The notes under the pieces were generated by a model, which searched no databases, was not told the DNA's origin, and saw only the letters and a list, made by a program, of their open reading frames with translations. A DNA stretch of 64,000 bases from Parcubacteria bacterium GBS-2. Its GTDB lineage: Bacteria > Patescibacteriota > Minisyncoccia > Minisyncoccales > GBS-2. Both the position numbers and the translations under genes were made by a program. Numbering within the stretch: position 1 is the first letter of the stretch; each line of letters begins with the position of its first letter. This document shows, one piece after another, positions 1 to 64,000 of this stretch. Location: assembly GCA_001443025.1 (NCBI GenBank), contig LEKP01000002.1, positions 28,429-92,428 of the forward strand, read 5' to 3'.

Positions 1-613
1 ATTTTTCAGTGAAAAAGGATTCAAGCCTAGAAAACCTAAATTTGCCAGAGAAAATATTCTGCAAGAACTTATTCCTGAATTGCCAGGGATTTATGAAGGA
101 ATTGTATTTTATCAATTAGGACCAAAACTCCACCGTTGTTTCAAGGAAAAATTGAAAGGTTTAGCAATTTCTAATAAAACCCTATATTGGGCCCTTAAAA
201 GAAACGAGAAGGTAAAAGTAACTCCGGGGATTAAGTGTCCGATGAAACGCAGAGAATTCAATTGTTTTAATTGTGAAGAAAACCTCTTCTTCGATCCTTG
301 CAAATATTTTGTAGTTCGGCTCATTCAGTGAGAGTTTTTTAACTCTATTTTTTTTGAAATTTTTTAATCCGTGGCTTTTGTATTCTCAACCCAATAACCA
401 TCTTTTTTATTCTCTCTCTTTCTTCTAAAACGGCAGATACTTTAGTTTTTAATTTACAGATTGAGAAAAGAAAGCAAAAATTATTCCTGGAAAAAAATCG
501 CCAAAAGAGTCTTAGATTTTTATCAATTTTACAAAAAGAGAAAAACAACAAAATTTCTCTCTTCTTCACAAGTTTGTGATTTAGGGTAAAATAAAAATTG
601 GAGGTGGATAGAG

Positions 614-1612
614 ATGAGGGGTAGAAAAGTAAGCTTGGAGGAGTGGGAGGAGAGAAAAGTAAGGCTACTAGAATATTTAAAGGAGAACCCGAGAGCTACC
701 AGCAAAGATGTCATCAAGGCAGGGCACGCAAGTGTTCTTTTGAAGGTTTACGGTGGAAGGATAAACGAAGCTAAGGCTGAGGCTGGTGTTCCAAGGGGAA
801 AGAAAAGAAAACTAACTCCCTCAGAATGGGAGGAAAGAAAGAGAAAACTGCTGGAATTTCTCCGTGAAAACCCCGAAGCCACTCGTAGAGAAGCCAGTAA
901 GGCAGGGCATACAGGTGTTCTCTGGAAGATTTACGGTGGAAGGATAAACGAAGCTAAGGCTGAGGCTGGTGTTCTAGTGGAAAGGAAACGAAAACTAACT
1001 TCTTCAGAAAAGGCGAAAGTGAAAATAAGAAAAAGACGCAGATGGGTGTTCAAAAAGGGAAAGAATGAAGTAAGAGAGATTATCACTGAAATATTGAAAA
1101 GATGGAAAATTGAAGAAGAGTATATTGAAGAAATTGCAGAGAGTGCTATAGCTCACTTCCAAAAAGTGAAAGAAGTACTACTCAAAGGAAGAGGGGTTAT
1201 AAAAGTCAGTGAAGTATGTTGCTACCTTGCTTGTCGCCAATTAGGAATACCAGTTCCTTCCAAACCTCCTCGCAAGATATACCTGCAAATCATTGCTGCA
1301 ACAGGTAGCATCATTCCAATTGGTCATCCAGAGAAATATGTACCAATTATCTGCGAAAGGCTGCTTCCCAAAACAGATGCAGAGAAAGTTGCTAAAAAAG
1401 CAACTGGTATCTTAAGTTCCTCAAAGATTTCATTTGTGGGAAAGTCAGAGAAAGTGCTTGCTGCTGCAGCCGTATATCTTGCCGCAAAGGAGCTAAAATA
1501 TCTAATAACTCAAGAGGAGGTAAGCAAAGCAGCTCATACTACTTCAGTCTCTTTGAGAAACACATTGAAAATGCTTAGAAAAACTAACGCACCTTCTTTG
1601 TGTTGTTATTAA
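614..1612 (+). CDS. TFIIB/TFB-like cyclin-core protein with tandem duplicated ~65-aa N-terminal module (no Zn-ribbon)
   Basis: C-terminal ~200 aa align with the archaeal TFB core: VSEVCCYLACRQLGIPV matches SVMAACVYAACRLLKVP, EKYVPIICERL matches TDYVNKFADEL, and GKSEKVLAAAAVYLAAKE...TQEEVSKAAHTTSVSLRNTLKML matches GKSPAGLVAAALYIASLL...TQREVAEVARVTEVTVRNRYKEL. The N-terminus has two near-identical repeats (EEWEERK..LLE.L.ENP.AT...KAGH..VL.K.YGGRINEAKAEAGV). Confidence 0.6.
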   Translation: MRGRKVSLEEWEERKVRLLEYLKENPRATSKDVIKAGHASVLLKVYGGRINEAKAEAGVPRGKKRKLTPSEWEERKRKLLEFLRENPEATRREASKAGHTGVLWKIYGGRINEAKAEAGVLVERKRKLTSSEKAKVKIRKRRRWVFKKGKNEVREIITEILKRWKIEEEYIEEIAESAIAHFQKVKEVLLKGRGVIKVSEVCCYLACRQLGIPVPSKPPRKIYLQIIAATGSIIPIGHPEKYVPIICERLLPKTDAEKVAKKATGILSSSKISFVGKSEKVLAAAAVYLAAKELKYLITQEEVSKAAHTTSVSLRNTLKMLRKTNAPSLCCY

Positions 1613-1619
1613 TTTTTTT

Positions 1620-3008
1620 TCAATATTTTTTCAATTTTTTAATTCTCGGACCTTCTCTTGTGTCTTCAACCCAATAGCCCATTTCTTTAATTTTCATTCT
1701 AATTTCATCTGCCTTTTTGAAATCTCCCATTTTTCGATAATTTTCCCTAATTTCAACTAATTTTTTAATTTCTTTTGGAATTCTTAATTTCTTTACTTTT
1801 TCAAGGCTTAGGCCAAAAATCCTGTCAAAATCCAACAAAAGCTCGTATTTTTCTTGATCTGAGATCCTTTTATCTCCGATTAAATTCCACATTAAAGCCA
1901 ATGCTTTTGGAAGGTTCAAGTCATCATTAATAAACTCCAAAAATTTTCTTTGATAATCTTTTCCCTTACTTCCTAATTTTTTCTCTTTTTTTCCAGATTT
2001 CATTTCTCTTACTTTTTCATGAAGATTCTCTAGAGCATTTTGGCTGGCTTTCAATCCTTCGAAAGTGAAATTTAATTTCGAGCGATAATGAGCTCCCAAA
2101 CAAAAATATCGATAAGAAAGAGGATTAAAACCTCTTTTAATTAAATCTTCTAAAGTATAAATATTTCCAAGGGATTTTGCCATTTTCTTTCCTTCAACTA
2201 GCAGAAATTCACCATGTAACCAATATTTCGCCAAAATTTTTCCAAAAGCAGCTTCTGCTTGAGCGATTTCGTTTGTATGATGGATTAAAATATGGTCTAC
2301 CCCACCGCAATGAATATCAAAAGGAATCCCCAATTCTTTCATTGACATTACCACACATTCTGTATGCCAACCAGGAAACCCCTTTCCCCAGGGAGAATCC
2401 CAAACCATTTCTTTTCTTCCTTTAGCAAACTTCCAAAGAGCAAAGTCAGTCGGGTTTTTCTTTCCAGGAGTCATTTCGATTCTTGCTCCTGGCAAAATTT
2501 TCATTTCCTTTGGCCAAAGTCTTCCATATTTTTTCAATTTTGAAGTATCAAAATAAACTCCATCTTCGATGATGTAAGTGAACCCCTTTTTTTCCAAAAT
2601 TTTTATTAATTCAATTTGATCTTTTATAGTTTCAGTCGCTCTAATCCAAACATCTGGCTCTAAAATGTTTAATCTCCTTAAATCTCTTTTGAATGCTTTT
2701 TCATAAAACCTTGCAATTTCTCTTGCGTTCTTTTTTTCTTTTTTTGCCGCTATCAAAATTTTATCTTCTCCCACATCTTGATCAGAAACTAAATGCCCAA
2801 CATCAGTAATGTTCATTACGTGTTTTACTTTGTAACCGTTATAGATCAAAACTCTTTTTAATATATCCTCAAAAATGTAAGTTCTTAAATTTCCAATGTG
2901 AGCAAACCAATAAACAGTTGGACCACAAGTGTAAATCCCAACTTTTTCATTTTTCAAAGATTTAAATATTTCCTTTTTTCTTGTTAGGGTATTGTAAAGT
3001 TTAATCAT
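1620..3008 (-). CDS. cysS: cysteinyl-tRNA synthetase
   Basis: Class I HIGH motif ([17 protein letters not shown]) and KMSKS motif (KMAKSLGN); 462 aa; bacterial architecture. Confidence 0.95.
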
Positions 3009-3018
3009 TCCTAATATT

Positions 3019-3855
3019 TTACAATAAATCTAAATACCTTTCACCCCTATCTGGAAAAACCGTGACGACTTTTTTGTACTTTTTACTTAACTTTTTAGCA
3101 GCCAAAAAATTAGCCCCAGAAGAAATTCCAACTAAAAGACCATACTTTTTTGCCAAAACCTTTGTCATTTTTATAGCCTCCTTACTCTTGACCTTAATCA
3201 TTCCATCGATTAAATCAAAATTCAGAATTTTTGGGATTATTCCATCTGAAATTCCTTCAATTCGATGCGATGATTCTGCAGCCTCAACTCCAAATATTTT
3301 TACATTTTTAAACTTTTCTTTTAATGCTTTAGCTACTCCCATCAAGGTTCCTCCTGTCCCAATTCCAGCCACAAATGCATCAACCTTATCAATTTGTCGT
3401 AGTATTTCTTGTCCAGTAGTTTTATAATGAGCCTCGACATTATCTGGATTTTCAAATTGTTTAGGAAGCCAAACTTTCTTGTACTTTTTGGCCAATTTTT
3501 CAGCTACTTCAAATGCTCCTAGAAATCCTTTTTCTTTTGGTGTTAAAATAATCTTTGCTCCGAATACTTTCATCATTTTCTTTTTTTCTCTTCCTAGATT
3601 TTCTGGCATTACCGCAATGAATTTGTATCCTTTTACTGCCGAAATCATAGCAAAAGAAACACCAGTATTTCCTGAAGTAACTTCAATTATAGTATAACCC
3701 GGTTTAAGTTCTTCCCTTTTTTCTGCTTTTTGAACCATGTAATAAGCCATTCTATCTTTGATAGAACCAGAGGGATTAGTTGTCTCAAGTTTAGCGTAAA
3801 TTTCTCCAATTTTTATTAGCGGTGTATTTCCGATTGTGTCCAAAACACTCTTCAT
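3019..3855 (-). CDS. cysK: cysteine synthase / O-acetylserine sulfhydrylase (PLP-dependent)
   Basis: [11 protein letters not shown] lysine motif, TSGNTG, GxGTGGT glycine loop; 278 aa. Confidence 0.9.
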
Positions 3856-4058
3856 AAAAATAAAAGCCTCTTTTTTGGGAGAGGCTAGGAATTTTGAAAA
3901 ATTATTGATTAATTTTAACTAGCCCCTCCCTAAAAAGAGGCACAACAACATTCACAGTAATTTAAACTAAGAAACTTTTTCATATTTTCATTTTAAAGCC
4001 TTCAAAATTTTTTGTCAAGCCTCCTTTTCAAATTCCCTAGATTTGTTATTATCAAGTA

Positions 4059-4655
4059 ATGAAAAAGATTGATCTAATTTTAAGCATAATAACTGCTGAG
4101 GGAGTGGCAGGGCTTTTTATATGGTTGATCAAAAACACATCTTTAAATTTGCCTTTTTTAAATTGGCTTTTACCAATTTTGTTTCCCTTTTTGGCAGTTT
4201 TTGGAATTTGGCTTGCTGAACTCATTGGAAGAAAATTTCTTTTTGTCTATCAGTTGGCAAAATTTCTTTTGGTTGGAGCTTTCTTTGCAGTTTTTGATTT
4301 AATAATACTAAATTCGTTAATGGTTTATTTTGGGATTACTAAAGAGGAGATTTTAAAATACGCAATTTTTGTCACAATTTCTTTTACGATTGCTACTATC
4401 TTTAAATATTTTGCCAACAAGTATTGGACTTTTGAAAAATTAGAAAAAGAAAGAATGGAAAGAGAGTTTGGAATTTTCTTTGTAGTTACTGCAATTTCAG
4501 GCCTAATCCAAGTTGGAGTTGCTTCTTTGTTATTTAGGTTTTTAATTTTAATTGTGCCTCCTTTGGTTGCCGGAAATGTTGGAAAGATCTTAGGAATAGT
4601 AGTAGCTTCTGCCTGGAACTTCCTTTGCTATAAATTTTTAGTTTTCAAAAAATAA
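4059..4655 (+). CDS. GtrA-like polytopic membrane protein
   Basis: Multiple TM helices and a YFANKYWTFEK GtrA-type motif; upstream of and coupled to dnaX. Confidence 0.55.
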   Translation: MKKIDLILSIITAEGVAGLFIWLIKNTSLNLPFLNWLLPILFPFLAVFGIWLAELIGRKFLFVYQLAKFLLVGAFFAVFDLIILNSLMVYFGITKEEILKYAIFVTISFTIATIFKYFANKYWTFEKLEKERMEREFGIFFVVTAISGLIQVGVASLLFRFLILIVPPLVAGNVGKILGIVVASAWNFLCYKFLVFKK

Positions 4656-4656
4656 T

Positions 4657-5757
4657 ATGCCTCAAGTTTTCTATCGAAAATACAGACCCCAGAGATTTTC
4701 AGAATTTATTGGGCAAGACCACGTTGTAAAAACTCTAACTAATGCAATTTTAATGGGAATGATTTCTCATGCTTATTTGTTTTCCGGACCTAGAGGAACT
4801 GGAAAAACAACCTTAGCTAGAATTTTTGCAAAGGCAGTGAACTGTCAAAATAGAAAAAAGGATGAATTTGAACCTTGTGGTCAATGTACGTCTTGTGTTG
4901 AAATCCAAGAAGGAAAATCAATGGATTTAATTGAAATTGATGCTGCGTCCCATAGAGGAATTGATGAAGTTAGGGAGTTGAGAGATACAATTAGGTTTGT
5001 CCCGACAAAATCAAGATACAAAGTTTATATTATCGACGAGGCTCATCAATTAACAAAAGAAGCGGCAAACGCACTTTTGAAAACTCTTGAAGAACCACCT
5101 CCATTTGTGATTTTTATTTTAGCAACAACAGAACCCCATAAAATGATTCCGACGATTTTATCAAGATGCCAACGGTTCGATTTTTATAAGTTAAGAATGG
5201 AAGAAATTTTAGAAAAATTGGAAAAGATCGCAAAAAACGAAAAAATTAATATTCAAAAAGAAGCATTAGCAGAAATTGCAAGATTAGCCTCTGGTTCAAT
5301 GAGAGATGCAGAATCTCTTTTGGATCAGGTTTTCACTTTCTTTGGAGAAAGAGAAATCAAGATTGAAGACATAAGAAATTTGTTGGGATTAGTCCCAACG
5401 CAATTAGCTATTGAATTTTTTGAATTTTTAATAAAAAAGGATGCTAAAGGAGGAGTAAATTTTTTGAACGAAATTGGAGAAAAAGGAATTGATTTGGAAG
5501 AATTTGCAAAAAACTTTATAGATTATTTGCGAAAAATTCTAGTTTTCAAAATTACTAATTCAATGGACGATGAAATATTTTCAGGTTTCTCAAAAGAGGA
5601 ATTGGAAAAACTAAAAGAACAATCTCAAAAAATTACTGAAACCGAATTAAAAAAAATTATCTCCCTCTTTCTAGATGCTCAAAACAAAATGAGATTTTCT
5701 CCAATTTTGCAATTACCTTTAGAATTGGCAGTGGTTGAAATTTGCGAAAAAACTTGA
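4657..5757 (+). CDS. dnaX: DNA polymerase III subunit gamma/tau (short form)
   Basis: YRPQ.F.E.IGQ N-terminus, Walker A GPRGTGKTT, zinc module CGQCTSC, Walker B IIDEAH, sensor SRCQ; 366 aa. Confidence 0.93.
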   Translation: MPQVFYRKYRPQRFSEFIGQDHVVKTLTNAILMGMISHAYLFSGPRGTGKTTLARIFAKAVNCQNRKKDEFEPCGQCTSCVEIQEGKSMDLIEIDAASHRGIDEVRELRDTIRFVPTKSRYKVYIIDEAHQLTKEAANALLKTLEEPPPFVIFILATTEPHKMIPTILSRCQRFDFYKLRMEEILEKLEKIAKNEKINIQKEALAEIARLASGSMRDAESLLDQVFTFFGEREIKIEDIRNLLGLVPTQLAIEFFEFLIKKDAKGGVNFLNEIGEKGIDLEEFAKNFIDYLRKILVFKITNSMDDEIFSGFSKEELEKLKEQSQKITETELKKIISLFLDAQNKMRFSPILQLPLELAVVEICEKT

Positions 5758-5856
5758 AAATTTTATCTTAAATGTTAAAATAAAAAGATAAGGTAAAGCA
5801 CAAATTTAAACCGAAAAATTACTGGATGGATAGAAAAAATTTGTGAAATTTTACAT

Positions 5857-5929
5857 TGCGGGGTGGTGTAATTGGTAACACACCTGCCTTTGGAGCAGGT
5901 GATTGTAGGTTCGAGGCCTACCCCCGCAG
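5857..5929 (+). tRNA. tRNA-Gln (anticodon UUG)
   Basis: Hand-folded cloverleaf: acceptor TGCGGGG/CCCCGCA, D-arm GTGT..ACAC, anticodon stem CCTGC/GCAGG with loop CTTTGGA (UUG), T-arm GTAGG-TTCGAGG-CCTAC, discriminator G; CCA not encoded. Confidence 0.88.
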
Positions 5930-6268
5930 CATGAAAAAATTTACAAAAAAGAGAACTCCTTCTTTAGGAAAGTCAAGACCAAAAGGGAAAAAGAAAGTTC
6001 CTGACGTTCCAAGGATGTGGCATTTAGCAAAAAGGTTGCAACCAAAACAAATAAAAAAAGATTAATATGGAAGAGAGAGAAAGGCAAAAGAAAATTGTAA
6101 AAGAATTCATGAAAAGATGGGGAGAAGGTTTGAGCTTTATTCAAAACATATTGAAGATTTTAAAATTCCAAGGATCTTGATTAATAGAAATTTGTCTCCA
6201 ATGGAATTTAAAAAACTTTGGAATGAATTGGTTGAAGAAATAAAAAGAGAAAAAACTCAAGAGATTTA

Positions 6269-6718
6269 ATGGCGCTTGAAGAATACTGGAGAAAGAGAAA
6301 ATTTGAAAAAACTCCAGAACCAAAAGGAGAAGTTAAATTTGCTGGAAAAAGTCGCTTTGTCGTTCACGATCATTACGCAGAAAAAGCAGGTCATCACCAC
6401 GATTTTAGATTAGAAATGGAAGGGGTTTTGAAAAGCTGGGCGATTCCAAAATTGGTTCCCGAAGAAAAAGGAGTAAAGAGGTTAGCGGTTCAAGTTGAAG
6501 ATCATCCTATAGACTATATTAATTTCAAAGGGATAATACCAAAAGGAGAATACGGGGCAGGGGAAGTAAAAATTTTTGATAAGGGAAACTATAAATTAAT
6601 TGAAAGAGATGAAAATAAGATTGTCTTTGAACTAAAAGGAAAAAAATTAAAAGGAGTTTATACTTTAGTAAAGTTAAAAGGAAGGAAGAATCAGTGGTTG
6701 ATTTTTAAAGCAAAATGA
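6269..6718 (+). CDS. stand-alone DNA ligase D 3'-phosphoesterase (PE) domain protein
   Basis: RFVVHDHYAEKAGHHHDFRLE...GVLKSWAIPK...RLAVQVEDHPIDY..FKGIIPKGEYGAGEV matches the LigD-PE consensus (rFVvQ.H.A.rLHYDfRLE / vEDHPleY). Confidence 0.85.
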   Translation: MALEEYWRKRKFEKTPEPKGEVKFAGKSRFVVHDHYAEKAGHHHDFRLEMEGVLKSWAIPKLVPEEKGVKRLAVQVEDHPIDYINFKGIIPKGEYGAGEVKIFDKGNYKLIERDENKIVFELKGKKLKGVYTLVKLKGRKNQWLIFKAK

Positions 6719-6998
6719 ATTTTAACGAAAAGGATGTTAGAGCTTTCTATCACCTTTTAAATCAGAAGTAGAAAAAAATTCAAAAAGATTTTAAAAGAGA
6801 AAAATTGTCAAATCGATAGAATGTATGATCTGCCAAGAATTGAAAAAGTCTTGGAATAATGTCTGTCAAAGGAGAAAATACAAAAGAAAGACCTTGGAGG
6901 TTATCTTATTTTATTGACCAACCAAAAAGAATCGAAGACAAAAAATTCCTCCAAAACCTTTTAAAAGGCAAAATTTAATTTTTCACTTTTTCACAGTT

Positions 6999-7715
6999 GT
7001 GAAATTTATGAGAAAGGATAGATTTTTTATCTCCACAAAGATTGGAAAAGGAGAATTGGAAATTTCAGATAAAAAAATTTTTTATCAATTGAAAAACGTT
7101 CTAAGAAAAAAAGTAGGCGATCGAATAATTCTATTTGATGGAACTGGAATTGAGGCTGAAGCTAAAATCAAAAAATTCTCAAAAGATAAAATAAAAGTTG
7201 AAATCTTAAAGATTGAAAGACCTGAAAGAGAACCAAAAATTTTTGTTTCTCTTTTTTGTTCGATTTTAAAGAAAGCAAATTTTGAATTAGTGGTTCAAAA
7301 GTCAACCGAAATTGGAGTAAAAGAGATAGTGCCAATGTTGTGTAAAAATACTGTTAAAACAGGGTTAAATTTTGAAAGATTAAGAAAAATTGCAAAAGAA
7401 GCTGCCGAACAATCAAAAAGAGTTACTTTACCAGAGATTAAAAAAATCTTAACCTTTAGAGAAGCTATTGAGAAAACAAAGGAGTTTGATTTGAAAATCT
7501 TATTTGATGCTTCAGGAAAAAATTTTTCTCTTCCCAAAAACAAGATTCAAAAAATTGCCATTTTCATTGGCCCAGAAGGAGGTTGGGATAAATCAGAAAT
7601 CGAATTGGCAAAAAAAGAAGGTTTTGAAATTTTGAATTTGGGAAAATTAAATTTAAGATCAGAAACTGCTGCAATTTGTGGTAGTTTTTGGGGAGTAAGT
7701 TTTTTGAGTCAGTAG
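6999..7715 (+). CDS. rsmE: 16S rRNA (uracil1498-N3)-methyltransferase
   Basis: RsmE family: ELVVQKSTEIGV, C-terminal GPEGGW...E, and a SPOUT knot; GTG start at 6999 (alternative ATG at 7008). Confidence 0.85.
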   Translation: MKFMRKDRFFISTKIGKGELEISDKKIFYQLKNVLRKKVGDRIILFDGTGIEAEAKIKKFSKDKIKVEILKIERPEREPKIFVSLFCSILKKANFELVVQKSTEIGVKEIVPMLCKNTVKTGLNFERLRKIAKEAAEQSKRVTLPEIKKILTFREAIEKTKEFDLKILFDASGKNFSLPKNKIQKIAIFIGPEGGWDKSEIELAKKEGFEILNLGKLNLRSETAAICGSFWGVSFLSQ

Positions 7716-7716
7716 A

Positions 7717-8913
7717 ATGGTAAAAAAACTAAAGATTTTTTATTTCTTTATTTTTTCTTTTTCACTTACCCTCTCCTTTTTACTTCTTTTTATCGTTTTT
7801 GAAAAGAAAAATTTAAATCCGAGTTTAAAAAATCAAAAATTAGAGGAAATAAATGAAAAAGAAATCGATAAAGAATTAAAAGAGAAAATAGGACAAATGA
7901 TAGTAATCGGATTTAGAGGAACTAAAGTTTCAGAAAATTCACCAATCGTGAGAGCCATTAAGGAATTAAACCTGGGAGGAGTAATCCTTTTTGATTATGA
8001 TATTCCCTCAAAATCCTTTCCCCGTAACATCTTAACTCCAGAGCAAACCAAGAAATTGATTTCAGATCTTCAAAAATTCTCTTCAATACCTTTGTTCATT
8101 GCAGTAGATGCAGAAGGAGGAAAAATAAACCGGTTAAAAGAAAATTATGGCTTTTTAAAAATCCCTTCACATGAAGAATTAGGGAAAATAAACGATCTTA
8201 ATTTTACGAAACAGGAAATTTCAAAACTTTCAAAACAGCTTAAAGATTTAGGTTTTAATGTTAATTTCGCTCCCGTACTTGATTTAAACACCAATCTTCA
8301 AAACCCAATTATTGGAAAGCTAGGGCGTTCTTTTTCTTCCGATCCTGAAATAGTTTTTTCACAGGCGAAGGTTTTTATTAAAGCTCATGTTGAAAATGGG
8401 GTAATTCCAATTGTCAAACACTTTCCAGGGCATGGAAGTTCTTTTTCTGATAGTCATTTAGAGATGGTTGATGTAACAAACAGCTGGGAAGAAGAAGAGT
8501 TAATTCCCTACAAAAAACTCAAAAATGAAAATTTACTTTTTGGAGTAATGGTTGGACATGTTTTCAACAAAAAAATAGACAAAGACTATCCAGCAACTCT
8601 TTCTCCAAAATTTTTACAAGAGATTTTAAGAAAAGAAATAGGTTTTAATGGGGTGATAATTTCAGACGATCTACAAATGGGAGCCATTAAGAAACATTAT
8701 TCTCTTGAAGAGGCAATAATAAAAGCAATAAATGCAGGTTGCGATGTTCTTTTGTTTTCAAATAACATAGAAGAATACGATGAGAACTTGCCTTATAAAG
8801 TATTTGATATTATTTTTCAAGCGGTAAAAGAAGGAAAAATTTCAAAAGAAAGAATTTTTGAAGCTTTTGAAAGAGTGATTAATTTAAAAAAGGAATTCGG
8901 AATAATAAAATGA
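7717..8913 (+). CDS. nagZ: beta-N-acetylhexosaminidase (GH3), peptidoglycan recycling
   Basis: GH3 N-domain motifs: GQMIVIGFRG, GGVILF, AVDAEGG..NRL, KHFPGHG; N-terminal TM/signal. Confidence 0.85.
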   Translation: MVKKLKIFYFFIFSFSLTLSFLLLFIVFEKKNLNPSLKNQKLEEINEKEIDKELKEKIGQMIVIGFRGTKVSENSPIVRAIKELNLGGVILFDYDIPSKSFPRNILTPEQTKKLISDLQKFSSIPLFIAVDAEGGKINRLKENYGFLKIPSHEELGKINDLNFTKQEISKLSKQLKDLGFNVNFAPVLDLNTNLQNPIIGKLGRSFSSDPEIVFSQAKVFIKAHVENGVIPIVKHFPGHGSSFSDSHLEMVDVTNSWEEEELIPYKKLKNENLLFGVMVGHVFNKKIDKDYPATLSPKFLQEILRKEIGFNGVIISDDLQMGAIKKHYSLEEAIIKAINAGCDVLLFSNNIEEYDENLPYKVFDIIFQAVKEGKISKERIFEAFERVINLKKEFGIIK

Positions 8914-9776
8914 AAACTCAAATTATAAGACCATTCGATCCTTGGAAATCTCCTTATTGTACTTGTCCTAAAAAATTTTCTTTAGACCCATATACAGGAT
9001 GTGCGCATAATTGTATTTACTGTTACGCCACCTCTTACATTCCAAATTTTTATTTTCCAAGAAGGAAAAAAGATTTGTTAAAGAAAGTTTTAAAAGATTG
9101 CCAAAAAATTCCAGAAAATTCTTTAATTTCGATTTCAAATTCTTCTGACCCTTATCAACCTTTAGAGGAAAAATATCAAGAGTTTAGAGAGTGTTTAAAA
9201 GTTTTTCAAAATTTCAATTTCAAAATCTTAATCATCACAAAATCGAATTTAGTTTTGAGAGATATTGATCTTTTAAAAAAATTAAAATGTGCAGTAACGA
9301 TAACGATCACAACTTTTAAAAGAGAAATTTTAAAAAAACTAGAACCTGAAACTCCAAATTCAGAAGAAAGATTAAAAGCCTTAAAAATTCTATCAGAAAA
9401 TAAAATTCTTACTGGGTTGAGATTAGATCCGATTTTTCCCTATTTAAATGATGATGAAATTGAAGAAATAGTAAAAAGAGTAAAAGAGGCCGGAGTTTTG
9501 CATATTGTAGCCTCAACTTTTAAACCGAGATTTGATAGTTGGAAAAGACTTGAAAGAACTTTTCCAAAAGTTGCTAAAAAATTATGTTCTCTTTATTTTG
9601 AAAAAGGTCAAAAAATAAAGAATTCTTTCTATTTACCACAACAAATGAGAAGAGAATTAATGGAAAAAGTTTTTGAAATTTGCCAAAAATACCAAATTCC
9701 TTTTTCAACTTGCAGAGAAGGTTTTTTGAATTTAAAAACTTCAAAATCTTGTGATGGAAGTCACTTGATAACTTAG
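8910..9776 (+). CDS. radical SAM protein (SplB/COG1533-like)
   Basis: CAHNCIYCYA CxxxCxxC cluster preceded by LDPYTGC; 4-nt overlap with nagZ. Confidence 0.7.
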   Translation: MKTQIIRPFDPWKSPYCTCPKKFSLDPYTGCAHNCIYCYATSYIPNFYFPRRKKDLLKKVLKDCQKIPENSLISISNSSDPYQPLEEKYQEFRECLKVFQNFNFKILIITKSNLVLRDIDLLKKLKCAVTITITTFKREILKKLEPETPNSEERLKALKILSENKILTGLRLDPIFPYLNDDEIEEIVKRVKEAGVLHIVASTFKPRFDSWKRLERTFPKVAKKLCSLYFEKGQKIKNSFYLPQQMRRELMEKVFEICQKYQIPFSTCREGFLNLKTSKSCDGSHLIT

Positions 9777-9810
9777 TTAAATTTTACACCAGCTTTTTTT
9801 AGAGTAGTAT

Positions 9811-9868
9811 CTTATTCCAATGTTCCTAAGGTCCTTGGAATAATAAATAATATTTTTTGAAATTGGAA
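9811..9868. repeat. intergenic hairpin repeat family, copy 1 (divergent)
   Basis: cttATTCCAAtgttcctaaggtccTTGGAATaataaataatattttttgaaattggaa; related to copies at 26729 and 32838. Confidence 0.5.
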
Positions 9869-9934
9869 TTTTAAATGCTTCTATTGGTAAAGTAAAGGAT
9901 AGGTTGATTAAAAATACTGGTTTGAGTTTCATTT

Positions 9935-10276
9935 TTGAATTTTATAAAATCAAAAAAGATGAAAAAAGGATACAAAGCTGAGTGGGAAGCGAAAAAGATT
10001 TTGTTTAAAAAATATTCAAAAGATTCGATTTTCAAGGTTGCCATTGGGGGGGCAGTTGATTTTTTTATTTTGGGAAAAGGAGGGAAAGTTGAAAAAATTG
10101 TTGAGGTTAAAAAGACAAACAAAAATCAATGGTATCCAACAGAACACGATAAGAAGCAATATCAGGCATTATCTAAGATTCAAAAAAAATTTGATATTCC
10201 AGTCGAATATTGGATTAAAATTAAAGGAAAATGGAATTTTTTGAATCTTCATGAAGTAAAGCAATTCTTTAAATAA
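9935..10276 (+). CDS. Holliday-junction resolvase Hjc-like nuclease (archaeal type)
   Basis: KGYKAEWEAKKIL....VAIGGAVDFFILGKGGKVEKIVEVKKT matches the Hjc pattern G..ER.L......(Asp)...IEVK; possible later start at 9959. Confidence 0.6.
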   Translation: MNFIKSKKMKKGYKAEWEAKKILFKKYSKDSIFKVAIGGAVDFFILGKGGKVEKIVEVKKTNKNQWYPTEHDKKQYQALSKIQKKFDIPVEYWIKIKGKWNFLNLHEVKQFFK

Positions 10277-10291
10277 CAGCTCCTAAAATTA

Positions 10292-11389
10292 ATGAAAAAA
10301 GACTTTACCTTTTTGTTTAGAAAAGAAATAAATGAATACGATTTTGGCGAAGATCATCCCTTTCATGGGAGGAGGGGAGAGGATTTTTTGAATTTTTTAA
10401 AAGAAAAAATAAAGATTGACTTTCCGATTTTGAAAGCAAAAAAAGCAACCGATAAGGATTTGTTTTTAATTTGTGAAAAAGAATACATTGAGTTTACTAA
10501 AAAATATTTTGAGGCAAAAAATAAAGGAGAAGAATTTGATGGTAGATTTTTCTTTTACCATTCTGCTGACAATCTGCCAATTGGAAAGCCAGGAAAAATC
10601 GAAGAAGCGGCAAGATACATAATCGGACAGGCAAAAATGGCCGCCGATTTAATAATGGATGGCAAGTTTAAAAAAGTAATTTCAATTGGAGGAGGATTAC
10701 ATCATGCAAAAAAGAATTTTGGGGAAGGATTTTGTATTTATAATGATGTAGCATTTTGCGCAAAATATTTAATTGAAAAGTATGGTTTAAAAAGAATTTT
10801 AATTTTGGATACTGATGCTCATGCTGGAAACGGAACTTTGGAATATTTTTATGAAGATGAAAGGGTTTTATTTATTGATATTCACCAAGATCCAAGGACT
10901 CTTTATCCTGGAACAGGATTTATTGAACAAAAAGGCTCGGGTAGGGGAGAGGGTTTAAAAATTAACATTCCTTTATCTCCAGAAGCAGGAGATGAGTCTT
11001 ATAGGATGGTTTTTGAAAAAATAATTGAACCAGTAGTCAAGGAATTTAAACCAGAAATTATAATTAGGAATGGTGGCTCTGACCCTCATTTTTCAGATTA
11101 CTTAACAAATCTTGGGCTAACCCTTGAAGGATTTAAAATGATTGGGAAAAAGGTTAGAAATTTAGCTGAATTTTGTGGCGGAAAAGAAATCGATTTGATT
11201 GCTTCTGGATATAATTTGAGAGTTTTACCTTTTGCTTGGGCTGCGTTAATTTCCAGTTTAATTGGGATGGAAGTTGAAATTAAAGAACCAATTACAATGA
11301 AAAAAATTCGAGACCCTATTGAAGAAACGAAAAAAATAATTGATGAAATAAAAAGAGAGTTTAAAAAATATTGGAAATCGCTTTCTTGA
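10292..11389 (+). CDS. histone deacetylase-family (AcuC/acetylpolyamine amidohydrolase-like) deacetylase
   Basis: HHAKKNFGEGFCIYNDVA, ILDTDAHAGNGT and YEDERVLFIDIH: metal and charge-relay motifs of HDAC class. Confidence 0.85.
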   Translation: MKKDFTFLFRKEINEYDFGEDHPFHGRRGEDFLNFLKEKIKIDFPILKAKKATDKDLFLICEKEYIEFTKKYFEAKNKGEEFDGRFFFYHSADNLPIGKPGKIEEAARYIIGQAKMAADLIMDGKFKKVISIGGGLHHAKKNFGEGFCIYNDVAFCAKYLIEKYGLKRILILDTDAHAGNGTLEYFYEDERVLFIDIHQDPRTLYPGTGFIEQKGSGRGEGLKINIPLSPEAGDESYRMVFEKIIEPVVKEFKPEIIIRNGGSDPHFSDYLTNLGLTLEGFKMIGKKVRNLAEFCGGKEIDLIASGYNLRVLPFAWAALISSLIGMEVEIKEPITMKKIRDPIEETKKIIDEIKREFKKYWKSLS

Positions 11390-11959
11390 TTATTCTTCCT
11401 CAACTCTTCTCACGTATTCGCCGGTTTCAGTATTAACCTCAATAATATCCCCAGCTTCTACGAACAACGGAACATTAATTTTTGCCCCAGTTTCTAATGT
11501 TACTTGTTTTGTTCCGGGCTGAGATCTGTCTCCTCTAATCCCAGGCGGGGCTTCAACAACTTTTAATTTTACTTTAATTGGCAACGTAACGTTTATTATT
11601 TTATCTTTGAATTTTAGTCCATCTAAAATTAGTCCAGGCTTCAAAAATTTTACTCCTTCTCCAATTTTTTCTTCTTCCAATTCAAATCTTTTACTTGGAT
11701 TTTCAACTTCACAGAAATTATATTTTCCTCTTTTTTGAAAAATAAACTTTACTGCTACTTTTTCAATTTCTGCTTCTTCAAAGGTTTCGTCTTGGTGAAA
11801 GCTCCTTTCAAAAATTTTTCCATTAACTAAATTTTTAATTTTAACTCTTGCTACTACCACATCCTGAGCTTTTCCAATTTGTTTAAAATCCAAAACTTCG
11901 TACGGTTGTCCGTCTAAAATGAACCTTACTCCTTTTCTTAAATCAAAATAGGTTAGCAT
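11390..11959 (-). CDS. efp: elongation factor P
   Basis: 189 aa; FRKGVRFILDGQPYEVLDF and KPGLILDG motifs typical of EF-P. Confidence 0.9.
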   Translation of the reverse strand: MLTYFDLRKGVRFILDGQPYEVLDFKQIGKAQDVVVARVKIKNLVNGKIFERSFHQDETFEEAEIEKVAVKFIFQKRGKYNFCEVENPSKRFELEEEKIGEGVKFLKPGLILDGLKFKDKIINVTLPIKVKLKVVEAPPGIRGDRSQPGTKQVTLETGAKINVPLFVEAGDIIEVNTETGEYVRRVEEE

Positions 11960-11962
11960 GTT

Positions 11963-12745
11963 TTAAATAAAAAGAAGATTTTCGAAAATTGAAATCAAAA
12001 GCTTTTCAAGATCTAATTCTTCTTTCTCTTTCCTTAACATTTCCTCCTCTAAATTTTCAAGTTTTATTATAGCTTTTACAAAATTTCCTTCAAGCTCTAT
12101 TTCTTTTACCAGATTTTTTTCATCAACCAATAATTTCCCAGAAATTCTTTCAAAGTTTTTAAAAAAGTTGTCAACATTTTCTTTTGAAATTTCCCTTCTC
12201 CATTCAAAAATTCTATCTTTTAATTTTTCTGTGTCAATTTCAAACTCGTAGCCTTTCTCAACTCTTTCAAATTTTCTAAAAACTCCATCTTTCTCTAGAA
12301 TTTCTTTTAATTTCTTTAATTCCTCAACCTCCTCATTTTTCACTTGAATCTTTTTCCGTCCAAAAAATAAATTTTGTAAAAATTGAAATGTTTTCAATGG
12401 AGGCTGAGAACTGATGATTGAATTAATTCTCCAATAAATATCGTTTCCATCAACAACTCCAGAAAGAGTGAAAGAAACGATTGTAGTAGTTTGAATGTTA
12501 ATCTGAGCAAAAATTCTCAATCCTTTTTCAGGTAATTCCACTTCAGGACTTGCTTTTTCCCTTATTTCTTTTAAGGGGCTTTCAACCTTTTCTCTTATTT
12601 CTTTAATCCATTCTTGGCTTTCTTTTTTAGGAAGAGATTGTTGGAAAGTAATTAAAACCAAATATAAGGCAAAAATGAAAAACCCAGCTCTTATCAAAAA
12701 ACCAATAATTTTTAAGAAAAATTCTCTCATTTTTCGATTCTCCAT
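11963..12745 (-). CDS. hypothetical membrane-anchored protein
   Basis: N-terminal TM helix then a charged coiled region; no recognisable motif. Confidence 0.4.
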   Translation of the reverse strand: MENRKMREFFLKIIGFLIRAGFFIFALYLVLITFQQSLPKKESQEWIKEIREKVESPLKEIREKASPEVELPEKGLRIFAQINIQTTTIVSFTLSGVVDGNDIYWRINSIISSQPPLKTFQFLQNLFFGRKKIQVKNEEVEELKKLKEILEKDGVFRKFERVEKGYEFEIDTEKLKDRIFEWRREISKENVDNFFKNFERISGKLLVDEKNLVKEIELEGNFVKAIIKLENLEEEMLRKEKEELDLEKLLISIFENLLFI

Positions 12746-13398
12746 TCAATTTCTGATTCCTTGCCGGCAAATTCTAACCATTCTCCTTCTGGAGAGATCA
12801 CATACCACTTTTTCTTTGTCTCAGACCAAACCATTGGCATCCCTCTATAATATGGTTTTTTAACAATTTCTTTTGGTTTTAGTTTGTCAAGCTCTAACCA
12901 TTTTTTAAACACTGTTTCTATTGCATAATCTAGATTTCTTGATTTTGCCCATTCTGCAACTTTTGCTATTGCTTCTTTTGCTTTTTCAGTTGACCCTGCC
13001 AGTTCTAAAAGCTGCTTTGCAGGTTTTGTATATCTTGAATAAATTATCTCCCGTTTTTTAGCAGATTCTTTTAATTTTTCCAAAGAAATTCCTTTAGTTT
13101 TAAAATAAAAAGTGACAATTTCTCTAATTTTTGTTTTTTCTTTTAAAATCTCGTAATCTTTAATTTTTCCAGTTTTTAAATATTCTTCTATTTTCTTTGC
13201 AATTCTCTTGCCAATACCAGGTAAAGCCTCCAAACCAAAAACTCCCCTTTCTTTATAAATTTTTCCAACATCTTCTTTTAATTGTAAAACTGATTTAGCT
13301 GCTCTTTTGTAAGCGAAAGGTTTTCCTTTTGCGCTATTTATTTCATAAAGTTCTGCCATATGTTTTAAAATTTTTGCAATTTTTTCATTCCTTTTCAT
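12727..13398 (-). CDS. Pol X (Pol beta)-like N-terminal 8-kDa/HhH domain protein, lacking the polymerase palm
   Basis: N-terminus NEKIAKILKHMAELYEINSAK..KPFAYKRAAKSV...LPGIGKRIAKKIEEYLKTGK matches the PolX lyase/HhH consensus; the remaining ~120 aa are unrelated. Confidence 0.5.
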   Translation of the reverse strand: MKRNEKIAKILKHMAELYEINSAKGKPFAYKRAAKSVLQLKEDVGKIYKERGVFGLEALPGIGKRIAKKIEEYLKTGKIKDYEILKEKTKIREIVTFYFKTKGISLEKLKESAKKREIIYSRYTKPAKQLLELAGSTEKAKEAIAKVAEWAKSRNLDYAIETVFKKWLELDKLKPKEIVKKPYYRGMPMVWSETKKKWYVISPEGEWLEFAGKESEIEWRIEK

Positions 13399-13694
13399 AG
13401 TTTTTTTAAAATTTCTTGATAAAAATTCTTTGCTTTTTCTAATTCTTTTTCTCCCTTTTCGGTAATCTGATAAACCCTTCTTCTATTTTCTATTTTACTT
13501 TTCACAAACCCATCTTTTTCAAGTCGATAGAGAACTCTATAGGGCGTTATTTTTCCTGGTTTAAATCCAAAATTCTCATTAATTTTTTTTGGAATATCCC
13601 AGGCGTGAGTACTTTCTTTTTTTAAAATCAAAAGAATATAAATCCAAAGGTTTTCTATTGTATTCGATTTTTTTAATCTTTCAAAAGGAAGCAT
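13395..13694 (-). CDS. PadR-family transcriptional regulator
   Basis: 99 aa winged HTH: LWIYILLIL....YRVLYRLEKDGFV......RRVYQITEKGEKEL. Confidence 0.8.
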   Translation of the reverse strand: MLPFERLKKSNTIENLWIYILLILKKESTHAWDIPKKINENFGFKPGKITPYRVLYRLEKDGFVKSKIENRRRVYQITEKGEKELEKAKNFYQEILKKL

Positions 13695-13695
13695 C

Positions 13696-13723
13696 TTGAC
13701 AAAGTATTTTACGGGCGTAAAAT
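13696..13723 (+). promoter_or_regulatory. sigma70-like promoter for the inositol-phosphate synthase gene (TTGACA-16-TAAAAT)
   Basis: TTGACA at 13696-13701 and TAAAAT at 13718-13723, in a 60-nt divergent intergenic region abutting the padR start. Confidence 0.35.
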
Positions 13724-13756
13724 ATTAAGAAAGGTCGGAGAATAAATTTATAAAAT

Positions 13757-14860
13757 ATGTCAAAAGAAATAAGAATTGCCATAACAGGAGTAGGAAATTG
13801 TGCTTCAAGCCTTGTTCAAGGTTTATTTTATTACAAAAATGTCAAAGATGAAAGAGAGCTGGTTCCTGGGTTAATGCACAATGTTTTGGGTAGATATAAA
13901 ATTTCAGACATTAAAGTTGTTGCTGCTTTCGATATCGATGCAAGGAAAGTAGGGAAGGATGTTTCAGAAGCGATTTTTGCTCCTCCAAATTGCACTAAGA
14001 TTTTTTGTAAAAATGTGCCAAAAATTGGAGTTAAAGTGAAAATGGGACCTGTGTTAGATGGAGTGGCTCCTCATATGAAAGAATATCCAGAAGATAAAAC
14101 GTTCGTAATAGCAAAGAAAAAACCTGTTGATGTAGCAAAAGAATTAAAAAAAACCAGGGCAGAAATTTTAATTAATTATTTACCTGTTGGTTCCCAAAAG
14201 GCGGTAGAGTACTACGCAAACTGTGCATTGAAGGCAAGATGTGCTTTTATTAATTGTATGCCAGTTTTTATCGTTTCTAATAAAAAATGGGCAGAGAGAT
14301 TTGAAAAGAAAAAATTACCTTGCATTGGAGACGATATAAAAAGCCAAGTAGGAGCGACAATAGTTCATAGGACTTTATGTCACCTTTTTACCCAAAGAGG
14401 AGTTATAATCGATCGCTCTTATCAATTAAACTTTGGGGGGAACACAGATTTCCTTAATATGTTAGCTAGAGAAAGATTAAAATCAAAGAAAATTTCAAAA
14501 ACTGAAGCAGTGGAAGCAGAGCTTGCCAAAAGATTAAGTTACGATAATTTACATGTTGGACCTTCAGATTGGATTCCCTGGCTAAAAGATAACAAAATTT
14601 GTTACATCAGGATTGAAGGAAGAAAGTTTGGAAACGTACCAGTTGAACTTGAACTTAAACTTTCCGTTGAAGATTCGCCAAATTCTGCAGGATGTGTGAT
14701 AGACGCAATAAGGTTGGCAAAAATTGCTTTAGATAGAAAAATCGGGGGTCCATTAATTTCAGCCTCTGCTTATTTAATGAAGCATCCTCCGCAACAATTC
14801 ACTGATGAAAAAGCAAGAGAAATGGTCGAAGAATTTATAAAAGGTGAAAGAGAAAGGTAG
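13757..14860 (+). CDS. ino1: myo-inositol-1-phosphate synthase (Ino1 family)
   Basis: N-terminus IRIAITGVGNCASSLVQGLFYYKN is nearly identical to the mycobacterial/archaeal MIPS signature VRVAIVGVGNCASSLVQG; 367 aa. Confidence 0.85.
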   Translation: MSKEIRIAITGVGNCASSLVQGLFYYKNVKDERELVPGLMHNVLGRYKISDIKVVAAFDIDARKVGKDVSEAIFAPPNCTKIFCKNVPKIGVKVKMGPVLDGVAPHMKEYPEDKTFVIAKKKPVDVAKELKKTRAEILINYLPVGSQKAVEYYANCALKARCAFINCMPVFIVSNKKWAERFEKKKLPCIGDDIKSQVGATIVHRTLCHLFTQRGVIIDRSYQLNFGGNTDFLNMLARERLKSKKISKTEAVEAELAKRLSYDNLHVGPSDWIPWLKDNKICYIRIEGRKFGNVPVELELKLSVEDSPNSAGCVIDAIRLAKIALDRKIGGPLISASAYLMKHPPQQFTDEKAREMVEEFIKGERER

Positions 14861-15158
14861 TATGGAACCATTCGAAAGATTTAAAAAATTGAATACTGAA
14901 GGAAATTTATGGATTTACATTTTAAGTTTGGGAAGAGAAATAACCTGCGAAGATGAAGTAAGGAAATTGATCTTTGAGAAATTTGGGTTCTTACCAGGAA
15001 ACATTTTAACAAAAACAGTTTTGTATCGATTAAAAAGAAGAGGTTATATAAAACCAGAAAAATACAAAGGGAAGAAAGCGTTTATCAGAACTGAAAAGGG
15101 AGAGAAAGAGTTGGAAAAAATGAAAGAGTTTTGTAAAGAACTGTTACAAAAAATCTAG
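14844..15158 (+). CDS. PadR-family transcriptional regulator (paralog of 13395-13694)
   Basis: MEPFERFKKLNTEGNLWIYILSL...VLYRLKRRGYI...TEKGEKELEKMKEF parallels the upstream PadR almost motif-for-motif. Confidence 0.75.
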   Translation: MKEKGSMEPFERFKKLNTEGNLWIYILSLGREITCEDEVRKLIFEKFGFLPGNILTKTVLYRLKRRGYIKPEKYKGKKAFIRTEKGEKELEKMKEFCKELLQKI

Positions 15159-15716
15159 TTATTCAAATTTTTCTACCGTGAATCGATAGATTAGAAACCT
15201 CTCATTTTGAGGATTGATTTTTGCTTTTTGACAAGCAATTAAAATTTGTTTTTCGATTGTATCAACGCCTTCTAAATCTGGAAGTAAAACCCCAGTTTTT
15301 GGAACAAAATGGCCATTAAAAATAACATCACCTGACGGAGAAATTGGTACCGTTTTTACAATTATTCCGTATTTTTTGGGATCGAGTTCTGAAATATCTT
15401 TTACCAATTCAGGCTCGCTTAAAATATACACAGTATAAGAAAGGTAGGGGAGTTCTTCTTTTTGAACTGGCCCGAATCTCCAATCTTCAGTAGCAGCAGC
15501 AATGGCGTTATAGATGACTTCTTCTGCAATATTTTGTCTAGTTGGTAAATAAGTTCCAATACAGCCTCGTAATTCCCCCTTTTTTTCAATAGTCACAAAC
15601 GCCCCCGCTCTTCTTTCTAAAAATTCTTTTGGTAAATTTTCAGGCAGAAAAAGGACTTTACCTTCTTTGACATATTTTTCGACTGCTAATTTTGCCAATA
15701 AAACTAAAGGGTGCAT
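15159..15716 (-). CDS. AMMECR1 domain protein
   Basis: GAFVTIEKKGELRGCIGT motif of AMMECR1. Confidence 0.85.
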   Translation of the reverse strand: MHPLVLLAKLAVEKYVKEGKVLFLPENLPKEFLERRAGAFVTIEKKGELRGCIGTYLPTRQNIAEEVIYNAIAAATEDWRFGPVQKEELPYLSYTVYILSEPELVKDISELDPKKYGIIVKTVPISPSGDVIFNGHFVPKTGVLLPDLEGVDTIEKQILIACQKAKINPQNERFLIYRFTVEKFE

Positions 15717-15790
15717 AATTTCATTTTAACCTCTAAAATCCAATAAAAAAAGCCAAAAATTTTTGGCGATTTGTGCTAAAAATTAACGGT

Positions 15791-17208
15791 TTAAAGTAAC
15801 CCAATGTCCTTTCTCCATCGTATTCCTTTGAAGTATATTTTTTCAATTTCTCTGTACGTTATTTCTCTTGCTTCCTGCAAGGTATTGCCTTCTCCTACTA
15901 CTGTTAGTACTCTTCCTCCACTTGTTCGGAGAAATCCCTCTTGATCAAATTCTGTCCCATTGTGATAAATTGCTGCTTTAATGTAACTCTTTATATTAAG
16001 ACTTCTGTGCCATTTTAATGACTCAGTCGATTTCTTACTTTTTATGTATATTGGTTGGTTTGTATAGTGCTTGTCATCTGGGTAACCTGGGTAGTATCCT
16101 TTTCGTCCTGTGCACGGTCCGCTTACAGCGCAAAGGCCAACTGTCCATTTTTTCGAGTACCATTCCATTGTTATTTGGTCTAATCTTTGTTCCACTAGCG
16201 CGCTGTAAATTTCTACAAGATCAGTCTTCAAACGTGGTAATCGAACCTAAGCTTCTGGATCACCGTCGCGCACGTTATCTCTAGTACTTTGGGTCTTTTT
16301 TGTCCGTTTTCATTCACCATCATTATGACGAAATGCATTATTCCTATGTACTCTTTTCGATAGGGGAAATTTTCGATCGTAGGGAAGACAATTTCTTTCA
16401 GAACTTTTTCTTTTACATTTTTCTCTAACGGATGGGGAGAAATTGTTCCCATTCCACCTGAGTTAGGGTTCATTCCTCTGAAAAAGCCATTGATTATTCT
16501 TTGAGTTTTTCTATCTCTTTCGTGTTCTTCGAATGCTTTCTTGTAATCTCTTGCTGTTCCAAAAAATTCTACGTGTTCCCCGTCAGTTAGTACGAAGAAA
16601 GAAATTTCCTCTCCTTCAAGCTTTTCTTCGATTTCGATTTTTCTTCCTGCATTGTTGTATCTTTGATTAAAATCTTCACTGAAAACTTTATCAATTGCCC
16701 AAAGAGTTTCTTCTAACGAACCGCAAACAAATGTTCCTTTCCCTTCAACTATTCCATCAGCTTTCACTACTCGCATTTTTGGATTTTCTTTCACGAATTC
16801 TTTTGCTTTCTCAGGATTCTTGAAAATTTCGTACTCGGGGATAGGTACCCCAATTTTCTTTAAGTAGTCTTTAGTCCAACATTTACTGGTTTCTAAAATT
16901 GCTGCTTTTTTTGAAGGAGCAATGATTTCTAACTTTTTCTTTCTAAACTCGTCAGTAATTCCTCTTGAAATTGACGCCTCCGGTCCTACAACTGTGAAAT
17001 CAACTTCCTCATCTTCTGCAATTTCTCTAAGTTCTTCGATTGCCCTTATTGAAGTGGATTTGATTCTTCTGCATTTTTTTATTAATTCGCTCCCTCCATT
17101 TCCTCTTGTCATTATCACTTCTCTCACTTGGTGGCTTTTGACCAAAGCTTCCGCGATTGCATTTTCTCTTCCGCCTGTTCCAACTACTAAAATTTTATAT
17201 TCCTTCAA
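15791..17208 (-). pseudogene. purD: phosphoribosylamine--glycine ligase (purD) disrupted by a 1-nt frameshift and an in-frame TAG
   Basis: Two ORFs (16228-17208, 15791-16231) together cover PurD. At the junction, frame 1 gives KVLEITCAT; the frame after a 1-nt slip gives NVRDGDPEA-TAG-VRLPRLKTDLVEI, which matches the conserved FNCRFGDPETQ..LRLKSDLVEL. The TAG sits where the conserved Gln is, consistent with CAG>TAG. TAG is used as a stop elsewhere (rsmE). Confidence 0.7.
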
Positions 17209-17334
17209 TTTTTTTCACCTCCTTTGAAGTTCTACTTTATTTTTTATCAATTTTATTGTTTTTTAGCAATATTTTCTATGCCGTCATTAAAGCTGTATAA
17301 ATAACAATGAGTTTTTAGTTCAAATTTATATTTT

Positions 17335-18084
17335 TTAAATTGGTAAATTAAAAAATTTTTTGACGTTTTCATCAGTGATTTTATTGATTTCATTGAAATC
17401 TAGCTTTTTTATTTTTGCAATCTCTCTCGCTATAATTTCTACACTTAAAGGATCGTTTCTTTTCCCTTCTCCTAACCAAGGGGAGTCTGTCTCAAGTAAT
17501 ATTTTTCCCAATGGCATATCTCTAACAATTTTCTTTATTTTTTTGCTTTTTAGCAAAGTTGTGTTTACTGAAATTGACCAACCATTTTTCATTACTCGTG
17601 GTAATAATTCCTTTGCAGTAAAAAAATGCATTAAAACATTTTTTTCTCCAAATTTTTCTAAAATTTCAATCGCTTCTAAAAATGCTTTTCTGGCGTGAAT
17701 TACCAATGGTTTTTTAAGATCTCTCGCTAATTGGATAAATTTTTTAAAAAGTTCCTTTTGTTTCTTCCTCCACTCAGCTTCTTCAATGATAAAATCCAAT
17801 CCTGTTTCTCCGATTCCAACTATTTTTTCTTTATTTTCCTCAATTTTTTTGAAAAATTCATCCACTTTTAAATGATCAATTTCTTTAATATATTCAGGAT
17901 GAATTGAAACTGTGGCAAAAACAAAATTTTTGTATTTTTCAACTAATTCCATCGTCAAATCAAAATCATCGGGATGGCAACAACAAGTAATCACTGCTTT
18001 TAATTTCTCTTTGCACTTTTCAATTACCTCATCCCTATCTTTTTCATAATCTTTTTGCTCTAAGTGACAATGCACATCAATCAT
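17335..18084 (-). CDS. tatD: TatD-family metal-dependent DNase/hydrolase
   Basis: MIDVHCHL start, HxH and conserved His/Glu/Asp positions of TatD; 249 aa. Confidence 0.85.
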   Translation of the reverse strand: MIDVHCHLEQKDYEKDRDEVIEKCKEKLKAVITCCCHPDDFDLTMELVEKYKNFVFATVSIHPEYIKEIDHLKVDEFFKKIEENKEKIVGIGETGLDFIIEEAEWRKKQKELFKKFIQLARDLKKPLVIHARKAFLEAIEILEKFGEKNVLMHFFTAKELLPRVMKNGWSISVNTTLLKSKKIKKIVRDMPLGKILLETDSPWLGEGKRNDPLSVEIIAREIAKIKKLDFNEINKITDENVKKFFNLPI

Positions 18085-18510
18085 TTTAATTTTTTAATTA
18101 TATTGACATTTTCACATCTCCGCAAATGTGCAAATGTCGAATTTTTGTTGGGAGATTTTTCTTTTAAAAGAAGTTAATTTTAGTTTTTAATCGAGAATTG
18201 GTTTTATCTGTAGATATCTTTTTGATGACCTACTTCAATTAACTTTATAACTTCAAGATGCAAAAAATTGAAAAATCAGTCGTCATTCGCGAGTAATTCT
18301 GAAAGAATAAAAACCAAAAAGTGGACCAGTTAATAGTATGTAAAAGAGAATGAAATGGATTCTTTTGAAGTAGTTCCAATTTTGTTGCTAATTTATTTTG
18401 AATTTTAGCTGGAAGTTTCTTAACTAATTTTAAAAAATTTTTGCTATAAATAATAAGTACTTCCAGTACTCCTTTTCTGATCCTTCAAAATTTGGACTTT
18501 TTTTCTAAAA

Positions 18511-18590
18511 TTTTCCAAATTTTCTCTCTAAGCTTTTGTTTTTCTTTAATTTTCCAAATTTTCTCTCTAAGCTTTTGTTTTTCTTTTTCA
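18511..18590. repeat. tandem direct repeat (2 x ~40 bp) in a 510-nt non-coding region
   Basis: ttttccaaattttctctctaagcttttgtttttctttaa occurs twice in tandem. Confidence 0.8.
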
Positions 18591-18597
18591 ATTAACA

Positions 18598-18894
18598 TTA
18601 TTTCAATGTTTCAATAATCTTTTTTATTCTTTCTGCCTCTTCTTTCACAATCTCGCTTTCGTATTCTCCTGCATGAGCTGGGGTTCTTTCATATTTTGGA
18701 GCTTTTTGGTCCAAATGCAAATTAAAAATTAAGTTTTCACCCTCGATCTTCAAAATCAAATGAAATCTTGGGAACCCTTTAGGTGGTCTGACAAATTTGA
18801 TTTCGTCTCCACGTTTTTCTTGAAAAAAATAACCCAATTTTCTACTTAAAGAATAAATATTTTCTTTTAATGGTCCTTTTATTACAAATTTCAT
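18598..18894 (-). CDS. hypothetical small protein, translationally coupled to polB
   Basis: 98 aa; 4-nt overlap with the polB stop; no recognisable motif. Confidence 0.45.
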   Translation of the reverse strand: MKFVIKGPLKENIYSLSRKLGYFFQEKRGDEIKFVRPPKGFPRFHLILKIEGENLIFNLHLDQKAPKYERTPAHAGEYESEIVKEEAERIKKIIETLK

Positions 18895-21290
18895 TTTATT
18901 AACTCAGACTCTGAAATTCCCAAAACTTGCAAAATTCTCATTGCTGCAGGTAAAATTTGATGACCAATGTAATAATCCAAATCTATCTTTTCTAATTTTG
19001 CAAATTCTACAGGCTGAGCCCTTTCAGAAATTGAACCCAAACCCTCTTCAATTACAAACATTATTACTTGTCCTTCTCCAACTTCGATTCCTCTTTCTTT
19101 CATTTTTTTGGCAGCTATTACATGGGGTGAAATTAATTTATATTGCTCAATTGGTTTTGTTAATTCCTCATAAATTATCAAATCCTTCAGTGAAACTTTC
19201 CTTTTTCTCAAATCGTTGATTACTTTTCTTACATACTCTTTCGCACCCTCAACATCTTTTTCTTTTAGTACAAATTCCAAAACTTTCCTTTGAATTTCTT
19301 TTGCCAAATTGCACCAATCTCTTCTTACTGTTTCCAATCCTCTAATCAATAAATTTCCTTTTTCATCAACTAAAGCGTATCTCTTTTTTGCAGTTCCGTA
19401 AGTTCCTCTTGGAATAAAAATTCCTCTTTCATAGAATCCTTGAAGTTCCAATTCCAAAATCCCTGGAAATTTTTGATTGATTTTTTTTAAAAATCCTTCA
19501 ACTTCTTTCTCAATTTCTTCTGATTTTTTCAAAAATAAAGAATCAGTATCAGCATAAATTACAGAAAATCCTTCTTTTTCAGCTTCTTTTATTGTTTCCT
19601 TTATCCAATATCTTCCAAATGCTGTACAGCTTTCTGCGCACTCTTTTGAATACCACTTTGAGGCAGGAAAACCAAAATATCCGTAAGTTGCATTAGCAAT
19701 GATTTTTAGAGCATATTGTCTGTTATCTAAAACTTTGTATTCGAAAGAATCTTTTGGAATAGTTTTCAATTTCTTTTTGAGTTCTGTTCTTTTCTGAATT
19801 ATTTCTTTTAAAACTGAAGGAACAAATCCTTCTCTCTTTTTGCAAAACCAATGATTCAATTCTGGAACCTTATGTCCATTGCCTTTACAACACTCACAAT
19901 TTAGAGTTTCTGGAGAAATGTTAAAAGAAACAATTAAGGAAGGATACAAAGATCTAAAATCCAAAACTGAAATTTTTTCGTGAATTCCTAAAACTGGTTC
20001 CTTTACAAACCCTCCAACATAAGTTTTCTTTCTTCTTTCTTGAATTTCTTCATATTTTGGCTGATTTGGAATAATTTCTCCTTTTTCTCCAGCTTTTCTT
20101 GACAAATACCATTCAACCAATTGCCCATAAGTCATTCTTGAAACATCAAAAAGAACTTGGCCTACGGTCCTTGAAATTTCAAAAATCTGTGGTAACAAAA
20201 CTTCACCCAACCTAAAAGTTAATTCTGAATCTTTCAAGCAATATTCTGCCAATTTTTCCAAATTCTTTCCTTTTCTCCAGCTTTCTAACAATTCTTGATA
20301 ATCCATTTCAATTTTTTTATCTCCTAAAATTTCCGTTGCCACTGAATCTAAAGTTAAAACTTCAGTTTGGAGGTTAGGGGAGAGGATGTTTTGGGTAAAG
20401 TTAAAAAGGTCAATGTGAACTATTCCGTTAAATCTTGCTGCTGAAATTTTAGCTCTTCTTGCAAACTTTGTCTCTTTCTTGTCCCTTGAAATTATTAATT
20501 TTATTTTGTTTTTCTCGCATCTTTGATCTAAAATTGGAAAGTCAAAAGAATCTCCATAATAAGTCAAGATGATGTCAGGATTTTCTTTTTGAAAAATTTC
20601 AACAATTCTTTCTAAAATTTTTCTTTCGTTTTCTAAAACCTCAACCCATTCTTTGTAATTTGATTTTTGGGAAGTTAAAACTTTTTTGAAGTTTTTTCCA
20701 AAAAAGGATGCCATTACGATTTCTTTTTCTCCCTTCTTTTCAACAGTTTCAATGTCAAAAGCCAAAATTTTTAATTCTGGAATTGAGATTTCTTCTAAAA
20801 CTTCAATCTTTTGACAATCTATTGCAAAATCGACATTATAATTTGTTTTAATTTCTTTTCCTTCAACATCAACCCAACAACATCCATTAATTCTTTTGTC
20901 GATTAAAAATTTTCTGTAAAAATTAATGGCGTATTCGAATTCATCGATTATTGAACCTTTTCCTCCTCTCTTTTCTTCTAAAACTTTAATGATATCTCTA
21001 ATGTTTTGAGTGTCTGCTGGCCTTTTGCAAACAATCTTTATAAAATCTCTTTCTTTGCCTGCCAATTTCATTTTCACTTTTTCAATTTTTTCAACTTGAA
21101 TTTTCTTTTCTGTTAAAAGTTTTTGAATATCAGAAATTGCTTCAGTTTTATTCTTTGGCAAAACAAAAAAATAGGGCTTTTCTTCAAAAAACAAAATCCC
21201 ATTTTGCCCTTTTTCATTCTTTCCCCAAAGCCTGATTTTCGTTTTCCCTTCCTCAACTATATAATCTGCATCCAAAATAAAGAATCTCAT
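18891..21290 (-). CDS. polB: family B DNA polymerase with intact 3'-5' exonuclease
   Basis: Exo I FDIET, Exo II YYGDSFDFP, Exo III YCLKDS; Pol motif A DFRSLYPSLI, motif B KIIANATYGYFG, motif C YADTDS; 799 aa. Confidence 0.92.
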   Translation of the reverse strand: MRFFILDADYIVEEGKTKIRLWGKNEKGQNGILFFEEKPYFFVLPKNKTEAISDIQKLLTEKKIQVEKIEKVKMKLAGKERDFIKIVCKRPADTQNIRDIIKVLEEKRGGKGSIIDEFEYAINFYRKFLIDKRINGCCWVDVEGKEIKTNYNVDFAIDCQKIEVLEEISIPELKILAFDIETVEKKGEKEIVMASFFGKNFKKVLTSQKSNYKEWVEVLENERKILERIVEIFQKENPDIILTYYGDSFDFPILDQRCEKNKIKLIISRDKKETKFARRAKISAARFNGIVHIDLFNFTQNILSPNLQTEVLTLDSVATEILGDKKIEMDYQELLESWRKGKNLEKLAEYCLKDSELTFRLGEVLLPQIFEISRTVGQVLFDVSRMTYGQLVEWYLSRKAGEKGEIIPNQPKYEEIQERRKKTYVGGFVKEPVLGIHEKISVLDFRSLYPSLIVSFNISPETLNCECCKGNGHKVPELNHWFCKKREGFVPSVLKEIIQKRTELKKKLKTIPKDSFEYKVLDNRQYALKIIANATYGYFGFPASKWYSKECAESCTAFGRYWIKETIKEAEKEGFSVIYADTDSLFLKKSEEIEKEVEGFLKKINQKFPGILELELQGFYERGIFIPRGTYGTAKKRYALVDEKGNLLIRGLETVRRDWCNLAKEIQRKVLEFVLKEKDVEGAKEYVRKVINDLRKRKVSLKDLIIYEELTKPIEQYKLISPHVIAAKKMKERGIEVGEGQVIMFVIEEGLGSISERAQPVEFAKLEKIDLDYYIGHQILPAAMRILQVLGISESELIK

Positions 21291-22015
21291 AATTTTTTGA
21301 GCTCTAAATCTCTTGCAGTTTTTATTTCTTTTGAGAAATTAGCGATCACAATTATTCTTTCTTTAGAATAAGCAGAAGAAGTAAATATAGTTAAACAGCG
21401 ATCATCGTACATCAATAAAGGAGCATTTGGATCATGGGAACGAATTAATATTTTTTTGTTTAGTTTTTCCATTATTTTTAAAAAATAATCTTTCCCAAAT
21501 TGAGGCCTACCAGTAAAAGGATCAATTCCAAAATTTTCTCCAGCTTCATCTATAAAATCTCCCCAACAAATTCTGAACCAATTTTCGTCACCAATTTTGA
21601 TTTTTTCAAAATCCTCCAATTTTTCAATTTCAGGTAAAGCACCATGAAGAGCGATAATGTTTTTTACAACAACTGCCAAAGGAAATTTTTCAACAAGTTG
21701 TGCATATTTTTGATATTCTTCATTTGTTAAGCTTTCCCAAAATTCAGCAGGAGAGAATTTTAAAATTCTATGTCCTTCATGATTCCCTTGTAAAAGAAAA
21801 ATCTGCTCTGGATATTTTTCTTTTTGTTCTAATAAAAAATCAAGATTTTCTTTTGAAAAAGGCCCTCTGTCAACATAATCTCCTAAAAAAACAATTTTGT
21901 TTCCTTCTTTTAGATAATTTCTAATAATTTTTTGTGATGCTTCTAAATCTCCGTGAGTATCTCCTACAAAAATTACTTTTTTTGCAGTTTTGATTTCAAT
22001 CAAATTTGGCATCAA
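21287..22015 (-). CDS. PPP-family (calcineurin-like) metallophosphoesterase
   Basis: GDTHGD, GDYVDRG, GNHE signature triad; 4-nt overlap with the polB start. Confidence 0.8.
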   Translation of the reverse strand: MMPNLIEIKTAKKVIFVGDTHGDLEASQKIIRNYLKEGNKIVFLGDYVDRGPFSKENLDFLLEQKEKYPEQIFLLQGNHEGHRILKFSPAEFWESLTNEEYQKYAQLVEKFPLAVVVKNIIALHGALPEIEKLEDFEKIKIGDENWFRICWGDFIDEAGENFGIDPFTGRPQFGKDYFLKIMEKLNKKILIRSHDPNAPLLMYDDRCLTIFTSSAYSKERIIVIANFSKEIKTARDLELKKL

Positions 22016-23367
22016 AGAACCGGTAAGTACTCTTTAATTTCATATGGACTAACTTCTTTTTGGTATTTTTTTCCTACTGACTTTTTGTACTTTTGCCATT
22101 CAATTTCTTTATTCTGAATTAATTTTTGAAAAATGTGATCTCCTAGAGTCTCTTTCATTAATTTGCTTTTCTTGAAAATTTCTAGGGCTTCTTTCAAATT
22201 TTTAGTCAGAGTTGCAATTTTTAATTTTTTCATTTCTTCTTTCGTCATTTTATAAATATTTCTCTCTTGTGGCGGGATCAACTTTAAGTTTTCTTTTATC
22301 CCTTGGACTCCAGCTGCCTGAATTGCTGCAAAAGCTAAATAAATGTTGCAGGCAGGATCTGGACTTCTTATTTCGATCCTTGTTGATCTTTCTTTTCCCT
22401 TTGGAACTTCTGGTACTCTAATGTAGGCTGATCTGTTTCTTGTTCCCCAAGCAAGGTAGACTGGTGCTTCAAAACCAGGAACCAATCTCTTATAAGAATT
22501 TACCCATTGATTCAAGACCAATTGAATCTCTCTTCCATACTTTATTAACCCCATCATGTATTTTTTTGCTATTTCAGAAAGTCCTCCTTTTTCAAAAAAC
22601 AGATTTTTTCCATTTTTCCACAAACTCAAATGCAAATGCATTCCAGTTCCAATCATTCCAGTAATTGGCTTTGGCATGAAGGAAACGTAAACTCCAGCAT
22701 TCCTTGCTACTCTTTTTAAAACGTATTTCGCAATCATTACTGAATCTGCAATAGAAAGGGCATTGTTAAATTTTAAATCAATCTCATGTTGGCTCGGTCC
22801 AACTTCATGATGGTCACAGTCTATTTCAATTCCCATTTGAGCCAAATAAATCTGTGCTAATTTTCTAATTTCACCCCATTTCCCTCCATGAAAATATCCT
22901 CCGTAGTCTAAAAGCTCTGGAGTTTTTTCATCTTTGAAAATATAAAACTCTAGCTCAGGTCCCACAAAGAGCTCCCCGTATTCTTTAGTTTTCTCTAAAA
23001 CTTTCTCTAAAATTCTCCTGGAATCGCCTGGAAATTCATTTCCTTTTGAATCAAAAATTTTTCCAAAAACTATCGCTTCTTTCCAAGAAACTCCCTCTAA
23101 TTGATAGTCCCATGGCAAAATTCTAAAGGTTTTTGGATCTAGGAAAAAATAAAGGTCAGATTCTTCGATCCTGGCAAATCCTTCGACTGAACTTCCATCA
23201 AATCCTTTTCCATTTTTGAAAGCAGATTCTAATTCTTCAGAGGGAATACAAAAGCTCATTTCTCTCCCCAAAACATCAGGAAAAATCATCCTCACAAATT
23301 TGACTTCTTTTCTTTCTTTTAAAACTTCGAGTACTTCTTTTTCATCTTTGAAACCAAAATTCTTCAT
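22012..23367 (-). CDS. glnA: glutamine synthetase type I
   Basis: GS beta-grasp and catalytic motifs (GFDGSSVEGF, ...GMHLHLSLW..., NPY/ADP-ribosylation-region-like tail); true start taken at internal Met (MKNFGFKDEK) overlapping the upstream RR stop (ATGA). Confidence 0.85.
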   Translation of the reverse strand: MKNFGFKDEKEVLEVLKERKEVKFVRMIFPDVLGREMSFCIPSEELESAFKNGKGFDGSSVEGFARIEESDLYFFLDPKTFRILPWDYQLEGVSWKEAIVFGKIFDSKGNEFPGDSRRILEKVLEKTKEYGELFVGPELEFYIFKDEKTPELLDYGGYFHGGKWGEIRKLAQIYLAQMGIEIDCDHHEVGPSQHEIDLKFNNALSIADSVMIAKYVLKRVARNAGVYVSFMPKPITGMIGTGMHLHLSLWKNGKNLFFEKGGLSEIAKKYMMGLIKYGREIQLVLNQWVNSYKRLVPGFEAPVYLAWGTRNRSAYIRVPEVPKGKERSTRIEIRSPDPACNIYLAFAAIQAAGVQGIKENLKLIPPQERNIYKMTKEEMKKLKIATLTKNLKEALEIFKKSKLMKETLGDHIFQKLIQNKEIEWQKYKKSVGKKYQKEVSPYEIKEYLPVL

Positions 23368-23741
23368 TTTAATAATTTTTCGATTTCCCTTACCACTTCG
23401 CTTGGAGTAAAATTTGCTTTGATCAAATAGGAAGTGACACCCAAAGAAAGAGCTTTTTTGACATCTTCCTTTTCTCCCAAATTTGACCAAACGATAATTT
23501 TCATTTTCTCAAGATCTTTTTTCTCTTCTTTCATTTTTTTTATTTCCTCTAAAATTTTCCACCCATCAATCCTTGGCAAAACAATATCTAAAAGCATCGA
23601 ATCAAACACTTTTTCTTTTAACAATTCAAGCGCTTTTTCCCCATTTTCTGCCACCTCAACTTCAAAACCAGAATTTTCTAATTTTGTCTGATAAATATCT
23701 ATTAAAAACGGGTCGTCTTCAACTAAAAGAATTTTTTTCAT
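23364..23741 (-). CDS. receiver-only response regulator (CheY-like), paralog 1
   Basis: ILLVEDD, D...LLDIVLP (phospho-Asp), conserved K; no output domain; 125 aa. Confidence 0.85.
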   Translation of the reverse strand: MKKILLVEDDPFLIDIYQTKLENSGFEVEVAENGEKALELLKEKVFDSMLLDIVLPRIDGWKILEEIKKMKEEKKDLEKMKIIVWSNLGEKEDVKKALSLGVTSYLIKANFTPSEVVREIEKLLK

Positions 23742-23742
23742 G

Positions 23743-24759
23743 TTATTTTAAAATTAAATTCAAATCCTCCCCACATTTTGGACATTTGCCATTTTTGTCA
23801 TAGCGATGGACAAAATAATTTACCCTATTTATCGCTAACGTTCCGCATTTTGGACAATAAGTATTTTCTGCTTTATGTCCTGGAATGTTTCCAATATAAA
23901 CATATTTTAAGCCAACTTTTCTTCCAATTTCGATTGCTTTCTCTAAAGTTTCAACAGGAGTATCTGGTATATGTTGCAATCTCCAAGAAATTGACCCACA
24001 AAATTGAGAAACGTGCCAAGGGGTTTCAGGTCCTAAATTTTCATAAATCCATTTTGCAATTTTTTCAAAAGTTTCCTCGTTATCATTTAAAGTTGGAATG
24101 ACCAGGGTTGTAATTTCCACCCAAACTCCTGATTTTTTCATCAATTTTGCAGTATTTAAAACTGGATCGAGCTTTCCGCCACAAATTTTTTGATAAAACT
24201 CATTCGAAAATCCTTTAATGTCAATGTTGTTCGCATCCAAGTAGGGAATTACCAATTTGGCAGATTCTTCTGACATGAAACCATTGGAAACAAAATTGTT
24301 TTTCAATCCTGCATTTTTTGCCAATTTCATTGTATCTAAGGCGTATTCTAAAAATATCGTTGGCTCTGTGTAAGTGTAAGAAATGCTTTCAACTTTATTT
24401 TCAATTGCCAATTCAACAATTCTTTCTGGCAAAACTATTTCACCTGGAATCTCTTTTGCTCCTTTGAAAGCTTGTGAAATTTCCCAATTTTGACAGTTCA
24501 AACAAGAAAAATTGCAACCTACAGTGGCAATTGAAAGAGAATGACTCCCCGGTAAAAAATGATAAAATGGTTTTTTTTCAATCGGGTCAATGTTTATTGC
24601 AATCGCTTTTCCATAATTTAAAGCATAAAGTTTTCCATCAATATTTTCTCTCACTCCGCATTTTCCTCTTTGAGTTGGAGCTAAAGTACAATAGTGAGAG
24701 CAAGTTCGGCACTGTACGTTTTTATTGGAAAGTTTTCTGTAAAGGTAAGCCTCTTTCAC
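23743..24759 (-). CDS. AmmeMemoRadiSam-system radical SAM enzyme
   Basis: CRTCSHYC N-terminal cluster, GCNFSCLNCQNW radical-SAM cluster, C-terminal CPKCG...CPKCG zinc ribbon; family partner of the AMMECR1 gene. Confidence 0.8.
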   Translation of the reverse strand: MKEAYLYRKLSNKNVQCRTCSHYCTLAPTQRGKCGVRENIDGKLYALNYGKAIAINIDPIEKKPFYHFLPGSHSLSIATVGCNFSCLNCQNWEISQAFKGAKEIPGEIVLPERIVELAIENKVESISYTYTEPTIFLEYALDTMKLAKNAGLKNNFVSNGFMSEESAKLVIPYLDANNIDIKGFSNEFYQKICGGKLDPVLNTAKLMKKSGVWVEITTLVIPTLNDNEETFEKIAKWIYENLGPETPWHVSQFCGSISWRLQHIPDTPVETLEKAIEIGRKVGLKYVYIGNIPGHKAENTYCPKCGTLAINRVNYFVHRYDKNGKCPKCGEDLNLILK

Positions 24760-24797
24760 ACTTTTATTTTAACTTATTTTTTGATAAACTCAAAAAA

Positions 24798-25373
24798 ATG
24801 CGAAGAAGAATTTTCATTGCCATAAATTTACCAGAAAAAATTAAGGAAGAATTGGTGTCTTTTCGAGAAAAATATTCAGAATTGCCAGCTCGATGGGTAA
24901 AACCTGAAAATTTGCATATTACCTTAGCTTTTTTAGGATACGTGAAAGATGAGGATATTCCAAAAATTATTGAAATTACAAAAAATGTCGCCTCAAAACA
25001 TAATCCCTTTTCAATAAAAATTGTCAAAATCACTTATGGTCCGCCGAAAGTTTCTCCTCCCAGGATGATCTGGGCGATTGGGGAAAAAAATGAAAGCTTG
25101 TGGAAGTTACAAGAAAATTTGAAAAATGCTTTAATGGAAATGAAAATTCCTCAATTGGAAGAAGAAGAGGGAAGAGGATTTATTCCTCATATTACCTTAG
25201 CCAGAATTAGAAAATTGGAATTCAGACAAATGGAACCTGAAGAAAGGCCAGAAATTGATGAAGATGTAAATTTTTCTTTTGAAGTAAAAAGTATTGAAAT
25301 AATGGAAAGCCATCTAAAAAGAGGAGGAGCAGAATATACTCTATTAGAAAGTTTTCCTTTGGCAAAATCATGA
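24798..25373 (+). CDS. thpR: RNA 2',3'-cyclic phosphodiesterase (2H family, LigT/ThpR)
   Basis: Two H-x-T/S-x motifs: HITLAFLG and HITLARI; start placed at MRRRIFIAIN (the ORF-track N-extension is antisense to the radical SAM gene). Confidence 0.85.
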   Translation: MRRRIFIAINLPEKIKEELVSFREKYSELPARWVKPENLHITLAFLGYVKDEDIPKIIEITKNVASKHNPFSIKIVKITYGPPKVSPPRMIWAIGEKNESLWKLQENLKNALMEMKIPQLEEEEGRGFIPHITLARIRKLEFRQMEPEERPEIDEDVNFSFEVKSIEIMESHLKRGGAEYTLLESFPLAKS

Positions 25374-26680
25374 AAATTCATTTTATTGGTATTGGGGGAA
25401 TTGGTGTTTCGGCACTGGCTAGATATTATTTGACTCAAGGACATAAAGTTTCAGGTTCTGATTTAACCTCTTCTGAAATTACAAAGGCTCTTGAAAAATT
25501 AGGAGCCAAAATTTTTATTGGAAAGCATAGAGCGAAAAATCTATCAAAAGACGTTAATTTGGTAGTTTATAGCCCAGCGATTCTTGAATACAATCCTGAA
25601 TTAAAAAAAGCAAGAAAACTCAAAATTAAGTGCCAAAGTTACCCCCAAGCTCTTGGAGAATTAACAAAAACTCATTTTACCATTGCAGTTTGCGGATCCC
25701 ATGGAAAATCAACGGTTGCTGGAATGATTGGACTAATTTTAACTAAAGCAAAGTTTGATCCAACAGTAATCTTGGGAACAAAATTGAGAGAGTTTGGAGA
25801 TTCAAACTGTAGAGTAGGAAAGTCGGAATATTTAGTTATCGAAGCTGACGAATACAAAGAATCTTTTTTAAATTACTGGCCAAAAATCATCGTTTTACTA
25901 AACATTGATTATGATCACCCAGATTATTTTAAAAATTTAGACCATTACATTTTAGCTTACAAAAAATTTGTTTCTCATTTACCAAAAGATGGATTTTTAA
26001 TAGCAAACAGAGATGATAAAAATACTTTTTCAACTTTCAAAAAGAAAAAGGCAATTTGGTATTCATTAAAAGAAAAAGAGTGTAAAAAATTAAAAAAAAT
26101 TTTAAAAGTTCCAGGAGAGTTTAATGTCTCAAACGCAGTAGCTGCTTTAAAAGTTACTCGAATTTTAAAAATTCCAGATAAAATTTCTTTCAGAGCTCTC
26201 TCTCAATATAAAGGCTCTTGGCGCCGTTTTGATGAAAAAATTGTCCGTATACCAAATATGAAATACCCAATACGAATCATCAATGATTATGGCCACCATC
26301 CAACACAAGTCAAAGTCACTTTAGAGGCAGCCAGACAAAAATACAAAAACAAAAAGATCTGGTGTATTTTCCAACCCCATCAATATCAAAGAACTTATTA
26401 TCTTTTTGATGAGTTTGTAAAAGTTTTTAAGAGCCACTCAATCGATAAAGTAATTATCACTGACATTTATACAGTTTCTGGAAGAGAAAGCAAAGAAATA
26501 ATGAAAAAAGTGAATGCTCCAAAATTGGTAAAAGCAGTGAACAAAGAAAATGTGAAATATCTTCCAAAAGAAAAAATCATTCCTTATTTGAAGAAAAAAT
26601 TAAAGGGAGGCGAAATAGTAATAATAATGGGGGCAGGTGACATTTATAATTTGAGCTTGAAATTTAAAAATACTCAATAA
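25370..26680 (+). CDS. murC: UDP-N-acetylmuramate--L-alanine ligase
   Basis: MKIHFIGIGGIGVSALA Rossmann start, GSHGKSTV P-loop, Mur ligase middle/C domains. Confidence 0.9.
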   Translation: MKIHFIGIGGIGVSALARYYLTQGHKVSGSDLTSSEITKALEKLGAKIFIGKHRAKNLSKDVNLVVYSPAILEYNPELKKARKLKIKCQSYPQALGELTKTHFTIAVCGSHGKSTVAGMIGLILTKAKFDPTVILGTKLREFGDSNCRVGKSEYLVIEADEYKESFLNYWPKIIVLLNIDYDHPDYFKNLDHYILAYKKFVSHLPKDGFLIANRDDKNTFSTFKKKKAIWYSLKEKECKKLKKILKVPGEFNVSNAVAALKVTRILKIPDKISFRALSQYKGSWRRFDEKIVRIPNMKYPIRIINDYGHHPTQVKVTLEAARQKYKNKKIWCIFQPHQYQRTYYLFDEFVKVFKSHSIDKVIITDIYTVSGRESKEIMKKVNAPKLVKAVNKENVKYLPKEKIIPYLKKKLKGGEIVIIMGAGDIYNLSLKFKNTQ

Positions 26681-26728
26681 AAAAAATTTTTATCAGCTTT
26701 TCTCAAGGAATTCAGCTCCTTAATCGTA

Positions 26729-26787
26729 CTCATTCCAATGTTCTTAAGAACAGTGGAATAACAGAGAATGTTTTTGAAAATTGTCAA
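26729..26787. repeat. intergenic hairpin repeat family, copy 2
   Basis: ctcATTCCAATGTTCTTAAGAACAGTGGAATaacagagaatgtttttgaaaattgtcaa; 28-bp near-perfect palindrome; about 85% identical to the copy at 32838. Confidence 0.6.
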
Positions 26788-26800
26788 ATAATGGACTAAT

Positions 26801-26844
26801 AATTTCACAATTCACAATTGTGAAATTGTGAAAAACTGAAATTG
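26801..26844. promoter_or_regulatory. nested palindrome TTTCACAATTCACAATTGTGAAATTGTGAAA (hairpin/bidirectional terminator or operator)
   Basis: Lies in the convergent murC/trmB intergenic region; the TTCACA-N2-TGTGAA core recurs at 6990-7003 and 32805-32820. Confidence 0.4.
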
Positions 26845-26866
26845 TTAAGTTTCTTTGAGGTTCTCA

Positions 26867-27481
26867 TTAGAACAATAAAATAATTTTTGATGATTTTGAG
26901 GGAAAAAAGGCAATTTTATCAAAAATAATCAAGCTTCCACTTAAACCTGGAATGTTTGTTTTCTTTACTTTTATTTGCCCCAATCTTTTTTTGATTGATT
27001 GGTAAATTTTTTTCCTCTCTCTTTGGCCAATAGGATTTAACTCTGGATTGACGATCAAAATTTCGGGGGTGGAGGAGAGAGAAAGAATTTCGATGAATGC
27101 CTTTTTTCCTTCTTTTCCTTGAAAAATTCTAATCCCTTCTTTTTCTCTCGAATACTTTGCTTCCAAAATCGAAACAATTCTGGTAAATTCTCTTTCCTTT
27201 TCTTCGATTTCTCTCTTTTTGATTCTTAAAAATCTCAAAATTTGGCTTGGGGATTGAGCGACAAAAAGTCTCTTTTTTCCTCTTTTCGTTTCAACAAATA
27301 ATCCCTTTTCTTCTAATTTTTTTACAATCTCATAAACAGTCGGTCTTGGAATTTTCACTTTTTCTGCAATATTTTTTATTGGACTTGGCCCTAATTCCAA
27401 ACCCGCCAAATAAACTTTGACCTCCTTTTCTTTCAAGCCCAATTTTTTCAATTCCAACTCAATTGGTAATTCAAGAACCAT
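26867..27481 (-). CDS. TrmB-family transcriptional regulator
   Basis: N-terminal wHTH: LGLKEKEVKVYLAGLELGPSPIKNIAEKVKIPRPTVYEIVKKLEEKGLF. Confidence 0.7.
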   Translation of the reverse strand: MVLELPIELELKKLGLKEKEVKVYLAGLELGPSPIKNIAEKVKIPRPTVYEIVKKLEEKGLFVETKRGKKRLFVAQSPSQILRFLRIKKREIEEKEREFTRIVSILEAKYSREKEGIRIFQGKEGKKAFIEILSLSSTPEILIVNPELNPIGQRERKKIYQSIKKRLGQIKVKKTNIPGLSGSLIIFDKIAFFPSKSSKIILLF

Positions 27482-27524
27482 ATTGCAATTTTATTTTAGT
27501 TTACTAAAAAACTAAGGTCAACAC

Positions 27525-27571
27525 AAAAAATGTCAAAAAAACTTGACAAAATTCTTTGACCCAATAAGATG
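27525..27571 (+). promoter_or_regulatory. promoter cassette (TTGACA-16-TAAGAT), copy 1
   Basis: aaaaaatgtcaaaaaaaCTTGACAaaattctttgacccaaTAAGAT ends 8 nt before the RR start codon, implying a (near-)leaderless transcript. Confidence 0.4.
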
Positions 27572-27579
27572 AAATTGAA

Positions 27580-27942
27580 ATGCCAAAAATTTTAATAATT
27601 GAAGATGAAAAGGTTTTAGCCCAAATGTACAAAGAAAAATTTGAAAAAGAAGGGTTTGAAGTTTATTTAGCCTTTACTTCAAATGAGGGACTAGATTTGG
27701 CGAAAAAAGAAAAACCAGACTTGATTTTATTGGACATTCTATTACCGGGAAAAGATGGAATTTCTTTTCTTAAATGGCTCAAAAATGAACTTCAAATTTC
27801 ATCAATTCCAGTAGTTGTCCTTTCAAATTACGATGACCCAAAAACAAAAAAAGAGGCATTTGAATTAGGAGTGAAAGAATATTTATTGAAAACCGATTAT
27901 ACTCCACAACAACTAGTAGAAAAAATAAGAAAATATCTCTAA
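27580..27942 (+). CDS. receiver-only response regulator, paralog 2
   Basis: MPKILIIEDEKVLAQMYKEKFEKEGFEV...DLILLDILLP...EYLLKTDYTPQQL; 120 aa. Confidence 0.85.
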   Translation: MPKILIIEDEKVLAQMYKEKFEKEGFEVYLAFTSNEGLDLAKKEKPDLILLDILLPGKDGISFLKWLKNELQISSIPVVVLSNYDDPKTKKEAFELGVKEYLLKTDYTPQQLVEKIRKYL

Positions 27943-27948
27943 TTTTTT

Positions 27949-27995
27949 CGAAAAATGTCAAAAAATCTTGACAAATTTTTTTGATTTGCTAAATA
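27949..27995 (+). promoter_or_regulatory. promoter cassette (TTGACA-16-TAAATA), copy 2
   Basis: cgaaaaatgtcaaaaaatCTTGACAaatttttttgatttgcTAAATA; same cassette as 27525; followed by the strong SD AAGGAGGTG and a TTG start at 28033. Confidence 0.4.
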
Positions 27996-28032
27996 AAAAT
28001 ATGTACCTTAAAAAAAAGGAGGTGATGGGAGA

Positions 28033-28797
28033 TTGAATTATGAAGAGCTGGTTAAAAGGAATTTTCCCCTAATCTCTAGAGAAACTCAAGAAAAGATAAG
28101 GAAGCTGAAAGTGGCAATTGTAGGAGTGGGAGCGTTGTCTTTTGTTCCCGCAATGTTAGCTAGATTAGGTGGAGAAAATTTCGTGCTAATTGATGGAGAT
28201 ATCATCGAAGCACACAACATGAATCACCAAATCTACACGGTACACCATATTGGAAAACCTAAAGTAGAAGCTCTGAAAGAAATAATTCTTTCTATCAACC
28301 CCCAAGCCAACGTCATAGCGTTGTCGAGTTTTGTAACACTTGAGAATTTGGAAGAGATATGGGAGAAGTATCTCTCTACAGCAAGGGTCATTGTTGACGG
28401 AATAGATCCGGTAACTCCTCTAGGGGGAATATTAATTTCATTGGAGTTAGCTCGGAAAGCGAAAGAAAATGAAATAGTGTTTCTATATCCGCTTGATATT
28501 GGGCATGGCGCTATTCTTTTGACTCAACTAGACGAACTTTCCTTAAAAGGAGAGGAGCCTCTGGAAATTCTCTTAAATCTAATGCAAAAGGCTCAGCAGT
28601 TCATTAACTTCCCCCAAGACTACGAAGAGATAATAATGAAAACTCTGAAGGAAGAAATTCATTACCCTCAAACAATACTATCTGCAATCAGTGCCTCCAT
28701 TTTAGTAACCACTTGTATACTTAACCTAGTTCAAGGGAAATCACTGCCCAAGCTCCTTTATCTCGATCTTGCCAATCTTTGCTTTATACACAAATAG
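28033..28797 (+). CDS. ThiF/MoeB/E1-like adenylyltransferase-fold protein
   Basis: KVAIVGVGALS Rossmann loop and DGDIIEAHNMNHQIY (E1 D.D.vE.SNLnRQ-like); TTG start after a strong SD; fewer Lys codons than neighbouring genes. Confidence 0.6.
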   Translation: MNYEELVKRNFPLISRETQEKIRKLKVAIVGVGALSFVPAMLARLGGENFVLIDGDIIEAHNMNHQIYTVHHIGKPKVEALKEIILSINPQANVIALSSFVTLENLEEIWEKYLSTARVIVDGIDPVTPLGGILISLELARKAKENEIVFLYPLDIGHGAILLTQLDELSLKGEEPLEILLNLMQKAQQFINFPQDYEEIIMKTLKEEIHYPQTILSAISASILVTTCILNLVQGKSLPKLLYLDLANLCFIHK

Positions 28798-28908
28798 TCA
28801 ATAATAAGGGATAGTACTACATTTTGTAGTCTATCCCTCTTTTTTAAAAACTTTAAAATGTTTGATAAAATATATTAATAAGGTCTATTTTCAAGGAATT
28901 TCGAAACC

Positions 28909-30444
28909 ATGGCAAAAATAGGAGAACTAATGCAAAAATTCATAATGTCGAACCCAGATAGGGCGTTAAAATTTTTTGCTTCAAGATCTGCAGAATGGTG
29001 GGAAAGGAGGGGAGAGAAGAAGGCTCTTCAAACGTTCCATGCAACTGCAGAGAGGGTCCCAGCTTATAAAGATTTTTTAAAAAAACATGGGATAACTGAT
29101 CATACAAAAATTCAAACGTTAGAAGACTTTAAGAAATATGTACCACTTCTTACTAAAGAAAATTACATTTTGGCTTATGATCTCAAAGAAAGATTAGCTG
29201 TTCCTTATGAGGATTTATTTACTATTTCTACTTCTTCTGGAACCATGGATAAACCTATTTATTGGCCGCGAACAGCATTTCAAGATAAAATGACTTCACG
29301 TTATTTTGAACTAATTTTTCGCGATGTTTATCAAATTCATAAACTTTCAACTTTAGCGATAGTGGCTTTTTCTTTAGGAAATTACATAGCCGGAGAATTG
29401 GTTAATTTTGTTGTGAAAGATATTGCCTTGCGCAATAAAAATAAGGTGAGTGTTGCTACGCCAGGTTCAGACCTTGAGGGAGTTTTACAAATCTTAACAG
29501 GCTTTCTAGATAAGTATGACCAGACCGTTATTTTCTGTTATCCTTCTTTGTTTAGAATTTTAATAGAAGAAGGAAAAAAGGTAGGAATAAATTGGAAAAA
29601 TTATAACGTCAAATGGTGTTATGGGGGGGAACCGTGTCCTCCAAAAATGAAAGCAAAAATTAAAGCGGAGGTTTTAGGAGAAAAAGAAGATTATACGTTT
29701 ATTCTCGCTGTTTATGGGGCGGCCGACGCAGGAGGAATTGGTTTTGGGAATCCATTCACTAATTTATTGGAGGAAATAATTCAAACAAATCCAAAAATCC
29801 AAGAAGGACTAAGAAAAAGAGGGATTGAATTAGAGGGCTCTTTAGTACAAGTAAACCCTTTGGCATATTTTATAGAAGAGGAAGATGACTATCTAATAAT
29901 TACAACCGGGGGAGCGGTTCCACTTGTAAGATATAATATCAAAGACCTGGGAGAAATTATTCTTTTTGAAGAAATGAATACTATTCTGAAAGAGGGTGGA
30001 ATAAATATTCAAGAACTTTTGAGAGAGAAATTGCACTCATATTATTTAATGAAACAACCTTTAGTTTTAATAAAGGGTAGGGAGGCTGCAGTTTCTTTAG
30101 ATGGAGCTAACGTTTTTCATTATCAAGTCAAAGAGATTATAGAAAAATCTCCTCACTTTAACAGTGTAAAAATTGGGAAAAAAGAGTTAGAGGGAGGAAA
30201 TGTAAAATTTGCAGTATATTTGGAATTGAAAAAAGATATTCAGCTTTCAAGTAATGAAATAGAAAAGTTGAAAAAAGAGTATCGTGATAAGATTCTTAAT
30301 CATCTGTTAGAAGTAAATTACGATTTCAGAAGATCTTATCAAGATAATCCTACTTTGTGCGATCCGGAAATTATTATTAGAAAATTTGGAGAAAAAGAAT
30401 TTGCTCCTACTAAATCTGGTAAATTTAAGCCAATAGTTATATAA
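28909..30444 (+). CDS. adenylate-forming enzyme (PaaK / coenzyme F390 synthetase / GH3-like)
   Basis: N-terminus RVPAYKDFLKKHGI..IQTLEDFKKYVPLLTKENY resembles PaaK; AMP-motif TSSGTMDKPIYWP; VRYNIKDLGEI hinge. Confidence 0.6.
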   Translation: MAKIGELMQKFIMSNPDRALKFFASRSAEWWERRGEKKALQTFHATAERVPAYKDFLKKHGITDHTKIQTLEDFKKYVPLLTKENYILAYDLKERLAVPYEDLFTISTSSGTMDKPIYWPRTAFQDKMTSRYFELIFRDVYQIHKLSTLAIVAFSLGNYIAGELVNFVVKDIALRNKNKVSVATPGSDLEGVLQILTGFLDKYDQTVIFCYPSLFRILIEEGKKVGINWKNYNVKWCYGGEPCPPKMKAKIKAEVLGEKEDYTFILAVYGAADAGGIGFGNPFTNLLEEIIQTNPKIQEGLRKRGIELEGSLVQVNPLAYFIEEEDDYLIITTGGAVPLVRYNIKDLGEIILFEEMNTILKEGGINIQELLREKLHSYYLMKQPLVLIKGREAAVSLDGANVFHYQVKEIIEKSPHFNSVKIGKKELEGGNVKFAVYLELKKDIQLSSNEIEKLKKEYRDKILNHLLEVNYDFRRSYQDNPTLCDPEIIIRKFGEKEFAPTKSGKFKPIVI

Positions 30445-30457
30445 TTTAATTTAAATA

Positions 30458-32029
30458 ATGGATTTGTATTTCTTGCTCTATCAGGTTTTAGTAATTGTTA
30501 TTGATTTTTCAGGATTAGGAATTGGAATTTTGGTATTACAAAAAGATATTAAAAACCCAACCAACCAGCTCTTTTTTTTAATGACTCTTTTCGCTCTAGG
30601 TTGGATTACTTTTGCGTATCTTTCTGACTTTCCATTTCTATTTCAAAATGCGCTTTTATTTAATAGAATTATTTATTTTTTTCTTTCTCTTTTTTTTATA
30701 ACTGTTTATTTTTTTAGCTTTTACTTTCCTCGCAAAGAAAAAATTTCTCCATTTTTCCGCATAATCAATAAATTTTATTTAATTTTTGGGATCTTTATTA
30801 GCATCTTAGCGCTTTTTACTTCCTTAATAATTCGAGATGTTAGAAAAACTCCTTGGGGAACTGACCTGGTACTTGGTGAATTATTTCCCCTTTTCGCTTT
30901 CTTAGGATGTGGATGGATTGCCTCTCTCTTTATTTTAATTAAGAAATTTTTCAAACTCCCTTCTCACGAAAAACTACAAATAAAATATTTTATAATGGGT
31001 TTTTTAATTTTTCTCTTCGCAAATATTATCTTTAACGTAATTGTGCCTCATTTGCGGGGTACTTATGAATATTATTGGTTTGGCAATCTTTCCATAATTT
31101 TCTTTCTTGGATTTACAGCCTATGCAATTTTTGCAAAACACCTTTTTGGTATTGAAGTAATTTTAACTGAAATTTTAGTTGGAATAATTGGATTATTGCT
31201 AATAGTTCAAATTTTTACAGCGCCGACAATTTTGTGGAGATTTATTAATATCTTGATTTTTATCTTATTTTGCATTTTTGGTTATTTTTTAATTCGGAGT
31301 GTTTTGAGAGAAATTAAGTTGAGAGAGGAAATAGAAAAAATCAGTCAAGCAAAAACAGAATTCATTTCGATTACTTCCCATCAATTGAGGACTCCGCTTT
31401 CTGCTATTAAAGGGTATTTATCAATGATCTTGGAGGGTTCTTATGGACAATTACCAGAGAAAGTAAAAGAAAAAATGGAAAATGTTTTTCAATCGAATGA
31501 AAGGTTAATAAAATTGGTAAACGATATTTTAAACGTCTCAAAGATTGAAGCAGGGGAAATAGAAATGAATTGGGAGAGGGTGGATTTGAGAGAAATAATT
31601 AAAGAAGTAATCAATGAACTTTCTATAAAAGCAAAAGAAAAGAATCTTTATTTGAATTTTGAAGAACCAAAAGAGGTTCCAAAAGTTTTGTTAGATAGCG
31701 AGAAAATAAGGCAAGTAATTTTGAATTTGATTGATAATGCAATAAGGTACACCCAAGAAGGAGGAGTTAATGTTAAATTGCAAATGTCAAAAGGTAAATT
31801 GCAAATTGTGATAGCAGATACTGGTGAGGGATTGACAAAAGAGGAAAAAGAAAAACTTTTTAAAAGATTTTCAAGGGGAACTGCTGGAACAAAATTTTGG
31901 ACAGAGGGAGCAGGACTTGGGCTTTACATTGTAAGAAGGTTTGTTGAAATGCATAATGGAAAAATTTGGGCTGAGTCTGAGGGAAGGGGAAAAGGATCGA
32001 CTTTCTTTGTTGAATTGCCAATAAAATGA
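30458..32029 (+). CDS. sensor histidine kinase with polytopic (~7-8 TM) N-terminal sensor
   Basis: HisKA H-box ITSHQLRTPLSAIKGY; N box NLIDNAIRYT; G boxes DTGEG and GGAGLGLYIV. Confidence 0.9.
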   Translation: MDLYFLLYQVLVIVIDFSGLGIGILVLQKDIKNPTNQLFFLMTLFALGWITFAYLSDFPFLFQNALLFNRIIYFFLSLFFITVYFFSFYFPRKEKISPFFRIINKFYLIFGIFISILALFTSLIIRDVRKTPWGTDLVLGELFPLFAFLGCGWIASLFILIKKFFKLPSHEKLQIKYFIMGFLIFLFANIIFNVIVPHLRGTYEYYWFGNLSIIFFLGFTAYAIFAKHLFGIEVILTEILVGIIGLLLIVQIFTAPTILWRFINILIFILFCIFGYFLIRSVLREIKLREEIEKISQAKTEFISITSHQLRTPLSAIKGYLSMILEGSYGQLPEKVKEKMENVFQSNERLIKLVNDILNVSKIEAGEIEMNWERVDLREIIKEVINELSIKAKEKNLYLNFEEPKEVPKVLLDSEKIRQVILNLIDNAIRYTQEGGVNVKLQMSKGKLQIVIADTGEGLTKEEKEKLFKRFSRGTAGTKFWTEGAGLGLYIVRRFVEMHNGKIWAESEGRGKGSTFFVELPIK

Positions 32030-32074
32030 AATTGACATTGTTGTTTTGAAGATTTACTATAAAAGTAGAAAAGC

Positions 32075-32308
32075 ATGGCTCGGAAAATCACAGAAAAATT
32101 GACTAAAAAGGAAATTGAAAAACTTCTTAACAAACAAACCAATGTTATTCTTGATGCAGTCGATGAAAGACTATTAAAGCAGCAAAAATATATCGACTAT
32201 AGATTTTCCCTTTTAGAAAAAAGATTAGAAAAAGTGGAGATCAGATTAAATCAAAAGATTGCACTGCTTGTTACGACTTTAGATAAATTCTTAAAAAGAT
32301 TGTACTGA
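32075..32308 (+). CDS. hypothetical small coiled-coil protein
   Basis: 77 aa, heptad-like charged sequence between the HK and RR genes. Confidence 0.3.
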   Translation: MARKITEKLTKKEIEKLLNKQTNVILDAVDERLLKQQKYIDYRFSLLEKRLEKVEIRLNQKIALLVTTLDKFLKRLY

Positions 32309-32402
32309 TTTAGAAGATGAATTTACTTTGATGAAAGCTGAAATAAAGAAAATTAAGGCAGTGCTAAAAGAAAAATTGGGAGTAAACATGGATTAAAGTT
32401 CC

Positions 32403-32768
32403 ATGAAGAAAATTTTAATAATTGAGGATGAAAAGGTTTTAGCAGAGATGTACAAGGAGAAATTGGAAATGGAAGGCTTTGAAGTGTGTTTGGCTTTTGA
32501 TGTGAAAGAGGGAATAGAATTGGTAAAAAGAGAAAGACCTGATCTGATTTTGCTTGATATTTTGCTCCCCGTCGAAAACGGGGTTTCTTTTTTAAAAAGG
32601 CAAAAAGAAGATAAAGATATATCTGAAATTCCAGTAATCGCTTTTTCAAACTACGATGATCCAAGAGTAAAGAAAGAAGCAATTGAACTTGGGGTAAAAG
32701 AGTATTTGATCAAGACAAACTATACTCCAACAGAAATCACTGAGAAAATAAAAAAATATCTGAAGTGA
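32403..32768 (+). CDS. receiver-only response regulator, paralog 3
   Basis: MKKILIIEDEKVLAEMYKEKLEMEGFEV...DLILLDILLP...EYLIKTNYTPTEI; about 65% identical to paralog 2. Confidence 0.85.
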   Translation: MKKILIIEDEKVLAEMYKEKLEMEGFEVCLAFDVKEGIELVKRERPDLILLDILLPVENGVSFLKRQKEDKDISEIPVIAFSNYDDPRVKKEAIELGVKEYLIKTNYTPTEITEKIKKYLK

Positions 32769-32837
32769 ACGATATTTTCGGTTTTTTATCTAAAATTTCA
32801 TTGTTTCACAATTGCGAAAAACTGAAATTTTGAAATA

Positions 32838-32896
32838 CTTATTCCAATATTCTTAAAAACATTGGAATAGCAGAGAATATTTTTTAAAATTGTCAA
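32838..32896. repeat. intergenic hairpin repeat family, copy 3
   Basis: cttATTCCAATATTCTTAAAAACATTGGAATagcagagaatattttttaaaattgtcaa. Confidence 0.6.
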
Positions 32897-33013
32897 TTTC
32901 TTTCTCAAGCTCAAAATAACTCCACATGGGTCAGACCGGTGGGATTATAAAATTTACTCTGCACTTTGGGGAGAACTCTTTCATTTTTATAGAAAGTGAG
33001 GTATTATTAAAAA

Positions 33014-33628
33014 ATGGCAAAGAAAGTAGAAAAAACAAGCTCAAAATTAAAAAAATTGACTGATTTTTTGTTTGAGACGAGGATTTTAAAATATCTTCCA
33101 AGAGCCTCCCTTCCTTATCTGAAAATTCCTTTAAAAGAAAATGTAGCTGAACATAGTTTCTACACTTCAATAATCGGATGGATATTGGCGGAGTTAGAAC
33201 AAGCTAACAAAGACAAAGTGATTAAAATGGCTTTAATCCATGATTTGGCTGAGGCTAGGGGAGGGGAAAGAAATTTGATTAATAAGTTTTATTCAGACCC
33301 CTTAAACGAACCAAAAATAGTTGATGAAATATCCGAAACTTATGATTTAAAAAATTTCGAAATAAAAGAGCTTTTTAAAGAATTCTTTGAAGAAAAAAGC
33401 AAAGAAGCAAAAATCGTGAAAGATGCGGATGTATTAGCTGGAATGTTATTGGAAAAGGAGGTTTTTGACTCGGGAAATAAAAAAGCAAAAAAGTGGTTGG
33501 ATGTTTCTTTATCAAGGTTAAAAACCAAAAGTGGAAAAGAATTAGGAAAGTTAATTTTTCAAACTGACAGCGATGAATGGTGGTTAGAAGTTGCTAAAAA
33601 ATATCTTCCATTTATAAAGTTTTTATAA
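33014..33628 (+). CDS. HD-domain phosphohydrolase (YfbR-like)
   Basis: AEHSF..S...H and ALIHDLAEARGGE (H...HD...D) metal motifs. Confidence 0.7.
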   Translation: MAKKVEKTSSKLKKLTDFLFETRILKYLPRASLPYLKIPLKENVAEHSFYTSIIGWILAELEQANKDKVIKMALIHDLAEARGGERNLINKFYSDPLNEPKIVDEISETYDLKNFEIKELFKEFFEEKSKEAKIVKDADVLAGMLLEKEVFDSGNKKAKKWLDVSLSRLKTKSGKELGKLIFQTDSDEWWLEVAKKYLPFIKFL

Positions 33629-33631
33629 TTT

Positions 33632-34948
33632 ATGCGCGTATTAAATATAGAAACAAAAGGGTATCTTGGTAAAAAAATAAAAGTTGCAGGATGGGTCAAT
33701 TCAAGAAGAGATCACGGAAAAATTGTTTTTTTGGATTTAAGAGATAAAAGTGGGGTTTTGCAAGTAGTTGCACACTCAAAAATAGCAGAAGGAATAAAAG
33801 AAGAAGATGTTTTGGAAGTGGAGGGGGAAGTAAAAGAAAGACCAAAAGAAATGATAAATCCGAAATTGGAGACTGGAAATGTGGAATTGAAAGCAGAAAA
33901 AATTAAAATTTTAGTAAAATCTCAAAAATTACCATTTGATATCAAAAGTTTAAAACTTTCTTTACCAAAACTTTTGGATTTTAGACCCTTAACTTTACGG
34001 AACGAAAAGCAAAGGGCAATTTTTAGGGTCCAAAGAGAAATTATTGATAGTTTTAGAAAAACAATGAAAAATCTTGGATTTTTTGAATTTGAAGCTCCAA
34101 CCATCGTAGCATCGGCAACTGAAGGAGGAGCTGAGGTTTTCCATGTTGACTATTTTGATAAAGATGCTTATTTGGCTCAATCTCCTCAGTTATACAAGCA
34201 AATTTTGGTTTCGGTTTTTGAAAGAGTTTTCACGGTTTGCAAAGCTTTCAGGGCAGAACCTTCAATTACTACTCGTCACTTAACAGAGTATATTTCTTTG
34301 GATTGCGAAATGGGATTTATTGAATCTTGGGAAGATTTAATGGAAACTTGTGAAATTGTGGTCAAAAATATTTTTTCTGATGTTGAAAGAAATTGTAAAA
34401 AAGAGCTTGAAATGTGGGGAGCAAAAATTCCAGAGATAAAAGGGAAAATACCAAGGCTAAAACTTAGGGAAGCTCAAGAAATAATTTTAAAAAGAACGGG
34501 GAAAGATAAAAGAGAAAACCCTGATCTAGATCCAGAAGATGAAAGAGAAATTTGCAACTATGCAAAAGAGAAATTCAATTGTGAATTAGTTTTTATTACT
34601 CATTTCCCAACCTCAAAGAGACCATTTTATACTTTTGAAGACCCAGAGAACTCAGAATATACTTTGAGCTTTGATCTTTTGTTCAGAGGTTTAGAAATTG
34701 TAACGGGGGGGCAAAGGATTAACGATTACAAATATTTAGTCAAAAAAATGAAAAGGTTCAAACTTGACCCAAAAAATTTTAAATATTACCTTCAGGCTTT
34801 CAAATACGGAATGCCCCCTGAAGGAGGTTTTGCAATTGGCGCGGAAAGAATAACAAAACAGATTCTAGGCTTAGAAAACATCAGAGAAGCTTCTTTATTC
34901 CCGAGAGATTTACAAAGAGTCGATATTAGATTAAAAAAGAAAAAATGA
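33632..34948 (+). CDS. aspS: aspartyl-tRNA synthetase, short archaeal/eukaryal type
   Basis: N-terminal OB fold, class II motif 2 FRAEPS, motif 3 GGFAIGAERI; 438 aa with no bacterial GAD insertion. Confidence 0.9.
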   Translation: MRVLNIETKGYLGKKIKVAGWVNSRRDHGKIVFLDLRDKSGVLQVVAHSKIAEGIKEEDVLEVEGEVKERPKEMINPKLETGNVELKAEKIKILVKSQKLPFDIKSLKLSLPKLLDFRPLTLRNEKQRAIFRVQREIIDSFRKTMKNLGFFEFEAPTIVASATEGGAEVFHVDYFDKDAYLAQSPQLYKQILVSVFERVFTVCKAFRAEPSITTRHLTEYISLDCEMGFIESWEDLMETCEIVVKNIFSDVERNCKKELEMWGAKIPEIKGKIPRLKLREAQEIILKRTGKDKRENPDLDPEDEREICNYAKEKFNCELVFITHFPTSKRPFYTFEDPENSEYTLSFDLLFRGLEIVTGGQRINDYKYLVKKMKRFKLDPKNFKYYLQAFKYGMPPEGGFAIGAERITKQILGLENIREASLFPRDLQRVDIRLKKKK

Positions 34949-35859
34949 GAAAAAATTTGTTTATATTTTGTTTTGGAATTTTCCTTGGTGGATTTTTAAC
35001 TTATTTCTTAAATTTTTCACAAACGAAACTAGAAAATTTTTTTACTGCTCAAATTACAAAACCACTAGAAGAAATAAATTTTGTAAAAATTGAAAGACAA
35101 AAAAAATCTCTACCAGATTTAGAAGTCAAAGCAGTGATCTCTTTGAGATTGAACCCAAAAAAGAAAATATCAGAGAAGGTTTTGTATTCAAAAAATGAAG
35201 ATGAAATTTTGCCAATTGCCTCTTTAACAAAATTAATGACTGCTTTAGTTGTAATTGAAGACCCAGAAAATTATCCTCTTAATAAAGAGGTTAAAATTTC
35301 AAGAGAGGCAGCTTTTCAAATTGATGTCCCGGAATATGGAAATCTGAAACCTGGAGAAAGAAAAACAATTTATGATCTTTTAAATTTCATGCTCTTTTTC
35401 TCGAGCAACGACGCAGCGTTTGCATTAGCAGAACAAATCGATGTTAAAAATTTCGTAAATAGAATGAATCAGAAGGCAAAAGAAATTGGTTTGGAAAATA
35501 CTTATTTTTCAAATCCTACGGGTTTGGATCCCGAAAATTTAAAATGGAGTTTGGAAAATAAAGACCATTTTAATTATTCAACTGCCAGAGATTTGGTTTT
35601 GCTTGGGAAGTATATTCTCAAAAATTATCCTCTAATATTTGAATTCTCTAATCTGAAAAATAAAATTCAGCTTTTGGAAAATCAATATCTAATCGGAATG
35701 AAAACTGGCTATACTAATGAAGCTGGCGGTTGTATTTTTTTAGTTTTTTCAAATGACAAGGGTGATTATTTCTTAAACGTAATCTTAGGTGCGAAATCGA
35801 GAGAAGAAAGGTTTTTGCAAATGCAAAAATTGGTAGATTGGATTAATGGAAAAATTTGA
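34945..35859 (+). CDS. D-alanyl-D-alanine carboxypeptidase (S11, low-MW PBP)
   Basis: SLTK (SxxK), SSND (SxN) and KTGYT (KTG) triad; N-terminal TM. Confidence 0.85.
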   Translation: MRKNLFIFCFGIFLGGFLTYFLNFSQTKLENFFTAQITKPLEEINFVKIERQKKSLPDLEVKAVISLRLNPKKKISEKVLYSKNEDEILPIASLTKLMTALVVIEDPENYPLNKEVKISREAAFQIDVPEYGNLKPGERKTIYDLLNFMLFFSSNDAAFALAEQIDVKNFVNRMNQKAKEIGLENTYFSNPTGLDPENLKWSLENKDHFNYSTARDLVLLGKYILKNYPLIFEFSNLKNKIQLLENQYLIGMKTGYTNEAGGCIFLVFSNDKGDYFLNVILGAKSREERFLQMQKLVDWINGKI

Positions 35860-36931
35860 TTTTGCTTTTGCGGTTGTTAAAGTTTTGTTTTTTTCTGGAG
35901 TAACTGCTACTCTTTCTTTAGCTTTTGCTCCAATTTTAATTAAGTTTTTAAACAAAATTAAGTTCTGGAAAAAGAAGGCTAGAGAAAGTGCAATCTCAGG
36001 AGAAAAAGCAGAGATTTTTTATTCATTGCATAAAGAAAGGGAGGTTTCTGTACCAAGGGGCGGAGGACTATTAATCTGGAGTTCATTGGTTTTTGTTATT
36101 TTTTTGACTTTTATTTTAGCAAAAATTACTGGAATTTGGTGGCTAGAGAAATTGAATTTTCTATCAAGAAAGGAAACTTGGCTTCCTCTATTTGCATTAG
36201 TTTCAGCATCGATTATTGGATTGATTGATGATATACTAGTTGTCTTTGGAAAAGGAAAATATCTTGGTGGAGGAATGAGTTTTTGGAGAAGGTTTTTAAT
36301 TATTTCTTTAATTGGATTAATCGGTGGTTGGTGGTTTTATTATAAATTAGGATGGAACCAGGTCCATATTCCTTTATTGTTTAATTTTCCAGCTGGTATT
36401 GATATCAATATCGGTCCTTGGATAATTCTTCTTTTTGTAATTGTTACTTTAGCTTGCTGGGCAGGGGGAATAGTTGATGGTTTGGATGGTTTAGCTGGTG
36501 GAGTTTTTGCTTCAATTTTTGGTGCCTTTTCAATTTTGGCATTTTCTCAGGGAAAAATAGATTTAGCAACTTTTTGTGGATCGATCGTTGGCGCTCTTTT
36601 TGCATTTTTATGGTATAACATTCCACCAGCAAGGTTTTACATGGGAGAAACCGGTGTGATGGGATTGACTGTCACCATAGCTGTAGTTTCTTTTTTGACA
36701 GATTCAGTTTTGGTTTTACCAATCATCGGTGGGATTTTGGTAATAGAAGTTGGCTCTGTAATTTTACAGCTTTTATCGAAAAAAATTAGAAAAAAGAAAA
36801 TTTGGTTGTCCACTCCAATTCATCACCATTTGGAAGCTAAAGGTTGGCCTCCATATCAAATAGTGATGAGATTTTGGGTTTTATCTTTTGTTTTTGCAAT
36901 TTTGGGAGTGGCAATTAGGCTTTTAAGATGA
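35846..36931 (+). CDS. mraY: phospho-N-acetylmuramoyl-pentapeptide transferase
   Basis: 10-TM protein with the GIVDGLDGLAGG motif and C-terminal HHHLE. Confidence 0.88.
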   Translation: MEKFDFAFAVVKVLFFSGVTATLSLAFAPILIKFLNKIKFWKKKARESAISGEKAEIFYSLHKEREVSVPRGGGLLIWSSLVFVIFLTFILAKITGIWWLEKLNFLSRKETWLPLFALVSASIIGLIDDILVVFGKGKYLGGGMSFWRRFLIISLIGLIGGWWFYYKLGWNQVHIPLLFNFPAGIDINIGPWIILLFVIVTLACWAGGIVDGLDGLAGGVFASIFGAFSILAFSQGKIDLATFCGSIVGALFAFLWYNIPPARFYMGETGVMGLTVTIAVVSFLTDSVLVLPIIGGILVIEVGSVILQLLSKKIRKKKIWLSTPIHHHLEAKGWPPYQIVMRFWVLSFVFAILGVAIRLLR

Positions 36932-38205
36932 TCGCAAAAACTTTAAGAAAAAAATATCCAAAATTTGTTTTTAATTCATTTGATTTCAAATTGAAAAAGA
37001 AGGGGCTTGAGATTTTTTTTAATTTTAAAATAGAACCTAATATTCGATTTTCCCCAAAAGTTTTGATTGAAGGGATTAGAGAAAGAGAAATTAAAAGAGT
37101 AGGAGAGAGAGCGTTGAAAAATTTAATATTCAATCTAGGAATAATTGAAATTTTGAGTTATTGGAAAGCAACTTGCTCTCCAAAGATTGAAATTTTAGCA
37201 GGGGCTTTAAACAAAGAACAAATTAAATGGTGGAAAGAGCTGATTTTGAAAGGAATGGGACAATTCTTCTTTGAAAACAAAATCAATTTTTTAGAAAAAA
37301 ATTTCTTAAAAATTGAAGGCTTTGGAGAAAAATTTGAAAGATTTGAAGGAAGATTGAATGAAAACAGAATTTTGGTTCCAGTAGGTGGGGGGAAAGATTC
37401 TGTAGTGACTATTGAATATTTAAAGAAAATGAAAAAAGATTTGATTTTGTTTTGTTTGAACCCAAACAAAAACCAAAAGAAAATAATTAAAATTTCTGGA
37501 GTCAAAAAAAGAATTTTTGTTAAAAGAGAGATAGACAAAAAACTTTTGATGCTAAATCAAAGAGGATTTTTAAATGGTCATACTCCATTTACTGCTTATT
37601 TGTGTTTTTTATCGGTTTTAGTTGCTGTTTTGAAAAATTGTAAGTTTATTGCTTTTTCAAATGAAAAAAGTTCAAACGAAGGTAACCTGAAATATCTTGG
37701 AAGAATCATTAACCATCAATACTCAAAGAGTGAAGATTTTGAAAAAAAGTTCAGATTTTATTCAAAAAAATATTTAGCAAAAAACGTAGAATGCTTTTCT
37801 TTATTAAGAAATCTTTATGAACTTGAAATTTCAGCTTTATTTTCCCAATTTCCTCAATATTTCAACGCTTTCTTGAGTTGCAATGTCGCTTTCCAAACAA
37901 AATCTGGAACAAAAAAACCGATTAAGAAGTGGTGCGGTGAGTGTCCAAAGTGTCTTTTTGTTTTTACTTCTCTTTATCCTTTTATCGGGGAAAAAGTAAT
38001 GAAAATTTTTGGGAAAAACCTTTTTGAAGATAAAAATTTACTTCCTTTAATGTTCCAGTTAATAGGGAAGAAAAAATTCAAACCATTTGAATGCGTTGGG
38101 ACAAAAAAAGAAAGTTTTTTAGCTTTTAAACTTTCGCTTGAAAGATGGAAGAGAGAAAATCAAAAATTGCCTTTTTTGCTCAAAAAATTTTCCTCTTTGC
38201 TATAA
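36928..38205 (+). CDS. PP-loop (SGGKDS) ATP-pyrophosphatase-superfamily protein with CxxC motif, function unknown
   Basis: ILVPVGGGKDSVV P-loop of the adenine-nucleotide alpha-hydrolase fold about 140 aa from the N-terminus; WCGECPKC near the C-terminus; sits between mraY and murD. Confidence 0.55.
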   Translation: MIAKTLRKKYPKFVFNSFDFKLKKKGLEIFFNFKIEPNIRFSPKVLIEGIREREIKRVGERALKNLIFNLGIIEILSYWKATCSPKIEILAGALNKEQIKWWKELILKGMGQFFFENKINFLEKNFLKIEGFGEKFERFEGRLNENRILVPVGGGKDSVVTIEYLKKMKKDLILFCLNPNKNQKKIIKISGVKKRIFVKREIDKKLLMLNQRGFLNGHTPFTAYLCFLSVLVAVLKNCKFIAFSNEKSSNEGNLKYLGRIINHQYSKSEDFEKKFRFYSKKYLAKNVECFSLLRNLYELEISALFSQFPQYFNAFLSCNVAFQTKSGTKKPIKKWCGECPKCLFVFTSLYPFIGEKVMKIFGKNLFEDKNLLPLMFQLIGKKKFKPFECVGTKKESFLAFKLSLERWKRENQKLPFLLKKFSSLL

Positions 38206-38211
38206 TCTAAT

Positions 38212-39558
38212 ATGAAATTGGAAGAATTAAAAAATAAAAAAATTTTAATTTTGGGGCTTGGAAAGGAAGGAAAAGATACTTTTGAATTTTTGAGTAAAAT
38301 TTTTCCAGGAAAAATCATTGGAATTGCTGATCAGAATCCAAATTGCAAATTGCAGGCTACAGACCGAAAACTCAAGAGAGTTAAATGGTATTTAGGAAAA
38401 AGTTATTTGAAGGCATTAAAAAATTATGATGTTATTATCAAATCGCCAGGAGTTCCGATTCATCTGCCAGAAGTTGAAAGAGCTTATAAAGAAGAGAAAA
38501 TTACTTCTCAAACTGAAATTTTTCTTCAAAATTGCAAATGTAAAGTTGTTGGAATAACAGGAACCAAAGGAAAAAGCACCACTGCGAGTTTAATATACAA
38601 GGTTTTGAAGGAAGGAGGGTTAAAAGTCCATCTAGTAGGTAACATAGGGAAACCGGTTCTAAATTATCTAATCTCTCAAAGAGAGGATGAAATTTTCGTT
38701 TATGAGCTGTCCTCTCACCAACTTTATAATTTAAAAATCTCTCCTCATGTCGCTGTTTTTCTAAACATTTATCCTGAGCACTTGGATTATTACAAAGATT
38801 TTAAGGAATATTTAATGGCAAAGGCAAATATTACTCTTTGGCAAAGAAAAAACGATTTTTTGATTTATAATTTCAAAGATAAAAACGTAAGGGAAATTGC
38901 AAAAAAAACAAAAGCAAAAAAAATCCCAATAAAAGATTATTCCAAAATGCTCAAGGATATTGGAATAAAGAAAATTCCTTTTTATGGGGAATTTTATGGA
39001 TTAAACATTGCTTGTGCAATTGAGGTTGGAAAAATTTTTGGAGTCAAAAAAGAAAAAATTAAAAGAGCAATTGAAAAATTTAACCCCTTGCCTCATAGAT
39101 TAGAGTATGTTGGAAAATTCAAGGGAATTGAATTTTTCAACGATTCTCTTTCAACAATTCCTCAAACTACCATTTTTGCCCTTAAAACTCTTGGTGAAAG
39201 GGTTCAAACTTTAATTTTAGGAGGATATGATAGGGGATTGAATTTTAAAGAATTGGTAAAAGAAGTTTTAAAAATGAAAGTTAAAAATTTGATTTTGTTC
39301 CCCGAAACTGGGGAAAAAATTTGGCGAGAGATTTTGAATCAAGTGAAGAACGGTTCTGAACTACCAAAGGCAATCTTAGTTCAAAACATGAAAGATGCTG
39401 TAAAAACCGCTTTTAAAATTACAGAAAAAAGAAGAATATGTCTTTTGTCTCCTGCGTCACCTTCTTTTGGAATTTTCAAAGATTATAAGGAAAGGGGGGA
39501 TTTATTTAAAAAGTATGTAAAATATTATGGGAAAAAATCTTGTGGGGAAAAATCCTGA
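38212..39558 (+). CDS. murD: UDP-N-acetylmuramoylalanine--D-glutamate ligase
   Basis: ILILGLGKEG N-terminus, GITGTKGKSTT P-loop; position in the cluster. Confidence 0.88.
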   Translation: MKLEELKNKKILILGLGKEGKDTFEFLSKIFPGKIIGIADQNPNCKLQATDRKLKRVKWYLGKSYLKALKNYDVIIKSPGVPIHLPEVERAYKEEKITSQTEIFLQNCKCKVVGITGTKGKSTTASLIYKVLKEGGLKVHLVGNIGKPVLNYLISQREDEIFVYELSSHQLYNLKISPHVAVFLNIYPEHLDYYKDFKEYLMAKANITLWQRKNDFLIYNFKDKNVREIAKKTKAKKIPIKDYSKMLKDIGIKKIPFYGEFYGLNIACAIEVGKIFGVKKEKIKRAIEKFNPLPHRLEYVGKFKGIEFFNDSLSTIPQTTIFALKTLGERVQTLILGGYDRGLNFKELVKEVLKMKVKNLILFPETGEKIWREILNQVKNGSELPKAILVQNMKDAVKTAFKITEKRRICLLSPASPSFGIFKDYKERGDLFKKYVKYYGKKSCGEKS

Positions 39559-40630
39559 CCTTTTCCTTTTAAGTATTTTTCTCTTTATTTTGATAGGGAA
39601 TTTTCTAATTTTAGCTAGTGTCTCTGCGCCAATTTCTCAAGAAAAATACGGTGAAAGTTTTTATTATTTTCGCCATCAGATAATTTATGGGTTAATTCCT
39701 GGCGTAATTTTACTTTTGTTTTTTTATAAAATTGATTTAAATTTATTAAAAAAATACTCTCCAATTTTTCTCTTAATTACCTTGGTTTTTACCGCATTGG
39801 TATTTATCCCAGGAATCGGAATAACAATTAGGGGTGGAACAAGATGGATAGGTTTTGGTCCTTTTTCATTCCAGCCATCTGAATTTTTAAAGCTGGCTTT
39901 CATTGTTTATTTAGCAGCTTGGCTTGAAACGCGGACCAAAAAGAAAACTAAAAATTTTAACCAAACTCTTGTTGCTTTTTTAATTATTCTCTCTTTAATA
40001 GGAATTTTTCTTCTTGCTCAGCCTGACGTTTCTACATTTGGAATAATTTTTGCAACTGCTTTAGTAATGTTTTTTTTGGCAAAAACTCCAATGTGGCAAA
40101 CTTTTTCAATCTTGGTTTTGGCAATTTTGCTCCTCATCCCTTTAATAAAAACTTCTACATATCGAATGCATAGAATTTTAACATTTTTAAATCCAGACCT
40201 TGACCCTTTAGGCATAGGTTATCAAATAAAACAGGTTTTAATCGCTATTGGTTCTGGAAAATTATTTGGTTTGGGTTTTGGTCTTTCACAACAGAAATTT
40301 GGATTTTTACCTCAATCTTTTTCAGATGCAATTTTTGCAGTATTCGCTGAAGAATCTGGTTTTTTGGGATGCTTGTTTTTAATTATCTTGTATTTGATGT
40401 TTTTTTGGAAATCATTTAAGATTGGAAAAGAAAGACAGAACGAGTTTGAACGACTTTTGGTTTTTGGAATTTCGTTCTGGATTTGTTTTCAAACTTTTCT
40501 TAATATTGGAGCAATGACAAGAATTTTACCACTTACCGGAATTCCATTTCCTTTTTTGAGTTATGGGGGATCTCATCTGATTTCTGAGATGGCGGCGGTC
40601 GGTATTTTATTAAAAATTTCAAAATCATGA
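39527..40630 (+). CDS. ftsW: SEDS-family peptidoglycan glycosyltransferase
   Basis: 10 TM; GIPFPFLSYGGS C-terminal motif. Confidence 0.88.
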   Translation: MGKNLVGKNPDLFLLSIFLFILIGNFLILASVSAPISQEKYGESFYYFRHQIIYGLIPGVILLLFFYKIDLNLLKKYSPIFLLITLVFTALVFIPGIGITIRGGTRWIGFGPFSFQPSEFLKLAFIVYLAAWLETRTKKKTKNFNQTLVAFLIILSLIGIFLLAQPDVSTFGIIFATALVMFFLAKTPMWQTFSILVLAILLLIPLIKTSTYRMHRILTFLNPDLDPLGIGYQIKQVLIAIGSGKLFGLGFGLSQQKFGFLPQSFSDAIFAVFAEESGFLGCLFLIILYLMFFWKSFKIGKERQNEFERLLVFGISFWICFQTFLNIGAMTRILPLTGIPFPFLSYGGSHLISEMAAVGILLKISKS

Positions 40631-41745
40631 AAATAGTATTCACTGGAGGAGGAACAGGTGGGCATATTTTTCCAATTATTGCAATAATTAGAGAGCTCAA
40701 AAAAATTGCAGGTGAAAAATTTGAAATTTTTTATATTGGCCCAAAAGACGAAATTGCCCAAATTTATCTTTCATACGAAAATATCAAAATTAAATGGATA
40801 ATTTGTGGAAAGTTTAGGAGATATTTAAATTTTCAAAGTTTTTTTCAAAACATAGTTGATTTGTTTAAAATATCAATTGGAGTAGCTCAGGCTTTTTTCC
40901 ATCTTTTTCTGATTAATCCCGATTTAATTTTTTCAAAAGGGGGGTATGGGTCTTTTCCCGCGGTAATTGCAGGGTGGATTTTGAGAATTCCAATTTTCCT
41001 TCACGAGTCTGATGTAGTTCCAGGCTTGGCAAACAGAATTTTAGCAAGGTTTGCCTTGGAAATTTTTGTTTCATTTCCAAAAACTCTTTATTTTCCTCTA
41101 GACAGAGTTATAGTTGTCGGAAACCCAATAAGGACTGAGTTATTAAATGGAAATAGAGAAGAAGGAAAACAGTATTTTAAAATCACAGGAGAAAAACCGG
41201 TAATTTTAATCTTAGGAGGTTCTCAAGGAGCTCAAAGAATAAATGAAAAAATTTTAACAATTTTAAACAACCTTTTAGAAAATTTCGAATTAATTCATCA
41301 AACTGGGGTAAAAAATTTCAAACAAGTAGAGGCCGAGGCTAACGCAATCATAGAAGAAGAGTTAAAAAAATATTATCACCCTGTTCCATTTTTAAAAGAA
41401 GAGGAATTGAAGAAAGCCTATGCTGTATGTGATCTGGTAGTTGCCAGATCGGGATCTGGAACGATTTTTGAAATTGCTGCATTAGCCAAACCTTCAATTT
41501 TAATTCCTCTTCCTGAATCAGCTCAAGATCATCAAGTAAAAAATGCCTATTCTTATTTTGAGCATAAAGCAACTATTGTGATTGAAGAAAAGAATTTCAC
41601 TCCAGGTTTTTTCCTTGAAAGGCTCAAAGCTCTTTTTGAGAACAAAGAAGAATTGGAAACCATGATAAAAGCAGCTAAAGATTTTGCGCGGCCTTTAGCG
41701 GCAAAAGTAATTGCTTATTATATTTTTGAATTTTTAAAAAGATAG
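40627..41745 (+). CDS. murG: UDP-GlcNAc:undecaprenyl-PP-MurNAc-pentapeptide GlcNAc transferase
   Basis: FTGGGTGGHIFP N-terminal motif and GT-B C-domain. Confidence 0.9.
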   Translation: MKIVFTGGGTGGHIFPIIAIIRELKKIAGEKFEIFYIGPKDEIAQIYLSYENIKIKWIICGKFRRYLNFQSFFQNIVDLFKISIGVAQAFFHLFLINPDLIFSKGGYGSFPAVIAGWILRIPIFLHESDVVPGLANRILARFALEIFVSFPKTLYFPLDRVIVVGNPIRTELLNGNREEGKQYFKITGEKPVILILGGSQGAQRINEKILTILNNLLENFELIHQTGVKNFKQVEAEANAIIEEELKKYYHPVPFLKEEELKKAYAVCDLVVARSGSGTIFEIAALAKPSILIPLPESAQDHQVKNAYSYFEHKATIVIEEKNFTPGFFLERLKALFENKEELETMIKAAKDFARPLAAKVIAYYIFEFLKR

Positions 41746-41761
41746 CGATAAAATTTAAGTA

Positions 41762-43348
41762 ATGAACTCTGAATTTAAATTTATCCAGCCTGGAGAGGTA
41801 CGAGTAAGATTCGCTCCTTCCCCAACAGGCTTTTTACACATTGGTAGTGCGAGAACTGCTCTTTTTAACTTTCTTTTTGCCAAAAAAAATAATGGATTTT
41901 TTATATTAAGAATAGAGGATACAGATAAAGAAAGAACTCGATTGGAATATGAACAAGATATTATTGAAAATTTAAAATGGTTAGGGATTGAATGGGACGA
42001 AGGTCCTGATATAGGAGGGAAGCACGGTCCTTATAGACAGTCTCAAAGAGGAGAAATTTATGAAAAATATTTAAAAAAACTTCTTGAAGAAGGGAAGGCA
42101 TATTATTGCTTTTGCTCCCCAGAAGAATTAGAAGCAGAAAGGCAATATCTTTTATCAATCGGCCAACCTCCAAAATATTCTGGTAAATGTCGAAACTTAC
42201 CAAAGGAAATAGTTGAAAAATATAAAAAAGAGAGAAAACCTTTTGTAATCAGATTTAAAGTTCCTCCTAAAAAAGTATGGTTTAATGATCTAATTAGAGG
42301 AAAGATTGAGTTTGATATGTCATTAAGCGGTGATTTTGTCATTGCGAAAGGTTTTGATTCACCACTTTATAATTTTGCCTGTGTAGTTGATGATTTTGAA
42401 ATGAGAATTTCTCATGTCATAAGGGCTGAAGATCATATTTCAAACACTCCAAAACAAATCTTACTTCAAGAAGCCTTAGGATTTCCAACGCCTTATTATG
42501 CTCATATTCCTTTAATCTTAGGACCTGATAGATCTAAACTTTCAAAAAGACATGGAGCCACTTCAATTTCAGAATATAAAAAAATGGGATACTTACCAGA
42601 AGCTCTGGTGAATTTTATGGCACTACTTGGGTGGAATCCTGGTGACAGCAGAGAATTTTTTTCAATGTCGTCTTTAATAAAAGAATTTTCTTTAGAGAAT
42701 GTTCAAAAATCGCCAGCAGTTTTTAATATAAAAAAATTGGACTTTTTAAATGGATTTTACATAAGACAGAAGCCTTTAGAAAAACTTACAGAATTATGTG
42801 TCTTTTATTTAATCGAAGCGGGGTTAATAAAAGTTGAATTCGCTGAATCTCAATATCCTCCTGCCTATGGTGCAAAAGAAATTGTGCCAGTTTATAAAAT
42901 CTCAGAGACTGGTGAAGAGATAAATATTGAAACTATAAAAAAGATTGTTGAAATTTATCAACAAAGATTGAAGAGGCTGTCGGAGATCGTTGAATTAACT
43001 GATTTTTTCTTCAAAAAAGAACTAACTTACGAAAAAAATCTATTAAAATGGAAAGATATGAACGACGAAGAAGTTTTAAAAGCTCTTGACAGATTAGAGA
43101 ATGTATTACATAAAATAAAAGAATGGGATAGAAAGAAACTAGAAGAGACCTTAATGGAAGAAGCTAGGAAATTTTCAGAAGATATTGGTAAAGAAGCAGG
43201 GGATAGGGGATATTTGCTTTGGCCGTTTAGAGTGGCTTTAACAGGGAAAAAAGCCTCGGCAGGTCCCTTTGAAATTGCCGAAATTTTAGAAAAAGAAAAA
43301 ACCATACTCAGAATAAAAAGGGCAAAAGAATTAATTAAATCATCGTGA
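41762..43348 (+). CDS. gltX: glutamyl-tRNA synthetase (bacterial type)
   Basis: RFAPSPTGFLHIGSARTA (HIGH) and KLSKRHG (KMSKS). Confidence 0.92.
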   Translation: MNSEFKFIQPGEVRVRFAPSPTGFLHIGSARTALFNFLFAKKNNGFFILRIEDTDKERTRLEYEQDIIENLKWLGIEWDEGPDIGGKHGPYRQSQRGEIYEKYLKKLLEEGKAYYCFCSPEELEAERQYLLSIGQPPKYSGKCRNLPKEIVEKYKKERKPFVIRFKVPPKKVWFNDLIRGKIEFDMSLSGDFVIAKGFDSPLYNFACVVDDFEMRISHVIRAEDHISNTPKQILLQEALGFPTPYYAHIPLILGPDRSKLSKRHGATSISEYKKMGYLPEALVNFMALLGWNPGDSREFFSMSSLIKEFSLENVQKSPAVFNIKKLDFLNGFYIRQKPLEKLTELCVFYLIEAGLIKVEFAESQYPPAYGAKEIVPVYKISETGEEINIETIKKIVEIYQQRLKRLSEIVELTDFFFKKELTYEKNLLKWKDMNDEEVLKALDRLENVLHKIKEWDRKKLEETLMEEARKFSEDIGKEAGDRGYLLWPFRVALTGKKASAGPFEIAEILEKEKTILRIKRAKELIKSS

Positions 43349-43785
43349 AAAAAATAATTTGCGCTTTATTAATTTCTTTTTGGTCGTTTATTTTAACTTT
43401 TGAAACCTTGGCAGTAATAAAAGAGAGGAGTAGTGAAGGGGTTCTTAATAAGCTTGATAAATTTTTGTTAATACTAGAAAAAAAATGGAAAGAAGAAGTT
43501 CTTCCTGTATTCGAAAAACTATGGAGTTGGTTTAAAGAAAATATCTGGAAAAAAATTCTTTACTTATTAAAATCGGAATACGAAAAAAGAAAAGATGAAA
43601 TTAAACATGAATTTAAAAGAAAGGAGAAGGAGATAAAAGGGGAAATAAAAACACAGCTTTCAAAAATAATGAATGTAATACTAGAAAGGACGTTCCCGTT
43701 TTTTAAACAATTTTTTAAAGGAGATAAAATAGAAAAACAAAATAATCTTGACAATAAAGTTTTTTCTCTTATTATAAACATATAA
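43345..43785 (+). CDS. hypothetical secreted/membrane protein
   Basis: N-terminal hydrophobic segment, Lys/Glu-rich remainder; coupled to gltX. Confidence 0.35.
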   Translation: MKKIICALLISFWSFILTFETLAVIKERSSEGVLNKLDKFLLILEKKWKEEVLPVFEKLWSWFKENIWKKILYLLKSEYEKRKDEIKHEFKRKEKEIKGEIKTQLSKIMNVILERTFPFFKQFFKGDKIEKQNNLDNKVFSLIINI

Positions 43786-43810
43786 TGTCGCATAATGTAG
43801 GTTAAACGAC

Positions 43811-44743
43811 ATGAAAGAAGAAAAACAAAAAAGGATAATCGATTACTTAAACGACTTTTTAGACTGGTTGGATGTTGAAAAGGGACTTTCATCAAAAACT
43901 CAAGAAAACTATGCAAGATTTTTGAAAAAATTTTTTGAGTGGCTAAAAATAAATAACTTGGAAAGTTTAAAACCCTATCAGCTCTCCCCCGATCACATCT
44001 ACCAATACAAAACATTTCTTTCAAGGAAACTGAAAAAACCTCTGAAACAATCGACTCAGAGCTATTACTTAATTGCGCTGAGACAATTTTTGAACTTTTT
44101 TGCAGAAAAAGATATAAAATCTTTGCCACCAGAAAAAGTAAAGTTGCCAAAGAAAAAAACTGAAAAAGTAATCCATTTTTTAACTTTAGAACAAATTGAA
44201 AAACTCCTAGAATCTCCGGATACTTCAAACGAAATTGGTTTAAGAGATAGAGCAATTTTGGAAACTTTCTTTTCAACTGGAATGAGAGCTGGAGAATTAA
44301 TTAATTTAAACAAAGAGCAAATAAAAATCAAACCTGAAACTAAAGATTTAGAAATTACAATAATTGGAAAGGGACAAAGACCGAGAACTGTTTATTTATC
44401 AGAAAGAGCAGTTTTTTGGTTGAGAAAATATTTAGAAACAAGAAAAGACAGAGAAAAAGCTCTTTTTATAAACTATCGAGGAAAAAAACCAGGAACAAGA
44501 TTAACCATTAGAAGTTTAGAAAGAATAGTTAAAAAATATGCGATTTTGGCTGGTCTTCCCCTCGCTACAGTCTGCCACACTTTAAGACATTCTTTTGCGA
44601 CCGACCTTTTGAGGAAGGGAGTAGATTTAAGAATCGTCCAAGAATTTTTGGGACATAAAAATATCTCAACTACTCAAATTTACACTCATGTAACTAGACC
44701 CCAATTAAGAGAAATCCATAAAAAATATCACGGAATAAAATAA
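43811..44743 (+). CDS. tyrosine site-specific recombinase (XerC/XerD-like)
   Basis: HTLRHSFAT...LGH.......Y catalytic box (R..H..R..Y). Confidence 0.88.
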   Translation: MKEEKQKRIIDYLNDFLDWLDVEKGLSSKTQENYARFLKKFFEWLKINNLESLKPYQLSPDHIYQYKTFLSRKLKKPLKQSTQSYYLIALRQFLNFFAEKDIKSLPPEKVKLPKKKTEKVIHFLTLEQIEKLLESPDTSNEIGLRDRAILETFFSTGMRAGELINLNKEQIKIKPETKDLEITIIGKGQRPRTVYLSERAVFWLRKYLETRKDREKALFINYRGKKPGTRLTIRSLERIVKKYAILAGLPLATVCHTLRHSFATDLLRKGVDLRIVQEFLGHKNISTTQIYTHVTRPQLREIHKKYHGIK

Positions 44744-44779
44744 ATGTCGCTTAATCTTTGTTATAAAACACAGCGATCG

Positions 44780-45751
44780 TCAAAATTTATAACGGGTTGG
44801 AATTAAAAAATCGCCATCGATTTTAAAACTTGTTAATAAGGAATAAGGAAAACTGAGTCCAAGAAGATAAACTATTTTTTTTGATAGCTTCGAAGAGATA
44901 ACATTTGGAAAGAAAAAAAATTTTGCTTCCTTTTGGTATTTAAAAAAATTTGGAAAGTTTTTCAAAAGCAAGTTAGCTGATATCAAACTCCATATCACTC
45001 CTCCCCCACTCCAAGGTTTTGTCAGCCCTGTAGAATCTCCGCAAAGGGTGATTTTTTCATTTTTTGGAATAATAAACCCTTGAGGAATGATCGCAGATTC
45101 TATTTTTTCTAACTTCAAATTTTGTTTTTCTAAAAAATCATTAAAAATTTCTTTTGCTATCTTTGGCTCTTCCATTATCCCCCACTCTGTCTCTTTTCCT
45201 CTTGGAATTTTCCATAAAAAACCATTTTTTGTTGACCAAACTTCTGCAAAGTTTGAAAAATTTTCTTTTTTTTCAATACCTTTAATTCCCAAATAAAATT
45301 TTGGTTTTGGCAATTTTAAAAAATCTCGAACGATAGAGTTTGCTCCATCACAACCAACAATCCTATCAAATTCCTTTGAAAATTTCCCAAGATCAGAATG
45401 GGAAATATTTTTATTGAAAAAAATTTTTGCTCCAGAACTTTCTGCTAAATTTTTCAACAAAGTCTCAATTTCTGGACGATCGCAAACAAAAAACCTTTTC
45501 TTGAAATAAAGGTAAATTGTCTTTTTAGGGAAATTGATTTTACAAAAATTTATTTCGTTCTTCGCTAGTTTTTTGCTTTCTGGTATGAATTCAAAAATCC
45601 TTTCAGAAAAAAGACCAGAGCAAACTTTTCCTCCTACTTTTTCTTTCTTTTCAAAAACAAAAACTTCATTTTCCCTTTCTGAAAGTTTCCAAGCCAAATA
45701 AAGGCCCGAGACTGAAGCTCCAATGATTGCTACTTTCATATTCAATTTCAA
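44780..45751 (-). CDS. FAD-dependent oxidoreductase (geranylgeranyl-reductase-like)
   Basis: KVAIIGASVSGLYLA dinucleotide-binding start; likely true start at the internal Met (MKVAII). Confidence 0.65.
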   Translation of the reverse strand: MKLNMKVAIIGASVSGLYLAWKLSERENEVFVFEKKEKVGGKVCSGLFSERIFEFIPESKKLAKNEINFCKINFPKKTIYLYFKKRFFVCDRPEIETLLKNLAESSGAKIFFNKNISHSDLGKFSKEFDRIVGCDGANSIVRDFLKLPKPKFYLGIKGIEKKENFSNFAEVWSTKNGFLWKIPRGKETEWGIMEEPKIAKEIFNDFLEKQNLKLEKIESAIIPQGFIIPKNEKITLCGDSTGLTKPWSGGGVIWSLISANLLLKNFPNFFKYQKEAKFFFFPNVISSKLSKKIVYLLGLSFPYSLLTSFKIDGDFLIPTRYKF

Positions 45752-45856
45752 TTGGTTGTTTTTGTTCTTGCTTGGCAGTAATATAACCTATTGCAAAAGA
45801 AAGTAAAGAAATCAAAATTACTCCGCTTGCTAAAATTATTTCCTCCCAATGATTTT

Positions 45857-47485
45857 TTATAAATTCTTTGATCTTTTCAAGCATGCTCTGATAAATTCTC
45901 TAAACAGAGGATGAGGTCTTAAAGGTCTTGATTTAAATTCTGGGTGGAATTGAGTAGCAACAAAAAAGGGGTGATCTTTTAATTCAATAATTTCAACTAA
46001 ATCCCTTTCTGGATTGATCCCTGCCATTACCATTCCTCTTTTCTCTAAAATTCCTCTAAATTCATTATTCAATTCGTACCTGTGTCTGTGTCTTTCAAAA
46101 ACAATTTCTTGTTTATATGCCAAATAACTTTTAGTTCCTTTTTTAATTTGACATTTGTAATCTCCAAGCCTCATTGTGCCTCCGTATTTTTTTTCTTTCA
46201 AAAGAACTTTTTGCTCTGGCATCACATCAATGACTGGATATTTGGTCTTTTGATTAAATTCAGTAGAATTTGCTCCTCTTAAGCCACAAACGTTTCTTGC
46301 AAATTCAATAATCGCAAGTTGCATTCCAAGACAAAGACCCAAATAAGGAATTTTATTCTTTCTACAAAACTCAATTGCTCTTATTTTTCCTTCTACTCCC
46401 CTACTCCCAAACCCTCCTGGAACAATAATTCCAGCAAAATTTTCTAATTCTCTAACATTTCTTGGATGTTTCTCATACTCTTCTGCATCTAACCATTGAA
46501 TTTCTGGTTTTCTTTTGAAATACCAGCAGGCATGTTTGATTGCTTCAATTACTGAAATGTAAGAATCTATCAAAATAAATTTTCCAATTTTGAAATATTT
46601 TCCACAGACGCCAATTTTTAATTCTTTTTTTGAACTTTTAATTCTCTTTATTAGAGTCTCCCATTCTTTCAAATCAGTTTTTCTAGGTTTCATTCCGAGT
46701 TCTTTCAAAATTTTATTTCCCAAACTTTCTCTTTCAAAATTGAGAGGAATCTCATAAAGAAACTCAATATCCGGAGCTGAAATTACATTCTCTGGTTTAA
46801 TATTGCAAAAAAGAGAAATTTTTCTTTTTCTTGGTTCGTCTAAGAGAGTTTTTGATCTTGCTAAAATAAAATTTGGTTGGATTCCTGCCTCGTTCAATAA
46901 TCTTGCAGCAGTCTGAGTTGGTTTTGTTTTCATTTCGCCTAACATTTCAGGAATCGGCAAATAAGATACCAAAATAAAAATAACCCTCTTTGGGTTTTCC
47001 AATTTCATTTGTCTTGCTGCTTCTAAAAATAAAAGGTTTTGATACTCACCGACGGTTCCTCCAATTTCAACTAAAACAAAATCTGCTTTTTTACCCAACT
47101 CCTTAATTCTCGAAATTATTTCATTGGTTACGTGAGGAATAATTTCAACACACTTTCCTCCAAACTCAAAATTTCTTTCTTTATTCAGCACACTCCAATA
47201 CACTTGGCCTGAGGTCAAATAGTTTTTTCTTTCTAACTCTTGATCTAAAAACCTTTCATAAATTCCAATATCTTGATCTGTTTCTATTCCATCTCTTGTT
47301 ACAAAGACTTCACCATGTTCTAAAGGATTCATCGTTCCTGCGTCAATGTTCAAATAAGGATCAATTTTCATTGGTTCTACCGAAAATCCTTTAGATTTTA
47401 AAATCAGACCGATCGAGGCGGTTGCAGTTCCCTTTCCGATTCCAGACATCACTCCTCCGCAAACGAAAATGTACCTTGCAGCCAT
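45857..47485 (-). CDS. pyrG: CTP synthase
   Basis: YIFVCGGVMSGIGKG start, synthetase domain, C-terminal GATase with GLCLGMQ. Confidence 0.93.
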   Translation of the reverse strand: MAARYIFVCGGVMSGIGKGTATASIGLILKSKGFSVEPMKIDPYLNIDAGTMNPLEHGEVFVTRDGIETDQDIGIYERFLDQELERKNYLTSGQVYWSVLNKERNFEFGGKCVEIIPHVTNEIISRIKELGKKADFVLVEIGGTVGEYQNLLFLEAARQMKLENPKRVIFILVSYLPIPEMLGEMKTKPTQTAARLLNEAGIQPNFILARSKTLLDEPRKRKISLFCNIKPENVISAPDIEFLYEIPLNFERESLGNKILKELGMKPRKTDLKEWETLIKRIKSSKKELKIGVCGKYFKIGKFILIDSYISVIEAIKHACWYFKRKPEIQWLDAEEYEKHPRNVRELENFAGIIVPGGFGSRGVEGKIRAIEFCRKNKIPYLGLCLGMQLAIIEFARNVCGLRGANSTEFNQKTKYPVIDVMPEQKVLLKEKKYGGTMRLGDYKCQIKKGTKSYLAYKQEIVFERHRHRYELNNEFRGILEKRGMVMAGINPERDLVEIIELKDHPFFVATQFHPEFKSRPLRPHPLFREFIRACLKRSKNL

Positions 47486-47931
47486 TATTTTTCTTCGACT
47501 ACAATCACTTTAATTTCTGCTTCTAAATTGTGAGGGAATTTAATTTTTACTGGAAATTCGCCCAATTCCTTTATCGGAGAGTCCAATAAAATTTGATTCT
47601 TTTTAATTTCAAATCCTTCTTCTTTAAGCTTTTCATAAATCTTTTGAACAGTGATCGATTCAAAGAATTGTCCGTTCTCCCCTACTTTTACTGGAATTAT
47701 TATTTCTTGTCCATCGATCGCTGAAGCAGCTTCCTGTACTTTCTTTAATTCCTCTTCTGCTTTCTTTTCTTCTTTTTCTTTTTGCTTTTCCAACCACTGC
47801 AAATTCTTCTCATTGGCAACTTTTGCCAATTTTCTTGGAATTAAATAGTTCCTTGCATAACCATCTGAAACTTCTTTTATTTCGTATTTCTTTCCTAAAT
47901 TTTCAATATCTTTTAACAAAATTACCTTCAT
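47485..47931 (-). CDS. rplI: 50S ribosomal protein L9
   Basis: MKVILLKDIENLGKKYEIKEVSDGYARNYLIP N-domain; 148 aa. Confidence 0.9.
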   Translation of the reverse strand: MKVILLKDIENLGKKYEIKEVSDGYARNYLIPRKLAKVANEKNLQWLEKQKEKEEKKAEEELKKVQEAASAIDGQEIIIPVKVGENGQFFESITVQKIYEKLKEEGFEIKKNQILLDSPIKELGEFPVKIKFPHNLEAEIKVIVVEEK

Positions 47932-47944
47932 AGAATTTTTTATA

Positions 47945-49102
47945 TCAAAGGCTCTTTAGAATTTCAATTGCTCTTTCTAATTGCAAATCCCTTTCTTCAT
48001 CTTCTGGAATTTTAACAACTTCATCAGGATCCAAACCAACGTCTGAAATCAGCTTTCCTTGTGGTGTCAACCACTTCGCAATGGTTATTTTTAAAGATCC
48101 TTCTCTTAATCTTTCTAATTCTTGAACAGAGCCCTTACCAAAAGATTTTTCTCCAATTAATAATATACCAAGATTGTCCCTTAAGGCTCCAGCTAAAATT
48201 TCAGCGCCAGATGCCGTTCCTTCGTTTATTAAAACGACAATTTTATAATCTGAAAAATAAGAAGGACCTTCACTTTTGTATTCTTTTCTTTCACCATTTC
48301 CAAAGTCTTCAATCACTACCACTTTTCCTTTTTCTAAAAACCAACCTGCAATATCCTTTGCAACCTCCAAATATCCTCCAGGATTGTCCCTTAAGTCCAA
48401 AATCATTTTCCGAGGTGGTAATCTCAAAATTTCAATTGCAGCTTTTGCAAAATCTAAAGATGCTTTTTCTGTAAAGTGATAAATTTTAATATAAATTATT
48501 CCATCTTTCTCTTCCCATCTCAAAGAAGGAATTTGAATTACATCTCTTACTATTTCAATTTCTTTCTCTTTTTCCCACCCTTCCCTATATATCGTTAATT
48601 TCACTTTTGTTCCTTTCGGACCTCTAATCATCGAAACAGCCTGCTCTAAGGTTAAATCAACAGTTGGAGTACCGTTTATTTTTAAAATTTTATCTCCTGC
48701 TTTCAAACCTGCTCTAAAAGCTGGAGTTCCCTCCAAAGGAGCAATAACTTGCAATTGTCCTTTTTTGATTCCAATCTCAATCCCTATTCCTTCAAAAGTT
48801 CCTTTGACATCTTCGATGAATCTTTTTGTCTCTTCTGGCGTTAAAAAAATAGTGTAAGGATCTCCTAAAGATTTCACCATTCCAGAAATTGCACCATAGA
48901 TTATCTGTCTTGGATCAATTCTTGATTTGTCAACAAACTTTTCCTGAAGTTTATAATAAGCCTCCCAAAAAAGCGAAAAATCAATTTCTTCTGGTGGACA
49001 AATTTTGCATTGAGATTTACCAACTAAAAACCCACTATAAAAAATTCCACCCAAAAAAATTCCAACTAAAAAACTGAAAGTTAATTTTTTACTTAAAGAC
49101 AT
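47945..49102 (-). CDS. ctpA: carboxyl-terminal processing protease (S41)
   Basis: PDZ (GLKAGDKILKINGTP), catalytic Ser region GTASGAEILAGAL and Lys region GEKSFGKGSVQ. Confidence 0.88.
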   Translation of the reverse strand: MSLSKKLTFSFLVGIFLGGIFYSGFLVGKSQCKICPPEEIDFSLFWEAYYKLQEKFVDKSRIDPRQIIYGAISGMVKSLGDPYTIFLTPEETKRFIEDVKGTFEGIGIEIGIKKGQLQVIAPLEGTPAFRAGLKAGDKILKINGTPTVDLTLEQAVSMIRGPKGTKVKLTIYREGWEKEKEIEIVRDVIQIPSLRWEEKDGIIYIKIYHFTEKASLDFAKAAIEILRLPPRKMILDLRDNPGGYLEVAKDIAGWFLEKGKVVVIEDFGNGERKEYKSEGPSYFSDYKIVVLINEGTASGAEILAGALRDNLGILLIGEKSFGKGSVQELERLREGSLKITIAKWLTPQGKLISDVGLDPDEVVKIPEDEERDLQLERAIEILKSL

Positions 49103-49146
49103 TCTTTTATTGTAGCAGAATTTTTTTAAATTTAAAAGGATTTAAA

Positions 49147-50166
49147 TTACGTCTCTTTTTTTCTAACCTGAAGTTTTTTTCTAATTAAGAACGCAGTTAC
49201 AATTACGCTAACTATGATTAAAATTAAAACAATTGAAATTTGAATGATTTTCTTGGGGTGTAATTCTTTCTTGGGTCGAACTGTTTCTTTTTCTTTTATT
49301 TTTTCTGGATAGAAAGTAGCAATTGTTTCGTTTCCTGCTCTATCCACTGCTTTGACTTTTATTTCTTCATCCAAATTCTGATTTTCTAACAAATAAGGAC
49401 TTTTTGCTATTTTCCATTCTCTTTCTCCTTCTTTTACCATGTAATAATCAACTCCGGTTTCTTTATCAGTGGTATAAAAAACTATAAAATATTTTCCATC
49501 AAAAATGGCAGGATCTCTCTGAATTTGAATTTCAAAAGGTTCTGGGGGGGTAGTATCATTTAACAATTTTTCTCGCCACTCATTTAACCCTTTGCCAGAG
49601 GTGGGTAAAATTTTGATTTTTGAATCTTGAAGAGTAAGTCTTGCTAAAGTTCCTCTACCATCATTTAGAAAAACTTGAGAAGTGTTTAAAATTTTAATTT
49701 CTGCAATTTTTTCTTCAACTTCTCCTACTATCATTGAAGGTATAAAAAACCTAATTTCACCAATCACATTTGTCATCCCCGGATCTCCTGGAATTCTTCC
49801 ACAATAACCACCTGGAATTCCTCCAGAAAAAGAAATTTTTCCAGTTTCATTGATTTTTTTAGTATCTAAACTTGATGGTCTTTCAACCCAGATTGTAACG
49901 ATTGAATCTCCAAAATCTGCTCCTTCAAAGATTAAGGTATCATTTGGAAAACTTAAATCAACTGAAATTGTGTTAATACATTCTCCTTCCGGATCAATCC
50001 TGATTTTAATACCAAAATGATCCTTAAGACCGTATTCACCTTCTTTGGGATCTAAATATAAAACAGCACCAAAAATAAATGATGGTAAAACTGAAAACAA
50101 CAAACAAAAAGCCAAAATTTTTAATTTAAGGTGTGGAATTTGGAATTTGGAATTTGGAATTTTCAT
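49147..50166 (-). CDS. surface protein with N-terminal signal and C-terminal TM anchor; 5' heptanucleotide SSR
   Basis: Signal peptide, C-terminal IIQISIVLILIIVSVIVTAFLIRKK anchor; (AATTCCA)x4 in codons 2-10. Confidence 0.5.
   Translation of the reverse strand: MKIPNSKFQIPHLKLKILAFCLLFSVLPSFIFGAVLYLDPKEGEYGLKDHFGIKIRIDPEGECINTISVDLSFPNDTLIFEGADFGDSIVTIWVERPSSLDTKKINETGKISFSGGIPGGYCGRIPGDPGMTNVIGEIRFFIPSMIVGEVEEKIAEIKILNTSQVFLNDGRGTLARLTLQDSKIKILPTSGKGLNEWREKLLNDTTPPEPFEIQIQRDPAIFDGKYFIVFYTTDKETGVDYYMVKEGEREWKIAKSPYLLENQNLDEEIKVKAVDRAGNETIATFYPEKIKEKETVRPKKELHPKKIIQISIVLILIIVSVIVTAFLIRKKLQVRKKET
50134..50161. repeat. heptanucleotide SSR (TGGAATT)x4, minus-strand (AATTCCA)x4
   Basis: Perfect 4-unit tandem repeat directly after the start codon of the 49147-50166 gene. 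Confidence 0.85.
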
Positions 50167-50167
50167 T

Positions 50168-51208
50168 TTATCCTGTCCAATAATACATCATTATACTAAA
50201 ATCGACTAAATTCACTATTCCATCTTGGTTTTGGTCTGCACAAGGATTGTTAGTCCCCCAATAGTAAAGTAAAATTGAAAAGTCGATTAAATTTACTTTC
50301 CCATCTTGGTTTAAATCAGCACCAGGACAAATTCCAACTGGTGGCTTTTTCCCAACATAGAAAGTAACAAATCTGCTAAAACTGCTTACCACCGTTGCTC
50401 CTTCTATTATTGTTTTGAATTGGGATTTGGCTGTGTGCATTGATTCATCTTCTAAAGGAGAAGTATCAAAGAAAAGGTCCCATTCTCCTTTTTCTGTAGA
50501 AGTGGTTTCTTGGATTATTTCAGCTGGCGAGGCAATGTAAACTGGAACTTTAGCTTCTGGAATAGTTTGACCGAATATTTTTAGTATTTCCCCTCTTTTT
50601 ACAACATTTTTATCTACCCCAATAGTGGGTGGTAAATATGCTCCTCTAACAGTCGTCACAGCATTTGGCATTACTTCAAAGGTTAAAGTATATAAAATTG
50701 ATCTCAGTCCAAATTTATCATCTGCCCAAAAACTTAAGGTATTAATCCCTGGAGTAATATCTGTTGTTTGCCAGGAAAAATTTGCTTTTGAATCGGTTCT
50801 TACTCTGGCGATTTCCTTTCCATCTTTTAAAATTCTCACTTCAGTATCGGGATAGGCTTTCCCCAAAACAATTAAGGTAGTGGGTCCCAAAGGTCTCATT
50901 GCTCCTCCAGGATATCCCCCACCCCCTGCCCCCATTCCTCCAGGTTCTACATAACAGTGCTCAATGGAAATTCTAGTGCAATTATCAACACAGAGTAAAT
51001 ATCCTCGATTATATCCGTAAGTTGCGCAAGTTTTGCCCCCGAAATTGTCTCCGTCGCAAACTTCAAAACCATCGATTCTTCCATCACCACAAACTGAAAT
51101 TCCAACTATGGTAGGAACTTGTTTTTGAGCAAAGACTTTTAGAGAAAAAATTAAAAGAAAGGTTAAAATTAGAAAGAAAATTTTCAAAAATTCCTTCCAT
51201 AATTTCAT
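50168..51208 (-). CDS. secreted protein with Cys-rich repeat and C-terminal dockerin-like module
   Basis: CGDGRIDGFEVCDGDNFGGKTC (Myxococcus-type C-G-D-G...E.CD.GN repeat); C-terminal DLNQDGKVNLIDFSILLYYW and DQNQDGIVNLVDFSIMMYYW (two dockerin Ca-binding repeats). Confidence 0.6.
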   Translation of the reverse strand: MKLWKEFLKIFFLILTFLLIFSLKVFAQKQVPTIVGISVCGDGRIDGFEVCDGDNFGGKTCATYGYNRGYLLCVDNCTRISIEHCYVEPGGMGAGGGGYPGGAMRPLGPTTLIVLGKAYPDTEVRILKDGKEIARVRTDSKANFSWQTTDITPGINTLSFWADDKFGLRSILYTLTFEVMPNAVTTVRGAYLPPTIGVDKNVVKRGEILKIFGQTIPEAKVPVYIASPAEIIQETTSTEKGEWDLFFDTSPLEDESMHTAKSQFKTIIEGATVVSSFSRFVTFYVGKKPPVGICPGADLNQDGKVNLIDFSILLYYWGTNNPCADQNQDGIVNLVDFSIMMYYWTG

Positions 51209-51212
51209 AAAA

Positions 51213-52169
51213 TTATTTTTTTCCTCGTTTAAAAAAGATTCTTTTGAGTGCTTTGAAAGAAACTAAAAAGATTCCAAAAACCAAAGCGATTGCCAGAATT
51301 GAAATTAAAACTTTTTCTCTCCCCAAGATTAGAGATTCAAAAAAACTAAATCCTTTATACCCAGGAATGCTTCCTCTTTCTTTAATGTTGACCACTAATT
51401 CTCCCTCTTTAACTATTTCTTTTTCTTTGTAAATTTTATATTTTACCCAATAATTTCCCTTTGGGAGTTTTGTTTTGAAAATTGCAAAAACATTATCTGT
51501 TTTGAAAGGTAAAACTTTTCCTTCAATTTTTACACTATCTAAAGATTCCAAAATTTTTGATTTTAATATGTCGTAAATATCCAAATGAACTTTAGACGGA
51601 GTTACTGGCAAATTTCCCACATTTTCAATTGTCATTTTCATTACCAATTTTCCAGGAATGAAAAAGAAAAACCATTTGTAGCCTTCTTCTAAATCTAAAA
51701 ATTCAACTGCCCTAACGATAAAGCTAAAAATTTTTCTTTCAGTAACGTTCAAATCAACTTCAACTCTAGCTCCAAGAGCAATTCCAACTTGACCTGGTTG
51801 TATTTCTTTTGGTTCAACTGTAATTCGCATAAAACCAGTGTACCTTCCATACGGTGCATCGTTTGGAACTTGCACACTAACTATTATCGGAACTGCTTTT
51901 TCTCCTTTTGGCAAAATAAAAGAGGTTCCCTTGTCGATTTTTATCCAATTGTCTGCGCCTGGAACGTTAATTGTAATTGTAACTTTTGAATCCTCAACCG
52001 GATCTCCTCTTACTAAATATATTTTTTCCTCAAAATAGGAACCTCTTGTTAGATTTTCGTTACGCAAAAATGGAGGGGAAATTCCAAAACCAGCAAAAGC
52101 TGTTTGGTAAAAAAACAATAAAAATAATATTAATAACCCAATTTTTCCCCAATTTTCTTGGGAAGTCAT
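51213..52169 (-). CDS. surface protein with signal peptide and C-terminal TM anchor
   Basis: N-terminal signal, beta-rich body, C-terminal ISILAIALVFGIFLVSF + KR tail. Confidence 0.45.
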   Translation of the reverse strand: MTSQENWGKIGLLILFLLFFYQTAFAGFGISPPFLRNENLTRGSYFEEKIYLVRGDPVEDSKVTITINVPGADNWIKIDKGTSFILPKGEKAVPIIVSVQVPNDAPYGRYTGFMRITVEPKEIQPGQVGIALGARVEVDLNVTERKIFSFIVRAVEFLDLEEGYKWFFFFIPGKLVMKMTIENVGNLPVTPSKVHLDIYDILKSKILESLDSVKIEGKVLPFKTDNVFAIFKTKLPKGNYWVKYKIYKEKEIVKEGELVVNIKERGSIPGYKGFSFFESLILGREKVLISILAIALVFGIFLVSFKALKRIFFKRGKK

Positions 52170-52198
52170 TTCTGGTTAAAAATGATAAAAACTTTAGC

Positions 52199-53956
52199 TT
52201 ACCAAGCGCTGGAAGTGCTCATTCTGGCAAAGAAGTAATTCAATCCAGTGTAAAGTCCTCTTGCTTGTTCAGTTTCAACCTTTATTTTCCAATAAGTCGG
52301 TTTTGATGCTGGAGTGGTACTCGTACTTTTTGGACATTCTAACTGACAATAAACCGGAGTCGTGCTTGCAGACAAAAAGTTCTGATAAGTGCTAGTTGGT
52401 GCGCCCCACTCAGTTCCAGAAGTTAAATACCAATACTGTCTGTCCACGGAAATTGTGCTATTCCCACAATTCCCTGGTTGGCTACATAGCATTGGATTTC
52501 CTCCTAAATCTTGATCTAAACCAGTATTGCCAGTAGCTTTAATAGTTGTCGTTTGTTCTTCTGATGGTTCTCCTGGGATAACGCTTCCATAATTAATTGC
52601 AGATTCTTCAATAGCTAAGGCTAAAAATGCATCCAATTCAATTTCGCCACCTTCTACTAGATCGGAAGATGCTCCATCATCATCTATAGCTTTAATTGAG
52701 GCTTTCCAAACATCACTTTCCCAAGGAGTTGAGGTTACAGTCGGATCTGCATGATACCAGAGAGTAAAAGTTGTCGTTGCCCAGATATAACCTTGTTCTG
52801 GCCCTGAACAAGAATCCAATTCAAAATTAGTAATTTCTGGATAACAATTGTTATTATTAGCTTCTCCAGCACTATCACAACCTGCTTGTCCAATTCCTGA
52901 TCGATAAACATAAGCTAAAATATTTGAAATTTCGCTTCCGCCTCCTTCTGCCCAACAACTGTTGTTGTCGATAATTTGATATCTTATTTTGAATCCAGTG
53001 GTAGTGCCAGCCTCTGTTGTGAGAATAAGTCTGTCAGTCGCTCCGTCCCAATTGTAAATAGTGATCGTTGATGTAACTACTGTCGGGGGGACATTATTTA
53101 CTGTCCATGGGCTGTTTGATCCTTGAGCGGTTCCAGTAGCAGCTAAATTGAACTCATCTATGATGAAAACATATCCATCGTAAGTTTTGTCTGGTTTTGG
53201 AATCGGAATGTTATAGCTTGCAGATGGATTTGACGTAGCAAAAGTTGAAGTTGCCAGAGTTTCCCCAACACATCCTGTTGAAGGATTAAATTCGTTTGTT
53301 GAACAAACAAAGAGTTTAATATTGTCTCCTCCCCTCAAGGTATCTGGGTCAGAAGCAACAGTCGTCCAAGTTACTGTCTGTCCTGGATTTTTTGGACTAT
53401 CATTAGATACTGAAGTGAAATTTGGTCTGTGATTTACTACAAAAGGAGAACCAGAAGCACCTTCCCCTTGTGAAACAGAACTACAAAGTGGTTGTCCTTC
53501 AAAAGCATCGCAAACGAAAGCATACCACTCATAAGTTTCTGAAGTATCTGTTTCTTGAACTAAATAAGAGCAAGTTGAAGTGGTTCCTGAAGTTGTCGTT
53601 GCAGATACACACCAAGCTCCATCGTTGCAAGTTGGAGGAGCTCCTGCATTTGGAGTAACTCTGTCACTCTTGCAAACTGCCAAGAAATAATCATCAGCGT
53701 TGGCATCGGTTGCTACTGCCTTGAAGGTAACGTAAGCTCCAACATTGGTTGGAGTAGTCGTGGCTGAGACTGGATCTTCAAAAGGATAAACTGTCCACTG
53801 AGGAGCTGAATTAACAACTGTTACAGTAGTAGTGACCGTATCTGCCTTTGCTTTCTGAACATTCCATTTTCCATTAAGAACTATTGTTAAAAGCAAAAAA
53901 ACTAGTAGCCCTCCAGCGATCGCTGAAAAAAGATTTTTCTTAACTTTTTCTGGCAT
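52199..53956 (-). CDS. large secreted Thr/Ser/Gly/Cys-rich protein (compositionally atypical)
   Basis: Signal/TM at the N-terminus; 585 aa, poor in Lys/Glu unlike the rest of the proteome; many Cys pairs; locally higher GC. Confidence 0.5.
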   Translation of the reverse strand: MPEKVKKNLFSAIAGGLLVFLLLTIVLNGKWNVQKAKADTVTTTVTVVNSAPQWTVYPFEDPVSATTTPTNVGAYVTFKAVATDANADDYFLAVCKSDRVTPNAGAPPTCNDGAWCVSATTTSGTTSTCSYLVQETDTSETYEWYAFVCDAFEGQPLCSSVSQGEGASGSPFVVNHRPNFTSVSNDSPKNPGQTVTWTTVASDPDTLRGGDNIKLFVCSTNEFNPSTGCVGETLATSTFATSNPSASYNIPIPKPDKTYDGYVFIIDEFNLAATGTAQGSNSPWTVNNVPPTVVTSTITIYNWDGATDRLILTTEAGTTTGFKIRYQIIDNNSCWAEGGGSEISNILAYVYRSGIGQAGCDSAGEANNNNCYPEITNFELDSCSGPEQGYIWATTTFTLWYHADPTVTSTPWESDVWKASIKAIDDDGASSDLVEGGEIELDAFLALAIEESAINYGSVIPGEPSEEQTTTIKATGNTGLDQDLGGNPMLCSQPGNCGNSTISVDRQYWYLTSGTEWGAPTSTYQNFLSASTTPVYCQLECPKSTSTTPASKPTYWKIKVETEQARGLYTGLNYFFARMSTSSAW

Positions 53957-54048
53957 TTGTTATTTTTAATTTGCCTCGACCTTTTTAATTTTTGTTTCTT
54001 TTTTAATTCTACCATAAATCCCGAAAAATTGTATCAATTATGAAAATC

Positions 54049-55239
54049 TTATTTATATCTTATCGCTTCTAAAGGATTAAGAGAAGCAGCACGTCTTGCA
54101 GGAAAAAGCCCAGTTAAAAATCCCATCACGAATGAGAACAAAATTATAAAGAGTAAAAAAGGAATTGGGAAAATAACCAATTTTATCGCAACACCTCCCA
54201 TTCTAACAGCCACCAAATTTAAAAGAAAATTAATCAATTTCCCCACACTCACACCCATTATAATCCCAACCACTCCTCCACAAAAACCCATTAGAGTAGA
54301 TTCTCCCAGAAACATCATCATAATGTCTTTTGAAGAGGCTCCTATGGTTCTCATTATACCAATTTCGTTCGTTCTTTCCAAAAGAGTAACTGTCATTGTG
54401 TTAAACATTCCGATTGCAGAAACAATAAGAGCTATTGCTCCAAAAAGTCCTAGGGTAAACTGAATTGCCCTGAAAACTTTGTTTGCTTGTTCTACCGTTT
54501 TTGATAGGGCAGTGACGTTGAATCCCATTTCAATGATTTTTGTTTGAATTTCGCTCAAAAATTTATTTTGAGCAACTTTTACTCTTGCTGATTCATAATA
54601 AGGAAACGAAAACTGAGAAGTTAATTCAGAAAGAGGAATGAAAACAATTGGAAGAGGATTTTCAATTACTCCCTTAACAAAGTAAGTGTAAGGCAAAGCT
54701 ATCTCTTCTTTTTCTTCAGTTCCAGGTTTTGTTAAAAGAACTTTGAACTTTACAGGTTGATTTAAAATCTCTTCTGCTTGTTTGTTGAATAACTTCAACA
54801 CAGTAGTAGAAACTACAACTTTATCCTTTTCTCCTTTTTTAAAAAATTCTCCATTTAAAATTTTAATACCTGCTAAGCTGAAATAATCTTCGTTAACTCC
54901 GTTTAAAGTAATATTTGTGGAAATATTTTGAAAAGAGATCAAACTAGGAAAGGCTGCTAAAGGTGAAACTCTTTCTACATTTTCAATTTTTGAAATTTCA
55001 TTAATTTTTTCTTGTGTTAAAGTGACAATTTTTGAAGCAGGGTTTGTCACATTCAAACTTAAAAGAGCCTCACCAAAAATAATTCTTTCTAACATAATTT
55101 GTTGCAAACCATAACCAAAACCAACCAAAACTACGACTGCAGCAAAACCAACTCCCATACCTAAAATTGTCAAGCCAGTTCTTGTCGGTCTTGTTCTAAA
55201 AGCTCTGATTGAAAGGTTGAAAATATCTTGAGCTCTCAT
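54049..55239 (-). CDS. FtsX/MacB-family ABC transporter permease
   Basis: N-terminal TM, about 200-aa extracytoplasmic domain, three C-terminal TM with the FtsX signature. Confidence 0.85.
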   Translation of the reverse strand: MRAQDIFNLSIRAFRTRPTRTGLTILGMGVGFAAVVVLVGFGYGLQQIMLERIIFGEALLSLNVTNPASKIVTLTQEKINEISKIENVERVSPLAAFPSLISFQNISTNITLNGVNEDYFSLAGIKILNGEFFKKGEKDKVVVSTTVLKLFNKQAEEILNQPVKFKVLLTKPGTEEKEEIALPYTYFVKGVIENPLPIVFIPLSELTSQFSFPYYESARVKVAQNKFLSEIQTKIIEMGFNVTALSKTVEQANKVFRAIQFTLGLFGAIALIVSAIGMFNTMTVTLLERTNEIGIMRTIGASSKDIMMMFLGESTLMGFCGGVVGIIMGVSVGKLINFLLNLVAVRMGGVAIKLVIFPIPFLLFIILFSFVMGFLTGLFPARRAASLNPLEAIRYK

Positions 55240-56537
55240 ACTCCTTGAGCAATTAATTTTTCCAAGTAAACTGTAAATTTTTTAGCAGTATTTCTTTTAA
55301 ATCCTGCGCCCCCTTTCTCAATTGGCAAATCAAGTTTTCTAAAAAATTCATCTTTTGTGATATAGCCTGCCAACCTATCCTCTATTGCTTCTTCTAATCT
55401 TTTAACCTGAATTGGTTTTACTTCTCCCTCAAATTGATCCAAAAGCGCCATCCTTAATCTTCTCACATGAATTTTTGTTTCATCTAGCTCCTCTTCCTCT
55501 AGCTTTCTTCTAAATCTTTTTACTTCGATTGATCTTTTTAATACATCCTCTAACTTTTGAATCATTTCTTGGGCTCTAGCTTGATTGAGTTCTACTCCTC
55601 CTTTGTCAAACGGGGACACTAAAAAATCATAAAGCATTTGAGTGCTCATTTTTCTTTCAACAACCAATTTCACCAATTTTTCCAATCTGTCTATTTGTTC
55701 AAAAGTGAGATCTTGAGTTAAATAATTAACAATACTTTTGACCTTTAATTCTTCTGGTGAAGCATAAGGATAAATTCTGGCTAATTTTTCAGTTTCTGAA
55801 ACCAAAGATGCCCCTCTTTCGATTGGTTTTATTTGCTTTCTTTCTGGATTAATAAATTCTCTTTCGATTCTCCCGTCTCTCATGAAATAAACCCTATGAG
55901 CGTAAGCTAGATATCTTGGGTCGTGCGACACTAAAATCACTGTCTTTTTTTCTTTTTCGTTAATTTCTAAAAGAGTCTCCATTACTTTTTTTGCTGAAGC
56001 TTCATCTAAGTTTCCAACGGGTTCGTCTGCTAGTAAAATATCTGGATTATTAACCAAAGCTCTACAAATTGCCACTCTTTGCTGTTGACCGCCAGAAAGC
56101 ATTGTAGGAAGTTTTTTTGCTTGTTCTGCAATTCCAAACCTTTCTAAAAGTTCCATCGCTCTTTTTCTTCTTTGGGCTGGAGGTATTCCCATGAAAATTT
56201 GGGGCAAAGCCACATTGTCTAAAACGTTCAGCGAAGGAATGAGGTTGAATTGCTGATAAATAATTCCTACAGTTTTTTGTTGGAATTTAACTAATTCTTT
56301 TGGCGGAAGTTTATAAGGATCTTGACCTCCAATGTAAAATTCTCCAAAAGTGTAAGGCAAAGCTCCCAAGATACAATAGAGCATCGTTGACTTTCCACAA
56401 CCTGAAGGACCAAAGAAAACAATGTATTCTTGAGGGTAAATTTCAATGTTTACTTTTTTTAAGGCGTAATACTCGTTCGATTTCCCGTAGTTGTAATAAA
56501 TTTCTAAATTTCTCGCAACGATTAATGGTTCTGGCAT
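55236..56537 (-). CDS. ABC transporter ATP-binding protein (MacB/LolD-like) with ~200-aa C-terminal extension
   Basis: Walker A GPSGCGKST, signature LSGGQQQRV, Walker B LLADEPVGNLD, H-loop SHD; residues ~235-433 are a charged helical extension of unknown function. Confidence 0.88.
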   Translation of the reverse strand: MPEPLIVARNLEIYYNYGKSNEYYALKKVNIEIYPQEYIVFFGPSGCGKSTMLYCILGALPYTFGEFYIGGQDPYKLPPKELVKFQQKTVGIIYQQFNLIPSLNVLDNVALPQIFMGIPPAQRRKRAMELLERFGIAEQAKKLPTMLSGGQQQRVAICRALVNNPDILLADEPVGNLDEASAKKVMETLLEINEKEKKTVILVSHDPRYLAYAHRVYFMRDGRIEREFINPERKQIKPIERGASLVSETEKLARIYPYASPEELKVKSIVNYLTQDLTFEQIDRLEKLVKLVVERKMSTQMLYDFLVSPFDKGGVELNQARAQEMIQKLEDVLKRSIEVKRFRRKLEEEELDETKIHVRRLRMALLDQFEGEVKPIQVKRLEEAIEDRLAGYITKDEFFRKLDLPIEKGGAGFKRNTAKKFTVYLEKLIAQGV

Positions 56538-56541
56538 ATTT

Positions 56542-58005
56542 TTAGAATCTGATTTTCTTTACCCAACCAAAAGTTGCTTCAAGGTTTTCAATAATGATAT
56601 CTAAAATACTTTTTTCTCTGGTCGGTGTCAAAAGAGTAAAATAATCTGATTTTCCTTCATTTTGGGCTCTATCTTTGCATTTTATCCAAAATTTATAAGT
56701 TGTATTTGGAGCAAATTCGGTGATCACTTGAATGTGTTTTTGAGAATATTCAGTTTCTGGTGGTAAAGCAATCTCTGGAACCCCCTCTGCCAATCCTTCT
56801 TGATAGAAAAACTGACAAATTGCATTTTCATCAGTTTTCCAATTGACTACAACCTGAACCCTTAATTGTTCTTCTCCAGGATAAAGGGTGGAATCAACTG
56901 TTACACTAGAAATTACCGGTGGTTGTTCATCTTTCACAGTGGTAAAAGTGATTGGCTGACTTTGAGCTCTATCTCCATTTTCGCTTTCAGCTTTTACTAT
57001 TACTTGATAAGTAGTATCGAATTCTAAATTGGTAAGCCTGAAACGGTGAACAGTAACGAATGTTGGATCTCCCACTTGTTTTACTTCTCCAGTTTTTAAA
57101 TTTTTGTACTCGATTAAACTTGAACAAGGAATGTTAGTTAGCCAGGTTAAAGTTGCAGCATCTTCTTCCACCTTTACTACTTGAAGGTTAGAAATTACTG
57201 GCAAAACTGAAAGGGTGGTAAAAGTTCTATCTTCGCTTTTTACCATAGAACCAACTCTTGGAGTAGATTGCACTTGAAAATGGTAAGTAGTTGCAGGTTT
57301 TAAGCCAGAAATTTCAACTAAATGATGCAAAACGTATTCGTTTGGTTCTCCTACTTTCATTTTATAAGGATCTGGAGAATGGGGGTCGTATTCGTTTTCT
57401 GGAACTAAAGCCACAATTGAGTTTGCCTCTTTGTTAGTCGCCCAAAAAATTTTTGCCCAATCTTCACCAACTTCAACTCTTGGATCACCAATTATAACTA
57501 ATTCTTCTGCTTTTGCTCCCCCAACTTCTTCAATCTTTTCTTTAGTGAAGGCTATTGCCTCCTCGCTTCTCATTTGATAAACTGCCTCGATTGCTTTCTC
57601 AATCAATTTTGCTTCTTCTCCAAACTTTTCTACTCCTGGTACTTCAATTAATTTTTTAGTAGTGAAAGCAAAACCCTTACTAGCTGCCTGATTTCCCATT
57701 TCGTCAACTGAAACTACTTGAAAATAATAATCGGTATTTGGCAAAAGATTGTCTAAAACTATTTGGTGTTCGGTAGTGAAAGTTGGGTCTCTAACTACTC
57801 CGTAGTTTCTGTCTAATCCGTAATTGACTATTGAGTCTGCTCTTTTATCAGTAGTCCAAGAAATAATTGCAGAAGAAGTAGTAATTTCAAGAATTTTTAT
57901 ATTGGAAATTATTGGAGGCCTCTCTTCTTGTCCTCTAATAAACAGGGCAAAACTGGCAATCAAAAAGAGAAAAGCCAGATAAAAAATGAAGTGTCCAACT
58001 TTCAT
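56542..58005 (-). CDS. membrane-anchored protein with multiple fibronectin type III-like domains
   Basis: N-terminal TM; repeated about 90-aa beta-sandwich units with W....D..A.S.V.YG and TTY.F patterns. Confidence 0.6.
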   Translation of the reverse strand: MKVGHFIFYLAFLFLIASFALFIRGQEERPPIISNIKILEITTSSAIISWTTDKRADSIVNYGLDRNYGVVRDPTFTTEHQIVLDNLLPNTDYYFQVVSVDEMGNQAASKGFAFTTKKLIEVPGVEKFGEEAKLIEKAIEAVYQMRSEEAIAFTKEKIEEVGGAKAEELVIIGDPRVEVGEDWAKIFWATNKEANSIVALVPENEYDPHSPDPYKMKVGEPNEYVLHHLVEISGLKPATTYHFQVQSTPRVGSMVKSEDRTFTTLSVLPVISNLQVVKVEEDAATLTWLTNIPCSSLIEYKNLKTGEVKQVGDPTFVTVHRFRLTNLEFDTTYQVIVKAESENGDRAQSQPITFTTVKDEQPPVISSVTVDSTLYPGEEQLRVQVVVNWKTDENAICQFFYQEGLAEGVPEIALPPETEYSQKHIQVITEFAPNTTYKFWIKCKDRAQNEGKSDYFTLLTPTREKSILDIIIENLEATFGWVKKIRF

Positions 58006-58050
58006 TATTTCTATTTTACCACATTCTAAAAATCTTTTATAATCAATGTA

Positions 58051-58719
58051 GTGGTAAGGGCATTATCTCAGGTCTACCTAATGAGCGTGATTTCAGGAGC
58101 TGAGAAAAGGGGAAGAAGTGCTGATTTTTCAGGAGAAACAATAGAGGGATTTATTATCTCTGATCGTCAAATTAAAGTTCCTCTCATTTTCAAAAACGCC
58201 AAAATTTTAGGCCAAGTTTACTTTAACAACGTTACCTTAGAAAAAGAAGTTAATTTTGAAGGAGCAACCATTAACGGCGCTTTTTCTATTTCTGAATCTC
58301 AAATAAAAGAAAATTTCATTTCAAGAAAAGTTTCAATTAGGGAAAGTTTCAATTTAACCGGAAATATCTTTGAAAAAAACGTCGATTTAGAAGGAGCTCA
58401 AATTAGAGGATTTTTGAGTCTAAATAAATCAAAAATAATGGGAAAGTTAAATTTTAAAAGAGTCAACATTTTGGATTTGGAAGAAAGAATTGGAAAAATT
58501 ATCGGAAATTTCTATTTTGAAAATGCCACAGTAAAAGAAGTGGTAATTGAAAATTCAACAATAGACGGTGACTTGAATCTTTCCAATACCACAATTTTTG
58601 AATCTTTATCCATCATCAACACAAAAATAAAAGGTGAATTAAAACTTTCACATAAAGAAATCGTGCAGGCAAAAATAAAAGAGAGAAAGAAAGCTGAAAG
58701 GGAATTGGAAAAAGGATAA
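58051..58719 (+). CDS. pentapeptide-repeat-like protein
   Basis: Degenerate tandem 5-residue periodicity (..F.GA.I.G.F..S.S.I) over about 150 aa. Confidence 0.4.
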   Translation: MVRALSQVYLMSVISGAEKRGRSADFSGETIEGFIISDRQIKVPLIFKNAKILGQVYFNNVTLEKEVNFEGATINGAFSISESQIKENFISRKVSIRESFNLTGNIFEKNVDLEGAQIRGFLSLNKSKIMGKLNFKRVNILDLEERIGKIIGNFYFENATVKEVVIENSTIDGDLNLSNTTIFESLSIINTKIKGELKLSHKEIVQAKIKERKKAERELEKG

Positions 58720-60060
58720 CTAAAAAGTAGGAACTATTACATAGGTTAGTTGGGCCTGGTAAGAGCCTGCAGATTGGAGATTGCGAACTTCAATTCGAAA
58801 AACAATATCAAAAACTTCATTAAAAATAGGATAGGGACTAAATCCTACCTCTTTCATTTGAGTTTCAAAACCAGCAAAGGAATCGTTTGGAGCAAATCTG
58901 GCAGGACCAAGACCAATATCAGATAAAGAATCATCACCTGTATGATATCCAAAACAACTATAAAAATCAGAAGGGCAAGCAGAATTCCAAGGAGCAGGAT
59001 ATTCATTAGTGGAACTTGCTGGCATGATCTCAGCTCCACTAGCTGAAATTAAATTTTGATTTTGCCAGACAAAAAGTTGATAACCTCCTTCCCCATTTAC
59101 TGAAATTTCAAACCTTTGAGCTGCATTTCTTGGTTCATTCAAAGGTAAATTCTCAAAATACACTGAGATTGGTGAAGTTTCATAATCTGTAACAACTCCT
59201 TCTGTTGTTGTTCCAGCAGGCAAACCATAAATTGTGAAAGCTAAAAAACTTTCTCCAACAACTAAACTTGGATAAGTAAAAGTTCCATTGTTTGTTAAAA
59301 CTGGCTCTTGGTTTGTTGTATCGTAAACCCTAAAGTAAAAAGTGGTTCCAGTTGGAGCGCCATTGTTGAAAATTGTGAATTCAAATTCAGCGGAGGAACT
59401 TGCCAAAAATGTATAACTTGAAGTTGAAATTCCAGATTCATTGTGGGTTCCGTTTGAATCAGAATCAGAAAGCAATTTTTGAGTTATGGTTGCGTTATCT
59501 TCGCCTCCACCATCAAAATAGCACCAAAGTTTTTGATTGGGACAAGAAATTTCATCGACAAACTCTGCCCAAGAAAATTCAGAAGAAGTTGAGTATTGTA
59601 ATCTTAATTTTAAATTTGAAATATCAACTCCCCCTGTTTCTTTTATTGTGATTCTAAGTTTTAGCGCATTTCCCTTGGCAATGTTGTTTGGAGCGAAATT
59701 TTCTTGAGCTGCTGGAACTTCTGGAGTTTCTTTTTCTTCATCATGGAAAAACTGCCAATTTTGAGACCTCAAAGTAGTCCCTACAATTTGTTGATAACCT
59801 CCCCACTCTTTAAAATTCTCACTCTCTGAAATTCCGCTCGCAGATTGACCAACTGTCTCTTCCAATTTGTAATTTTGGGAACTCAAATCCTCTTCCCTAC
59901 CAACATTCAAAGAATCCCAAGGAATTTGATAATTCTGGCTTGACATTCCAATGGCAAAGCTTTCGCAAAACAAAGAAAAGACCAAAATTAATGCAAAAAT
60001 TTTTTTATTCATTTTCTTGACTATTTTCATTATTTGATTGCTCAATAGCTGGCTCACCAT
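58720..60060 (-). CDS. secreted hypothetical protein
   Basis: Signal peptide; Ser/Thr/Asn/Gly-rich; 446 aa; stop abuts the giant-protein gene. Confidence 0.45.
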   Translation of the reverse strand: MVSQLLSNQIMKIVKKMNKKIFALILVFSLFCESFAIGMSSQNYQIPWDSLNVGREEDLSSQNYKLEETVGQSASGISESENFKEWGGYQQIVGTTLRSQNWQFFHDEEKETPEVPAAQENFAPNNIAKGNALKLRITIKETGGVDISNLKLRLQYSTSSEFSWAEFVDEISCPNQKLWCYFDGGGEDNATITQKLLSDSDSNGTHNESGISTSSYTFLASSSAEFEFTIFNNGAPTGTTFYFRVYDTTNQEPVLTNNGTFTYPSLVVGESFLAFTIYGLPAGTTTEGVVTDYETSPISVYFENLPLNEPRNAAQRFEISVNGEGGYQLFVWQNQNLISASGAEIMPASSTNEYPAPWNSACPSDFYSCFGYHTGDDSLSDIGLGPARFAPNDSFAGFETQMKEVGFSPYPIFNEVFDIVFRIEVRNLQSAGSYQAQLTYVIVPTF

Positions 60061-63000
60061 TTTGAATTTCGTTAGTTAATTCTTCTTCAGTTTTGCCATT
60101 TGAGATTTGAGTTTTGAGTTCTTCTTCCTTTTCTTCAGTTTTGACATCGAAGCTTTGAGTTTTGAGTTCTTCTTCAGTTTTGAGTTTTGAGATTTGAGTT
60201 TTGAGTTCTTCATCGCATTCCCCTTTTTCTTTTTTCAACTCTCCATTTTCAATCCACAAACAATAAATTTCTCCTGTCGCCTTATCTTTGATTTTTATTC
60301 TTGTTGTTTCTATTTCCTCTGACTTTATCCCTTCAACCACAATTTCCTTGGCAAAAATTTTCTCGACTTTAGCTATACCATTTTCAATTAACAAACCTAA
60401 TTTTTCTAAAGCTTTTTTTATTGCCAAAGTAAACTGATCTAAAATTCCTATTTCTAGCGAATTTTCACCAATTTGATCACTAATTTCATTAATACCACTG
60501 CTGGCAAGAGAACCATTTTCGGTCAAAGATCCCAGCGACCAATGAGGATTTATAAACATTAAAATTTTACAATTTCCTGTTTCTAATTCTTCTTGAGTGC
60601 ATTTTTCAGAAGATTCCAAAGCAACACCGATTACTCTTCCAGGTTCGGTTGCTTTCATTGCCACCCCCGGAGTGCTTGAAAGAGTAAGCAAATCACCTGG
60701 TTGAATTTTTCCATTTTCTGTTGAAACCTTAACCGGCACTCTTCCCATAAGAGTAATTGGCCTTGGTCGCTTAGCCTTGGTGAAGATATCCTCACCGATA
60801 GTTCCAGAAGGTGCAGACGATACTACTCCGATAAAATTTGAACCTCTCTTTGCTTTTTCTAAAACTGGAATTTTTGCAGGTCCTAATTGAGAATCGTATT
60901 CCAAAAGTTCGTCACTCAAAGTAACTACATCTCCTGCTTCAACATCTTCTTTTGTTTCGTACCATTCAGCAAAGTCTGCCCCGCCACTGTAAACATAAGA
61001 ATAAACAACAACCACACCTCCAGCCCCATTCCCTCCGTTGGCAGTATCGGCAACGTCTACTATTGCTCCTCCACCTCCACCAGACCCCCAGGCAATTCCA
61101 TTTTTGCCATCGCTTATTTCAGCAAGATTAGCATTACCTCCTTGACCTCCTTCTCCCCAATAGCTTGCTCCACCTTCGCCTCCGACTGCGTTTTCAGCCA
61201 CGCAAGATTTTGGAGCTGAACCATCGCCACCTGCCAAATTAATGTCTCCATTAGTTGACGCTGCCCCTCCTTCTCCTGGTTCGCCAAAACCAGCAGCACA
61301 AGTACCACCAGTTGATGGGGTTCCAATCGCCCCTCTTCCACCATTAGCAGTAACAAAATCCCCAAATGAAGAATTGCCACCATCAGAACCGCTTCCTCCA
61401 GAACCAGTTCCACCAGCTCCACCAGCACCAACAGTAACATTTACACTATCTGGTAAATCTTCTGCTGAAAATATCTTAATAGTTGTCGCACCCGCACCAC
61501 CCCCAGAACCAGCGCTTTCGCATGTATTATCGCTACAGGTTGCAGTGCCACCTCCACCCCCTCCTCCTGTCACAATCACTTTTACGAATTTAGCGCCAGC
61601 AGGTTTAAACCAGGTACCGTTTGATGTGAAAACATCAACTCTCACGTTATTTACCGCAGTAGTAATACAATCTTTCCAAGCACCATTCTCATAGCATCTA
61701 AATTTATTTAAGGTAGAGTCGTAATAAATCACTCCGTTTGCTCCGGTAGGTTCCGAACTAGGAATTAATCTCATTGGTCCTGCAACATCCAATTTATAAT
61801 CAGGTGCCGTCGTCCCGATGCCGATGTTGCCATTTGCTCCCAAAACAAGTTGGTTGAGATTGTTGGCAGTGAACAAAGTGGTAGTGGCAGTTCCTTGAAT
61901 AGTGTTTGAGCCAATGATAATTGTTCCACCAATTGTCGTTGTTACTGCATAAATGTTCGCCCATCTTAAATTAATGTCTCCTAAATTGTAGAGATTATCA
62001 ACTTCAGGCAAAATAGTTCTGGCAGTAGTTGTCCCCACAATTTGTAAAGTGGTAGCAGGTGTTGCTGTTCCAATTCCTACATTGCCTCCTTGGGAAGCCA
62101 AAATAACAGATCCTGTAATGGTAGTGGTGGCATTTTGATAAGGAGAAATTAAAAGTTGGCCAGATTGAGTAGTAATTAAAGGAACTGACAATTGAGTGGA
62201 AATGGTAGTTGTTGCCAAAGAAGTTAATCCTTGAATGGTTAAATTTCCACTAGCTAAAATGTTTCCGTCCACTGTTAATTTTTCAGGAGGAGTGGAAGTA
62301 CCAATCCCTACGTTCCAGGTAAGATTGTTAGGATAAAGATAAGAGCCATCTAAAGTCCAATAATTTACAGCCGAACCCCAAGAACTAATACAATTTTCTC
62401 CAATGCAAAATCCAGTCTCTGACCTCACATAATTCGTTGCCCTCATGTTTCCTACAATATCTAATTGATAAGCAGGCGTTGTCGTCCCGATGCCCACATT
62501 GCCAGAAGAATCGATTGTGATTCCAGTTGAAGTTGAAATGTCAGAACTAGGGATGATTTTGAGTTTCCCAGTTGAAATGTCGACTCCTAAAGTAAAGTTT
62601 GTTGTGGGAGTGGTTCCAGTTCTAAATTGAATTTGAGGAGAATAAGTTGTTGAAGTAGCAGAAGTTATTGTCAAAATTGGTGAACTATCTGTTTTGTAAA
62701 GTTCCAAAAGAGAAACTGGTGCTATCGTTCCAATGCCAACTTTGCCCATAAAAGACGAAGTGGCAGAAACGTAAAAGTCGCCATCGACAGTAAGTTTGAA
62801 ATTAAGAGTGCTAGTACCAATTCCTACTCTGTTGATTGTGGGATCAATATAAAGTAAATTATCGTTAACCACAAGAGAACCAAAAATCGTGGTAGTTGAA
62901 AGGGTGGATGTGGCAGAAACTGTCAATTTTGTAAAATAAGCCTCATTAGGAGTGGTAGCACCAATTATTCCCGGGGATGCCCAATCGTAACCTAATAATT

Positions 63001-63463
63001 TTTTTGCCTCAAAGGATGCGGTTACTGCTCCCAAAATTTTTCTTGGTGAAAACACTTCTTCAAAAGTGCCGTCGCAATCTGGATCAAATTGAACTTCCAA
63101 ATAAAGAGGTTGATTGAAATTTACATTAGAGAGGGAATTGTGCTTTCCAAGCATTACAGAAAAAAGCCCTCTTGTCGTTGTGACCATTTCTGTCGAAGTT
63201 GTCCAAACCTCAGACCAAACTTCATTTCCACCCACTAAATCATCCATTAACCTGAATTTCATGCATTTTCCCCCATCTTCAACCGGAACTCCTTGATTGT
63301 TGGTCAATTTTCCCTGGTAGTTAATCTGCTCTAAAAAAGCACCAAAAACTTGAGAACTCAAAAAGAGAGAGCAAAAAATTATCAAGATTTTAAAAATGAT
63401 TTTATTTGTCTTTTCCATATTAGAAAGTAATCCTTTCTCTTTTCTCAATTTCTTTAACTTCAA
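60005..63463 (-). CDS. giant secreted tail-fibre/adhesin-like protein (VGIGT repeats, poly-Gly domain, C-terminal EELKTQ coiled coil)
   Basis: Signal peptide (probable start at MEKTNK, about 63418); six or more repeats of x[VI]GIGT..P...L.V.G; 200-aa Gly-rich domain (VTGGGGGGGTATC...); DFAEWYETKEDVEAGDVV module; 3x EELKTQ heptad tail. Confidence 0.7.
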   Translation of the reverse strand: MKLKKLRKEKGLLSNMEKTNKIIFKILIIFCSLFLSSQVFGAFLEQINYQGKLTNNQGVPVEDGGKCMKFRLMDDLVGGNEVWSEVWTTSTEMVTTTRGLFSVMLGKHNSLSNVNFNQPLYLEVQFDPDCDGTFEEVFSPRKILGAVTASFEAKKLLGYDWASPGIIGATTPNEAYFTKLTVSATSTLSTTTIFGSLVVNDNLLYIDPTINRVGIGTSTLNFKLTVDGDFYVSATSSFMGKVGIGTIAPVSLLELYKTDSSPILTITSATSTTYSPQIQFRTGTTPTTNFTLGVDISTGKLKIIPSSDISTSTGITIDSSGNVGIGTTTPAYQLDIVGNMRATNYVRSETGFCIGENCISSWGSAVNYWTLDGSYLYPNNLTWNVGIGTSTPPEKLTVDGNILASGNLTIQGLTSLATTTISTQLSVPLITTQSGQLLISPYQNATTTITGSVILASQGGNVGIGTATPATTLQIVGTTTARTILPEVDNLYNLGDINLRWANIYAVTTTIGGTIIIGSNTIQGTATTTLFTANNLNQLVLGANGNIGIGTTAPDYKLDVAGPMRLIPSSEPTGANGVIYYDSTLNKFRCYENGAWKDCITTAVNNVRVDVFTSNGTWFKPAGAKFVKVIVTGGGGGGGTATCSDNTCESAGSGGGAGATTIKIFSAEDLPDSVNVTVGAGGAGGTGSGGSGSDGGNSSFGDFVTANGGRGAIGTPSTGGTCAAGFGEPGEGGAASTNGDINLAGGDGSAPKSCVAENAVGGEGGASYWGEGGQGGNANLAEISDGKNGIAWGSGGGGGAIVDVADTANGGNGAGGVVVVYSYVYSGGADFAEWYETKEDVEAGDVVTLSDELLEYDSQLGPAKIPVLEKAKRGSNFIGVVSSAPSGTIGEDIFTKAKRPRPITLMGRVPVKVSTENGKIQPGDLLTLSSTPGVAMKATEPGRVIGVALESSEKCTQEELETGNCKILMFINPHWSLGSLTENGSLASSGINEISDQIGENSLEIGILDQFTLAIKKALEKLGLLIENGIAKVEKIFAKEIVVEGIKSEEIETTRIKIKDKATGEIYCLWIENGELKKEKGECDEELKTQISKLKTEEELKTQSFDVKTEEKEEELKTQISNGKTEEELTNEIQNGEPAIEQSNNENSQENE

Positions 63464-63899
63464 TTTTCTTTTCCAATTTTGAAGATAAAAACCAGGTGGA
63501 AATCGAAGTAATCAAAAAAATCAAAAGAAAGAAGATAATCAAAAAAGTTTTGAATTCCTTAAAAAACATTTTTAAAAGATTCAACTCAAAGCCCATCCTT
63601 GTCTTAAAAGAATTCAAACTCTCGCTTATTTTCTCTTTAAGGTTTCCTTTCCCCTTTTTCTTTTGCTGTCTATTTTTATAAGCTAAAATCGCCTCTCTTG
63701 TTGTCTGCCAAGAAACTCCAGTATAAACCATTCTCCCTGTAATTTTCCCAGTTCTGATTAAATAGCCAATATAATCTGGGGAATAACCAGAAAGTTTTGA
63801 GGCCTCCTTTAGAGAAATATATTCCTCCTTCCCTTTTTTCTGTTCTTTTTCTTCCTCTTTCATATCTCGACCATCGTGATTTTTTAAAATCTCGACCAT
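63420..63899 (-). CDS. small HTH-like protein with C-terminal TM helix
   Basis: ISLKEASKLSGYSPDYIGYLIRTGKI (helix-turn-helix-like) then a hydrophobic helix FLIIFFLLIFLITSISTWFL. Confidence 0.4.
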   Translation of the reverse strand: MVEILKNHDGRDMKEEEKEQKKGKEEYISLKEASKLSGYSPDYIGYLIRTGKITGRMVYTGVSWQTTREAILAYKNRQQKKKGKGNLKEKISESLNSFKTRMGFELNLLKMFFKEFKTFLIIFFLLIFLITSISTWFLSSKLEKKIEVKEIEKRERITF

Positions 63900-64000
63900 C
63901 GCGATATTATTTCATTTTCTAATACCCAAAACTCCTTGTCAAGAGCAAAAGATAAAAAGCGAAGGTCTACCCTTTGTCAACTCTCTATTGAAAGAGGAAT

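What the first reader, a model, noticed from the sequence alone, without database searches (positions are those of the whole stretch)
614..1612. TFIIB/TFB cyclin-core protein in a bacterial genome, fused to a duplicated N-terminal module
The C-terminal ~200 aa align segment-by-segment with the archaeal TFB/eukaryotic TFIIB core (AACVYAACR-like helix, the EKYV linker, and the GKS...AAAAVYLAA...TQEEV...RN..K.L second cyclin repeat). Flanking genes are unmistakably bacterial (dnaX, cysS, mur genes). A TFIIB core without Zn-ribbon or B-reader, preceded by two copies of a ~65-aa module, would be an unusual transcription-associated factor for a bacterium. The first cyclin repeat appears to lack the DNA-contacting HTH helices.
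Basis: partly seen in the sequence, partly recalled or inferred. Interest (0 to 1): 0.85.

Follow-up and report, generated by a model that had tools for sequence, protein, structure and literature searches.

The report
Archaeal-type TFB core in a bacterium
A hot-spring bacterium of the Candidate Phyla Radiation carries a conserved gene built from the DNA-binding core of the archaeal/eukaryotic transcription initiation factor TFB/TFIIB. The core is fused to two copies of a small, previously unmodelled helix-turn-helix repeat that other bacteria attach to sigma factors. This is an unexpected, probably repurposed, piece of archaeal transcription machinery in a bacterium.

Summary
ORF 614-1612 (+, 332 aa) has a C-terminal TFB/TFIIB core (Pfam PF00382 E 2.5e-13; Foldseek to P. 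woesei TFBc, probability 1.0, TM 0.65-0.70). It also has two tandem 61-aa N-terminal modules (183-nt DNA repeat). It lacks the Zn ribbon, B-reader and B-linker.

The host is bacterial, a Patescibacteria/CPR lineage: mur genes, dnaX and ftsW are present, and PyrG is 82% identical to CPR MAGs. The same arrangement recurs in at least six independent assemblies, so this is not contamination.

New findings:
- A small "short-core" subfamily shares an 11-12-aa deletion that removes one helix of the first repeat's HTH. The second repeat's recognition helix is conserved.
- The gene sits at a syntenic locus (after a GT4 gene) in at least five related lineages. There it evolves fast and shuffles its modules.
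- A second TFIIB-repeat gene lies just upstream, cut by the window edge. A relative carries a full Zn-ribbon TFB-like gene.
- The module has a TetR-N-like HTH fold, occurs in 1-8 tandem copies, and is fused elsewhere to sigma-70-family factors and sigma-54 activators.

Most likely it is a repurposed multi-HTH DNA-binding transcription regulator, not a general initiation factor. Function is inferred, not shown.

The parts
614..1612 (+). Gene for the 332-aa protein: two HTH modules, a basic linker and a truncated TFB/TFIIB core
   Evidence: ORF. Pfam, NCBIfam and PDB matches. AF2 model pLDDT 82. An identical protein is found on 8 contigs.
565..606 (+). Sigma-70-like promoter (TTCACA-16-TAAAAT, 565-592) and Shine-Dalgarno GGAGGTG (600-606)
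   Evidence: The -10 and leader block (TAGATAAAATAAAAATTGGAGG-like) is conserved upstream of the orthologs in L011, L007 and L009. These are consensus matches only, not shown to be functional.
641..823 (+). Module copy 1 (residues ~10-70): four-helix HTH-like repeat
   Evidence: Tandem DNA repeat. Module HMM hit at residues 12-61. pLDDT about 90.
824..1006 (+). Module copy 2 (residues ~71-131)
1007..1108 (+). Highly basic linker (residues 132-165; 15 K/R in 34 aa; pI 11.5), low model confidence
   Evidence: It is 17 aa shorter in the 76%-identical homologue P0002.
1061..1309 (+). Cyclin-like repeat 1 of the TFB core (residues ~150-232), four helices instead of five
   Evidence: Helices in the model. 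Alignments to TFBs.
1247..1270 (+). Site of the subfamily-specific 11-12-aa deletion (PVPSKPPR replaces ~PRTLDEIADIARVDKKE of TFB)
   Evidence: The deletion is shared by P0002, P0003, P0013, P0019 and P0026 and is absent from Zn-ribbon TFBs.
1325..1588 (+). Cyclin-like repeat 2 (residues 238-325), complete, with its C-terminal HTH. The recognition helix is residues 311-325 (SVSLRNTLKMLRK), with R315 invariant.
   Evidence: Best Pfam stretch is 238-323. R315 is invariant (N316 in 10 of 11) across short-core proteins, the paralog and bona fide TFBs.
2..331 (+). 3' end of a second, adjacent TFIIB-repeat gene (233 aa; one CLR2-type repeat plus a Cys-containing C-terminal extension), cut by the window edge
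   Evidence: The full gene is at L001:9017-9718. The window ORF matches it at E 2.6e-74. Pfam TFIIB E 4e-13.

Best explanation
The gene encodes a lineage-specific, cytoplasmic DNA-binding transcription regulator (or architectural promoter-binding protein). It derives from an archaeal TFB acquired by a thermophilic Patescibacteria (CPR) clade.

The parts of TFB that engage archaeal RNA polymerase (Zn ribbon, B-reader, B-linker) are gone. The HTH of cyclin repeat 1, which in TFB flanks the TBP stirrup, has lost a helix.

What remains is the two-repeat scaffold, with the intact HTH of repeat 2. In TFB/TFIIB this HTH reads the upstream BRE, and it is the structural counterpart of sigma region 4 on the -35 element.

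Two TetR-N/homeodomain-like HTH modules and a very basic linker were added. The resulting protein (pI 10) has three potential major-groove readers and can bind DNA on its own, without TBP.

Shown: homology, fold, domain losses, bacterial host, synteny, purifying selection on the modules, and the module's association with sigma factors. Inferred: DNA binding, a regulatory role, and the direction of transfer. The target genes are unknown.
For: TFB-core homology and fold.

Loss of the ribbon, reader and linker.

Shared deletion in repeat 1, with strongly conserved flanking motifs (CCYLACRQxGIPVPxKP...PERYxPxIC.RL).

Repeat 2 recognition helix: the R of the 'LRN' motif is invariant from the short-core proteins to genuine TFBs, and the N is kept in all but one. 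The role of the repeat 2 HTH at BREup and its equivalence to sigma region 4 is taken from PMC4581349 and PMC8131849.

Module partners are DNA-binding or initiation proteins: Sigma70_r4 in 9 of 72, HTH_17 in 9 of 72, sigma-54 AAA+ activators in 2 of 72, and an ECF sigma.

Charge: protein pI 10, linker pI 11.5.

Signs of a functional, resident gene:
- A bacterial promoter and SD, conserved among orthologs.
- dN/dS 0.20 across the modules.
- Core GC3 close to the genome mean.
- The same locus in at least five related lineages.
- No signal peptide or hydrophobic segment is visible in the sequence.
Against: No experiment or binding-site evidence exists, and I found no conserved operator-like motif beyond the promoter and leader block.

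Neighbours give no functional hint. The gene follows a GT4 glycosyltransferase and is convergent with cysS. No RNAP, sigma or TBP gene lies in the 64-kb window or the 10 kb upstream.

The core evolves much faster than its flanks: 34-49% identity against 71-90% for DnaX, CysS and GT4. Its similarity does not track flank similarity. That is unusual for a housekeeping regulator and fits conflict-type or accessory genes.

One lineage keeps only the modules at this locus (P0004), so the core is dispensable there.

Confidence: 0.5

Rival explanations
1. It is an RNA-polymerase- or sigma-associated initiation co-factor. The repeat module would be a docking domain for the bacterial transcription machinery, which would explain why sigma factors and sigma-54 activators carry it. 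The TFB core would then supply an extra promoter-anchoring HTH, acting as a sigma-region-4-like appendage in trans.
For: The module is fused N-terminally to sigma-70-family proteins with regions 2-4 (P0015, P0017, P0021), C-terminally to an ECF sigma (P0024), and to sigma-54 AAA+ activators (P0031). The TFB repeat 2 HTH and sigma region 4 are proposed structural equivalents (PMC4581349).
Against: Most module proteins are stand-alone arrays or are fused to ordinary HTH domains such as HTH_17. That fits a DNA-binding repeat better than an RNAP dock. The query has no sigma region 2 or 4 hit, and the known RNAP-binding parts of TFB are exactly what has been lost. No linkage to rpo or sigma genes was seen.
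Confidence: 0.15
2. It is a cross-domain interference factor. An episymbiotic CPR bacterium would make TFB decoys that act on an archaeal host. A core lacking the ribbon and reader could occupy TBP/BRE promoters without recruiting RNAP, while the full-length TFB-like paralog of relatives could engage host RNAP.
For: The clade carries several TFB-derived genes. These include a Zn-ribbon plus B-reader version behind a consensus TTGACA-16-TATAAT promoter, even though bacteria have no cognate RNAP.

The locus shows fast, mosaic, domain-shuffling evolution typical of conflict genes.

The source is a 77 C spring sediment. Some CPR bacteria are ectosymbionts of archaea (bioRxiv 10.1101/2022.04.20.488981, listed).
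Against: There is no signal peptide, no secretion-system neighbour and no host evidence. The deletion removes part of the repeat 1 HTH that lies beside the TBP stirrup in TFB-TBP-DNA complexes, which argues against TBP-dependent binding. The modules are shared with bacterial sigma factors, pointing to a role inside bacteria. The full-length paralog is about 25-30 aa short in the B-linker and scores below the TFB family cut-off.
Confidence: 0.1
3. It is a decaying remnant of a horizontal transfer with no current function, or an assembly chimera.
For: The family is very rare. There were four close homologs among 5.8 billion clustered proteins, none in 185,579 GTDB species genomes, and three loci in JGI metagenome contigs. 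The gene's GC is an outlier (41% against 32.6%, z 2.7). The N-terminal modules are frameshifted in one lineage, and the core is absent in another.
Against: The ORF is intact in every lineage that has it. The fold is predicted with confidence. dN/dS is 0.20 in the modules. Strongly conserved subfamily motifs include 23 invariant columns. The bacterial promoter and SD are conserved. An identical arrangement appears in at least six independent assemblies.
Confidence: 0.05

Closest known systems
Archaeal TFB / eukaryotic TFIIB core domain (e.g. P. woesei TFBc, PDB 1AIS/1D3U; human TFIIBc 1VOL/1C9B)
   Same: Both have two tandem cyclin-like repeats, with 24-25% identity and TM 0.65-0.70 over about 195 residues. 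Repeat 2 keeps its HTH and the conserved GKS...AAA.Y.A...TQ...V...RN signature.
   Different: The query has no Zn ribbon, B-reader or B-linker. One helix of the repeat 1 HTH is deleted. Two unrelated HTH modules and a basic linker are fused at the N-terminus. It is encoded in a bacterium with no TBP or archaeal RNAP in view. It scores 47.7 bits against the family cut-off of 384.
Truncated or divergent TFB paralogs and viral TFB homologs (archaeal-virus and giant-virus TFIIB-like proteins; phrog_20431)
   Same: These are also TFB-derived proteins outside the canonical general-factor role. The query matches phrog_20431 at E 1e-13 and a Saccharolobus rod-shaped virus TFB-like protein by fold.
   Different: Those act in hosts that have TBP and an archaeal or eukaryotic RNAP. 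No phage, plasmid or IMG/VR relative of the short-core form was found.
Sigma-70 region 4 (HTH that reads the -35 element)
   Same: It is the proposed structural and functional counterpart of the TFB repeat 2 HTH (PMC4581349). The N-terminal module of this protein is also found fused to sigma-70-family factors.
   Different: The query has no detectable sigma-family sequence. Homology between sigma and TFB is a literature hypothesis and was not tested here.
TetR-family N-terminal DNA-binding domain / homeodomain-like tri-helical HTH (with Myb-type tandem repeat arrays as an analogy, from my own knowledge)
   Different: It belongs to no known sequence family: no Pfam or NCBIfam model covers it and no PDB sequence relative exists. 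DNA binding has not been shown.

Membership tests
TFB/TFIIB general transcription factors | N-terminal Zn ribbon that docks on RNA polymerase | tested here: not met
   There is no PF08271 hit at E<=10 and no CxxC pairs in the sequence. Genuine TFBs retrieved in the same searches have it.
TFB/TFIIB general transcription factors | B-reader and B-linker between the ribbon and the core | tested here: not met
   The NCBIfam TFB model aligns only from model position 101. The multiple alignment shows the query starting after the linker.
TFB/TFIIB general transcription factors | Two complete five-helix cyclin-like repeats (core domain) | tested here: inconclusive
   Both repeats are detected (Pfam two stretches; Foldseek ~195 aligned columns). 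Repeat 1 has four helices because of an 11-12-aa deletion.
TFB/TFIIB general transcription factors | HTH of repeat 2 with conserved recognition helix (BRE reader) | tested here: met
   The helix pair at 300-307 and 311-325 is present in the model. R315 is invariant (N316 in 10 of 11) in alignments with TFBs. Actual DNA contact was not tested.
TFB/TFIIB general transcription factors | Curated whole-protein score (NCBIfam NF001658 cut-off 384 bits) | tested here: not met
   The score is 47.7 bits.
TFB/TFIIB general transcription factors | Works with TBP and an archaeal/eukaryotic-type RNA polymerase encoded by the same genome | not testable with these tools
   No TBP or archaeal RNAP subunit lies in the 64-kb window or the 10 kb upstream. 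The whole genome is not available here. CPR bacteria are not known to have either (my own knowledge).
Pfam PF00382 (TFIIB repeat) domain family | Score above the gathering threshold | tested here: met
   The score is 50.3 bits against 23.6.
Cyclins (PF00134/PF02984) | Cyclin_N/Cyclin_C profile match or best fold match to CDK-binding cyclins | tested here: not met
   Cyclin_C scores E 0.013, below threshold. Cyclin structures rank below all TFIIB, Brf1 and Brf2 entries, with TM ~0.24.
Sigma-70 family | Regions 2 and 4 | tested here: not met
   The query has no sigma-family hit. Only other module-bearing proteins have them.
TetR_N / homeodomain-like HTH (N-terminal module) | Tri-helical HTH fold | tested here: met
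TetR_N / homeodomain-like HTH (N-terminal module) | Sequence-profile membership | tested here: not met
   No TetR_N hit was found. Only weak HTH_24 matches cover the first helix. The PDB profile search had no hit below E 0.2.

The most novel reading that the evidence does not exclude
The TFB-derived genes of this CPR clade may be tools for acting on an archaeal partner's transcription machinery. The set comprises the ribbon-less short core, a single-repeat paralog and, in a sister lineage, a full Zn-ribbon version behind a consensus bacterial promoter. They would work as decoys or mimics of the host's TFB at TBP/BRE promoters or on host RNAP. The hypervariable, recombining, domain-shuffling locus would then reflect an arms race. 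This would be the first case of a bacterium targeting archaeal basal transcription.
Probability: 0.08. Interest if true: 0.92.

Novelty: new variant of a known kind. Interest (0 to 1): 0.64.

Why it matters
TFB/TFIIB, TBP and TFE are textbook markers that separate archaeal and eukaryotic transcription initiation from the bacterial sigma system. Here a TFB-derived gene family is stably resident in a bacterial clade and expressed from bacterial signals. It has been stripped of its polymerase-recruiting parts and joined to a repeat domain that other bacteria attach to sigma factors.

If it binds promoters, it is a natural experiment in moving a cyclin-repeat HTH into a sigma-driven system. That would give an experimental handle on the proposed equivalence of the TFB repeat 2 HTH and sigma region 4.

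The analysis also defines a new, unmodelled HTH repeat family (about 50 aa, 1-8 tandem copies) associated with bacterial initiation factors. No paper describing TFB homologs in CPR bacteria was found in the searchable library. That library lacks most subscription journals.

Tried and rejected
- Contamination or chimera: rejected. Identical synteny appears in at least six independent assemblies, and orthologous loci exist in relatives.
- Generic cyclin or ORC6-like fold: rejected. TFB, TFIIB and Brf entries outrank all cyclins.
- Prophage, plasmid or defence-island origin: not supported. There was no hit in INPHARED phages or IMG/VR, and only a haloarchaeal TFB in plasmids. PADLOC found nothing for the query and only a weak mad1 match to the HTH of the paralog. 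The only integrase in the window is an XerC/D-type gene 42 kb away.
- Module identity: a 'homing-endonuclease-associated repeat' or any other Pfam family was recalled as a lead, but no Pfam family covers the module.
- Genome-wide distribution: the GTDB scan with short-core motifs found nothing. The JGI contig scan found only the query lineage. A 5.8-billion-protein word-index search with a 50-sequence module profile returned nothing significant. The earlier profile search was swamped by K/E-rich words and gave only 8 hits.
- afdb50 fold search: not available.
- Littlefield et al. 1999, wanted for residue-level TFB-DNA and TBP contacts: not held. Contact-residue statements therefore rest on PMC4581349, PMC8131849 and my own knowledge.
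- Operator motif in orthologous upstream regions: only the -10 and leader block is shared.
- Single or multiple acquisition of the three CPR TFB-like types: unresolved. By BLAST they are not each other's nearest relatives, and the hits carry no taxonomy.

Full report
**1. What is there**

The window has an ATG-started ORF at 614..1612 on the + strand, 332 aa. A GGAGGTG Shine-Dalgarno sits at 600-606 and a sigma-70-like TTCACA-16-TAAAAT at 565-592.

The protein has three parts:
- Residues ~10-131 are two tandem copies of a 61-aa module. At the DNA level this is a 183-nt direct repeat, 641-823 / 824-1006, 77% identical. The peptides are 64% identical.
- Residues 132-165 are an extremely basic linker, with 15 K/R in 34 residues.
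- Residues ~150-325 match the TFB/TFIIB core.

The whole protein has pI 10.

**2. The TFB/TFIIB assignment is solid**

Sequence evidence:
- Pfam PF00382 scores 50.3 bits (E 2.5e-13, gathering 23.6) in two stretches.
- The NCBIfam TFB model aligns residues 135-323 to model positions 101-304 of 312.
- phmmer against PDB sequences finds Pyrococcus woesei TFB core at E 3e-6 and human TFIIB at E 3e-5.

Structural evidence:
- An AlphaFold2 model has mean pLDDT 82, with about 90 in the modules and most of the core.
- By Foldseek it matches 1d3u_B and 1ais_B with probability 1.0 and TM(target) 0.65-0.70 over about 195 columns.
- Human TFIIB, Brf1 and Brf2 follow. CDK-binding cyclins trail at TM ~0.24.

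There is no Zn-ribbon hit and no CxxC pair. The alignment starts after the B-linker. As a member of the general-factor family it fails the ribbon, reader/linker and curated-score criteria (47.7 bits against 384). It is a TFB-core derivative, not a TFB.

**3. A defined subfamily with a deletion in repeat 1**

Searching 1.84 billion representative proteins gave 225 hits at E<=1e-3, in two classes.

The closest core matches are P0002, P0003, P0013, P0019 and P0026. They share the signature W.vEEE.I...CCYLACRQxGIPVPxKP..Y..I....IPxGxPERYxPxIC.RL.

They also share an 11-12-residue deletion relative to all Zn-ribbon TFBs. The missing segment corresponds to TLDEIADIA(RVD) of P. woesei TFB. In the model, repeat 1 has four helices and repeat 2 has five.

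According to PMC4581349 and PMC8131849, the last three helices of each repeat form a tri-helical HTH. Repeat 1 contacts BREdown and repeat 2 contacts BREup, and both abut the TBP stirrup. The deletion therefore removes the middle helix of the repeat 1 HTH.

By contrast, the repeat 2 HTH is intact. Its recognition helix (SVSLRNTLK) keeps the Arg, which is invariant in every sequence aligned, including bona fide TFBs; the Asn beside it is kept in all but one. From my own knowledge, this Arg corresponds to the BRE-contacting Arg of TFIIB.

**4. The host is a bacterium of the Candidate Phyla Radiation**

The window encodes MurC, MurD, MraY, FtsW, MurG, a PBP5-type carboxypeptidase, DnaX, EF-P, ribosomal protein L9, HisKA kinases, response regulators and an XerC/D recombinase. 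Upstream in other assemblies lie DnaB, RecR, ribosomal protein L21 and a Mur ligase.

Its CTP synthase is 82% and 77% identical to MAGs labelled Candidatus Saccharibacteria. It is 60-68% identical to other Patescibacteria (Wildermuthbacteria, Berkelbacteria) and at most 53% to non-CPR bacteria.

The identical protein occurs on 8 contigs. Six are shown, from Great Boiling Spring 77 C sediment metagenomes and unrelated ENA assemblies, all with the same gene order. Contamination or chimerism is excluded.

No sigma, RNAP or TBP gene lies in the window or the 10 kb upstream.

**5. Genomic and evolutionary context**

Immediately upstream, cut by the window's left edge (window 2-331), is a second TFIIB-repeat gene of 233 aa. 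It has one repeat-2-type cyclin repeat plus a Cys-containing tail.

Related contigs have 33-34% GC, with DnaX 71-90%, CysS 79-84% and GT4 85-88% identical to the window's proteins. They keep a gene at the same position, directly after the GT4 glycosyltransferase and only 4 nt after it in L029. Its architecture varies:
- module-core-module in P0003 (L007);
- core followed by two modules in P0013 (L026, L027), with remnants of N-terminal modules broken by a frameshift;
- core followed by one module in P0019 (L029);
- three modules and no core in P0004 (L009).

Core identity to the query is only 34-49% and does not track flank identity.

Between the query and its 76-81%-identical relative P0002 the divergence is mosaic. 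The modules show dS ~1.06 with dN/dS 0.20, while the core shows dS 0.045.

The gene is a GC outlier (41% against 32.6%, z 2.7). This is due mainly to the modules (GC3 0.41). Core GC3 (0.28) is near the genome mean of 0.25.

Taken together, the core is long-resident, while the locus recombines and shuffles modules.

L007 additionally carries a full-length TFB-like gene (P0009, 278 aa). It has a Zn ribbon, a B-reader-like EWRTF...GLST segment and two complete repeats. It scores 238 bits on the TFB model (cut-off 384) and is about 25-30 aa short in the B-linker. It is preceded by TTGACA-16-TATAAT.

**6. The N-terminal module**

An iterated HMM finds 244 copies in 82 of the 159 proteins retrieved, in arrays of 1-8 copies. 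The consensus is ERKEELLEYLRENPDATRRDIRKAGLGSVLRKFYGGRINEARKDAGIP.

No Pfam or NCBIfam model covers it and no PDB sequence is related.

Fusion partners among 72 module proteins are:
- Sigma70_r4 in 9. NCBIfam alignments show regions 2-4 in P0015 and P0017, and P0024 is an ECF sigma.
- HTH_17 in 9.
- Sigma-54 AAA+ activators in 2.

The module is therefore a promiscuous HTH-type accessory domain of bacterial DNA-binding and initiation proteins.

**7. Interpretation**

The most economical reading is a repurposed TFB core. The RNAP-recruiting N-terminus and part of the TBP-side HTH were lost, the BREup-type HTH was kept, and autonomous DNA affinity was supplied by two extra HTH modules and a basic linker. 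That yields a bacterial transcription regulator or promoter-architectural protein (confidence ~0.5).

The rivals are:
- an RNAP- or sigma-associated co-factor (0.15);
- a decoy acting on an archaeal host's basal machinery (0.1), suggested by the multiplicity of TFB-derived genes, the Zn-ribbon paralog in a relative and the conflict-like evolution of the locus, but without any secretion or host evidence;
- a non-functional remnant (0.05), contradicted by conservation, selection and intact ORFs.

**8. Rarity and novelty**

Relatives of the short-core form were absent from 185,579 GTDB species genomes, from IMG/VR and from phage records. The only plasmid hit was a haloarchaeal TFB. Only the query lineage was recovered from the JGI contig scan.

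Six literature searches found no description of TFB homologs in CPR or Patescibacteria.

I rate it a new variant of a known kind: a TFB/TFIIB core in a new domain of life, with a new architecture and a new repeat domain. Interest is 0.64. The function is not demonstrated.

Noticed in passing
window 2-331 (+); full gene L001:9017-9718: A second TFIIB-repeat gene (233 aa) lies directly upstream and is truncated by the window edge. It has one repeat-2-type cyclin repeat preceded by the last two helices of repeat 1, plus a ~100-aa tail with a C-x8-C-x2-C-x9-C pattern of unknown fold. It is seen only in the query lineage.
   Followed up: partly
L007:3377-4213 (promoter at ~L007:3313-3340): A related CPR contig carries a full-length TFB-like gene (Zn ribbon, B-reader-like segment, two complete repeats; 278 aa). 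It lies between cysS and GtrA/dnaX, behind a consensus TTGACA-16-TATAAT. It is about 25-30 aa short in the B-linker region and scores below the NCBIfam TFB cut-off. A 125-aa ORF with a faint Mrr_cat match lies just upstream.
   Followed up: partly
L026:7636-8000 and L027:827-1191: Two N-terminal module copies upstream of P0013 are split from the core by a frameshift. This is reproduced in two independent samples, while two intact modules sit at the C-terminus of the same gene. It appears to be module relocation or decay in progress.
   Followed up: partly
window 614-1612 versus L011 (P0002): Divergence is mosaic. The module region has dS ~1.06 and the core region dS ~0.045, and there is a 17-aa indel in the basic linker. 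This suggests recombination that swaps module cassettes between strains.
   Followed up: partly
L009:1555-2109: At the same syntenic position (after GT4) one lineage has a 184-aa protein made of three modules and no TFB core. Downstream in L009, L026 and L029 lies a conserved bPH_2 / Asp_protease_2 / DUF5678 trio that the window lacks.
   Followed up: no
window 18891-21290 (-): A family-B DNA polymerase (799 aa, with exonuclease domain) lies in this CPR genome, next to a metallophosphoesterase and glutamine synthetase.
   Followed up: no
window 13395-13694 (-), 14844-15158 (+), 13757-14860 (+), 26867-27481 (-): Two paralogous small PadR-type regulators flank a myo-inositol-1-phosphate synthase gene. 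A TrmB-family regulator, a family best known from archaea, lies further on.
   Followed up: no
window 15791-16231 (-) and 16228-17208 (-): PurD is split into two ORFs that overlap by 4 nt. One carries GARS_N and GARS_A, the other GARS_C. This could be a frameshift, a sequencing error or a genuinely split gene.
   Followed up: no
window 27580-27942 (+) and 32403-32768 (+): Two paralogous receiver-only response regulators (about two-thirds identical by eye) bracket a 511-aa ORF with no Pfam hit and a HisKA/HATPase kinase (28909-32029).
   Followed up: no
window 49147-63463 (-): This is a run of large secreted or surface proteins with few or no Pfam hits. It includes a 1152-aa protein with a Gly_rich_2 domain, a 585-aa ORF with no hit, a MacB/FtsX-type ABC transporter pair and a pentapeptide-repeat protein.
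   Followed up: no
L033:8001-10328 (NCBI GCA_053535175.1): P0017 is a 775-aa sigma-70-family protein with six N-terminal copies of the module in place of region 1.1. It lies next to RtcB, archease and PCMT genes. The organism was not identified.
   Followed up: no

Follow-up and report, generated by a model that had tools for sequence, protein, structure and literature searches.

Palindromic modules in the window

The window, by which we mean the whole 64,000-nt stretch analyzed, carries three copies of a ~60-nt unit (hereafter the A module) made up of a 28-bp palindrome and a ~30-nt tail, together with companion palindromic units and a fourth copy of the palindrome:

9811-9871, plus strand: A module copy 1; palindrome at 9814-9841 with 4 mismatches to the family consensus; diverged tail
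26729-26789, plus strand: A module copy 2; palindrome at 26732-26759 with 1 mismatch (T22 to G); tail at 26760-26789
26810-26845, plus strand: B unit at copy 2, downstream of the A module; palindrome TTCACAATTGTGAA followed by AATTGTGAAAAACTGAAATTGT; repeat family D16
32804-32833, plus strand: B unit at copy 3, TTTCACAATTGCGAAAAACTGAAATTTTGA, upstream of the A module, so that the A/B order is swapped relative to copy 2
32838-32898, plus strand: A module copy 3; palindrome at 32841-32868 with 1 mismatch to the consensus; tail at 32869-32898
38939-38966, plus strand: fourth, decayed copy of the palindrome, ATTCCAAAATGCTCAAGGATATTGGAAT, with 4 mismatches, in frame inside murD

The three A modules follow plus-strand genes for a radical SAM protein (8910-9776), MurC (25370-26680), and a CheY-like receiver (32403-32768), starting 35, 49, and 70 nt, respectively, past the stop codons; the initial annotation had placed them correctly 3' of these genes and put the distance at 40 to 70 nt. 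Copy 2 is flanked by convergent genes, i.e., murC on the plus strand and a TrmB-like gene on the minus strand, and copy 3 lies 118 nt upstream of an HD/YfbR-like gene (33014-33628). A search with the pattern ATTCCAATRTTCYTAARRNCNNTGGAAT matched exactly 9814-9841, 26732-26759, and 32841-32868, none of 100 shuffles gave a match, and a repeat finder grouped 9809-9869, 26727-26787, and 32836-32896 in one family. Thus, the three-copy family proposed from the sequence is recovered at all three sites, far beyond chance. Over 61 nt, identity to copy 2 is 89% for copy 3 and 72% for copy 1 (the earlier figure of about 85% for copies 2 and 3 was a little too low). Copies 2 and 3 have the tail AGAGAATRTTTTTKAAAATTGTCAA without a mismatch, and copy 1 has it in a diverged but recognizable form (20/28 positions). 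In copies 2 and 3, the inverted repeat spans 28 bp with 0 to 1 mismatch (30 bp if the Y/R flanks are counted), which falls within the ~26 to 30 bp of ArsR/SmtB operators. Copy 1 retains the outer arms ATTCCAA/TTGGAAT around a decayed center, so that the description of the copies as hairpins holds for copies 2 and 3 but not for the center of copy 1.

The second palindrome that had been reported beside copies 2 and 3, TTTCACAATTGYGAAA, is indeed present at 26810-26825 and 32804-32819, 3' of copy 2 but 5' of copy 3, and has a one-mismatch copy at 6989-7004. Palindromic units of types A, B, and C form mosaics in the orders A-B, B-A, and A-C-B at nonorthologous loci. For the copy inside murD, no match this close was obtained in 300 simulated windows. 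It encodes YSKMLKDIGI in the window and YSNVLKNIGI, the translation of the canonical palindrome, in relatives; a distant MurD homolog (P0339) is without a 17-aa segment at the position of the palindrome.

Conservation, gain, and loss among relatives

Orthologs of copy 2 are found after murC in two related loci (L103 and L104), and those of copy 3 are found in two others (L085/L089). Copy 3 is missing from L104, where the intergenic region measures 68 nt, and at the corresponding site in L103 exactly 36 nt, i.e., the palindrome, are gone and the tail stays. Conservation between the window and L104 is 85% for the A module and 73% for the adjacent 3' coding DNA of murC, and nonorthologous A modules are 85 to 98% identical. 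That the module, tail included, is more conserved than neighboring coding DNA argues for a function. In the relatives, genes of the same orientation come after the murC copy, namely, CYTH/MazG-like cargo in L103 and one for an aminotransferase in L104, which explains the "orphan" orientation of copy 2 in the window, where it points into the 3' end of the convergent gene. All four independent A loci (after the radical SAM gene, murC, the response regulator [RR] gene, and truB) lie 10 to 73 nt past a co-oriented stop codon and have the palindrome on the side nearer to it.

The suggestion of a MITE-like repeat agrees with these observations in part. Presence or absence among relatives (copy 3 present in the window and L085/L089, absent from L104, and with its palindrome deleted in L103), the mosaics, and the siting at gene 3' ends are all in its favor, but the remaining hallmarks did not emerge. 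Comparison of filled and empty sites (the window versus L103 and L104) gave no target-site duplication, the flanks being inverted and not direct; in place of terminal inverted repeats, the palindrome itself is the only inverted repeat; and no transposase-encoding autonomous element was found, the only linked gene encoding a 90-aa ArsR-like DNA binder, with nothing in IMG/VR, plasmids, or phages.

Some of the same comparisons bear on a role in site-specific recombination. The palindrome has an 11-6-11 geometry (ATTCCAATATT-CTTAAG-AATATTGGAAT) that might serve as the core of a site for a Xer-like tyrosine recombinase and border exchangeable modules in the manner of pdif; the window, L103, and L104 differ in gene content just past the murC copy; a 6.1-kb two-component/TrmB segment lies between copies 2 and 3; and a Phage_integrase (tyrosine recombinase family) gene is present in the L104 neighborhood. 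We nevertheless regard such a site as highly improbable, because its fully symmetric center confers no direction, the variable cargo in L103 has a site at one border only, copies occur inside essential genes, and linkage to a recombinase is not consistent, the linked gene being the ArsR-like regulator. Multiple identical sites per chromosome would also be destabilizing, and the four copies within 29 kb of the window (murD copy included) resemble neither the single terminus copy of a dif site nor paired sites bounding modules.

A palindrome nearly invariant across phyla

The palindrome ATTCCAATRTTCTTAAGAAYATTGGAAT recurs almost unchanged in ~48 loci of many bacterial and some archaeal phyla, among them Omnitrophota, Elusimicrobia, Planctomycetota, a Pacearchaeota MAG, and many classes of Patescibacteria. 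Its near invariance extends to GC-rich genomes, which argues for sequence-specific recognition by a protein. Given the copy in murD, those in relatives, and related sites that number in the hundreds across phyla, the initial view of a dispersed structured element stands; the motif search for more copies, set beforehand as the test that could refute it, found them in murD, in relatives, and in other phyla. Across phyla, the sites favor gene 3' ends and the intergenic regions of convergent genes (22 tandem, 8 convergent, and 2 divergent), and with many palindromes lying between convergent genes or inside genes, many family members cannot be promoters. The 35 genes analyzed downstream of sites fall into heterogeneous Pfam families; no coherent regulon was seen among them, and a shared regulon was rejected on this ground. 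A contig scan of a complete 680-kb Parcubacteria genome returned one 8-kb stretch (L023) with two copies. The palindrome was not found in IMG/VR, PLSDB, or INPHARED, and the ArsR proteins of plasmids are ≤37% identical, leaving a viral, plasmid, or phage origin unsupported.

In other MAGs, canonical copies lie within genes for AlaRS, ArgRS, MnmE, MiaA, IscS, DinB, an LTD protein, and MurD, and 9/9 use a single reading frame, which yields (Y/H)SN(V/I)LKNIG(I/M). The net length change that accompanies the palindrome is +8 aa in MiaA, +7 in IscS, +3 in MnmE, and +1 in DinB. Alignments to solved MiaA and IscS structures place gaps opposite the palindrome-encoded residues, consistent with indels. 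In DinB, the palindrome replaces native codons instead of being inserted, and simple transposition therefore does not fit.

Conservation of the sequence and not just of the pairing across phyla, also in frame in essential genes, points to a protein-binding DNA site. An RNA-level role, in which the hairpin would terminate or attenuate the transcript of the upstream gene or stabilize its 3' end, or in which the module would encode a small RNA, appears unlikely to us. It would account for the position of all four independent A loci shortly 3' of a co-oriented stop codon, for variable flanks whose complementarity can lengthen the stems by up to 9 bp, and for minus-strand folds with z-scores of −2.7 (copy 2) and −3.2 (copy 3). 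Against a terminator or attenuator, as had first been suggested, no U-tract abuts the stem: the stem is AT rich, the T-run begins ~10 nt past it, and 0 terminator-like sites were called in all three regions. The small RNA fares no better, with plus-strand z-scores that are unremarkable (the folds of copies 1 and 3 are no better than shuffles) and no Rfam match; Rfam 15 gave only a tRNA at the gathering threshold and, at E ≤ 1, only a chance mir-542 match (E = 0.41) in 26600-33100. No convincing structured RNA emerged when both strands and the downstream leaders were folded. Copy 1 keeps its arms and has lost its central pairing, and the stem is invariant across phyla with one covarying position only, as is typical of protein sites and atypical of RNA helices. 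An RNA function also leaves unexplained the copies inside open reading frames and those bracketing a DNA-binding protein gene. Hairpins like these after genes should not be annotated as terminators or small RNAs by default.

An ArsR-like regulator bracketed by palindromes

A gene for a ~90-aa HTH_5/ArsR-like protein lies ≤1.5 kb from the site in 12/48 loci. Every such regulator gene examined has palindromes both 5' and 3', including 5/5 genes sampled from the protein side (P0081, P0048, P0023, P0072, and P0012). The 3' palindrome is at or over the end of the gene and forms the C terminus of the protein; its position is constant and its reading frame differs between the two protein subfamilies, which points to a constraint at the DNA level. 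The AlphaFold model of the regulator (pLDDT, 91) has a canonical ArsR/SmtB fold (TM score of 0.86 to 3gw2, CadC, CzrA, and HlyU), in agreement with its sequence matches; Pfam gives HTH_5/HTH_24 only. More than 870 clusters at 90% identity match the regulator and are annotated generically as transcriptional regulator, winged-helix, or hypothetical protein.

No member of this family was found by tblastn or the family HMM in the 64-kb window or in the fetched loci of relatives around it; the only matches were a generic one to the TrmB-like winged helix-turn-helix and a spurious one within a protease gene (48084). The TrmB-like neighbor was itself considered as the cognate binder and rejected, since three relatives (L100 to L102) keep its gene with no palindrome within ±10 kb. 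A link to the window comes from L107, a hot-spring contig from the same metagenome as L090 and with a G+C content (32.6%) like that of the window. Both palindromes flanking its regulator gene carry window-type tails (22/32 matches to the tail consensus), which suggests that the window copies are duplicates of the regulator's own control region. The spacing of sites around one regulator gene (56 to 62 nt) recalls a CRISPR-like mini-array, which was ruled out because no cas genes were called in the 20-kb locus and one repeat overlaps the coding end of the regulator gene.

A gene flanked by palindromic units is also a feature of selfish repeats. REP/BIME elements of Proteobacteria (Gilson, Nunvar, and Bertels and Rainey) are extragenic palindromes present in hundreds of copies, with an associated RAYT that is an HUH tyrosine transposase, and Rickettsia palindromic elements (RPEs) are selfish DNA of ~100 to 150 bp that lies in frame in protein-coding genes. 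It is possible, if short of probable, that the palindrome, alone or as an A-C-B mosaic, is a selfish unit of this kind spread by insertion or gene conversion. It would then have no gene-specific regulatory role here, and the winged-helix protein would be a binding or "domesticating" factor, as RAYT is to REPs; this is partly compatible with the operator-promoter explanation given below. With REP/BIME-RAYT, the palindrome shares short units near gene 3' ends and in convergent regions, mosaics of variable order at nonorthologous loci, a unit-flanked associated gene, and presence or absence between relatives, as in the loss of copy 3 from L104 and of its palindrome from L103; heterogeneous downstream genes fit as well. 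It differs in being low in copy number (as in L023), common to many phyla where REPs are species specific, and also in frame inside genes, and in its association with a plain 90-aa winged-helix DNA binder, with no transposase or nuclease such as the HUH (IS200/IS605-like) enzyme. The in-frame copies in conserved housekeeping genes, apparently retained as extra peptide segments (9/9 in one frame, with gaps in the MiaA and IscS alignments), recall RPEs, but the unit here is only 28 to 30 bp (10 codons), replaces native codons in DinB, and is linked to a dedicated DNA-binding protein. The missing target-site duplication, the lack of copies in IMG/VR, PLSDB, and INPHARED, and the conservation of the A module and tail above that of neighboring coding DNA also weigh against a selfish unit.

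Promoter-like geometry and a proposed operator-promoter model

At the regulator genes, the palindrome arm TTGGAA is followed at 16 to 18 nt by a perfect TATAAT in 5/14 loci and by TAnnnT in 8/14, and the spacer distribution over all sites peaks at 17. Such spacing places the site in the classic layout of an autorepressor operator. The three window copies have the same geometry, each with a 17-nt spacer: TTGGAA (9835-9840) and TGAAAT (9858-9863) in copy 1, GTGGAA (26753-26758) and GAAAAT (26776-26781) in copy 2, and TTGGAA (32862-32867) and TAAAAT (32885-32890) in copy 3. The overlap of site and promoter, at the regulator genes as in the window, is a consensus match only; in the window it is weaker in copies 1 and 2 than in copy 3, and the −10 hexamers of the window tails are weak (4 to 5/6). 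The HD, PDDEXK-like, and RR genes have promoter-like −10 boxes of their own 7 to 11 nt from the ATG, with the A modules ≥100 nt further upstream. A minus-strand promoter based on a perfect TTGACA in the tail was rejected for want of an acceptable −10 at 16 to 19 nt, as was the shared 9-mer TGAAATTGT as a general promoter motif, which was not enriched.

From sequence comparison, we slightly favor the view that the A module is a dispersed double-stranded DNA operator/promoter module for a small ArsR-type regulator and not an RNA element. The 28-bp palindrome would be the operator of the ArsR/SmtB-fold winged-helix repressor, which would bind there as one dimer or as two; TTGGAA in its right arm may be a −35 box, and the tail would supply a −10-like hexamer (TAAAAT, GAAAAT, or TGAAAT) 17 nt away, followed by TTGTCAA. 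With the −35 box inside the palindrome and the −10 in the tail, a bound repressor would occlude RNA polymerase. Each module in the window may thus be a copy of the palindrome-plus-tail control region of a regulator gene, duplicated after the radical SAM gene, murC, and the response regulator gene, and set in B/C mosaics that are gained and lost between close relatives. Protein binding, transcription start from the tail, and repression are all inferred. The absence of the regulator gene from the 64-kb window, the weak −10s, and the heterogeneous downstream genes count against the operator-promoter model, as do the separate −10 boxes of the HD, PDDEXK-like, and RR genes, the orientation of copy 2 toward a convergent gene, and the many sites in other phyla at positions unsuited to a promoter.

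Comparison with known systems

The closest parallel to the proposed operator is with the ArsR/SmtB autorepressors (SmtB, CzrA, CadC, and HlyU type, with "12-2-12" operators), which share the palindromic operator of similar length (28 bp), the fold of the protein, and the overlap of the site with the −35 of the regulator's own promoter. The present pair departs from them in that the protein has no identified metal-ligand motif, the site is near-invariant across phyla, the regulator gene always has a second site at or over its 3' end, extra sites occur at unrelated genes and inside open reading frames, and the window is without a regulator gene. The CIRCE operator of HrcA, with a 9-N9-9 structure conserved across bacterial phyla, controls a heat shock regulon (groE and dnaK). 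The palindrome is like CIRCE in being an operator-like sequence paired with a putative repressor and almost unchanged across very distant phyla, and unlike it in the heterogeneity of the downstream genes, as opposed to a coherent regulon, and in sites at nonpromoter positions. Matus-Garcia and colleagues reportedly described putative mobile promoters in 2012 under the heading "promoter propagation in prokaryotes." The A modules resemble these in being homologous promoter-like segments before nonhomologous genes in the same genome and its relatives (after the radical SAM, murC, RR, and truB genes); they differ in that the segment that has spread includes a defined operator linked to one particular regulator family. 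A literature search by sequence, encoded peptides, and concept found no description of the palindrome, and the palindrome/regulator pair has apparently not been described so far. Very little is known about how genes are regulated in Patescibacteria and other uncultivated lineages with small genomes, and a putative 28-bp operator conserved nearly base for base, together with a compact regulator family, offers a directly testable protein-DNA pair.

The presence of the unit in frame in aminoacyl-tRNA synthetases, MurD, MnmE, MiaA, IscS, DinB, and the C terminus of its own binder raises the question of how, with no transposase, a short palindrome can spread and come to overwrite coding DNA. As a tentative and rather unlikely extension, we consider a cross-phylum "palindrome-plus-guardian" system (the palindrome and its ArsR-like binder) in ultrasmall or uncultivated lineages (CPR, DPANN, Omnitrophota, Elusimicrobia, and others), in which the 28- to 30-bp unit would spread transposase free by gene conversion or template switching. 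The unit would land in intergenic DNA and, in one tolerated frame, in essential genes, even forming the last nine codons of the gene of its binder. With an outward-facing −35 box in each arm, every new copy would be a potential promoter held in check by the binder, and the three modules and the murD relic of the window would be products of such spread.

A three-copy palindromic module in the window

The degenerate hairpin pattern matches the window solely at 9814-9841, 26732-26759, and 32841-32868, bearing out the three copies proposed in the initial annotation, and it found no match in 100 shuffles. A repeat finder grouped the same regions as one family (9809-9869, 26727-26787, and 32836-32896). 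The repeated unit, here the A module, consists of a 28-bp palindrome followed by a tail of about 30 nt, and the intergenic gaps that hold its copies are three among the largest in the window, which has a G+C content of 32.6% and near-identical contigs in several metagenomes. The gene content of the window, with Mur ligases and a TrmB-like regulator, and the names given to its homologs indicate Patescibacteria/Parcubacteria.

9811-9871: copy 1, flanked by a radical-SAM gene and a small PDDEXK-like gene
26729-26789: copy 2, between the convergent MurC and TrmB-like genes
32838-32898: copy 3, between a CheY-like receiver gene and an HD/YfbR-like gene

Over 61 nt, copies 3 and 1 are 89% and 72% identical to copy 2, respectively; copies 2 and 3 share an exact tail, which is recognizable in copy 1. 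Each copy shows a promoter-like geometry (TTGGAA-17-TGAAAT in copy 1, GTGGAA-17-GAAAAT in copy 2, and TTGGAA-17-TAAAAT in copy 3), with weak -10-like hexamers in the tails. Two paralogous single-domain response-regulator genes (27568-27867 and 32391-32690; 72% DNA identity) lie 0.8 kb past copy 2 and immediately ahead of copy 3.

The palindrome across phyla

The repeat is real and more than a local one. Scanning one genome per species with the pattern ATTCCAATNTTNNTAANNNNNNTGGAAT yielded 78 stretches, about 30 of which were chance-like, with an unrelated center (Flavobacteria, Citrobacter, and others), and were set aside. The other 48 share a near-invariant center, giving ATTCCAATRTTCTTAAGAAYATTGGAAT, and come from many Patescibacteria classes, Omnitrophota (a single metagenome-assembled genome [MAG] of which has at least six loci), Elusimicrobia, a Pacearchaeota MAG, a GC-rich Tepidisphaeraceae MAG, a Planctomycetia MAG, and MAGs labeled Gammaproteobacteria. 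The flanking base is always a pyrimidine at -1 and a purine at +1; complementarity extends to positions ±2 in 66% of the sites and ±3 in 55%, and a few sites have a longer palindrome, extended by as many as 9 variable bp. Family-wide, the intergenic sites are mostly tandem (22) or convergent (8) rather than divergent (2), and the genes after them are functionally heterogeneous. The palindrome had no exact match in IMG/VR and none at blastn sensitivity in PLSDB or INPHARED.

Terminator or attenuator, small-RNA, and MITE-like readings had been suggested for the hairpins. The terminator and small-RNA readings are not supported: no terminator-like site was called in the three copy regions, Rfam gave no match, and the plus-strand folds of copies 1 and 3 are no better than shuffles. 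A MITE in the classical sense is likewise unsupported. Significant structure in the downstream leaders was confined to the copy-2 stretch, which includes a further palindromic unit, B. Both the cross-phylum invariance of the stem sequence and the state of copy 1, where the arms are kept and the central pairing is lost, fit recognition of DNA by a protein better than an RNA helix.

A linked regulator of the ArsR/SmtB fold

Clustering of the neighbors of the 48 loci recovered a single conserved family, present at 12 of them: a protein of about 90 aa matching Pfam HTH_5/HTH_24. AlphaFold models it with a canonical ArsR/SmtB fold (pLDDT 91; TM score of 0.86 to 3gw2, CadC, CzrA, and HlyU), an assignment with which sequence searches concur. 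Homologs fall into >870 clusters at 90% identity (E ≤ 1e-5), of which the best 120 are 64 to 100% identical to the query; among the matches listed, the names are merely generic (transcriptional regulator, winged-helix, or hypothetical protein). Neither the palindrome sequence nor its encoded peptides were found described in the literature searched, and the palindrome/regulator pair appears to be undescribed so far.

Palindromes occur at both ends of every regulator gene examined, including five picked from the protein side. In one subfamily the 3' palindrome constitutes the final nine codons (…ILKFLRTLE*), where conservation of the protein is highest, and in the other it overlaps or comes after the stop codon in a different frame; hence, it is at the DNA level that the site keeps its position. 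On the 5' side, the TTGGAA arm is followed at 16 to 18 nt by a perfect TATAAT at 5 of 14 loci and by TAnnnT at 8 of 14, and the spacer distribution pooled over all sites peaks at 17. Judged from sequence, this is the predicted arrangement of a classic autorepressor operator overlapping the -35 element.

At one locus (L098, 9796-10411) a single regulator gene lies amid six palindromes: three precede it, one makes up its coding end, and two follow it, with a spacing of 56 to 62 nt in the upstream pair (9887/9943) and among the three 3'-side copies. Five of the six have the asymmetric left arm ATTCTCAAATTC, and the copy at the 3' end of the regulator gene has GTTCTCAAATTC, a pattern that suggests local duplication or concerted evolution.

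Window modules and the regulator control region

Searching metagenomes for the right arm together with the tail recovered the copy 3 ortholog in a relative of about 84% identity (L085 and L089) and, in other organisms, the palindrome with its tail at a different locus, after truB (L086, L087, and L088/L090). The decisive link comes from the metagenome of L090, which also contains a 32.6% G+C contig with a regulator gene (L107). Each of the two palindromes flanking that gene has a tail of the window type (…TAGAAATTTGTCAAG… and …GGAATGATTTTAAATTTTGTCAAATGG…), and the second of these tails agrees with the tail consensus at 22 of 32 positions. The window A modules, which show the same geometry, are thus best read as copies of the regulator's own control region. 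The best-supported interpretation is that the A module combines a candidate DNA operator for the ArsR/SmtB-fold regulator with a promoter-like tail, and that operator and tail would have been copied together into several intergenic sites in the window lineage. Several observations call for caution. The regulator gene was not found in the 64-kb window or in the fetched loci of its relatives; the tail hexamers are weak; and, across the family, few intergenic sites lie between divergent genes, and the genes after the sites are of mixed function. In addition, the HD, PDDEXK-like, and response-regulator genes have their own promoter-like -10 boxes 7 to 11 nt from the ATG (33000-33013, 9940-9959, and 27543-27579), with the A modules at least 100 nt further upstream; so short a distance to the ATG suggests that mRNAs of this organism have no leader or a very short one.

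Gain, loss, and mosaics in relatives

Two related loci, L103 and L104, were found via the TrmB-like and MurD proteins. Both keep the A copy after murC, followed there by co-oriented genes, namely, CYTH/MazG-like cargo (L103) and an aminotransferase (L104), which explains why the gene that copy 2 of the window now faces is a convergent one. Compared between the window and L104, the A module is 85% identical versus 73% for the adjoining murC coding DNA. L104 is without copy 3, its intergenic region there being 68 nt, and L103 has lost exactly 36 nt, including the palindrome, with the tail kept. Two further palindromic units, B (TTTCACAATTGYGAAA…) and C (GATATTTGCACATTTGCGCAATTGTGCAAAT), accompany A, and the orders A-B, B-A, and A-C-B all occur. 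The modules behave like mobile or unstable mosaics, and a selfish component comparable to REP/BIME or RPE elements is likely; it is compatible with the operator model.

L103, which is closely related to the window (92% identity in the TrmB-like protein), differs from it precisely at the copy-2 locus (10696-14568 versus window 26681-26866), where it has some 4 kb of additional genes: aminoglycoside-resistance-like, CYTH, MazG-like, SLOG/LDcluster4, PfkB, and AstE-like. By this comparison the locus is a putative variable cargo hotspot.

The B palindrome, TTTCACA(A/G)TTGTGAAA, occurs in the window at 6989-7004, 26810-26845, and 32804-32833; the first copy precedes the ATG start codon of an rsmE-like methyltransferase gene by 3 nt. 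B may be another regulator's site or part of a leaderless-type promoter, and the adjoining TrmB-like protein is a candidate binder. Unit C is conserved between A and B in relatives (L103, 13940-13975; L104, about 680-715; L086; and L088), and a C-like motif (CACATCTCCGCAAATGTGCAAATG) lies upstream of the TatD-like gene of the window (18108-18137).

Palindromes within genes

The window also contains a coding relic:

38939-38966: palindrome with four mismatches, in frame within murD (38212-39558), encoding YSKMLKDIGI

No match as close arose in 300 simulated windows. MurD relatives encode YSNVLKNIGI at this position, the L104 palindrome has only two mismatches, and a distant MurD homolog is missing a 17-aa segment there. 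Perfect 28-bp palindromes lie inside genes at eight further loci (L037, L032, L056, L076, L043, L011, L028, and L090), the hosts, from other MAGs, being bona fide genes for AlaRS, an LTD protein, DinB, an IscS-like protein, MiaA, ArgRS, and MnmE, plus an unknown gene; the MAG with the MnmE copy is a GC-rich one of Planctomycetota. All nine coding copies, murD included, use one reading frame, (Y/H)SN(V/I)LKNIG(I/M). Set against solved structures, MiaA shows a net length change of +8 aa, IscS of +7, MnmE of +3, and DinB of only +1; in DinB the palindrome substitutes for native codons rather than being inserted.

Other repeats in the window

The largest gap without genes (18085-18597; 513 nt) has no Rfam match and ends in a tandem duplication of about 40 nt (aattttccaaattttctctctaagcttttgtttttctt twice, about 18511-18590). 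The open reading frame at 614-1612 contains a tandem 183-nt repeat (641-1006; 77% identity), and a 1,152-aa one at 60005-63463 contains three 48-nt repeats (60080-60214).

Follow-up and report, generated by a model that had tools for sequence, protein, structure and literature searches.

A probable young pseudogene of archaeal-type purD in a variable gene slot of a hot-spring Patescibacteria bacterium

Introduction

Why is a gene for GAR synthetase (phosphoribosylamine-glycine ligase, PurD) cut into two open reading frames precisely at a near-invariant motif, and how did such a gene come to reside in a bacterium of the CPR/Patescibacteria lineage without purine biosynthesis genes in its vicinity? 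The gene lies in the window, the whole 64-kb stretch of DNA that was analyzed. An initial annotation had regarded it as a decaying relic, and had named homopolymer sequencing error and recoding as alternatives. The locus therefore raises linked questions: whether the interruption is real, whether the gene could still yield an active enzyme, and whether it was inherited vertically or acquired from elsewhere.

Results

The purD gene spans positions 15791-17208 on the minus strand; it is complete but cut into ORFs of 326 and 146 amino acids. The 5' fragment (ORF-N, 16228-17208, minus strand) encodes the GARS_N domain and most of the ATP-grasp domain GARS_A, and the 3' fragment (ORF-C, 15791-16231, minus strand) encodes the end of the A domain and GARS_C. 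ORF-N begins with a TTG start codon (17208-17206, minus strand), placed 7 nt after a Shine-Dalgarno sequence, GGAGGTG (17216-17222, minus strand), that can be read directly from the sequence; a putative promoter-like site is located upstream of the gene. Directly after the purD stop codon follows a hairpin, GCCAAAAATTTTTGGC (15752-15767, minus strand), and then a T-run; this terminator-like element, recognized by consensus match only, suggests that purD constitutes its own transcription unit.

Two lesions separate the fragments. The frameshift site (16275-16276, minus strand) has lost one A from an AAA run, which changes GAG ATA AAC GTG (E I N V) to GAG ATA ACG TGC (E I T C); the final 15 codons of ORF-N, from about position 16274 down, are out of frame, and the fragment ends in ...KVLEITCATVIQKLRFDYHV-TGA, with the TGA at 16230-16228. 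In the second frame, which extends to the natural C-terminus at 15791, the sequence is ...NVRDGDPEA-TAG-VRLPRLKTDLVEI...; the in-frame TAG (16247-16249, minus strand) occupies the position of the conserved glutamine in the GDPEAQ motif, so that the Gln codon of the near-invariant EINVRDGDPEAQ motif is a stop codon in the window allele. ORF-C starts downstream at an internal TTG leucine codon (16231-16229), which overlaps the TGA of ORF-N (gTTTGAag).

Inserting one A at the AA of 16275-16276 and reading the TAG as Gln yields a repaired protein of 472 amino acids. Against the NCBIfam purD equivalog TIGR00877 this protein scores 411 bits (cutoff 288) and covers profile positions 1-421 of 425; taken singly, ORF-N reaches 290 bits over positions 1-290, and ORF-C 76 bits over positions 304-421. 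The initial reading of both ORFs as parts of PurD is thus borne out, and the part missing between their profile coverages is the junction motif only. PurD is expected as a single ORF of about 420-480 amino acids; the window has 326 and 146 instead. The repaired protein contains the Pfam domains GARS_N (1e-27), GARS_A (1.9e-49), and GARS_C (2.6e-16), which in the window are split over two ORFs. Its alignments with the PurD structures 5vev, 2yw2, and 1gso (E-values 1e-67 to 1e-74) continue without a break across the junction, where 'LEINVRDGDPEAQVRLPRL' stands opposite 'IEFNCRFGDPETQ...' ('leinvrdgdpeaqvrlprl' vs. 'iefncrfgdpetq').

An alignment of 15 sequences (the repaired PurD and 14 of its closest homologs) identifies E310, I311, N312, R314, D317, P318, A320, P325, R326, and L327 as invariant; at position 321, the site of the TAG in the window, 11 of the 14 homologs have Q and the remaining three have E. 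The loop E-x-N-x-R-x-G-D-P-E-(A/T)-(Q/E) does not occur in one continuous frame in the window, where the ORF-N frame reads E-I-T-C-A-T-V... instead. Judged from other ATP-grasp enzymes, its E-x-N-x-R portion is an active-site element that binds Mg-ATP and stabilizes the acyl-phosphate intermediate. The product of the window allele is a 326-aa N-terminal fragment that lacks the N-x-R-x-GDPE loop, at best accompanied by a separate 146-aa C-terminal fragment. Since the frameshifted products lose family-invariant loop residues, GAR synthetase activity is implausible, and, judged from the sequence, the window allele should be unable to make an active enzyme. Outside the junction, both halves of the gene keep all family-invariant residues of the alignment; since no other residue has decayed, the inactivation appears to be recent.

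The same purD allele, with frameshift and TAG, was found in 12 other assemblies. The gene is base-for-base identical to the window in nine of them (L001, L004-L009, L011, and L051); L010 agrees with the window up to its contig end, and L050 differs at one base and has a few N calls. These records derive from JGI (3300005298 and 3300000085), ENA (ERZ650669, ERZ27289263, ERZ27289264, and ERZ27245891), and five Logan SRR runs, and represent different runs and different assemblers; the 326-aa and 146-aa products are also present in the public protein collection, from several sources. Sample origins were traced for the JGI samples, and all of these come from Great Boiling Spring, Nevada. Sample 3300005298 is an in situ corn-stover enrichment in this spring (bioRxiv 10.1101/2022.12.01.518715), 3300020139 is the "GBS70" sample (PMC6624737), and the record names of 3300000082, 3300000085, and 3300000106 carry the letters GBS. 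Over shared lengths of 3-12 kb, the fetched contigs and the window show 98-100% identity, with the differences clustered in short tracts; the contigs with the window allele represent one nearly clonal population. Replication on this scale excludes sequencing error, but it is a poor guide to the time over which the allele has persisted.

Two further alleles clarify how the junction arose. Allele L002 (3300000082, Great Boiling Spring), about 98.5% identical to the window over purD, has the sequence GAGATAAACGTGCGCGACGGTGATCCAGAAGCTCAGG, in which the junction contains AAA and CAG; its 377-aa product continues without interruption through the catalytic loop (...KVLEINVRDGDPEAQVRLPRLKTDL...). This junction is the ancestral state, and it proves the 1-nt deletion and the CAG-to-TAG change that had been inferred from the window. 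The initial annotation had described an A-run deletion and a stop at the conserved Gln, and had suggested a comparison with orthologs; its description is accurate to the base, and the L002 junction is the ancestral state that it predicted. L002 has its own interruption at gene position 297, where an A7 homopolymer of the window (16906-16912, minus strand; codons K-K-A) is extended to A8, and the N-terminal ORF ends at 108 amino acids. The A8 represents either another frameshift of independent origin or a platform error; L002 shows three indels relative to the window, all of them +1 in homopolymers, and L003 confirms one of these (the AAA of the junction). Among other early assemblies, consistent homopolymer differences are shared as well. 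Allele L003 (3300020139) has the TAG together with the intact AAA run, and carries a different 1-nt deletion 5 nt downstream, where GTGCGCG has become GTGGCG. The population contains three different null alleles (window, L002, and L003), all three traceable to Great Boiling Spring. The most parsimonious order places the CAG-to-TAG change first, followed by two independent deletions. If the A8 of L002 is a platform error, an intact allele would still be circulating, and purD would be polymorphic rather than lost.

No intact full-length close copy was found among 5.8 billion clustered proteins, and none above 54% identity. A search of metagenome_contigs with a junction pattern covering any of the alleles, which does match the window and 11 fetched loci, returned 0 matches; this collection evidently lacks the samples in question. 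Between L002 and the window, 17 substitutions, 11 of them synonymous and 6 non-synonymous, fall in two short tracts and give a pN/pS of 0.14; this divergence probably reflects recombination from a functional relative, and not evolution after the disruption. As a measure of relaxed selection, dN/dS is uninformative here, because the changes are too few and clustered, and the disrupted copies are nearly identical.

The window is bacterial, based on its complement of cell-wall, ribosomal, replication, and tRNA-synthetase genes: it encodes MurC/D-type ligases, MraY, FtsW, MurG, and a D-Ala-D-Ala carboxypeptidase, as well as EF-P, L9, DnaX, RsmE, CTP synthase, and several aminoacyl-tRNA synthetases. 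DnaB, RecR, and L21 are encoded upstream of it. When GTDB was scanned with the neighboring family-B polymerase PolB, the nearest relatives (82-85% identity) were MAGs labeled as uncultured Candidatus Saccharibacteria, on short contigs without the purD slot. These relatives fit a host in the CPR/Patescibacteria lineage, in agreement with the CPR-like affiliation that was proposed at the outset.

Within this genome, purD occupies a variable slot between two conserved genes, TatD on its left border (17335-18084, minus strand) and AMMECR1 on its right border (15159-15716, minus strand). Two sister genomes, L012 and L014, with amino acid identities of 92% for PolB, about 80% for TatD, and about 84% for AMMECR1, keep both border genes and have different cargo between them: a gene of the AP-endonuclease-2 family in L012, and MazG with a phosphodiesterase in L014. 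No trace of purD was found in the TatD-AMMECR1 slot of either sister genome. In L014, GlnA is spread over three ORFs; in L012, a 45-aa remnant is all that is left of it. Upstream of TatD, contig L004 also departs from the window sequence.

Among intact PurD homologs, the closest share 49-54% identity with the repaired protein, and the best match after the cluster of the 326-aa product itself reaches 50%. Those that carry names are archaeal, and belong to Aenigmatarchaeota, MSBL1, Hadarchaeota, and the Archaeoglobi genera Archaeoglobus and Geoglobus; no homolog with a bacterial or CPR name appeared above 45% identity in the protein search, and the repaired PurD, used to scan GTDB species genomes, recovered no relative. 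The GC content of purD is 37.5%, compared to 32.6% for the window and 29-35% for the neighboring genes. No other pur genes occur among the ORFs of the 64-kb window, as had been noted initially, or in the 10 kb beyond either end (~84 kb in total); the rest of the purine pathway is probably absent from the genome as well. A horizontal origin is indicated by the absence of purD from two sister genomes, by the archaeal affiliation of its homologs, and by the modest difference in GC content, an argument from distribution, similarity, and composition rather than from a phylogeny; the more likely interpretation of purD is that of an orphan gene, specific to this lineage and gained horizontally, which occupies a flexible slot.

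Only 5 nt separate the 1-nt deletion of the window allele from the independent one of L003. The AAA run of the intact allele is immediately preceded, in the +1 frame, by TAG and TAA codons. ORF-N is extended to the TGA overlapping the TTG of ORF-C only by 1-nt deletions within the last roughly 28 nt before the in-frame TAG, the stretch in which both deletions are located. Such clustering is unexpected under purely neutral decay. It could result from chance, from a local mutational hotspot (the GC-rich GTGCGCGAC patch in an otherwise AT-rich gene), from an error in the single L003 contig, or from selection for translational coupling.

Discussion

The evidence makes it highly probable that this locus is a real, evolutionarily young pseudogene of archaeal-type purD, carried as a single accessory gene in the variable TatD-AMMECR1 slot of an uncultivated, thermophilic CPR/Patescibacteria bacterium of reduced genome in Great Boiling Spring. 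Two alternatives would leave the genome with a working enzyme. One holds that the true genome has an intact purD and that the missing A and the T of the TAG are artifacts. The frameshift is indeed located in a short A-run, and homopolymer-length differences between assemblies do occur, at window positions 490, 1625, 15751, and 16906-16912; yet a run of two versus three bases is not error-prone, the TAG is a substitution and not a homopolymer problem, and the recurrence of the identical allele in 12 other assemblies from different runs and assemblers leaves an artifact, homopolymer error included, scarcely credible. The other postulates full-length PurD by recoding, through a -1 ribosomal frameshift at GAGATAACG and read-through of the TAG as Gln or pyrrolysine. 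The location of both lesions within 30 nt, the retention of every conserved residue in the repaired product, and the predominance of the window allele in the population would be compatible with this idea. Recoding would, however, require two separate low-efficiency events, and the lesions are not conserved: L002 lacks both, L003 shifts elsewhere, and all 119 homologs listed outside purD's own cluster are uninterrupted. As read from the sequence, GAG-ATA-ACG is not slippery and the shift site offers no X XXY YYZ heptamer, and the 131 nt around it fold no better than shuffled sequences (z = -0.12). TAG terminates 7 of the 57 long ORFs in the window (TAA 28, TGA 22), among them rsmE (6999-7715), which had been cited from the start as evidence for TAG as a bona fide stop; the window contains a single tRNA, tRNA-Gln(UUG), and no tRNA(CUA). 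Since an allele with a lesion-free junction exists, TAG is an ordinary stop, and slippery site and stimulatory RNA structure are both missing, recoding can be set aside as extremely improbable; purD is an ordinary kind of young pseudogene and not a case of special decoding.

The remaining alternatives accept the disruption and differ on its history. As in the relic reading of the initial annotation, purD could be all that remains of an ancestral pathway for de novo purine synthesis, one which this CPR lineage has been losing. CPR bacteria commonly lack nucleotide synthesis, the ~84 kb around the gene hold no further pur genes, and gene loss is ongoing in the sister genomes, where GlnA is split or reduced to a remnant. 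Against vertical descent stand the unrelated genes that fill the same slot in these sister genomes, the archaeal identity of the nearest named homologs and the missing bacterial or CPR-named ones above 45% identity, the scan of GTDB species genomes that yielded no relative, and a GC content above the local background; on balance a vertical relic is unlikely. The split could also be functional or selected, if deletions that reach the TGA overlapping ORF-C were favored, either for termination and reinitiation (a two-piece PurD, or a new use of its fragments) or for the avoidance of polarity. This proposal draws on the two closely spaced deletions in the only stretch that leads to the overlapping TGA, and on the lack of further decay in either half of the gene. 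A recent origin would explain the latter equally well; the reasoning is post hoc, and its second deletion rests on the single contig of L003. In addition, the R-x-GDPE-A-Q loop is lost in both frameshifted products, the Asn of E-x-N is missing as well from the window allele, and the TTG of ORF-C is not preceded by a Shine-Dalgarno sequence at a useful distance. A functional or selected split is therefore quite improbable. The more specific suggestion, that deletions arising after the TAG were selected twice because they re-coupled translation, as a compensatory "frameshift rescue" that would maintain translation of the C-terminal half or ribosome coverage of the mRNA, we regard as highly improbable. 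Polarity on AMMECR1 as the selective cause of the clustered deletions was considered and rejected as weak; with a terminator-like hairpin following purD, such polarity is unlikely to matter.

The young-pseudogene interpretation may be summarized as a sequence of events. A purD gene would have been gained horizontally, consistent with its absence from the sister genomes and with its archaeal nearest relatives. Without purine pathway partners nearby, and probably without any in the genome, it would have come under relaxed selection. A C-to-T change may then have converted the Gln codon of the E-x-N-x-R-x-G-D-P-E-A-Q catalytic-loop motif to TAG, and separate 1-nt deletions just upstream of this TAG would subsequently have arisen in two sublineages. 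The initial description of the gene as a decaying relic holds insofar as purD is disabled and decaying; the view of a leftover from an ancestral pathway is disfavored by its absence from the sister genomes, by archaeal homologs at ~50% identity, and by its higher GC content.

For annotation and metabolic reconstruction, purD should be treated as a pseudogene at this locus; joining its fragments or "fixing" a supposed assembly error would be wrong, and the gene is no evidence that this CPR lineage synthesizes purines. The locus provides a small snapshot of gene turnover in a hot-spring Patescibacteria population, in which a flexible slot holds different cargo genes in sister genomes, and in which an archaeal-type enzyme gene, picked up without its pathway, has accumulated several null alleles. 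It does not alter any general view or raise a long-standing question.

Comparison with known systems places the gene more precisely. With programmed frameshift genes (prfB, dnaX) and with genomes in which TAG is recoded, the window purD shares the interruption of a conserved gene by a frameshift and an in-frame stop; unlike these systems, it has neither slippery site nor stimulatory structure, its lesions are not conserved, and TAG is a normal stop. The structurally characterized bacterial PurD proteins (5vev, 2yw2, and 1gso) are, like the repaired protein, ATP-grasp GAR synthetases that include the E-x-N-x-R-x-GDPE-x-Q loop, and the similarity extends over nearly the full length. The window gene, in contrast, is broken exactly in this loop and has an archaeal-type insertion in the C domain, and it should not be presumed to encode an active enzyme. 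Archaeal-type PurD from Aenigmatarchaeota, MSBL1, Hadarchaeota, and Archaeoglobus/Geoglobus (P0003, P0004, P0018, P0026, and P0030) is the closer counterpart: like the repaired protein, these enzymes comprise about 470 amino acids with GARS_N, GARS_A, and GARS_C domains, contain the motif EINVRDGDPEAQxRLPRL, and have an extended C-domain segment (CAVSG...GYPG..HYT.QPI) that is lacking in the bacterial PDB structures. At 49-54% identity, the archaeal genes are uninterrupted, whereas the window gene contains a frameshift and a nonsense codon. Its genome is bacterial (CPR), and the ~84 kb examined around it hold no further pur gene.

Young pseudogenes are familiar from reduced or host-dependent bacterial genomes, for example those of obligate symbionts and of Mycobacterium leprae. 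As in these genomes, one or a few disabling point lesions interrupt an otherwise perfectly conserved coding sequence, several null alleles occur in one population, and metabolic genes are fragmented in neighboring lineages (GlnA in L014). Unlike the typical pseudogenes of reduced genomes, the decaying purD does not appear to be an ancestral core gene, but a horizontally acquired orphan in a flexible slot.

Strain Variation in the Great Boiling Spring Population

Run-length variation is the main type of indel in the Great Boiling Spring population. Several early assemblies from this spring have in common homopolymer-length differences at window positions 1625, where T6 vs. T7 alters the C-terminus of CysS (462 vs. 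466 amino acids), and 490, where the run is A7 vs. A8. A 42-nt indel in the PolB-TatD intergenic region (window 18542-18583) distinguishes the window from L005, L006, and L007, three assemblies whose purD matches the window allele. Outside this segment, the SNPs are grouped in short tracts, for example at window 13503-14008, 12107-12358, and 18007-18177, and this clustering suggests recombination between strains as their source. Within the purD pseudogene, nearly all substitutions relative to L002, the Great Boiling Spring contig with the ancestral purD junction, fall into two short tracts (16058-16112 and 16446-16468; 11 synonymous and 6 non-synonymous substitutions), which look like recombination patches imported from a more distant functional allele.

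Variable Gene Content and Fragmented Genes in Sister Genomes

The interval between TatD and AMMECR1 is a variable slot; it contains purD in the window (15717-17334), an AP-endonuclease-2-family gene in the sister-genome contig L012 (19436-20240), and MazG together with a phosphodiesterase in L014, a contig of the second sister genome (19364-20680). Upstream of TatD, the assembly L004 carries DUF3850 and NUDIX genes, and the window sequence differs there. Glutamine synthetase is intact in the window (22012-23490). In L014 this gene is broken up into three ORFs, and an Orn/Arg decarboxylase of that contig into two (L014 6040-7392 and 7431-8629 for the split genes); L012 keeps a 45-aa glutamine synthetase remnant (9102-9236). 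These split and reduced genes reflect either continuing gene loss within this lineage or indel errors of a long-read assembly.

Unusual Proteins and Gene Arrangements

Two neighboring ORFs of this bacterium have Pfam matches to the TFIIB repeat (cyclin fold): the plus-strand ORF at window 614-1612, with an internal tandem duplication of ~185 nt (641-826 vs. 824-1009; 77% identity), and a paralog located just upstream, on contig L045 (9017-9718). The listed ORFs of a radical-SAM protein (23743-24759, minus strand) and a LigT-like 2',5' RNA ligase (24474-25373, plus strand) overlap on opposite strands by about 285 nt; since the LigT domain starts at residue 118, the true start of the latter ORF is probably downstream of 24474.

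A family-B DNA polymerase is encoded on the minus strand of this bacterial (CPR) genome (window 18891-21290), with 92% conservation in the sister genomes; apart from a few MAGs with 55-60% identity, of which some carry an archaeal label, the next relatives are DPANN archaea (Woesearchaeota, Pacearchaeota, and Nanoarchaeota) at about 35-38%.

A cluster at window 49147-53956 and 56542-63463 and on contig L052 (2502-8683) encodes large proteins that are secreted or surface-located and carry dockerin, cohesin, CBM3-like, Fn3, Big_13, and glycine-rich domains; a Y1 transposase is located nearby, just past the window end. The organism was obtained from an enrichment on corn stover, and the dockerin/cohesin cluster may represent a surface system resembling a cellulosome.

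Follow-up and report, generated by a model that had tools for sequence, protein, structure and literature searches.

A MurL-family gene paired with a predicted MurD2-type ligase in the cell-wall operon of a Paceibacteria-like CPR bacterium

Introduction

MurL, the UDP-N-acetyl-alpha-D-muramoyl-L-alanyl-L-glutamate epimerase, is known as XOO_1319 of Xanthomonas oryzae (Feng et al. 2017, as relayed in PMC8788868 and PMC5808125). In the enzymes of Xanthomonas, Micromonospora and Salinispora, L-Glu is ligated by MurD2 and then epimerised in an ATP-dependent, unidirectional reaction in which AMP is formed; the characterised MurL members yield AMP, and their product is an epimer of unchanged mass rather than an amide. 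This MurD2/MurL route has been described as confined to relatively few genera, namely Xanthomonadales, a few Alphaproteobacteria and rare actinomycetes (PMC8788868; PMC5808125). Residues that distinguish MurD2 from MurD have been reviewed for X. oryzae (E197, R358, P433 and F435); according to review, the E197D/R358K double mutation switches the stereospecificity of MurD2, and the K319T variant of Escherichia coli MurD accepts L-Glu. Within the CPR, Saccharimonas (Saccharibacteria) is reported to have a MurI with racemase activity (doi 10.1111/1462-2920.16621). Our literature search found no paper on MurL together with Patescibacteria, and for glutamate epimerases it returned only unrelated members of the enolase superfamily.

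Here we analyse a 64-kb stretch of the Parcubacteria bacterium GBS-2 genome (the window), in which a first-pass annotation had singled out a gene between mraY and murD as the most function-suggestive unknown.

Results

The ORF at 36928-38205 on the + strand starts with ATG and encodes 425 aa in the ORF listing of the window, exactly as first annotated. As also claimed at the time, it lies between mraY and a murD-family gene in a tightly packed cell-wall operon, the flanking genes of which are named by Pfam and NCBIfam models:

25298..26680, + strand: murC (TIGR01082, 407.9 bits against a cutoff of 335; the coordinates are stop-to-stop frame limits)
34945..35859, + strand: S11 D-Ala-D-Ala carboxypeptidase gene (dac), the first gene of the block (PF00768, E=2e-42)
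35846..36931, + strand: mraY (PF00953 and TIGR00445), its stop codon overlapping the murL start (ATGA)
36928..38205, + strand: MurL-family gene, murL (PF26299 and PF26298, NF041275, alignment to X. sacchari MurL, AF2 model)
38212..39558, + strand: murD-family ligase gene, predicted MurD2-type (Mur ligase domains; TIGR01087, 321 bits)
39527..40630, + strand: ftsW (TIGR02614, 355 bits)
40627..41745, + strand: murG (TIGR01133, 261 bits)

The 4-nt ATGA overlap of mraY and murL, noted earlier, can be read directly in the sequence (ttaagATGAtcgc), a gap of 6 nt separates murL from the ligase gene, and by ORF coordinates the remaining junctions overlap by 14 nt (dac/mraY), 32 nt (murD/ftsW) and 4 nt (ftsW/murG). 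Because the overlaps and spacer are this short, we regard the tight packing of the operon as real. The start codon of murL is backed by an N-terminal alignment of 25 homologues. More than 7,900 database proteins match the MurL-family protein at E<=1e-5, and at a stricter E<=1e-30 there are 1,144 matching clusters (50% identity), numbers from which we conclude that murL is a genuine and strongly conserved gene rather than a chance ORF. The synteny check proposed earlier showed the order dac-mraY-murL-murD-ftsW-murG again in about 35 CPR loci. The RNA genes of the 64-kb window amount to one tRNA gene, with no rRNA gene; the host is called Paceibacteria-like here on the strength of its best protein and locus matches.

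By sequence, the product of the ORF belongs to the known MurL family, so that the label "unknown" gives way to a family already described in reviews (PMC8788868; PMC5808125). The two Pfam families PF26299 (MurL_N) and PF26298 (MurL_epimerase_C) are on record for the exact protein from three contigs at E<=1e-5; a separate Pfam scan of the protein returned zero families, with a library too old to include either entry. The sole NCBIfam match is NF041275 (MurL), with E=1.3e-75 and 254.6 bits over aa 59-405, which misses the equivalog cutoff of 700 bits. Nine homologues of other phyla score between 219 and 323 bits against the same model, and X. sacchari MurL alone passes, with 836 bits; the cutoff is tuned to Xanthomonadales. 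Since the model is specific to that order, missing the cutoff rules out a Xanthomonadales equivalog and not membership of the family. BLASTP against the MurL of Xanthomonas sacchari, a reference that is equivalog-grade by its NF041275 score alone, gave 32% identity over 326 aa (E=3e-55), and the two proteins share the motifs GGGKDS, NGHxP, FSNExS, NHQxSK, SCN, WCGxCPKC and KPFECVG.

Within the protein we distinguish the following features:

36928..37335, + strand: N-terminal domain MurL_N, about aa 1-136, boundary approximate (AF2 secondary structure and the two Pfam families)
37345..38202, + strand: PP-loop ATP-pyrophosphatase-like domain MurL_epimerase_C, about aa 140-425, boundary approximate
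37384..37401, + strand: PP-loop G153-G-G-K-D-S158, predicted ATP alpha/beta-phosphate binding site (conservation and alignments)
37879..37953, + strand: Cys cluster C318...C336-x2-C339-x2-C342, predicted QueC-type Cys4 metal (Zn) site (conservation and QueC likeness)
38092..38094, + strand: C389 of the KPFECVG motif, invariant like the four clustered Cys and a candidate for catalysis or further metal binding (conservation)

The N-terminal domain of about 140 aa, to which no name could be given before, is Pfam MurL_N; its conserved residues among 148 diverse family members are F41, G71, E74, Y78, W79, K80, G109 and N117, and fold searches with the predicted model matched it to no solved structure. 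The P-loop, entered earlier as SGGKDS, actually reads GGGKDS; it lies in the motif region RILVPVGGGKDSVV (aa 147-160), is at least 97% conserved from G154 to S158 in the 148 members, and aligns with SGGKDS of TtuA and SGGQDS of QueC, and Xanthomonas MurL likewise has GGGKDS. The WCGECPKC motif is present as described, at aa 335-342. C318, C336, C339 and C342 are conserved in 100% of the 148 members, and CGECPKC aligns with C195-GEC198-PAC201 of QueC, where C186 stands further upstream and where C186, C195, C198 and C201 are, we take it, the Zn ligands. By this analogy, C318, C336, C339 and C342 may form a structural Cys4-Zn site. C389 is also conserved in 100% of the members (K385, P386 and E395 in at least 97%), within a KPFECVG motif common to the window protein and Xanthomonas MurL, and may act as a catalytic residue or as a metal ligand. 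Candidates for acid/base residues would be H218, H263, K267, E246, E272, C389 and K80.

An AF2 model of the window MurL has a pLDDT of 92.1, and fold searches with this model returned QueC, Cap9 and QatC as best structural matches, together with a TtuA-like core, in agreement with the earlier call of a PP-loop enzyme. In the PDB, a sequence search with the protein and the family profile matched only the PP-loop segment of TtuA, and no MurL structure appears to have been solved. The PP-loop core fits the published ATP-to-AMP chemistry of MurL, and the modelled protein is probably a PP-loop enzyme of the AMP-forming type.

These matches bear on a reading that sees the protein either as a PP-loop enzyme of QueC type or of tRNA modification (QueC, TtuA, TilS) or as a defence protein resembling QueC (QatC, Cap9), with no functional link to the cell-wall genes around it. 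Apart from the structural matches, CGECPxC is common to QueC, and in JGI annotation several of the close homologues carry the name 7-cyano-7-deazaguanine synthase. The likeness to QueC/Cap9-like proteins, however, extends over only about 165-170 of the 425 residues, with a TM-score of 0.33 when normalised by the query, and the HHalign match covers only 52 columns around the PP-loop. The QueC, TtuA and TilS models of NCBIfam (E<=10) and Pfam (E<=1) give no match, and no full-length match to TtuA, TilS or ThiI, including their tRNA-binding or Fe-S domains, was found. The synteny and fusions of the gene are with MurD2, and not with queuosine or defence genes; this pairing and fusion across phyla marks its placement in the cell-wall cluster as functional rather than incidental, as the first-pass annotation had proposed. 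That annotation had named a full-length TilS, TtuA or QueC match as the outcome that would overturn it; with similarity limited to a core of about 165 residues and no match over the full length, a QueC, TtuA or TilS identity is as good as refuted, and we give the reading as a whole hardly any credence. For QatC/Cap9 in particular, PADLOC returned 0 matches at E<=1, and the context is one of cell-wall genes.

Another reading, the AsnB-like amidation put forward in the first-pass annotation, takes the protein as a PP-loop amidotransferase resembling AsnB or MurT/GatD, with a stem-peptide carboxylate of either lipid II or a UDP-MurNAc-peptide as the group to be amidated. AsnB-type enzymes carry a PP-loop domain, amidation too begins by adenylating a carboxylate, and the gene sits within a cell-wall cluster. 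Against this, the Pfam scan detected neither Asn_synthase nor a GATase (glutaminase) domain nor any other match, there is no conserved glutaminase neighbour, the sole conserved neighbour across phyla being a MurD2-type ligase, and characterised family members yield an equal-mass epimer and not an amide. We therefore judge amidation to be very improbable. The wider idea of a stem-peptide modifying enzyme is most likely correct; amidation, and with it lipid II, falls away, the documented chemistry of the family being an ATP-dependent L-to-D epimerisation of terminal Glu.

The gene that follows murL had been taken as a plain murD, and its product does pass TIGR01087, the model for the ordinary murD equivalog (321 bits, cutoff 212). 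PGAP, however, labels the Xanthomonas MurD2 as an ordinary D-Glu ligase too, so this model evidently does not discriminate MurD2. Aligned to E. coli MurD, of which the sequence was verified, the window ligase has E189, L313, R341, P417 and F419 at the positions of D182, K319, K348, A414 and L416. It thus matches all four MurD2 positions (Glu, Arg, Pro and Phe), with Leu at the position equivalent to E. coli 319 (Ec-319); the MurD2 of X. sacchari reads E/I/R/P/F at the same five positions, and in five canonical MurDs of solved structure, residue 182 is Asp or Thr and residue 319 is Lys. By its signature residues, the product of 38212-39558 is predicted to be a MurD2-type L-Glu ligase.

We compared 80 loci, drawn from Patescibacteria, Bacteroidales, Acidobacteria, Rokubacteria, Binatia, Proteobacteria and others; at 67 of them a murD-family gene comes after murL in the same orientation. 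Sixty-five of these 67 adjacent ligases could be aligned at the diagnostic positions: Ec-182 is Glu in 62 and Asp in 3, Ec-348 is Arg in all 65, and Lys at Ec-319 occurs in none (0/65). A single polypeptide comprises both MurL and MurD at 4 further loci; among 150 representatives of the 50%-identity clusters, 36 show this fusion. In some CPR loci the two genes are separated by unrelated inserts (an IS1595 transposase, HMG-CoA reductase, a GTPase or a pilin-like protein), and no third conserved partner between murL and murD was found in the CPR loci. MurL homologues with no murD within 6 kb occur at loci L031, L038, L041 and L072 and on Pseudonocardia plasmids, and the family may therefore lack functional uniformity. 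The family is present in at least 596 species-level genomes and comprises about 1,100-1,950 clusters at 50% identity, and is thus far wider, across Patescibacteria and other phyla, than the reviews state (PMC8788868; PMC5808125). In public annotation, which lags, CPR MurLs appear as "hypothetical" or "QueC", and MurD2s as D-Glu ligases.

Discussion

Given a MurL-family protein with a MurD2-type neighbour, the wall of this organism is probably built by the alternative, Xanthomonas-type route. We consider it very likely that the MurL and MurD2-type pair installs D-Glu at stem-peptide position 2 without free D-Glu. MurC would form UDP-MurNAc-L-Ala, the substrate of MurD2, and the MurD2-type ligase would add L-Glu to it. 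MurL would then bind ATP-Mg at the PP-loop (G153-S158) and, as we infer, adenylate the alpha-carboxylate of the terminal L-Glu with release of PPi; the activated C-alpha proton would be taken off and returned from the opposite face, leaving the terminal L-Glu epimerised to D-Glu. The reaction would be one-directional because ATP is consumed, and MurE, MurF, MraY and MurG would follow as usual. For this scheme, the present analysis shows that the protein belongs to the family and has a PP-loop fold, that the ligase carries the signature residues of MurD2, and that the two genes are paired across phyla and in places fused. The genes murC, mraY, ftsW and murG are all present within the window, and Pfam scans of 40 further ORFs, together with a motif scan, found neither MurI nor a class-IV aminotransferase in the 64 kb.

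It is also conceivable that the MurL-family protein has diverged functionally in the CPR and takes as its substrate some other C-terminal carboxylate, for instance that of a recycled muropeptide, a different stem-peptide intermediate or another peptide, and that the neighbouring ligase works on D-Glu derived from a racemase or from a host. An identity of only 32% to Xanthomonas MurL, an NF041275 score under the equivalog cutoff, the missing murD neighbour of some family members and the active CPR MurI reported for Saccharibacteria would all be compatible with such a change. The window MurL nonetheless keeps all the motifs that are invariant across the family, its neighbour carries the complete MurD2 signature, including the two L-Glu specificity residues proven by mutagenesis, and pairing or fusion with a MurD2-type ligase is the rule across phyla. 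Divergence is thus unlikely in our view, and installation of D-Glu by ligation of L-Glu and subsequent epimerisation remains the preferred reading.

With less confidence, though still on the side of probability, we propose that MurD2/MurL is the standard means of D-Glu installation in large parts of Patescibacteria (Paceibacteria/Nealsonbacteria-like lineages and Microgenomates, with Minisyncoccus archaeiphilus as a cultured example), as well as in many Bacteroidales, Acidobacteria and further groups; that Paceibacteria-like genomes have the pair firmly built into the division/cell-wall operon, between mraY and ftsW; and that MurL, an adenylating enzyme with a QueC-like PP-loop, has a Cys4 metal site plus a fifth Cys that is invariant. 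If so, such organisms would need no free D-glutamate, thousands of database entries reading "MurD, D-glutamate ligase" would give the wrong stereochemistry, and an epimerase that has been without a mechanism would gain a concrete structural framework. The modelled QueC-like PP-loop fold supports the proposed adenylation step and nominates candidate residues. For the window itself, an unknown is replaced by a specific and testable assignment, a predicted L-Glu ligase/epimerase pair for which no glutamate racemase is needed. In metabolic reconstructions of reduced-genome CPR bacteria, a missing murI would no longer be a gap or a sign of host dependence. MurD2/MurL has also been proposed as a narrow-spectrum antibiotic target, and this would need re-thinking, since it would reach a broader range of bacteria than assumed.

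The closest described system is that of Xanthomonas. The window MurL has the same two-domain architecture, the same Pfam families and all the conserved motifs of Xanthomonas MurL, a PP-loop consistent with the published requirement for ATP and its conversion to AMP, and the same position directly upstream of a MurD2-type ligase gene (XOO_1319/XOO_1320 in X. oryzae, and likewise in X. sacchari). It differs in its low identity and in length, being about 25 aa shorter (425 versus 451 aa). The ligase shares Glu/Arg/Pro/Phe, a residue other than Lys at Ec-319 and a gene adjoining murL with the MurD2s of X. oryzae and X. sacchari, but is only 24% identical to the latter, and its gene occupies the ordinary murD slot of a dcw cluster. 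The Xanthomonas pair lies outside the division and cell-wall cluster, beside lysC/lysA-like and unrelated genes, whereas the window pair lies inside it, following mraY, to which it is translationally coupled, and preceding ftsW. The host also differs, as a low-GC (about 31%) Paceibacteria-like member of the CPR, a group missing from the published distribution of MurL.

QueC is a single-domain protein of about 220 aa; MurL is extended by its N-terminal domain (about 140 aa), and its helical part at the C-terminus is longer. QueC, Cap9 and QatC form an amide or nitrile, in contrast to epimerisation and hydrolysis by MurL, and their substrates and genomic contexts differ from those of MurL. MurT/GatD and AsnB-type enzymes resemble MurL in being ATP-dependent and in acting on the Glu or DAP carboxylate of the stem peptide, but they depend on a glutaminase domain or subunit, their product is an amide, and MurT has a Mur-ligase fold, none of which is seen in the window MurL. 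MurI and D-amino-acid aminotransferase, the canonical suppliers of D-Glu, likewise lead to D-Glu at stem-peptide position 2, by unrelated folds and chemistry: they act reversibly on free glutamate before ligation, the racemase being cofactor-independent, whereas MurL acts after ligation, consumes ATP and works in one direction.

Gene and operon

The ORF under study lies within a dac-to-murG block (34945-41745) of closely packed genes that all share one strand, and its neighbors were named from Pfam and NCBIfam matches. A murC model match falls elsewhere in the window.

25298-26680, murC
34945-35859, +, S11 D-Ala-D-Ala carboxypeptidase (dac)
35846-36931, +, mraY
36928..38205, +, ORF under study (ATG start, 425 aa; ORF listing)
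38212-39558, +, MurD-family ligase
39527-40630, +, ftsW
40627-41745, +, murG

The ORF listing agrees with the first-pass annotation in coordinates and in the length of 425 aa, and the junction sequence bears out the overlap it reported, with ATGA common to the mraY stop and the murL start. Only 6 nt lie between the murL stop codon and the ligase ATG. The protein carries the two motifs listed in that annotation, RILVPVGGGKDSVV and WCGECPKC, although the loop reads GGGKDS and not SGGKDS as its title had it. GC content is ~31% throughout the window, which holds one tRNA and no rRNA genes. Within these 64 kb, neither a Pfam scan of 40 further ORFs nor a motif search found an Asp_Glu_race or class-IV aminotransferase domain.

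Assignment to the MurL family

The single strong NCBIfam match to the protein is NF041275 (“MurL_Xanthmoales”, UDP-N-acetyl-alpha-D-muramoyl-L-alanyl-L-glutamate epimerase; E=1.3e-75), which spans aa 59-405 and profile positions 53-395 of 447. The score of 254.6 bits is below the equivalog cutoff of 700 bits, which is exceeded by MurL of Xanthomonas sacchari (836.5 bits), a record found by tblastn of a plasmid collection in which a PGAP-annotated murL is followed by “murD”. Nine homologs from outside Xanthomonadales (Minisyncoccus, Vitreimonas, Actinomycetota, Rokubacteria, Bacteroidales, Beckwith-, Roizman-, Paceibacter, and Pseudonocardia) score 219-323 bits, and a sub-cutoff score is therefore typical for members from other groups. 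The sole rival reading with real weight is that function has diverged within the MurL family. The window protein shares 32% identity with X. sacchari MurL over 326 residues (E=3e-55), and the two have in common the motifs GGGKDS, NGH(T/I)P, FSNE(K/H)S, NHQ(Y/W)SK, SCN, WCGxCPKCxFVF, and KPFECVG. The gene is real, and with good confidence its predicted function is that of MurL, partnered with a MurD2-type ligase.

An exact-sequence look-up records the Pfam families MurL_N (PF26299) and MurL_epimerase_C (PF26298) for this very protein, which is present on three metagenome contigs in the same gene order. The N-terminal domain, previously reported as having no nameable match, is thus covered by MurL_N, and the “unknown” label is a matter of annotation lag and not of missing knowledge, the MurL family itself being already known. 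The Pfam-A copy that we scanned gave no family for the protein despite this record, which we attribute to the age of the library; “no Pfam hit” from that copy is a possible false negative for recently added families. A search of a large protein database at E<=1e-5 yields more than 7,900 relatives. Among the matches listed, PF26298 and PF26299 occur in 120 of 120 relatives, several of which are labeled “Patescibacteria group bacterium”. The relatives go by “hypothetical protein” at NCBI and by QueC in some JGI records.

The neighboring ligase

According to the two reviews from the discovering laboratory, D182, K348, A414, and L416 of E. coli MurD correspond to E197, R358, P433, and F435 of MurD2; the double mutation E197D/R358K turns MurD2 into a D-Glu ligase, and K319T makes E. 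coli MurD able to take L-Glu (PMC8788868, PMC5808125). Aligned with E. coli MurD, whose sequence was checked against PDB chains, the window ligase shows E189, R341, P417, and F419 at the four sites that set MurD2 apart, with L313 in place of K319. X. sacchari MurD2 has E/I/R/P/F at the same columns (182/319/348/414/416), with a residue spacing that agrees with the published X. oryzae numbering. Among canonical MurDs with solved structures, residue 182 is Asp or Thr and residue 319 is Lys in the five compared (E. coli, P. aeruginosa, the 7sir chain, S. agalactiae, and T. maritima). By these residues, the window ligase is of the MurD2 type. It is also accepted above cutoff by the ordinary murD model TIGR01087, and PGAP gives Xanthomonas MurD2 (L084:6136-7572) the ordinary name “UDP-N-acetylmuramoyl-L-alanine--D-glutamate ligase”, so that the model is evidently blind to stereospecificity. 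The annotation problem is systematic, in that MurD2s are named D-Glu ligases and CPR MurLs are named QueC (several, in JGI) or hypothetical (NCBI).

Conservation of the murL-murD pair

When a single genome for each GTDB species was scanned with the family alignment, at least 596 of the 600 stretches listed were found to encode a relative, and the best 80 of these were kept as loci. The synteny check proposed earlier shows the order dac-mraY-murL-murD-ftsW-murG in ~35 of the best 80, from Paceibacter, Nealsonbacteria, “Paceibacterota”, and Parcubacteria, including the complete genome of the cultured Minisyncoccus archaeiphilus. The murL-murD pair alone is conserved in Microgenomates, Bacteroidales, Lentimicrobiaceae, Acidobacteria, Rokubacteria, Binatia, and Proteobacteria. 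Record titles look unreliable and were kept out of taxonomic claims: many “binchicken” MAG loci with a Paceibacteria-type dac-mraY-murL-murD block (L003, L012, L015, L016, L018, L031, L035, L039) are titled “uncultured Candidatus Saccharibacteria”, and some murL loci “Enterobacteriaceae” or “Pseudomonadales”.

A murD-family gene lies downstream of murL in 67 of the best 80 loci. For 65 of these ligases, the diagnostic positions could be aligned (E. coli numbering): residue 182 is Glu in 62, 348 is Arg in all 65, 319 is Lys in none, and 63 have Phe or Tyr at 416. In several CPR loci, unrelated genes lie between the two, which argues that the pair is the functional unit, and in four further loci of the best 80, MurL and MurD form one ORF.

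L004:8553-9494, insert, IS1595-family transposase
L005:7984-9135, insert, HMG-CoA reductase
L037:935-1870, insert, Obg/TGS-type GTPase
L029:7375-8640, insert, pilin-like protein with N-terminal methylation motif
L036:5938-8259, MurL-MurD fusion
L061:5911-8697, MurL-MurD fusion
L066:410-3211, MurL-MurD fusion
L077:5956-8622, MurL-MurD fusion

An exhaustive search over 50%-identity cluster representatives gave 2,560 clusters at E<=1e-3, of which 1,144 reach E<=1e-30. Fusions make up 36 of the 150 best representatives (P0121-P0270), 34 in the order MurL-MurD and two in the order MurD-MurL, and most of their ligase halves carry the MurD2 signature. The MurL/MurD2-type fusions measure ~770-1,070 aa and come from Microgenomates, Marinilabiliales, Lentimicrobiaceae, and Lachnospirales.

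At L031, L038, L041, and L072, and at the loci on the Pseudonocardia plasmids, no murD was found within the flanks. MurL homologs are encoded on mobilizable actinomycete plasmids (L085:3911-5311, Pseudonocardia alni pPaSha1; NZ_CP010991.1; NZ_CP011869.1), where they score 323 bits on NF041275, are annotated as hypothetical, and are flanked by genes for WD40 and HTH proteins. These plasmid-borne homologs may serve another role than chromosomal MurL.

Structure and candidate catalytic residues

Structure prediction, also suggested in the first-pass annotation, gave an AlphaFold2 model (26-sequence alignment) with pLDDT 92.1 and pTM 0.92. Its best Foldseek matches in the PDB are QueC (E=1.7e-5), QatC, TtuA, Cap9, and argininosuccinate synthase, from which the C-terminal domain, as modeled, is a PP-loop ATP pyrophosphatase fold of the QueC type; the same search found no solved counterpart of the ~136-residue N-terminal domain. 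The full-length match to TilS, TtuA, or QueC that had been entertained did not appear, as no model for these enzymes matched and the core fold alone is common. Identity as a QueC-like defense protein is likewise rejected, with no PADLOC match and cell-wall genes as neighbors. The earlier idea of a PP-loop enzyme modifying the stem peptide came close, but the chemistry and substrate it proposed were wrong: for AsnB-like amidation, there is no Asn_synthase or glutaminase domain and no conserved glutaminase neighbor, and characterized family members yield an isobaric epimer, not an amide.

Across 148 diverse family members, 42 positions are conserved at >=95%, including the PP-loop G154-S158, N216-G-H218-x-P220, E246, S248, N262-H-Q264, K267, E272, R294, and K80. 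Five cysteines are invariant (C318, C336, C339, C342, and C389). The stretch C336-GEC-PKC342 is almost identical to C195-GEC-PAC201 of QueC, whose C186 lies further upstream; C186, C195, C198, and C201 are the QueC cysteines that bind zinc. By this likeness, C318/C336/C339/C342 would form a putative structural Cys4 metal site. The fifth, C389, is MurL-specific and a candidate for a catalytic role.

Other genes in the window

Several further genes deserve mention.

590-1612, +, 340 aa, TFIIB repeat (PF00382, E=2.8e-13)
13754-14860, +, myo-inositol-1-phosphate synthase
18891-21338, -, family-B DNA polymerase (PF00136, E=1e-72)
26867-27490, -, TrmB-type regulator
28012-28797, +, ThiF/E1-like adenylyltransferase
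28882-30444, +, 511-aa protein, no Pfam match; weakly PaaK-like (phenylacetate-CoA ligase; E=3e-12, far under cutoff)

The first of these also matches an NCBIfam “transcription initiation factor IIB” subfamily (E=1.2e-12, far under cutoff); its domain is of archaeal/eukaryotic type, and the rest of the window is clearly bacterial (EF-P, ribosomal protein L9, DnaX, and Mur genes). The polymerase, regulator, and synthase are more typical of archaea, yet lie in a CPR-like bacterial window. The ThiF/E1-like gene is directly upstream of the 511-aa gene, with a histidine kinase and response regulator following, and the two proteins may be an uncharacterized adenylation pair. A run of large ORFs lies in 49147-53959 (-), 58720-60075 (-), and 60005-63511 (-). 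Those of 346, 320, 586, and 451 aa have no Pfam or NCBIfam match; their neighbors encode a dockerin-containing protein, a protein of 1,168 aa that has a glycine-rich domain, and one of 506 aa that combines fibronectin type III and purple-acid-phosphatase N-terminal domains. Together, these are probably CPR surface proteins.

Comparison with the published pathway

The reviews describe X. oryzae as having neither glutamate racemase nor D-amino-acid aminotransferase, and the MurL reaction as forming AMP and running from L to D only, with adenylation of the alpha-carboxylate as their authors' hypothesis (PMC8788868, PMC5808125). Both this ATP-to-AMP stoichiometry and the idea of adenylation find a structural basis in the modeled PP-loop. 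The reviews list MurL for some members of the Gammaproteobacteria and Alphaproteobacteria and for rare actinomycetes (PMC8788868, PMC5808125); by our scans, the pathway is much more widely distributed, and no paper linking MurL to Patescibacteria was found in the literature searched. What our analysis adds, besides this wider distribution, is that murL/murD2 is built into the dcw operon of Paceibacteria-like CPR bacteria, and that MurL, which according to the reviews “lacks known conserved domains” (PMC8788868, PMC5808125), can be assigned a QueC-like fold.
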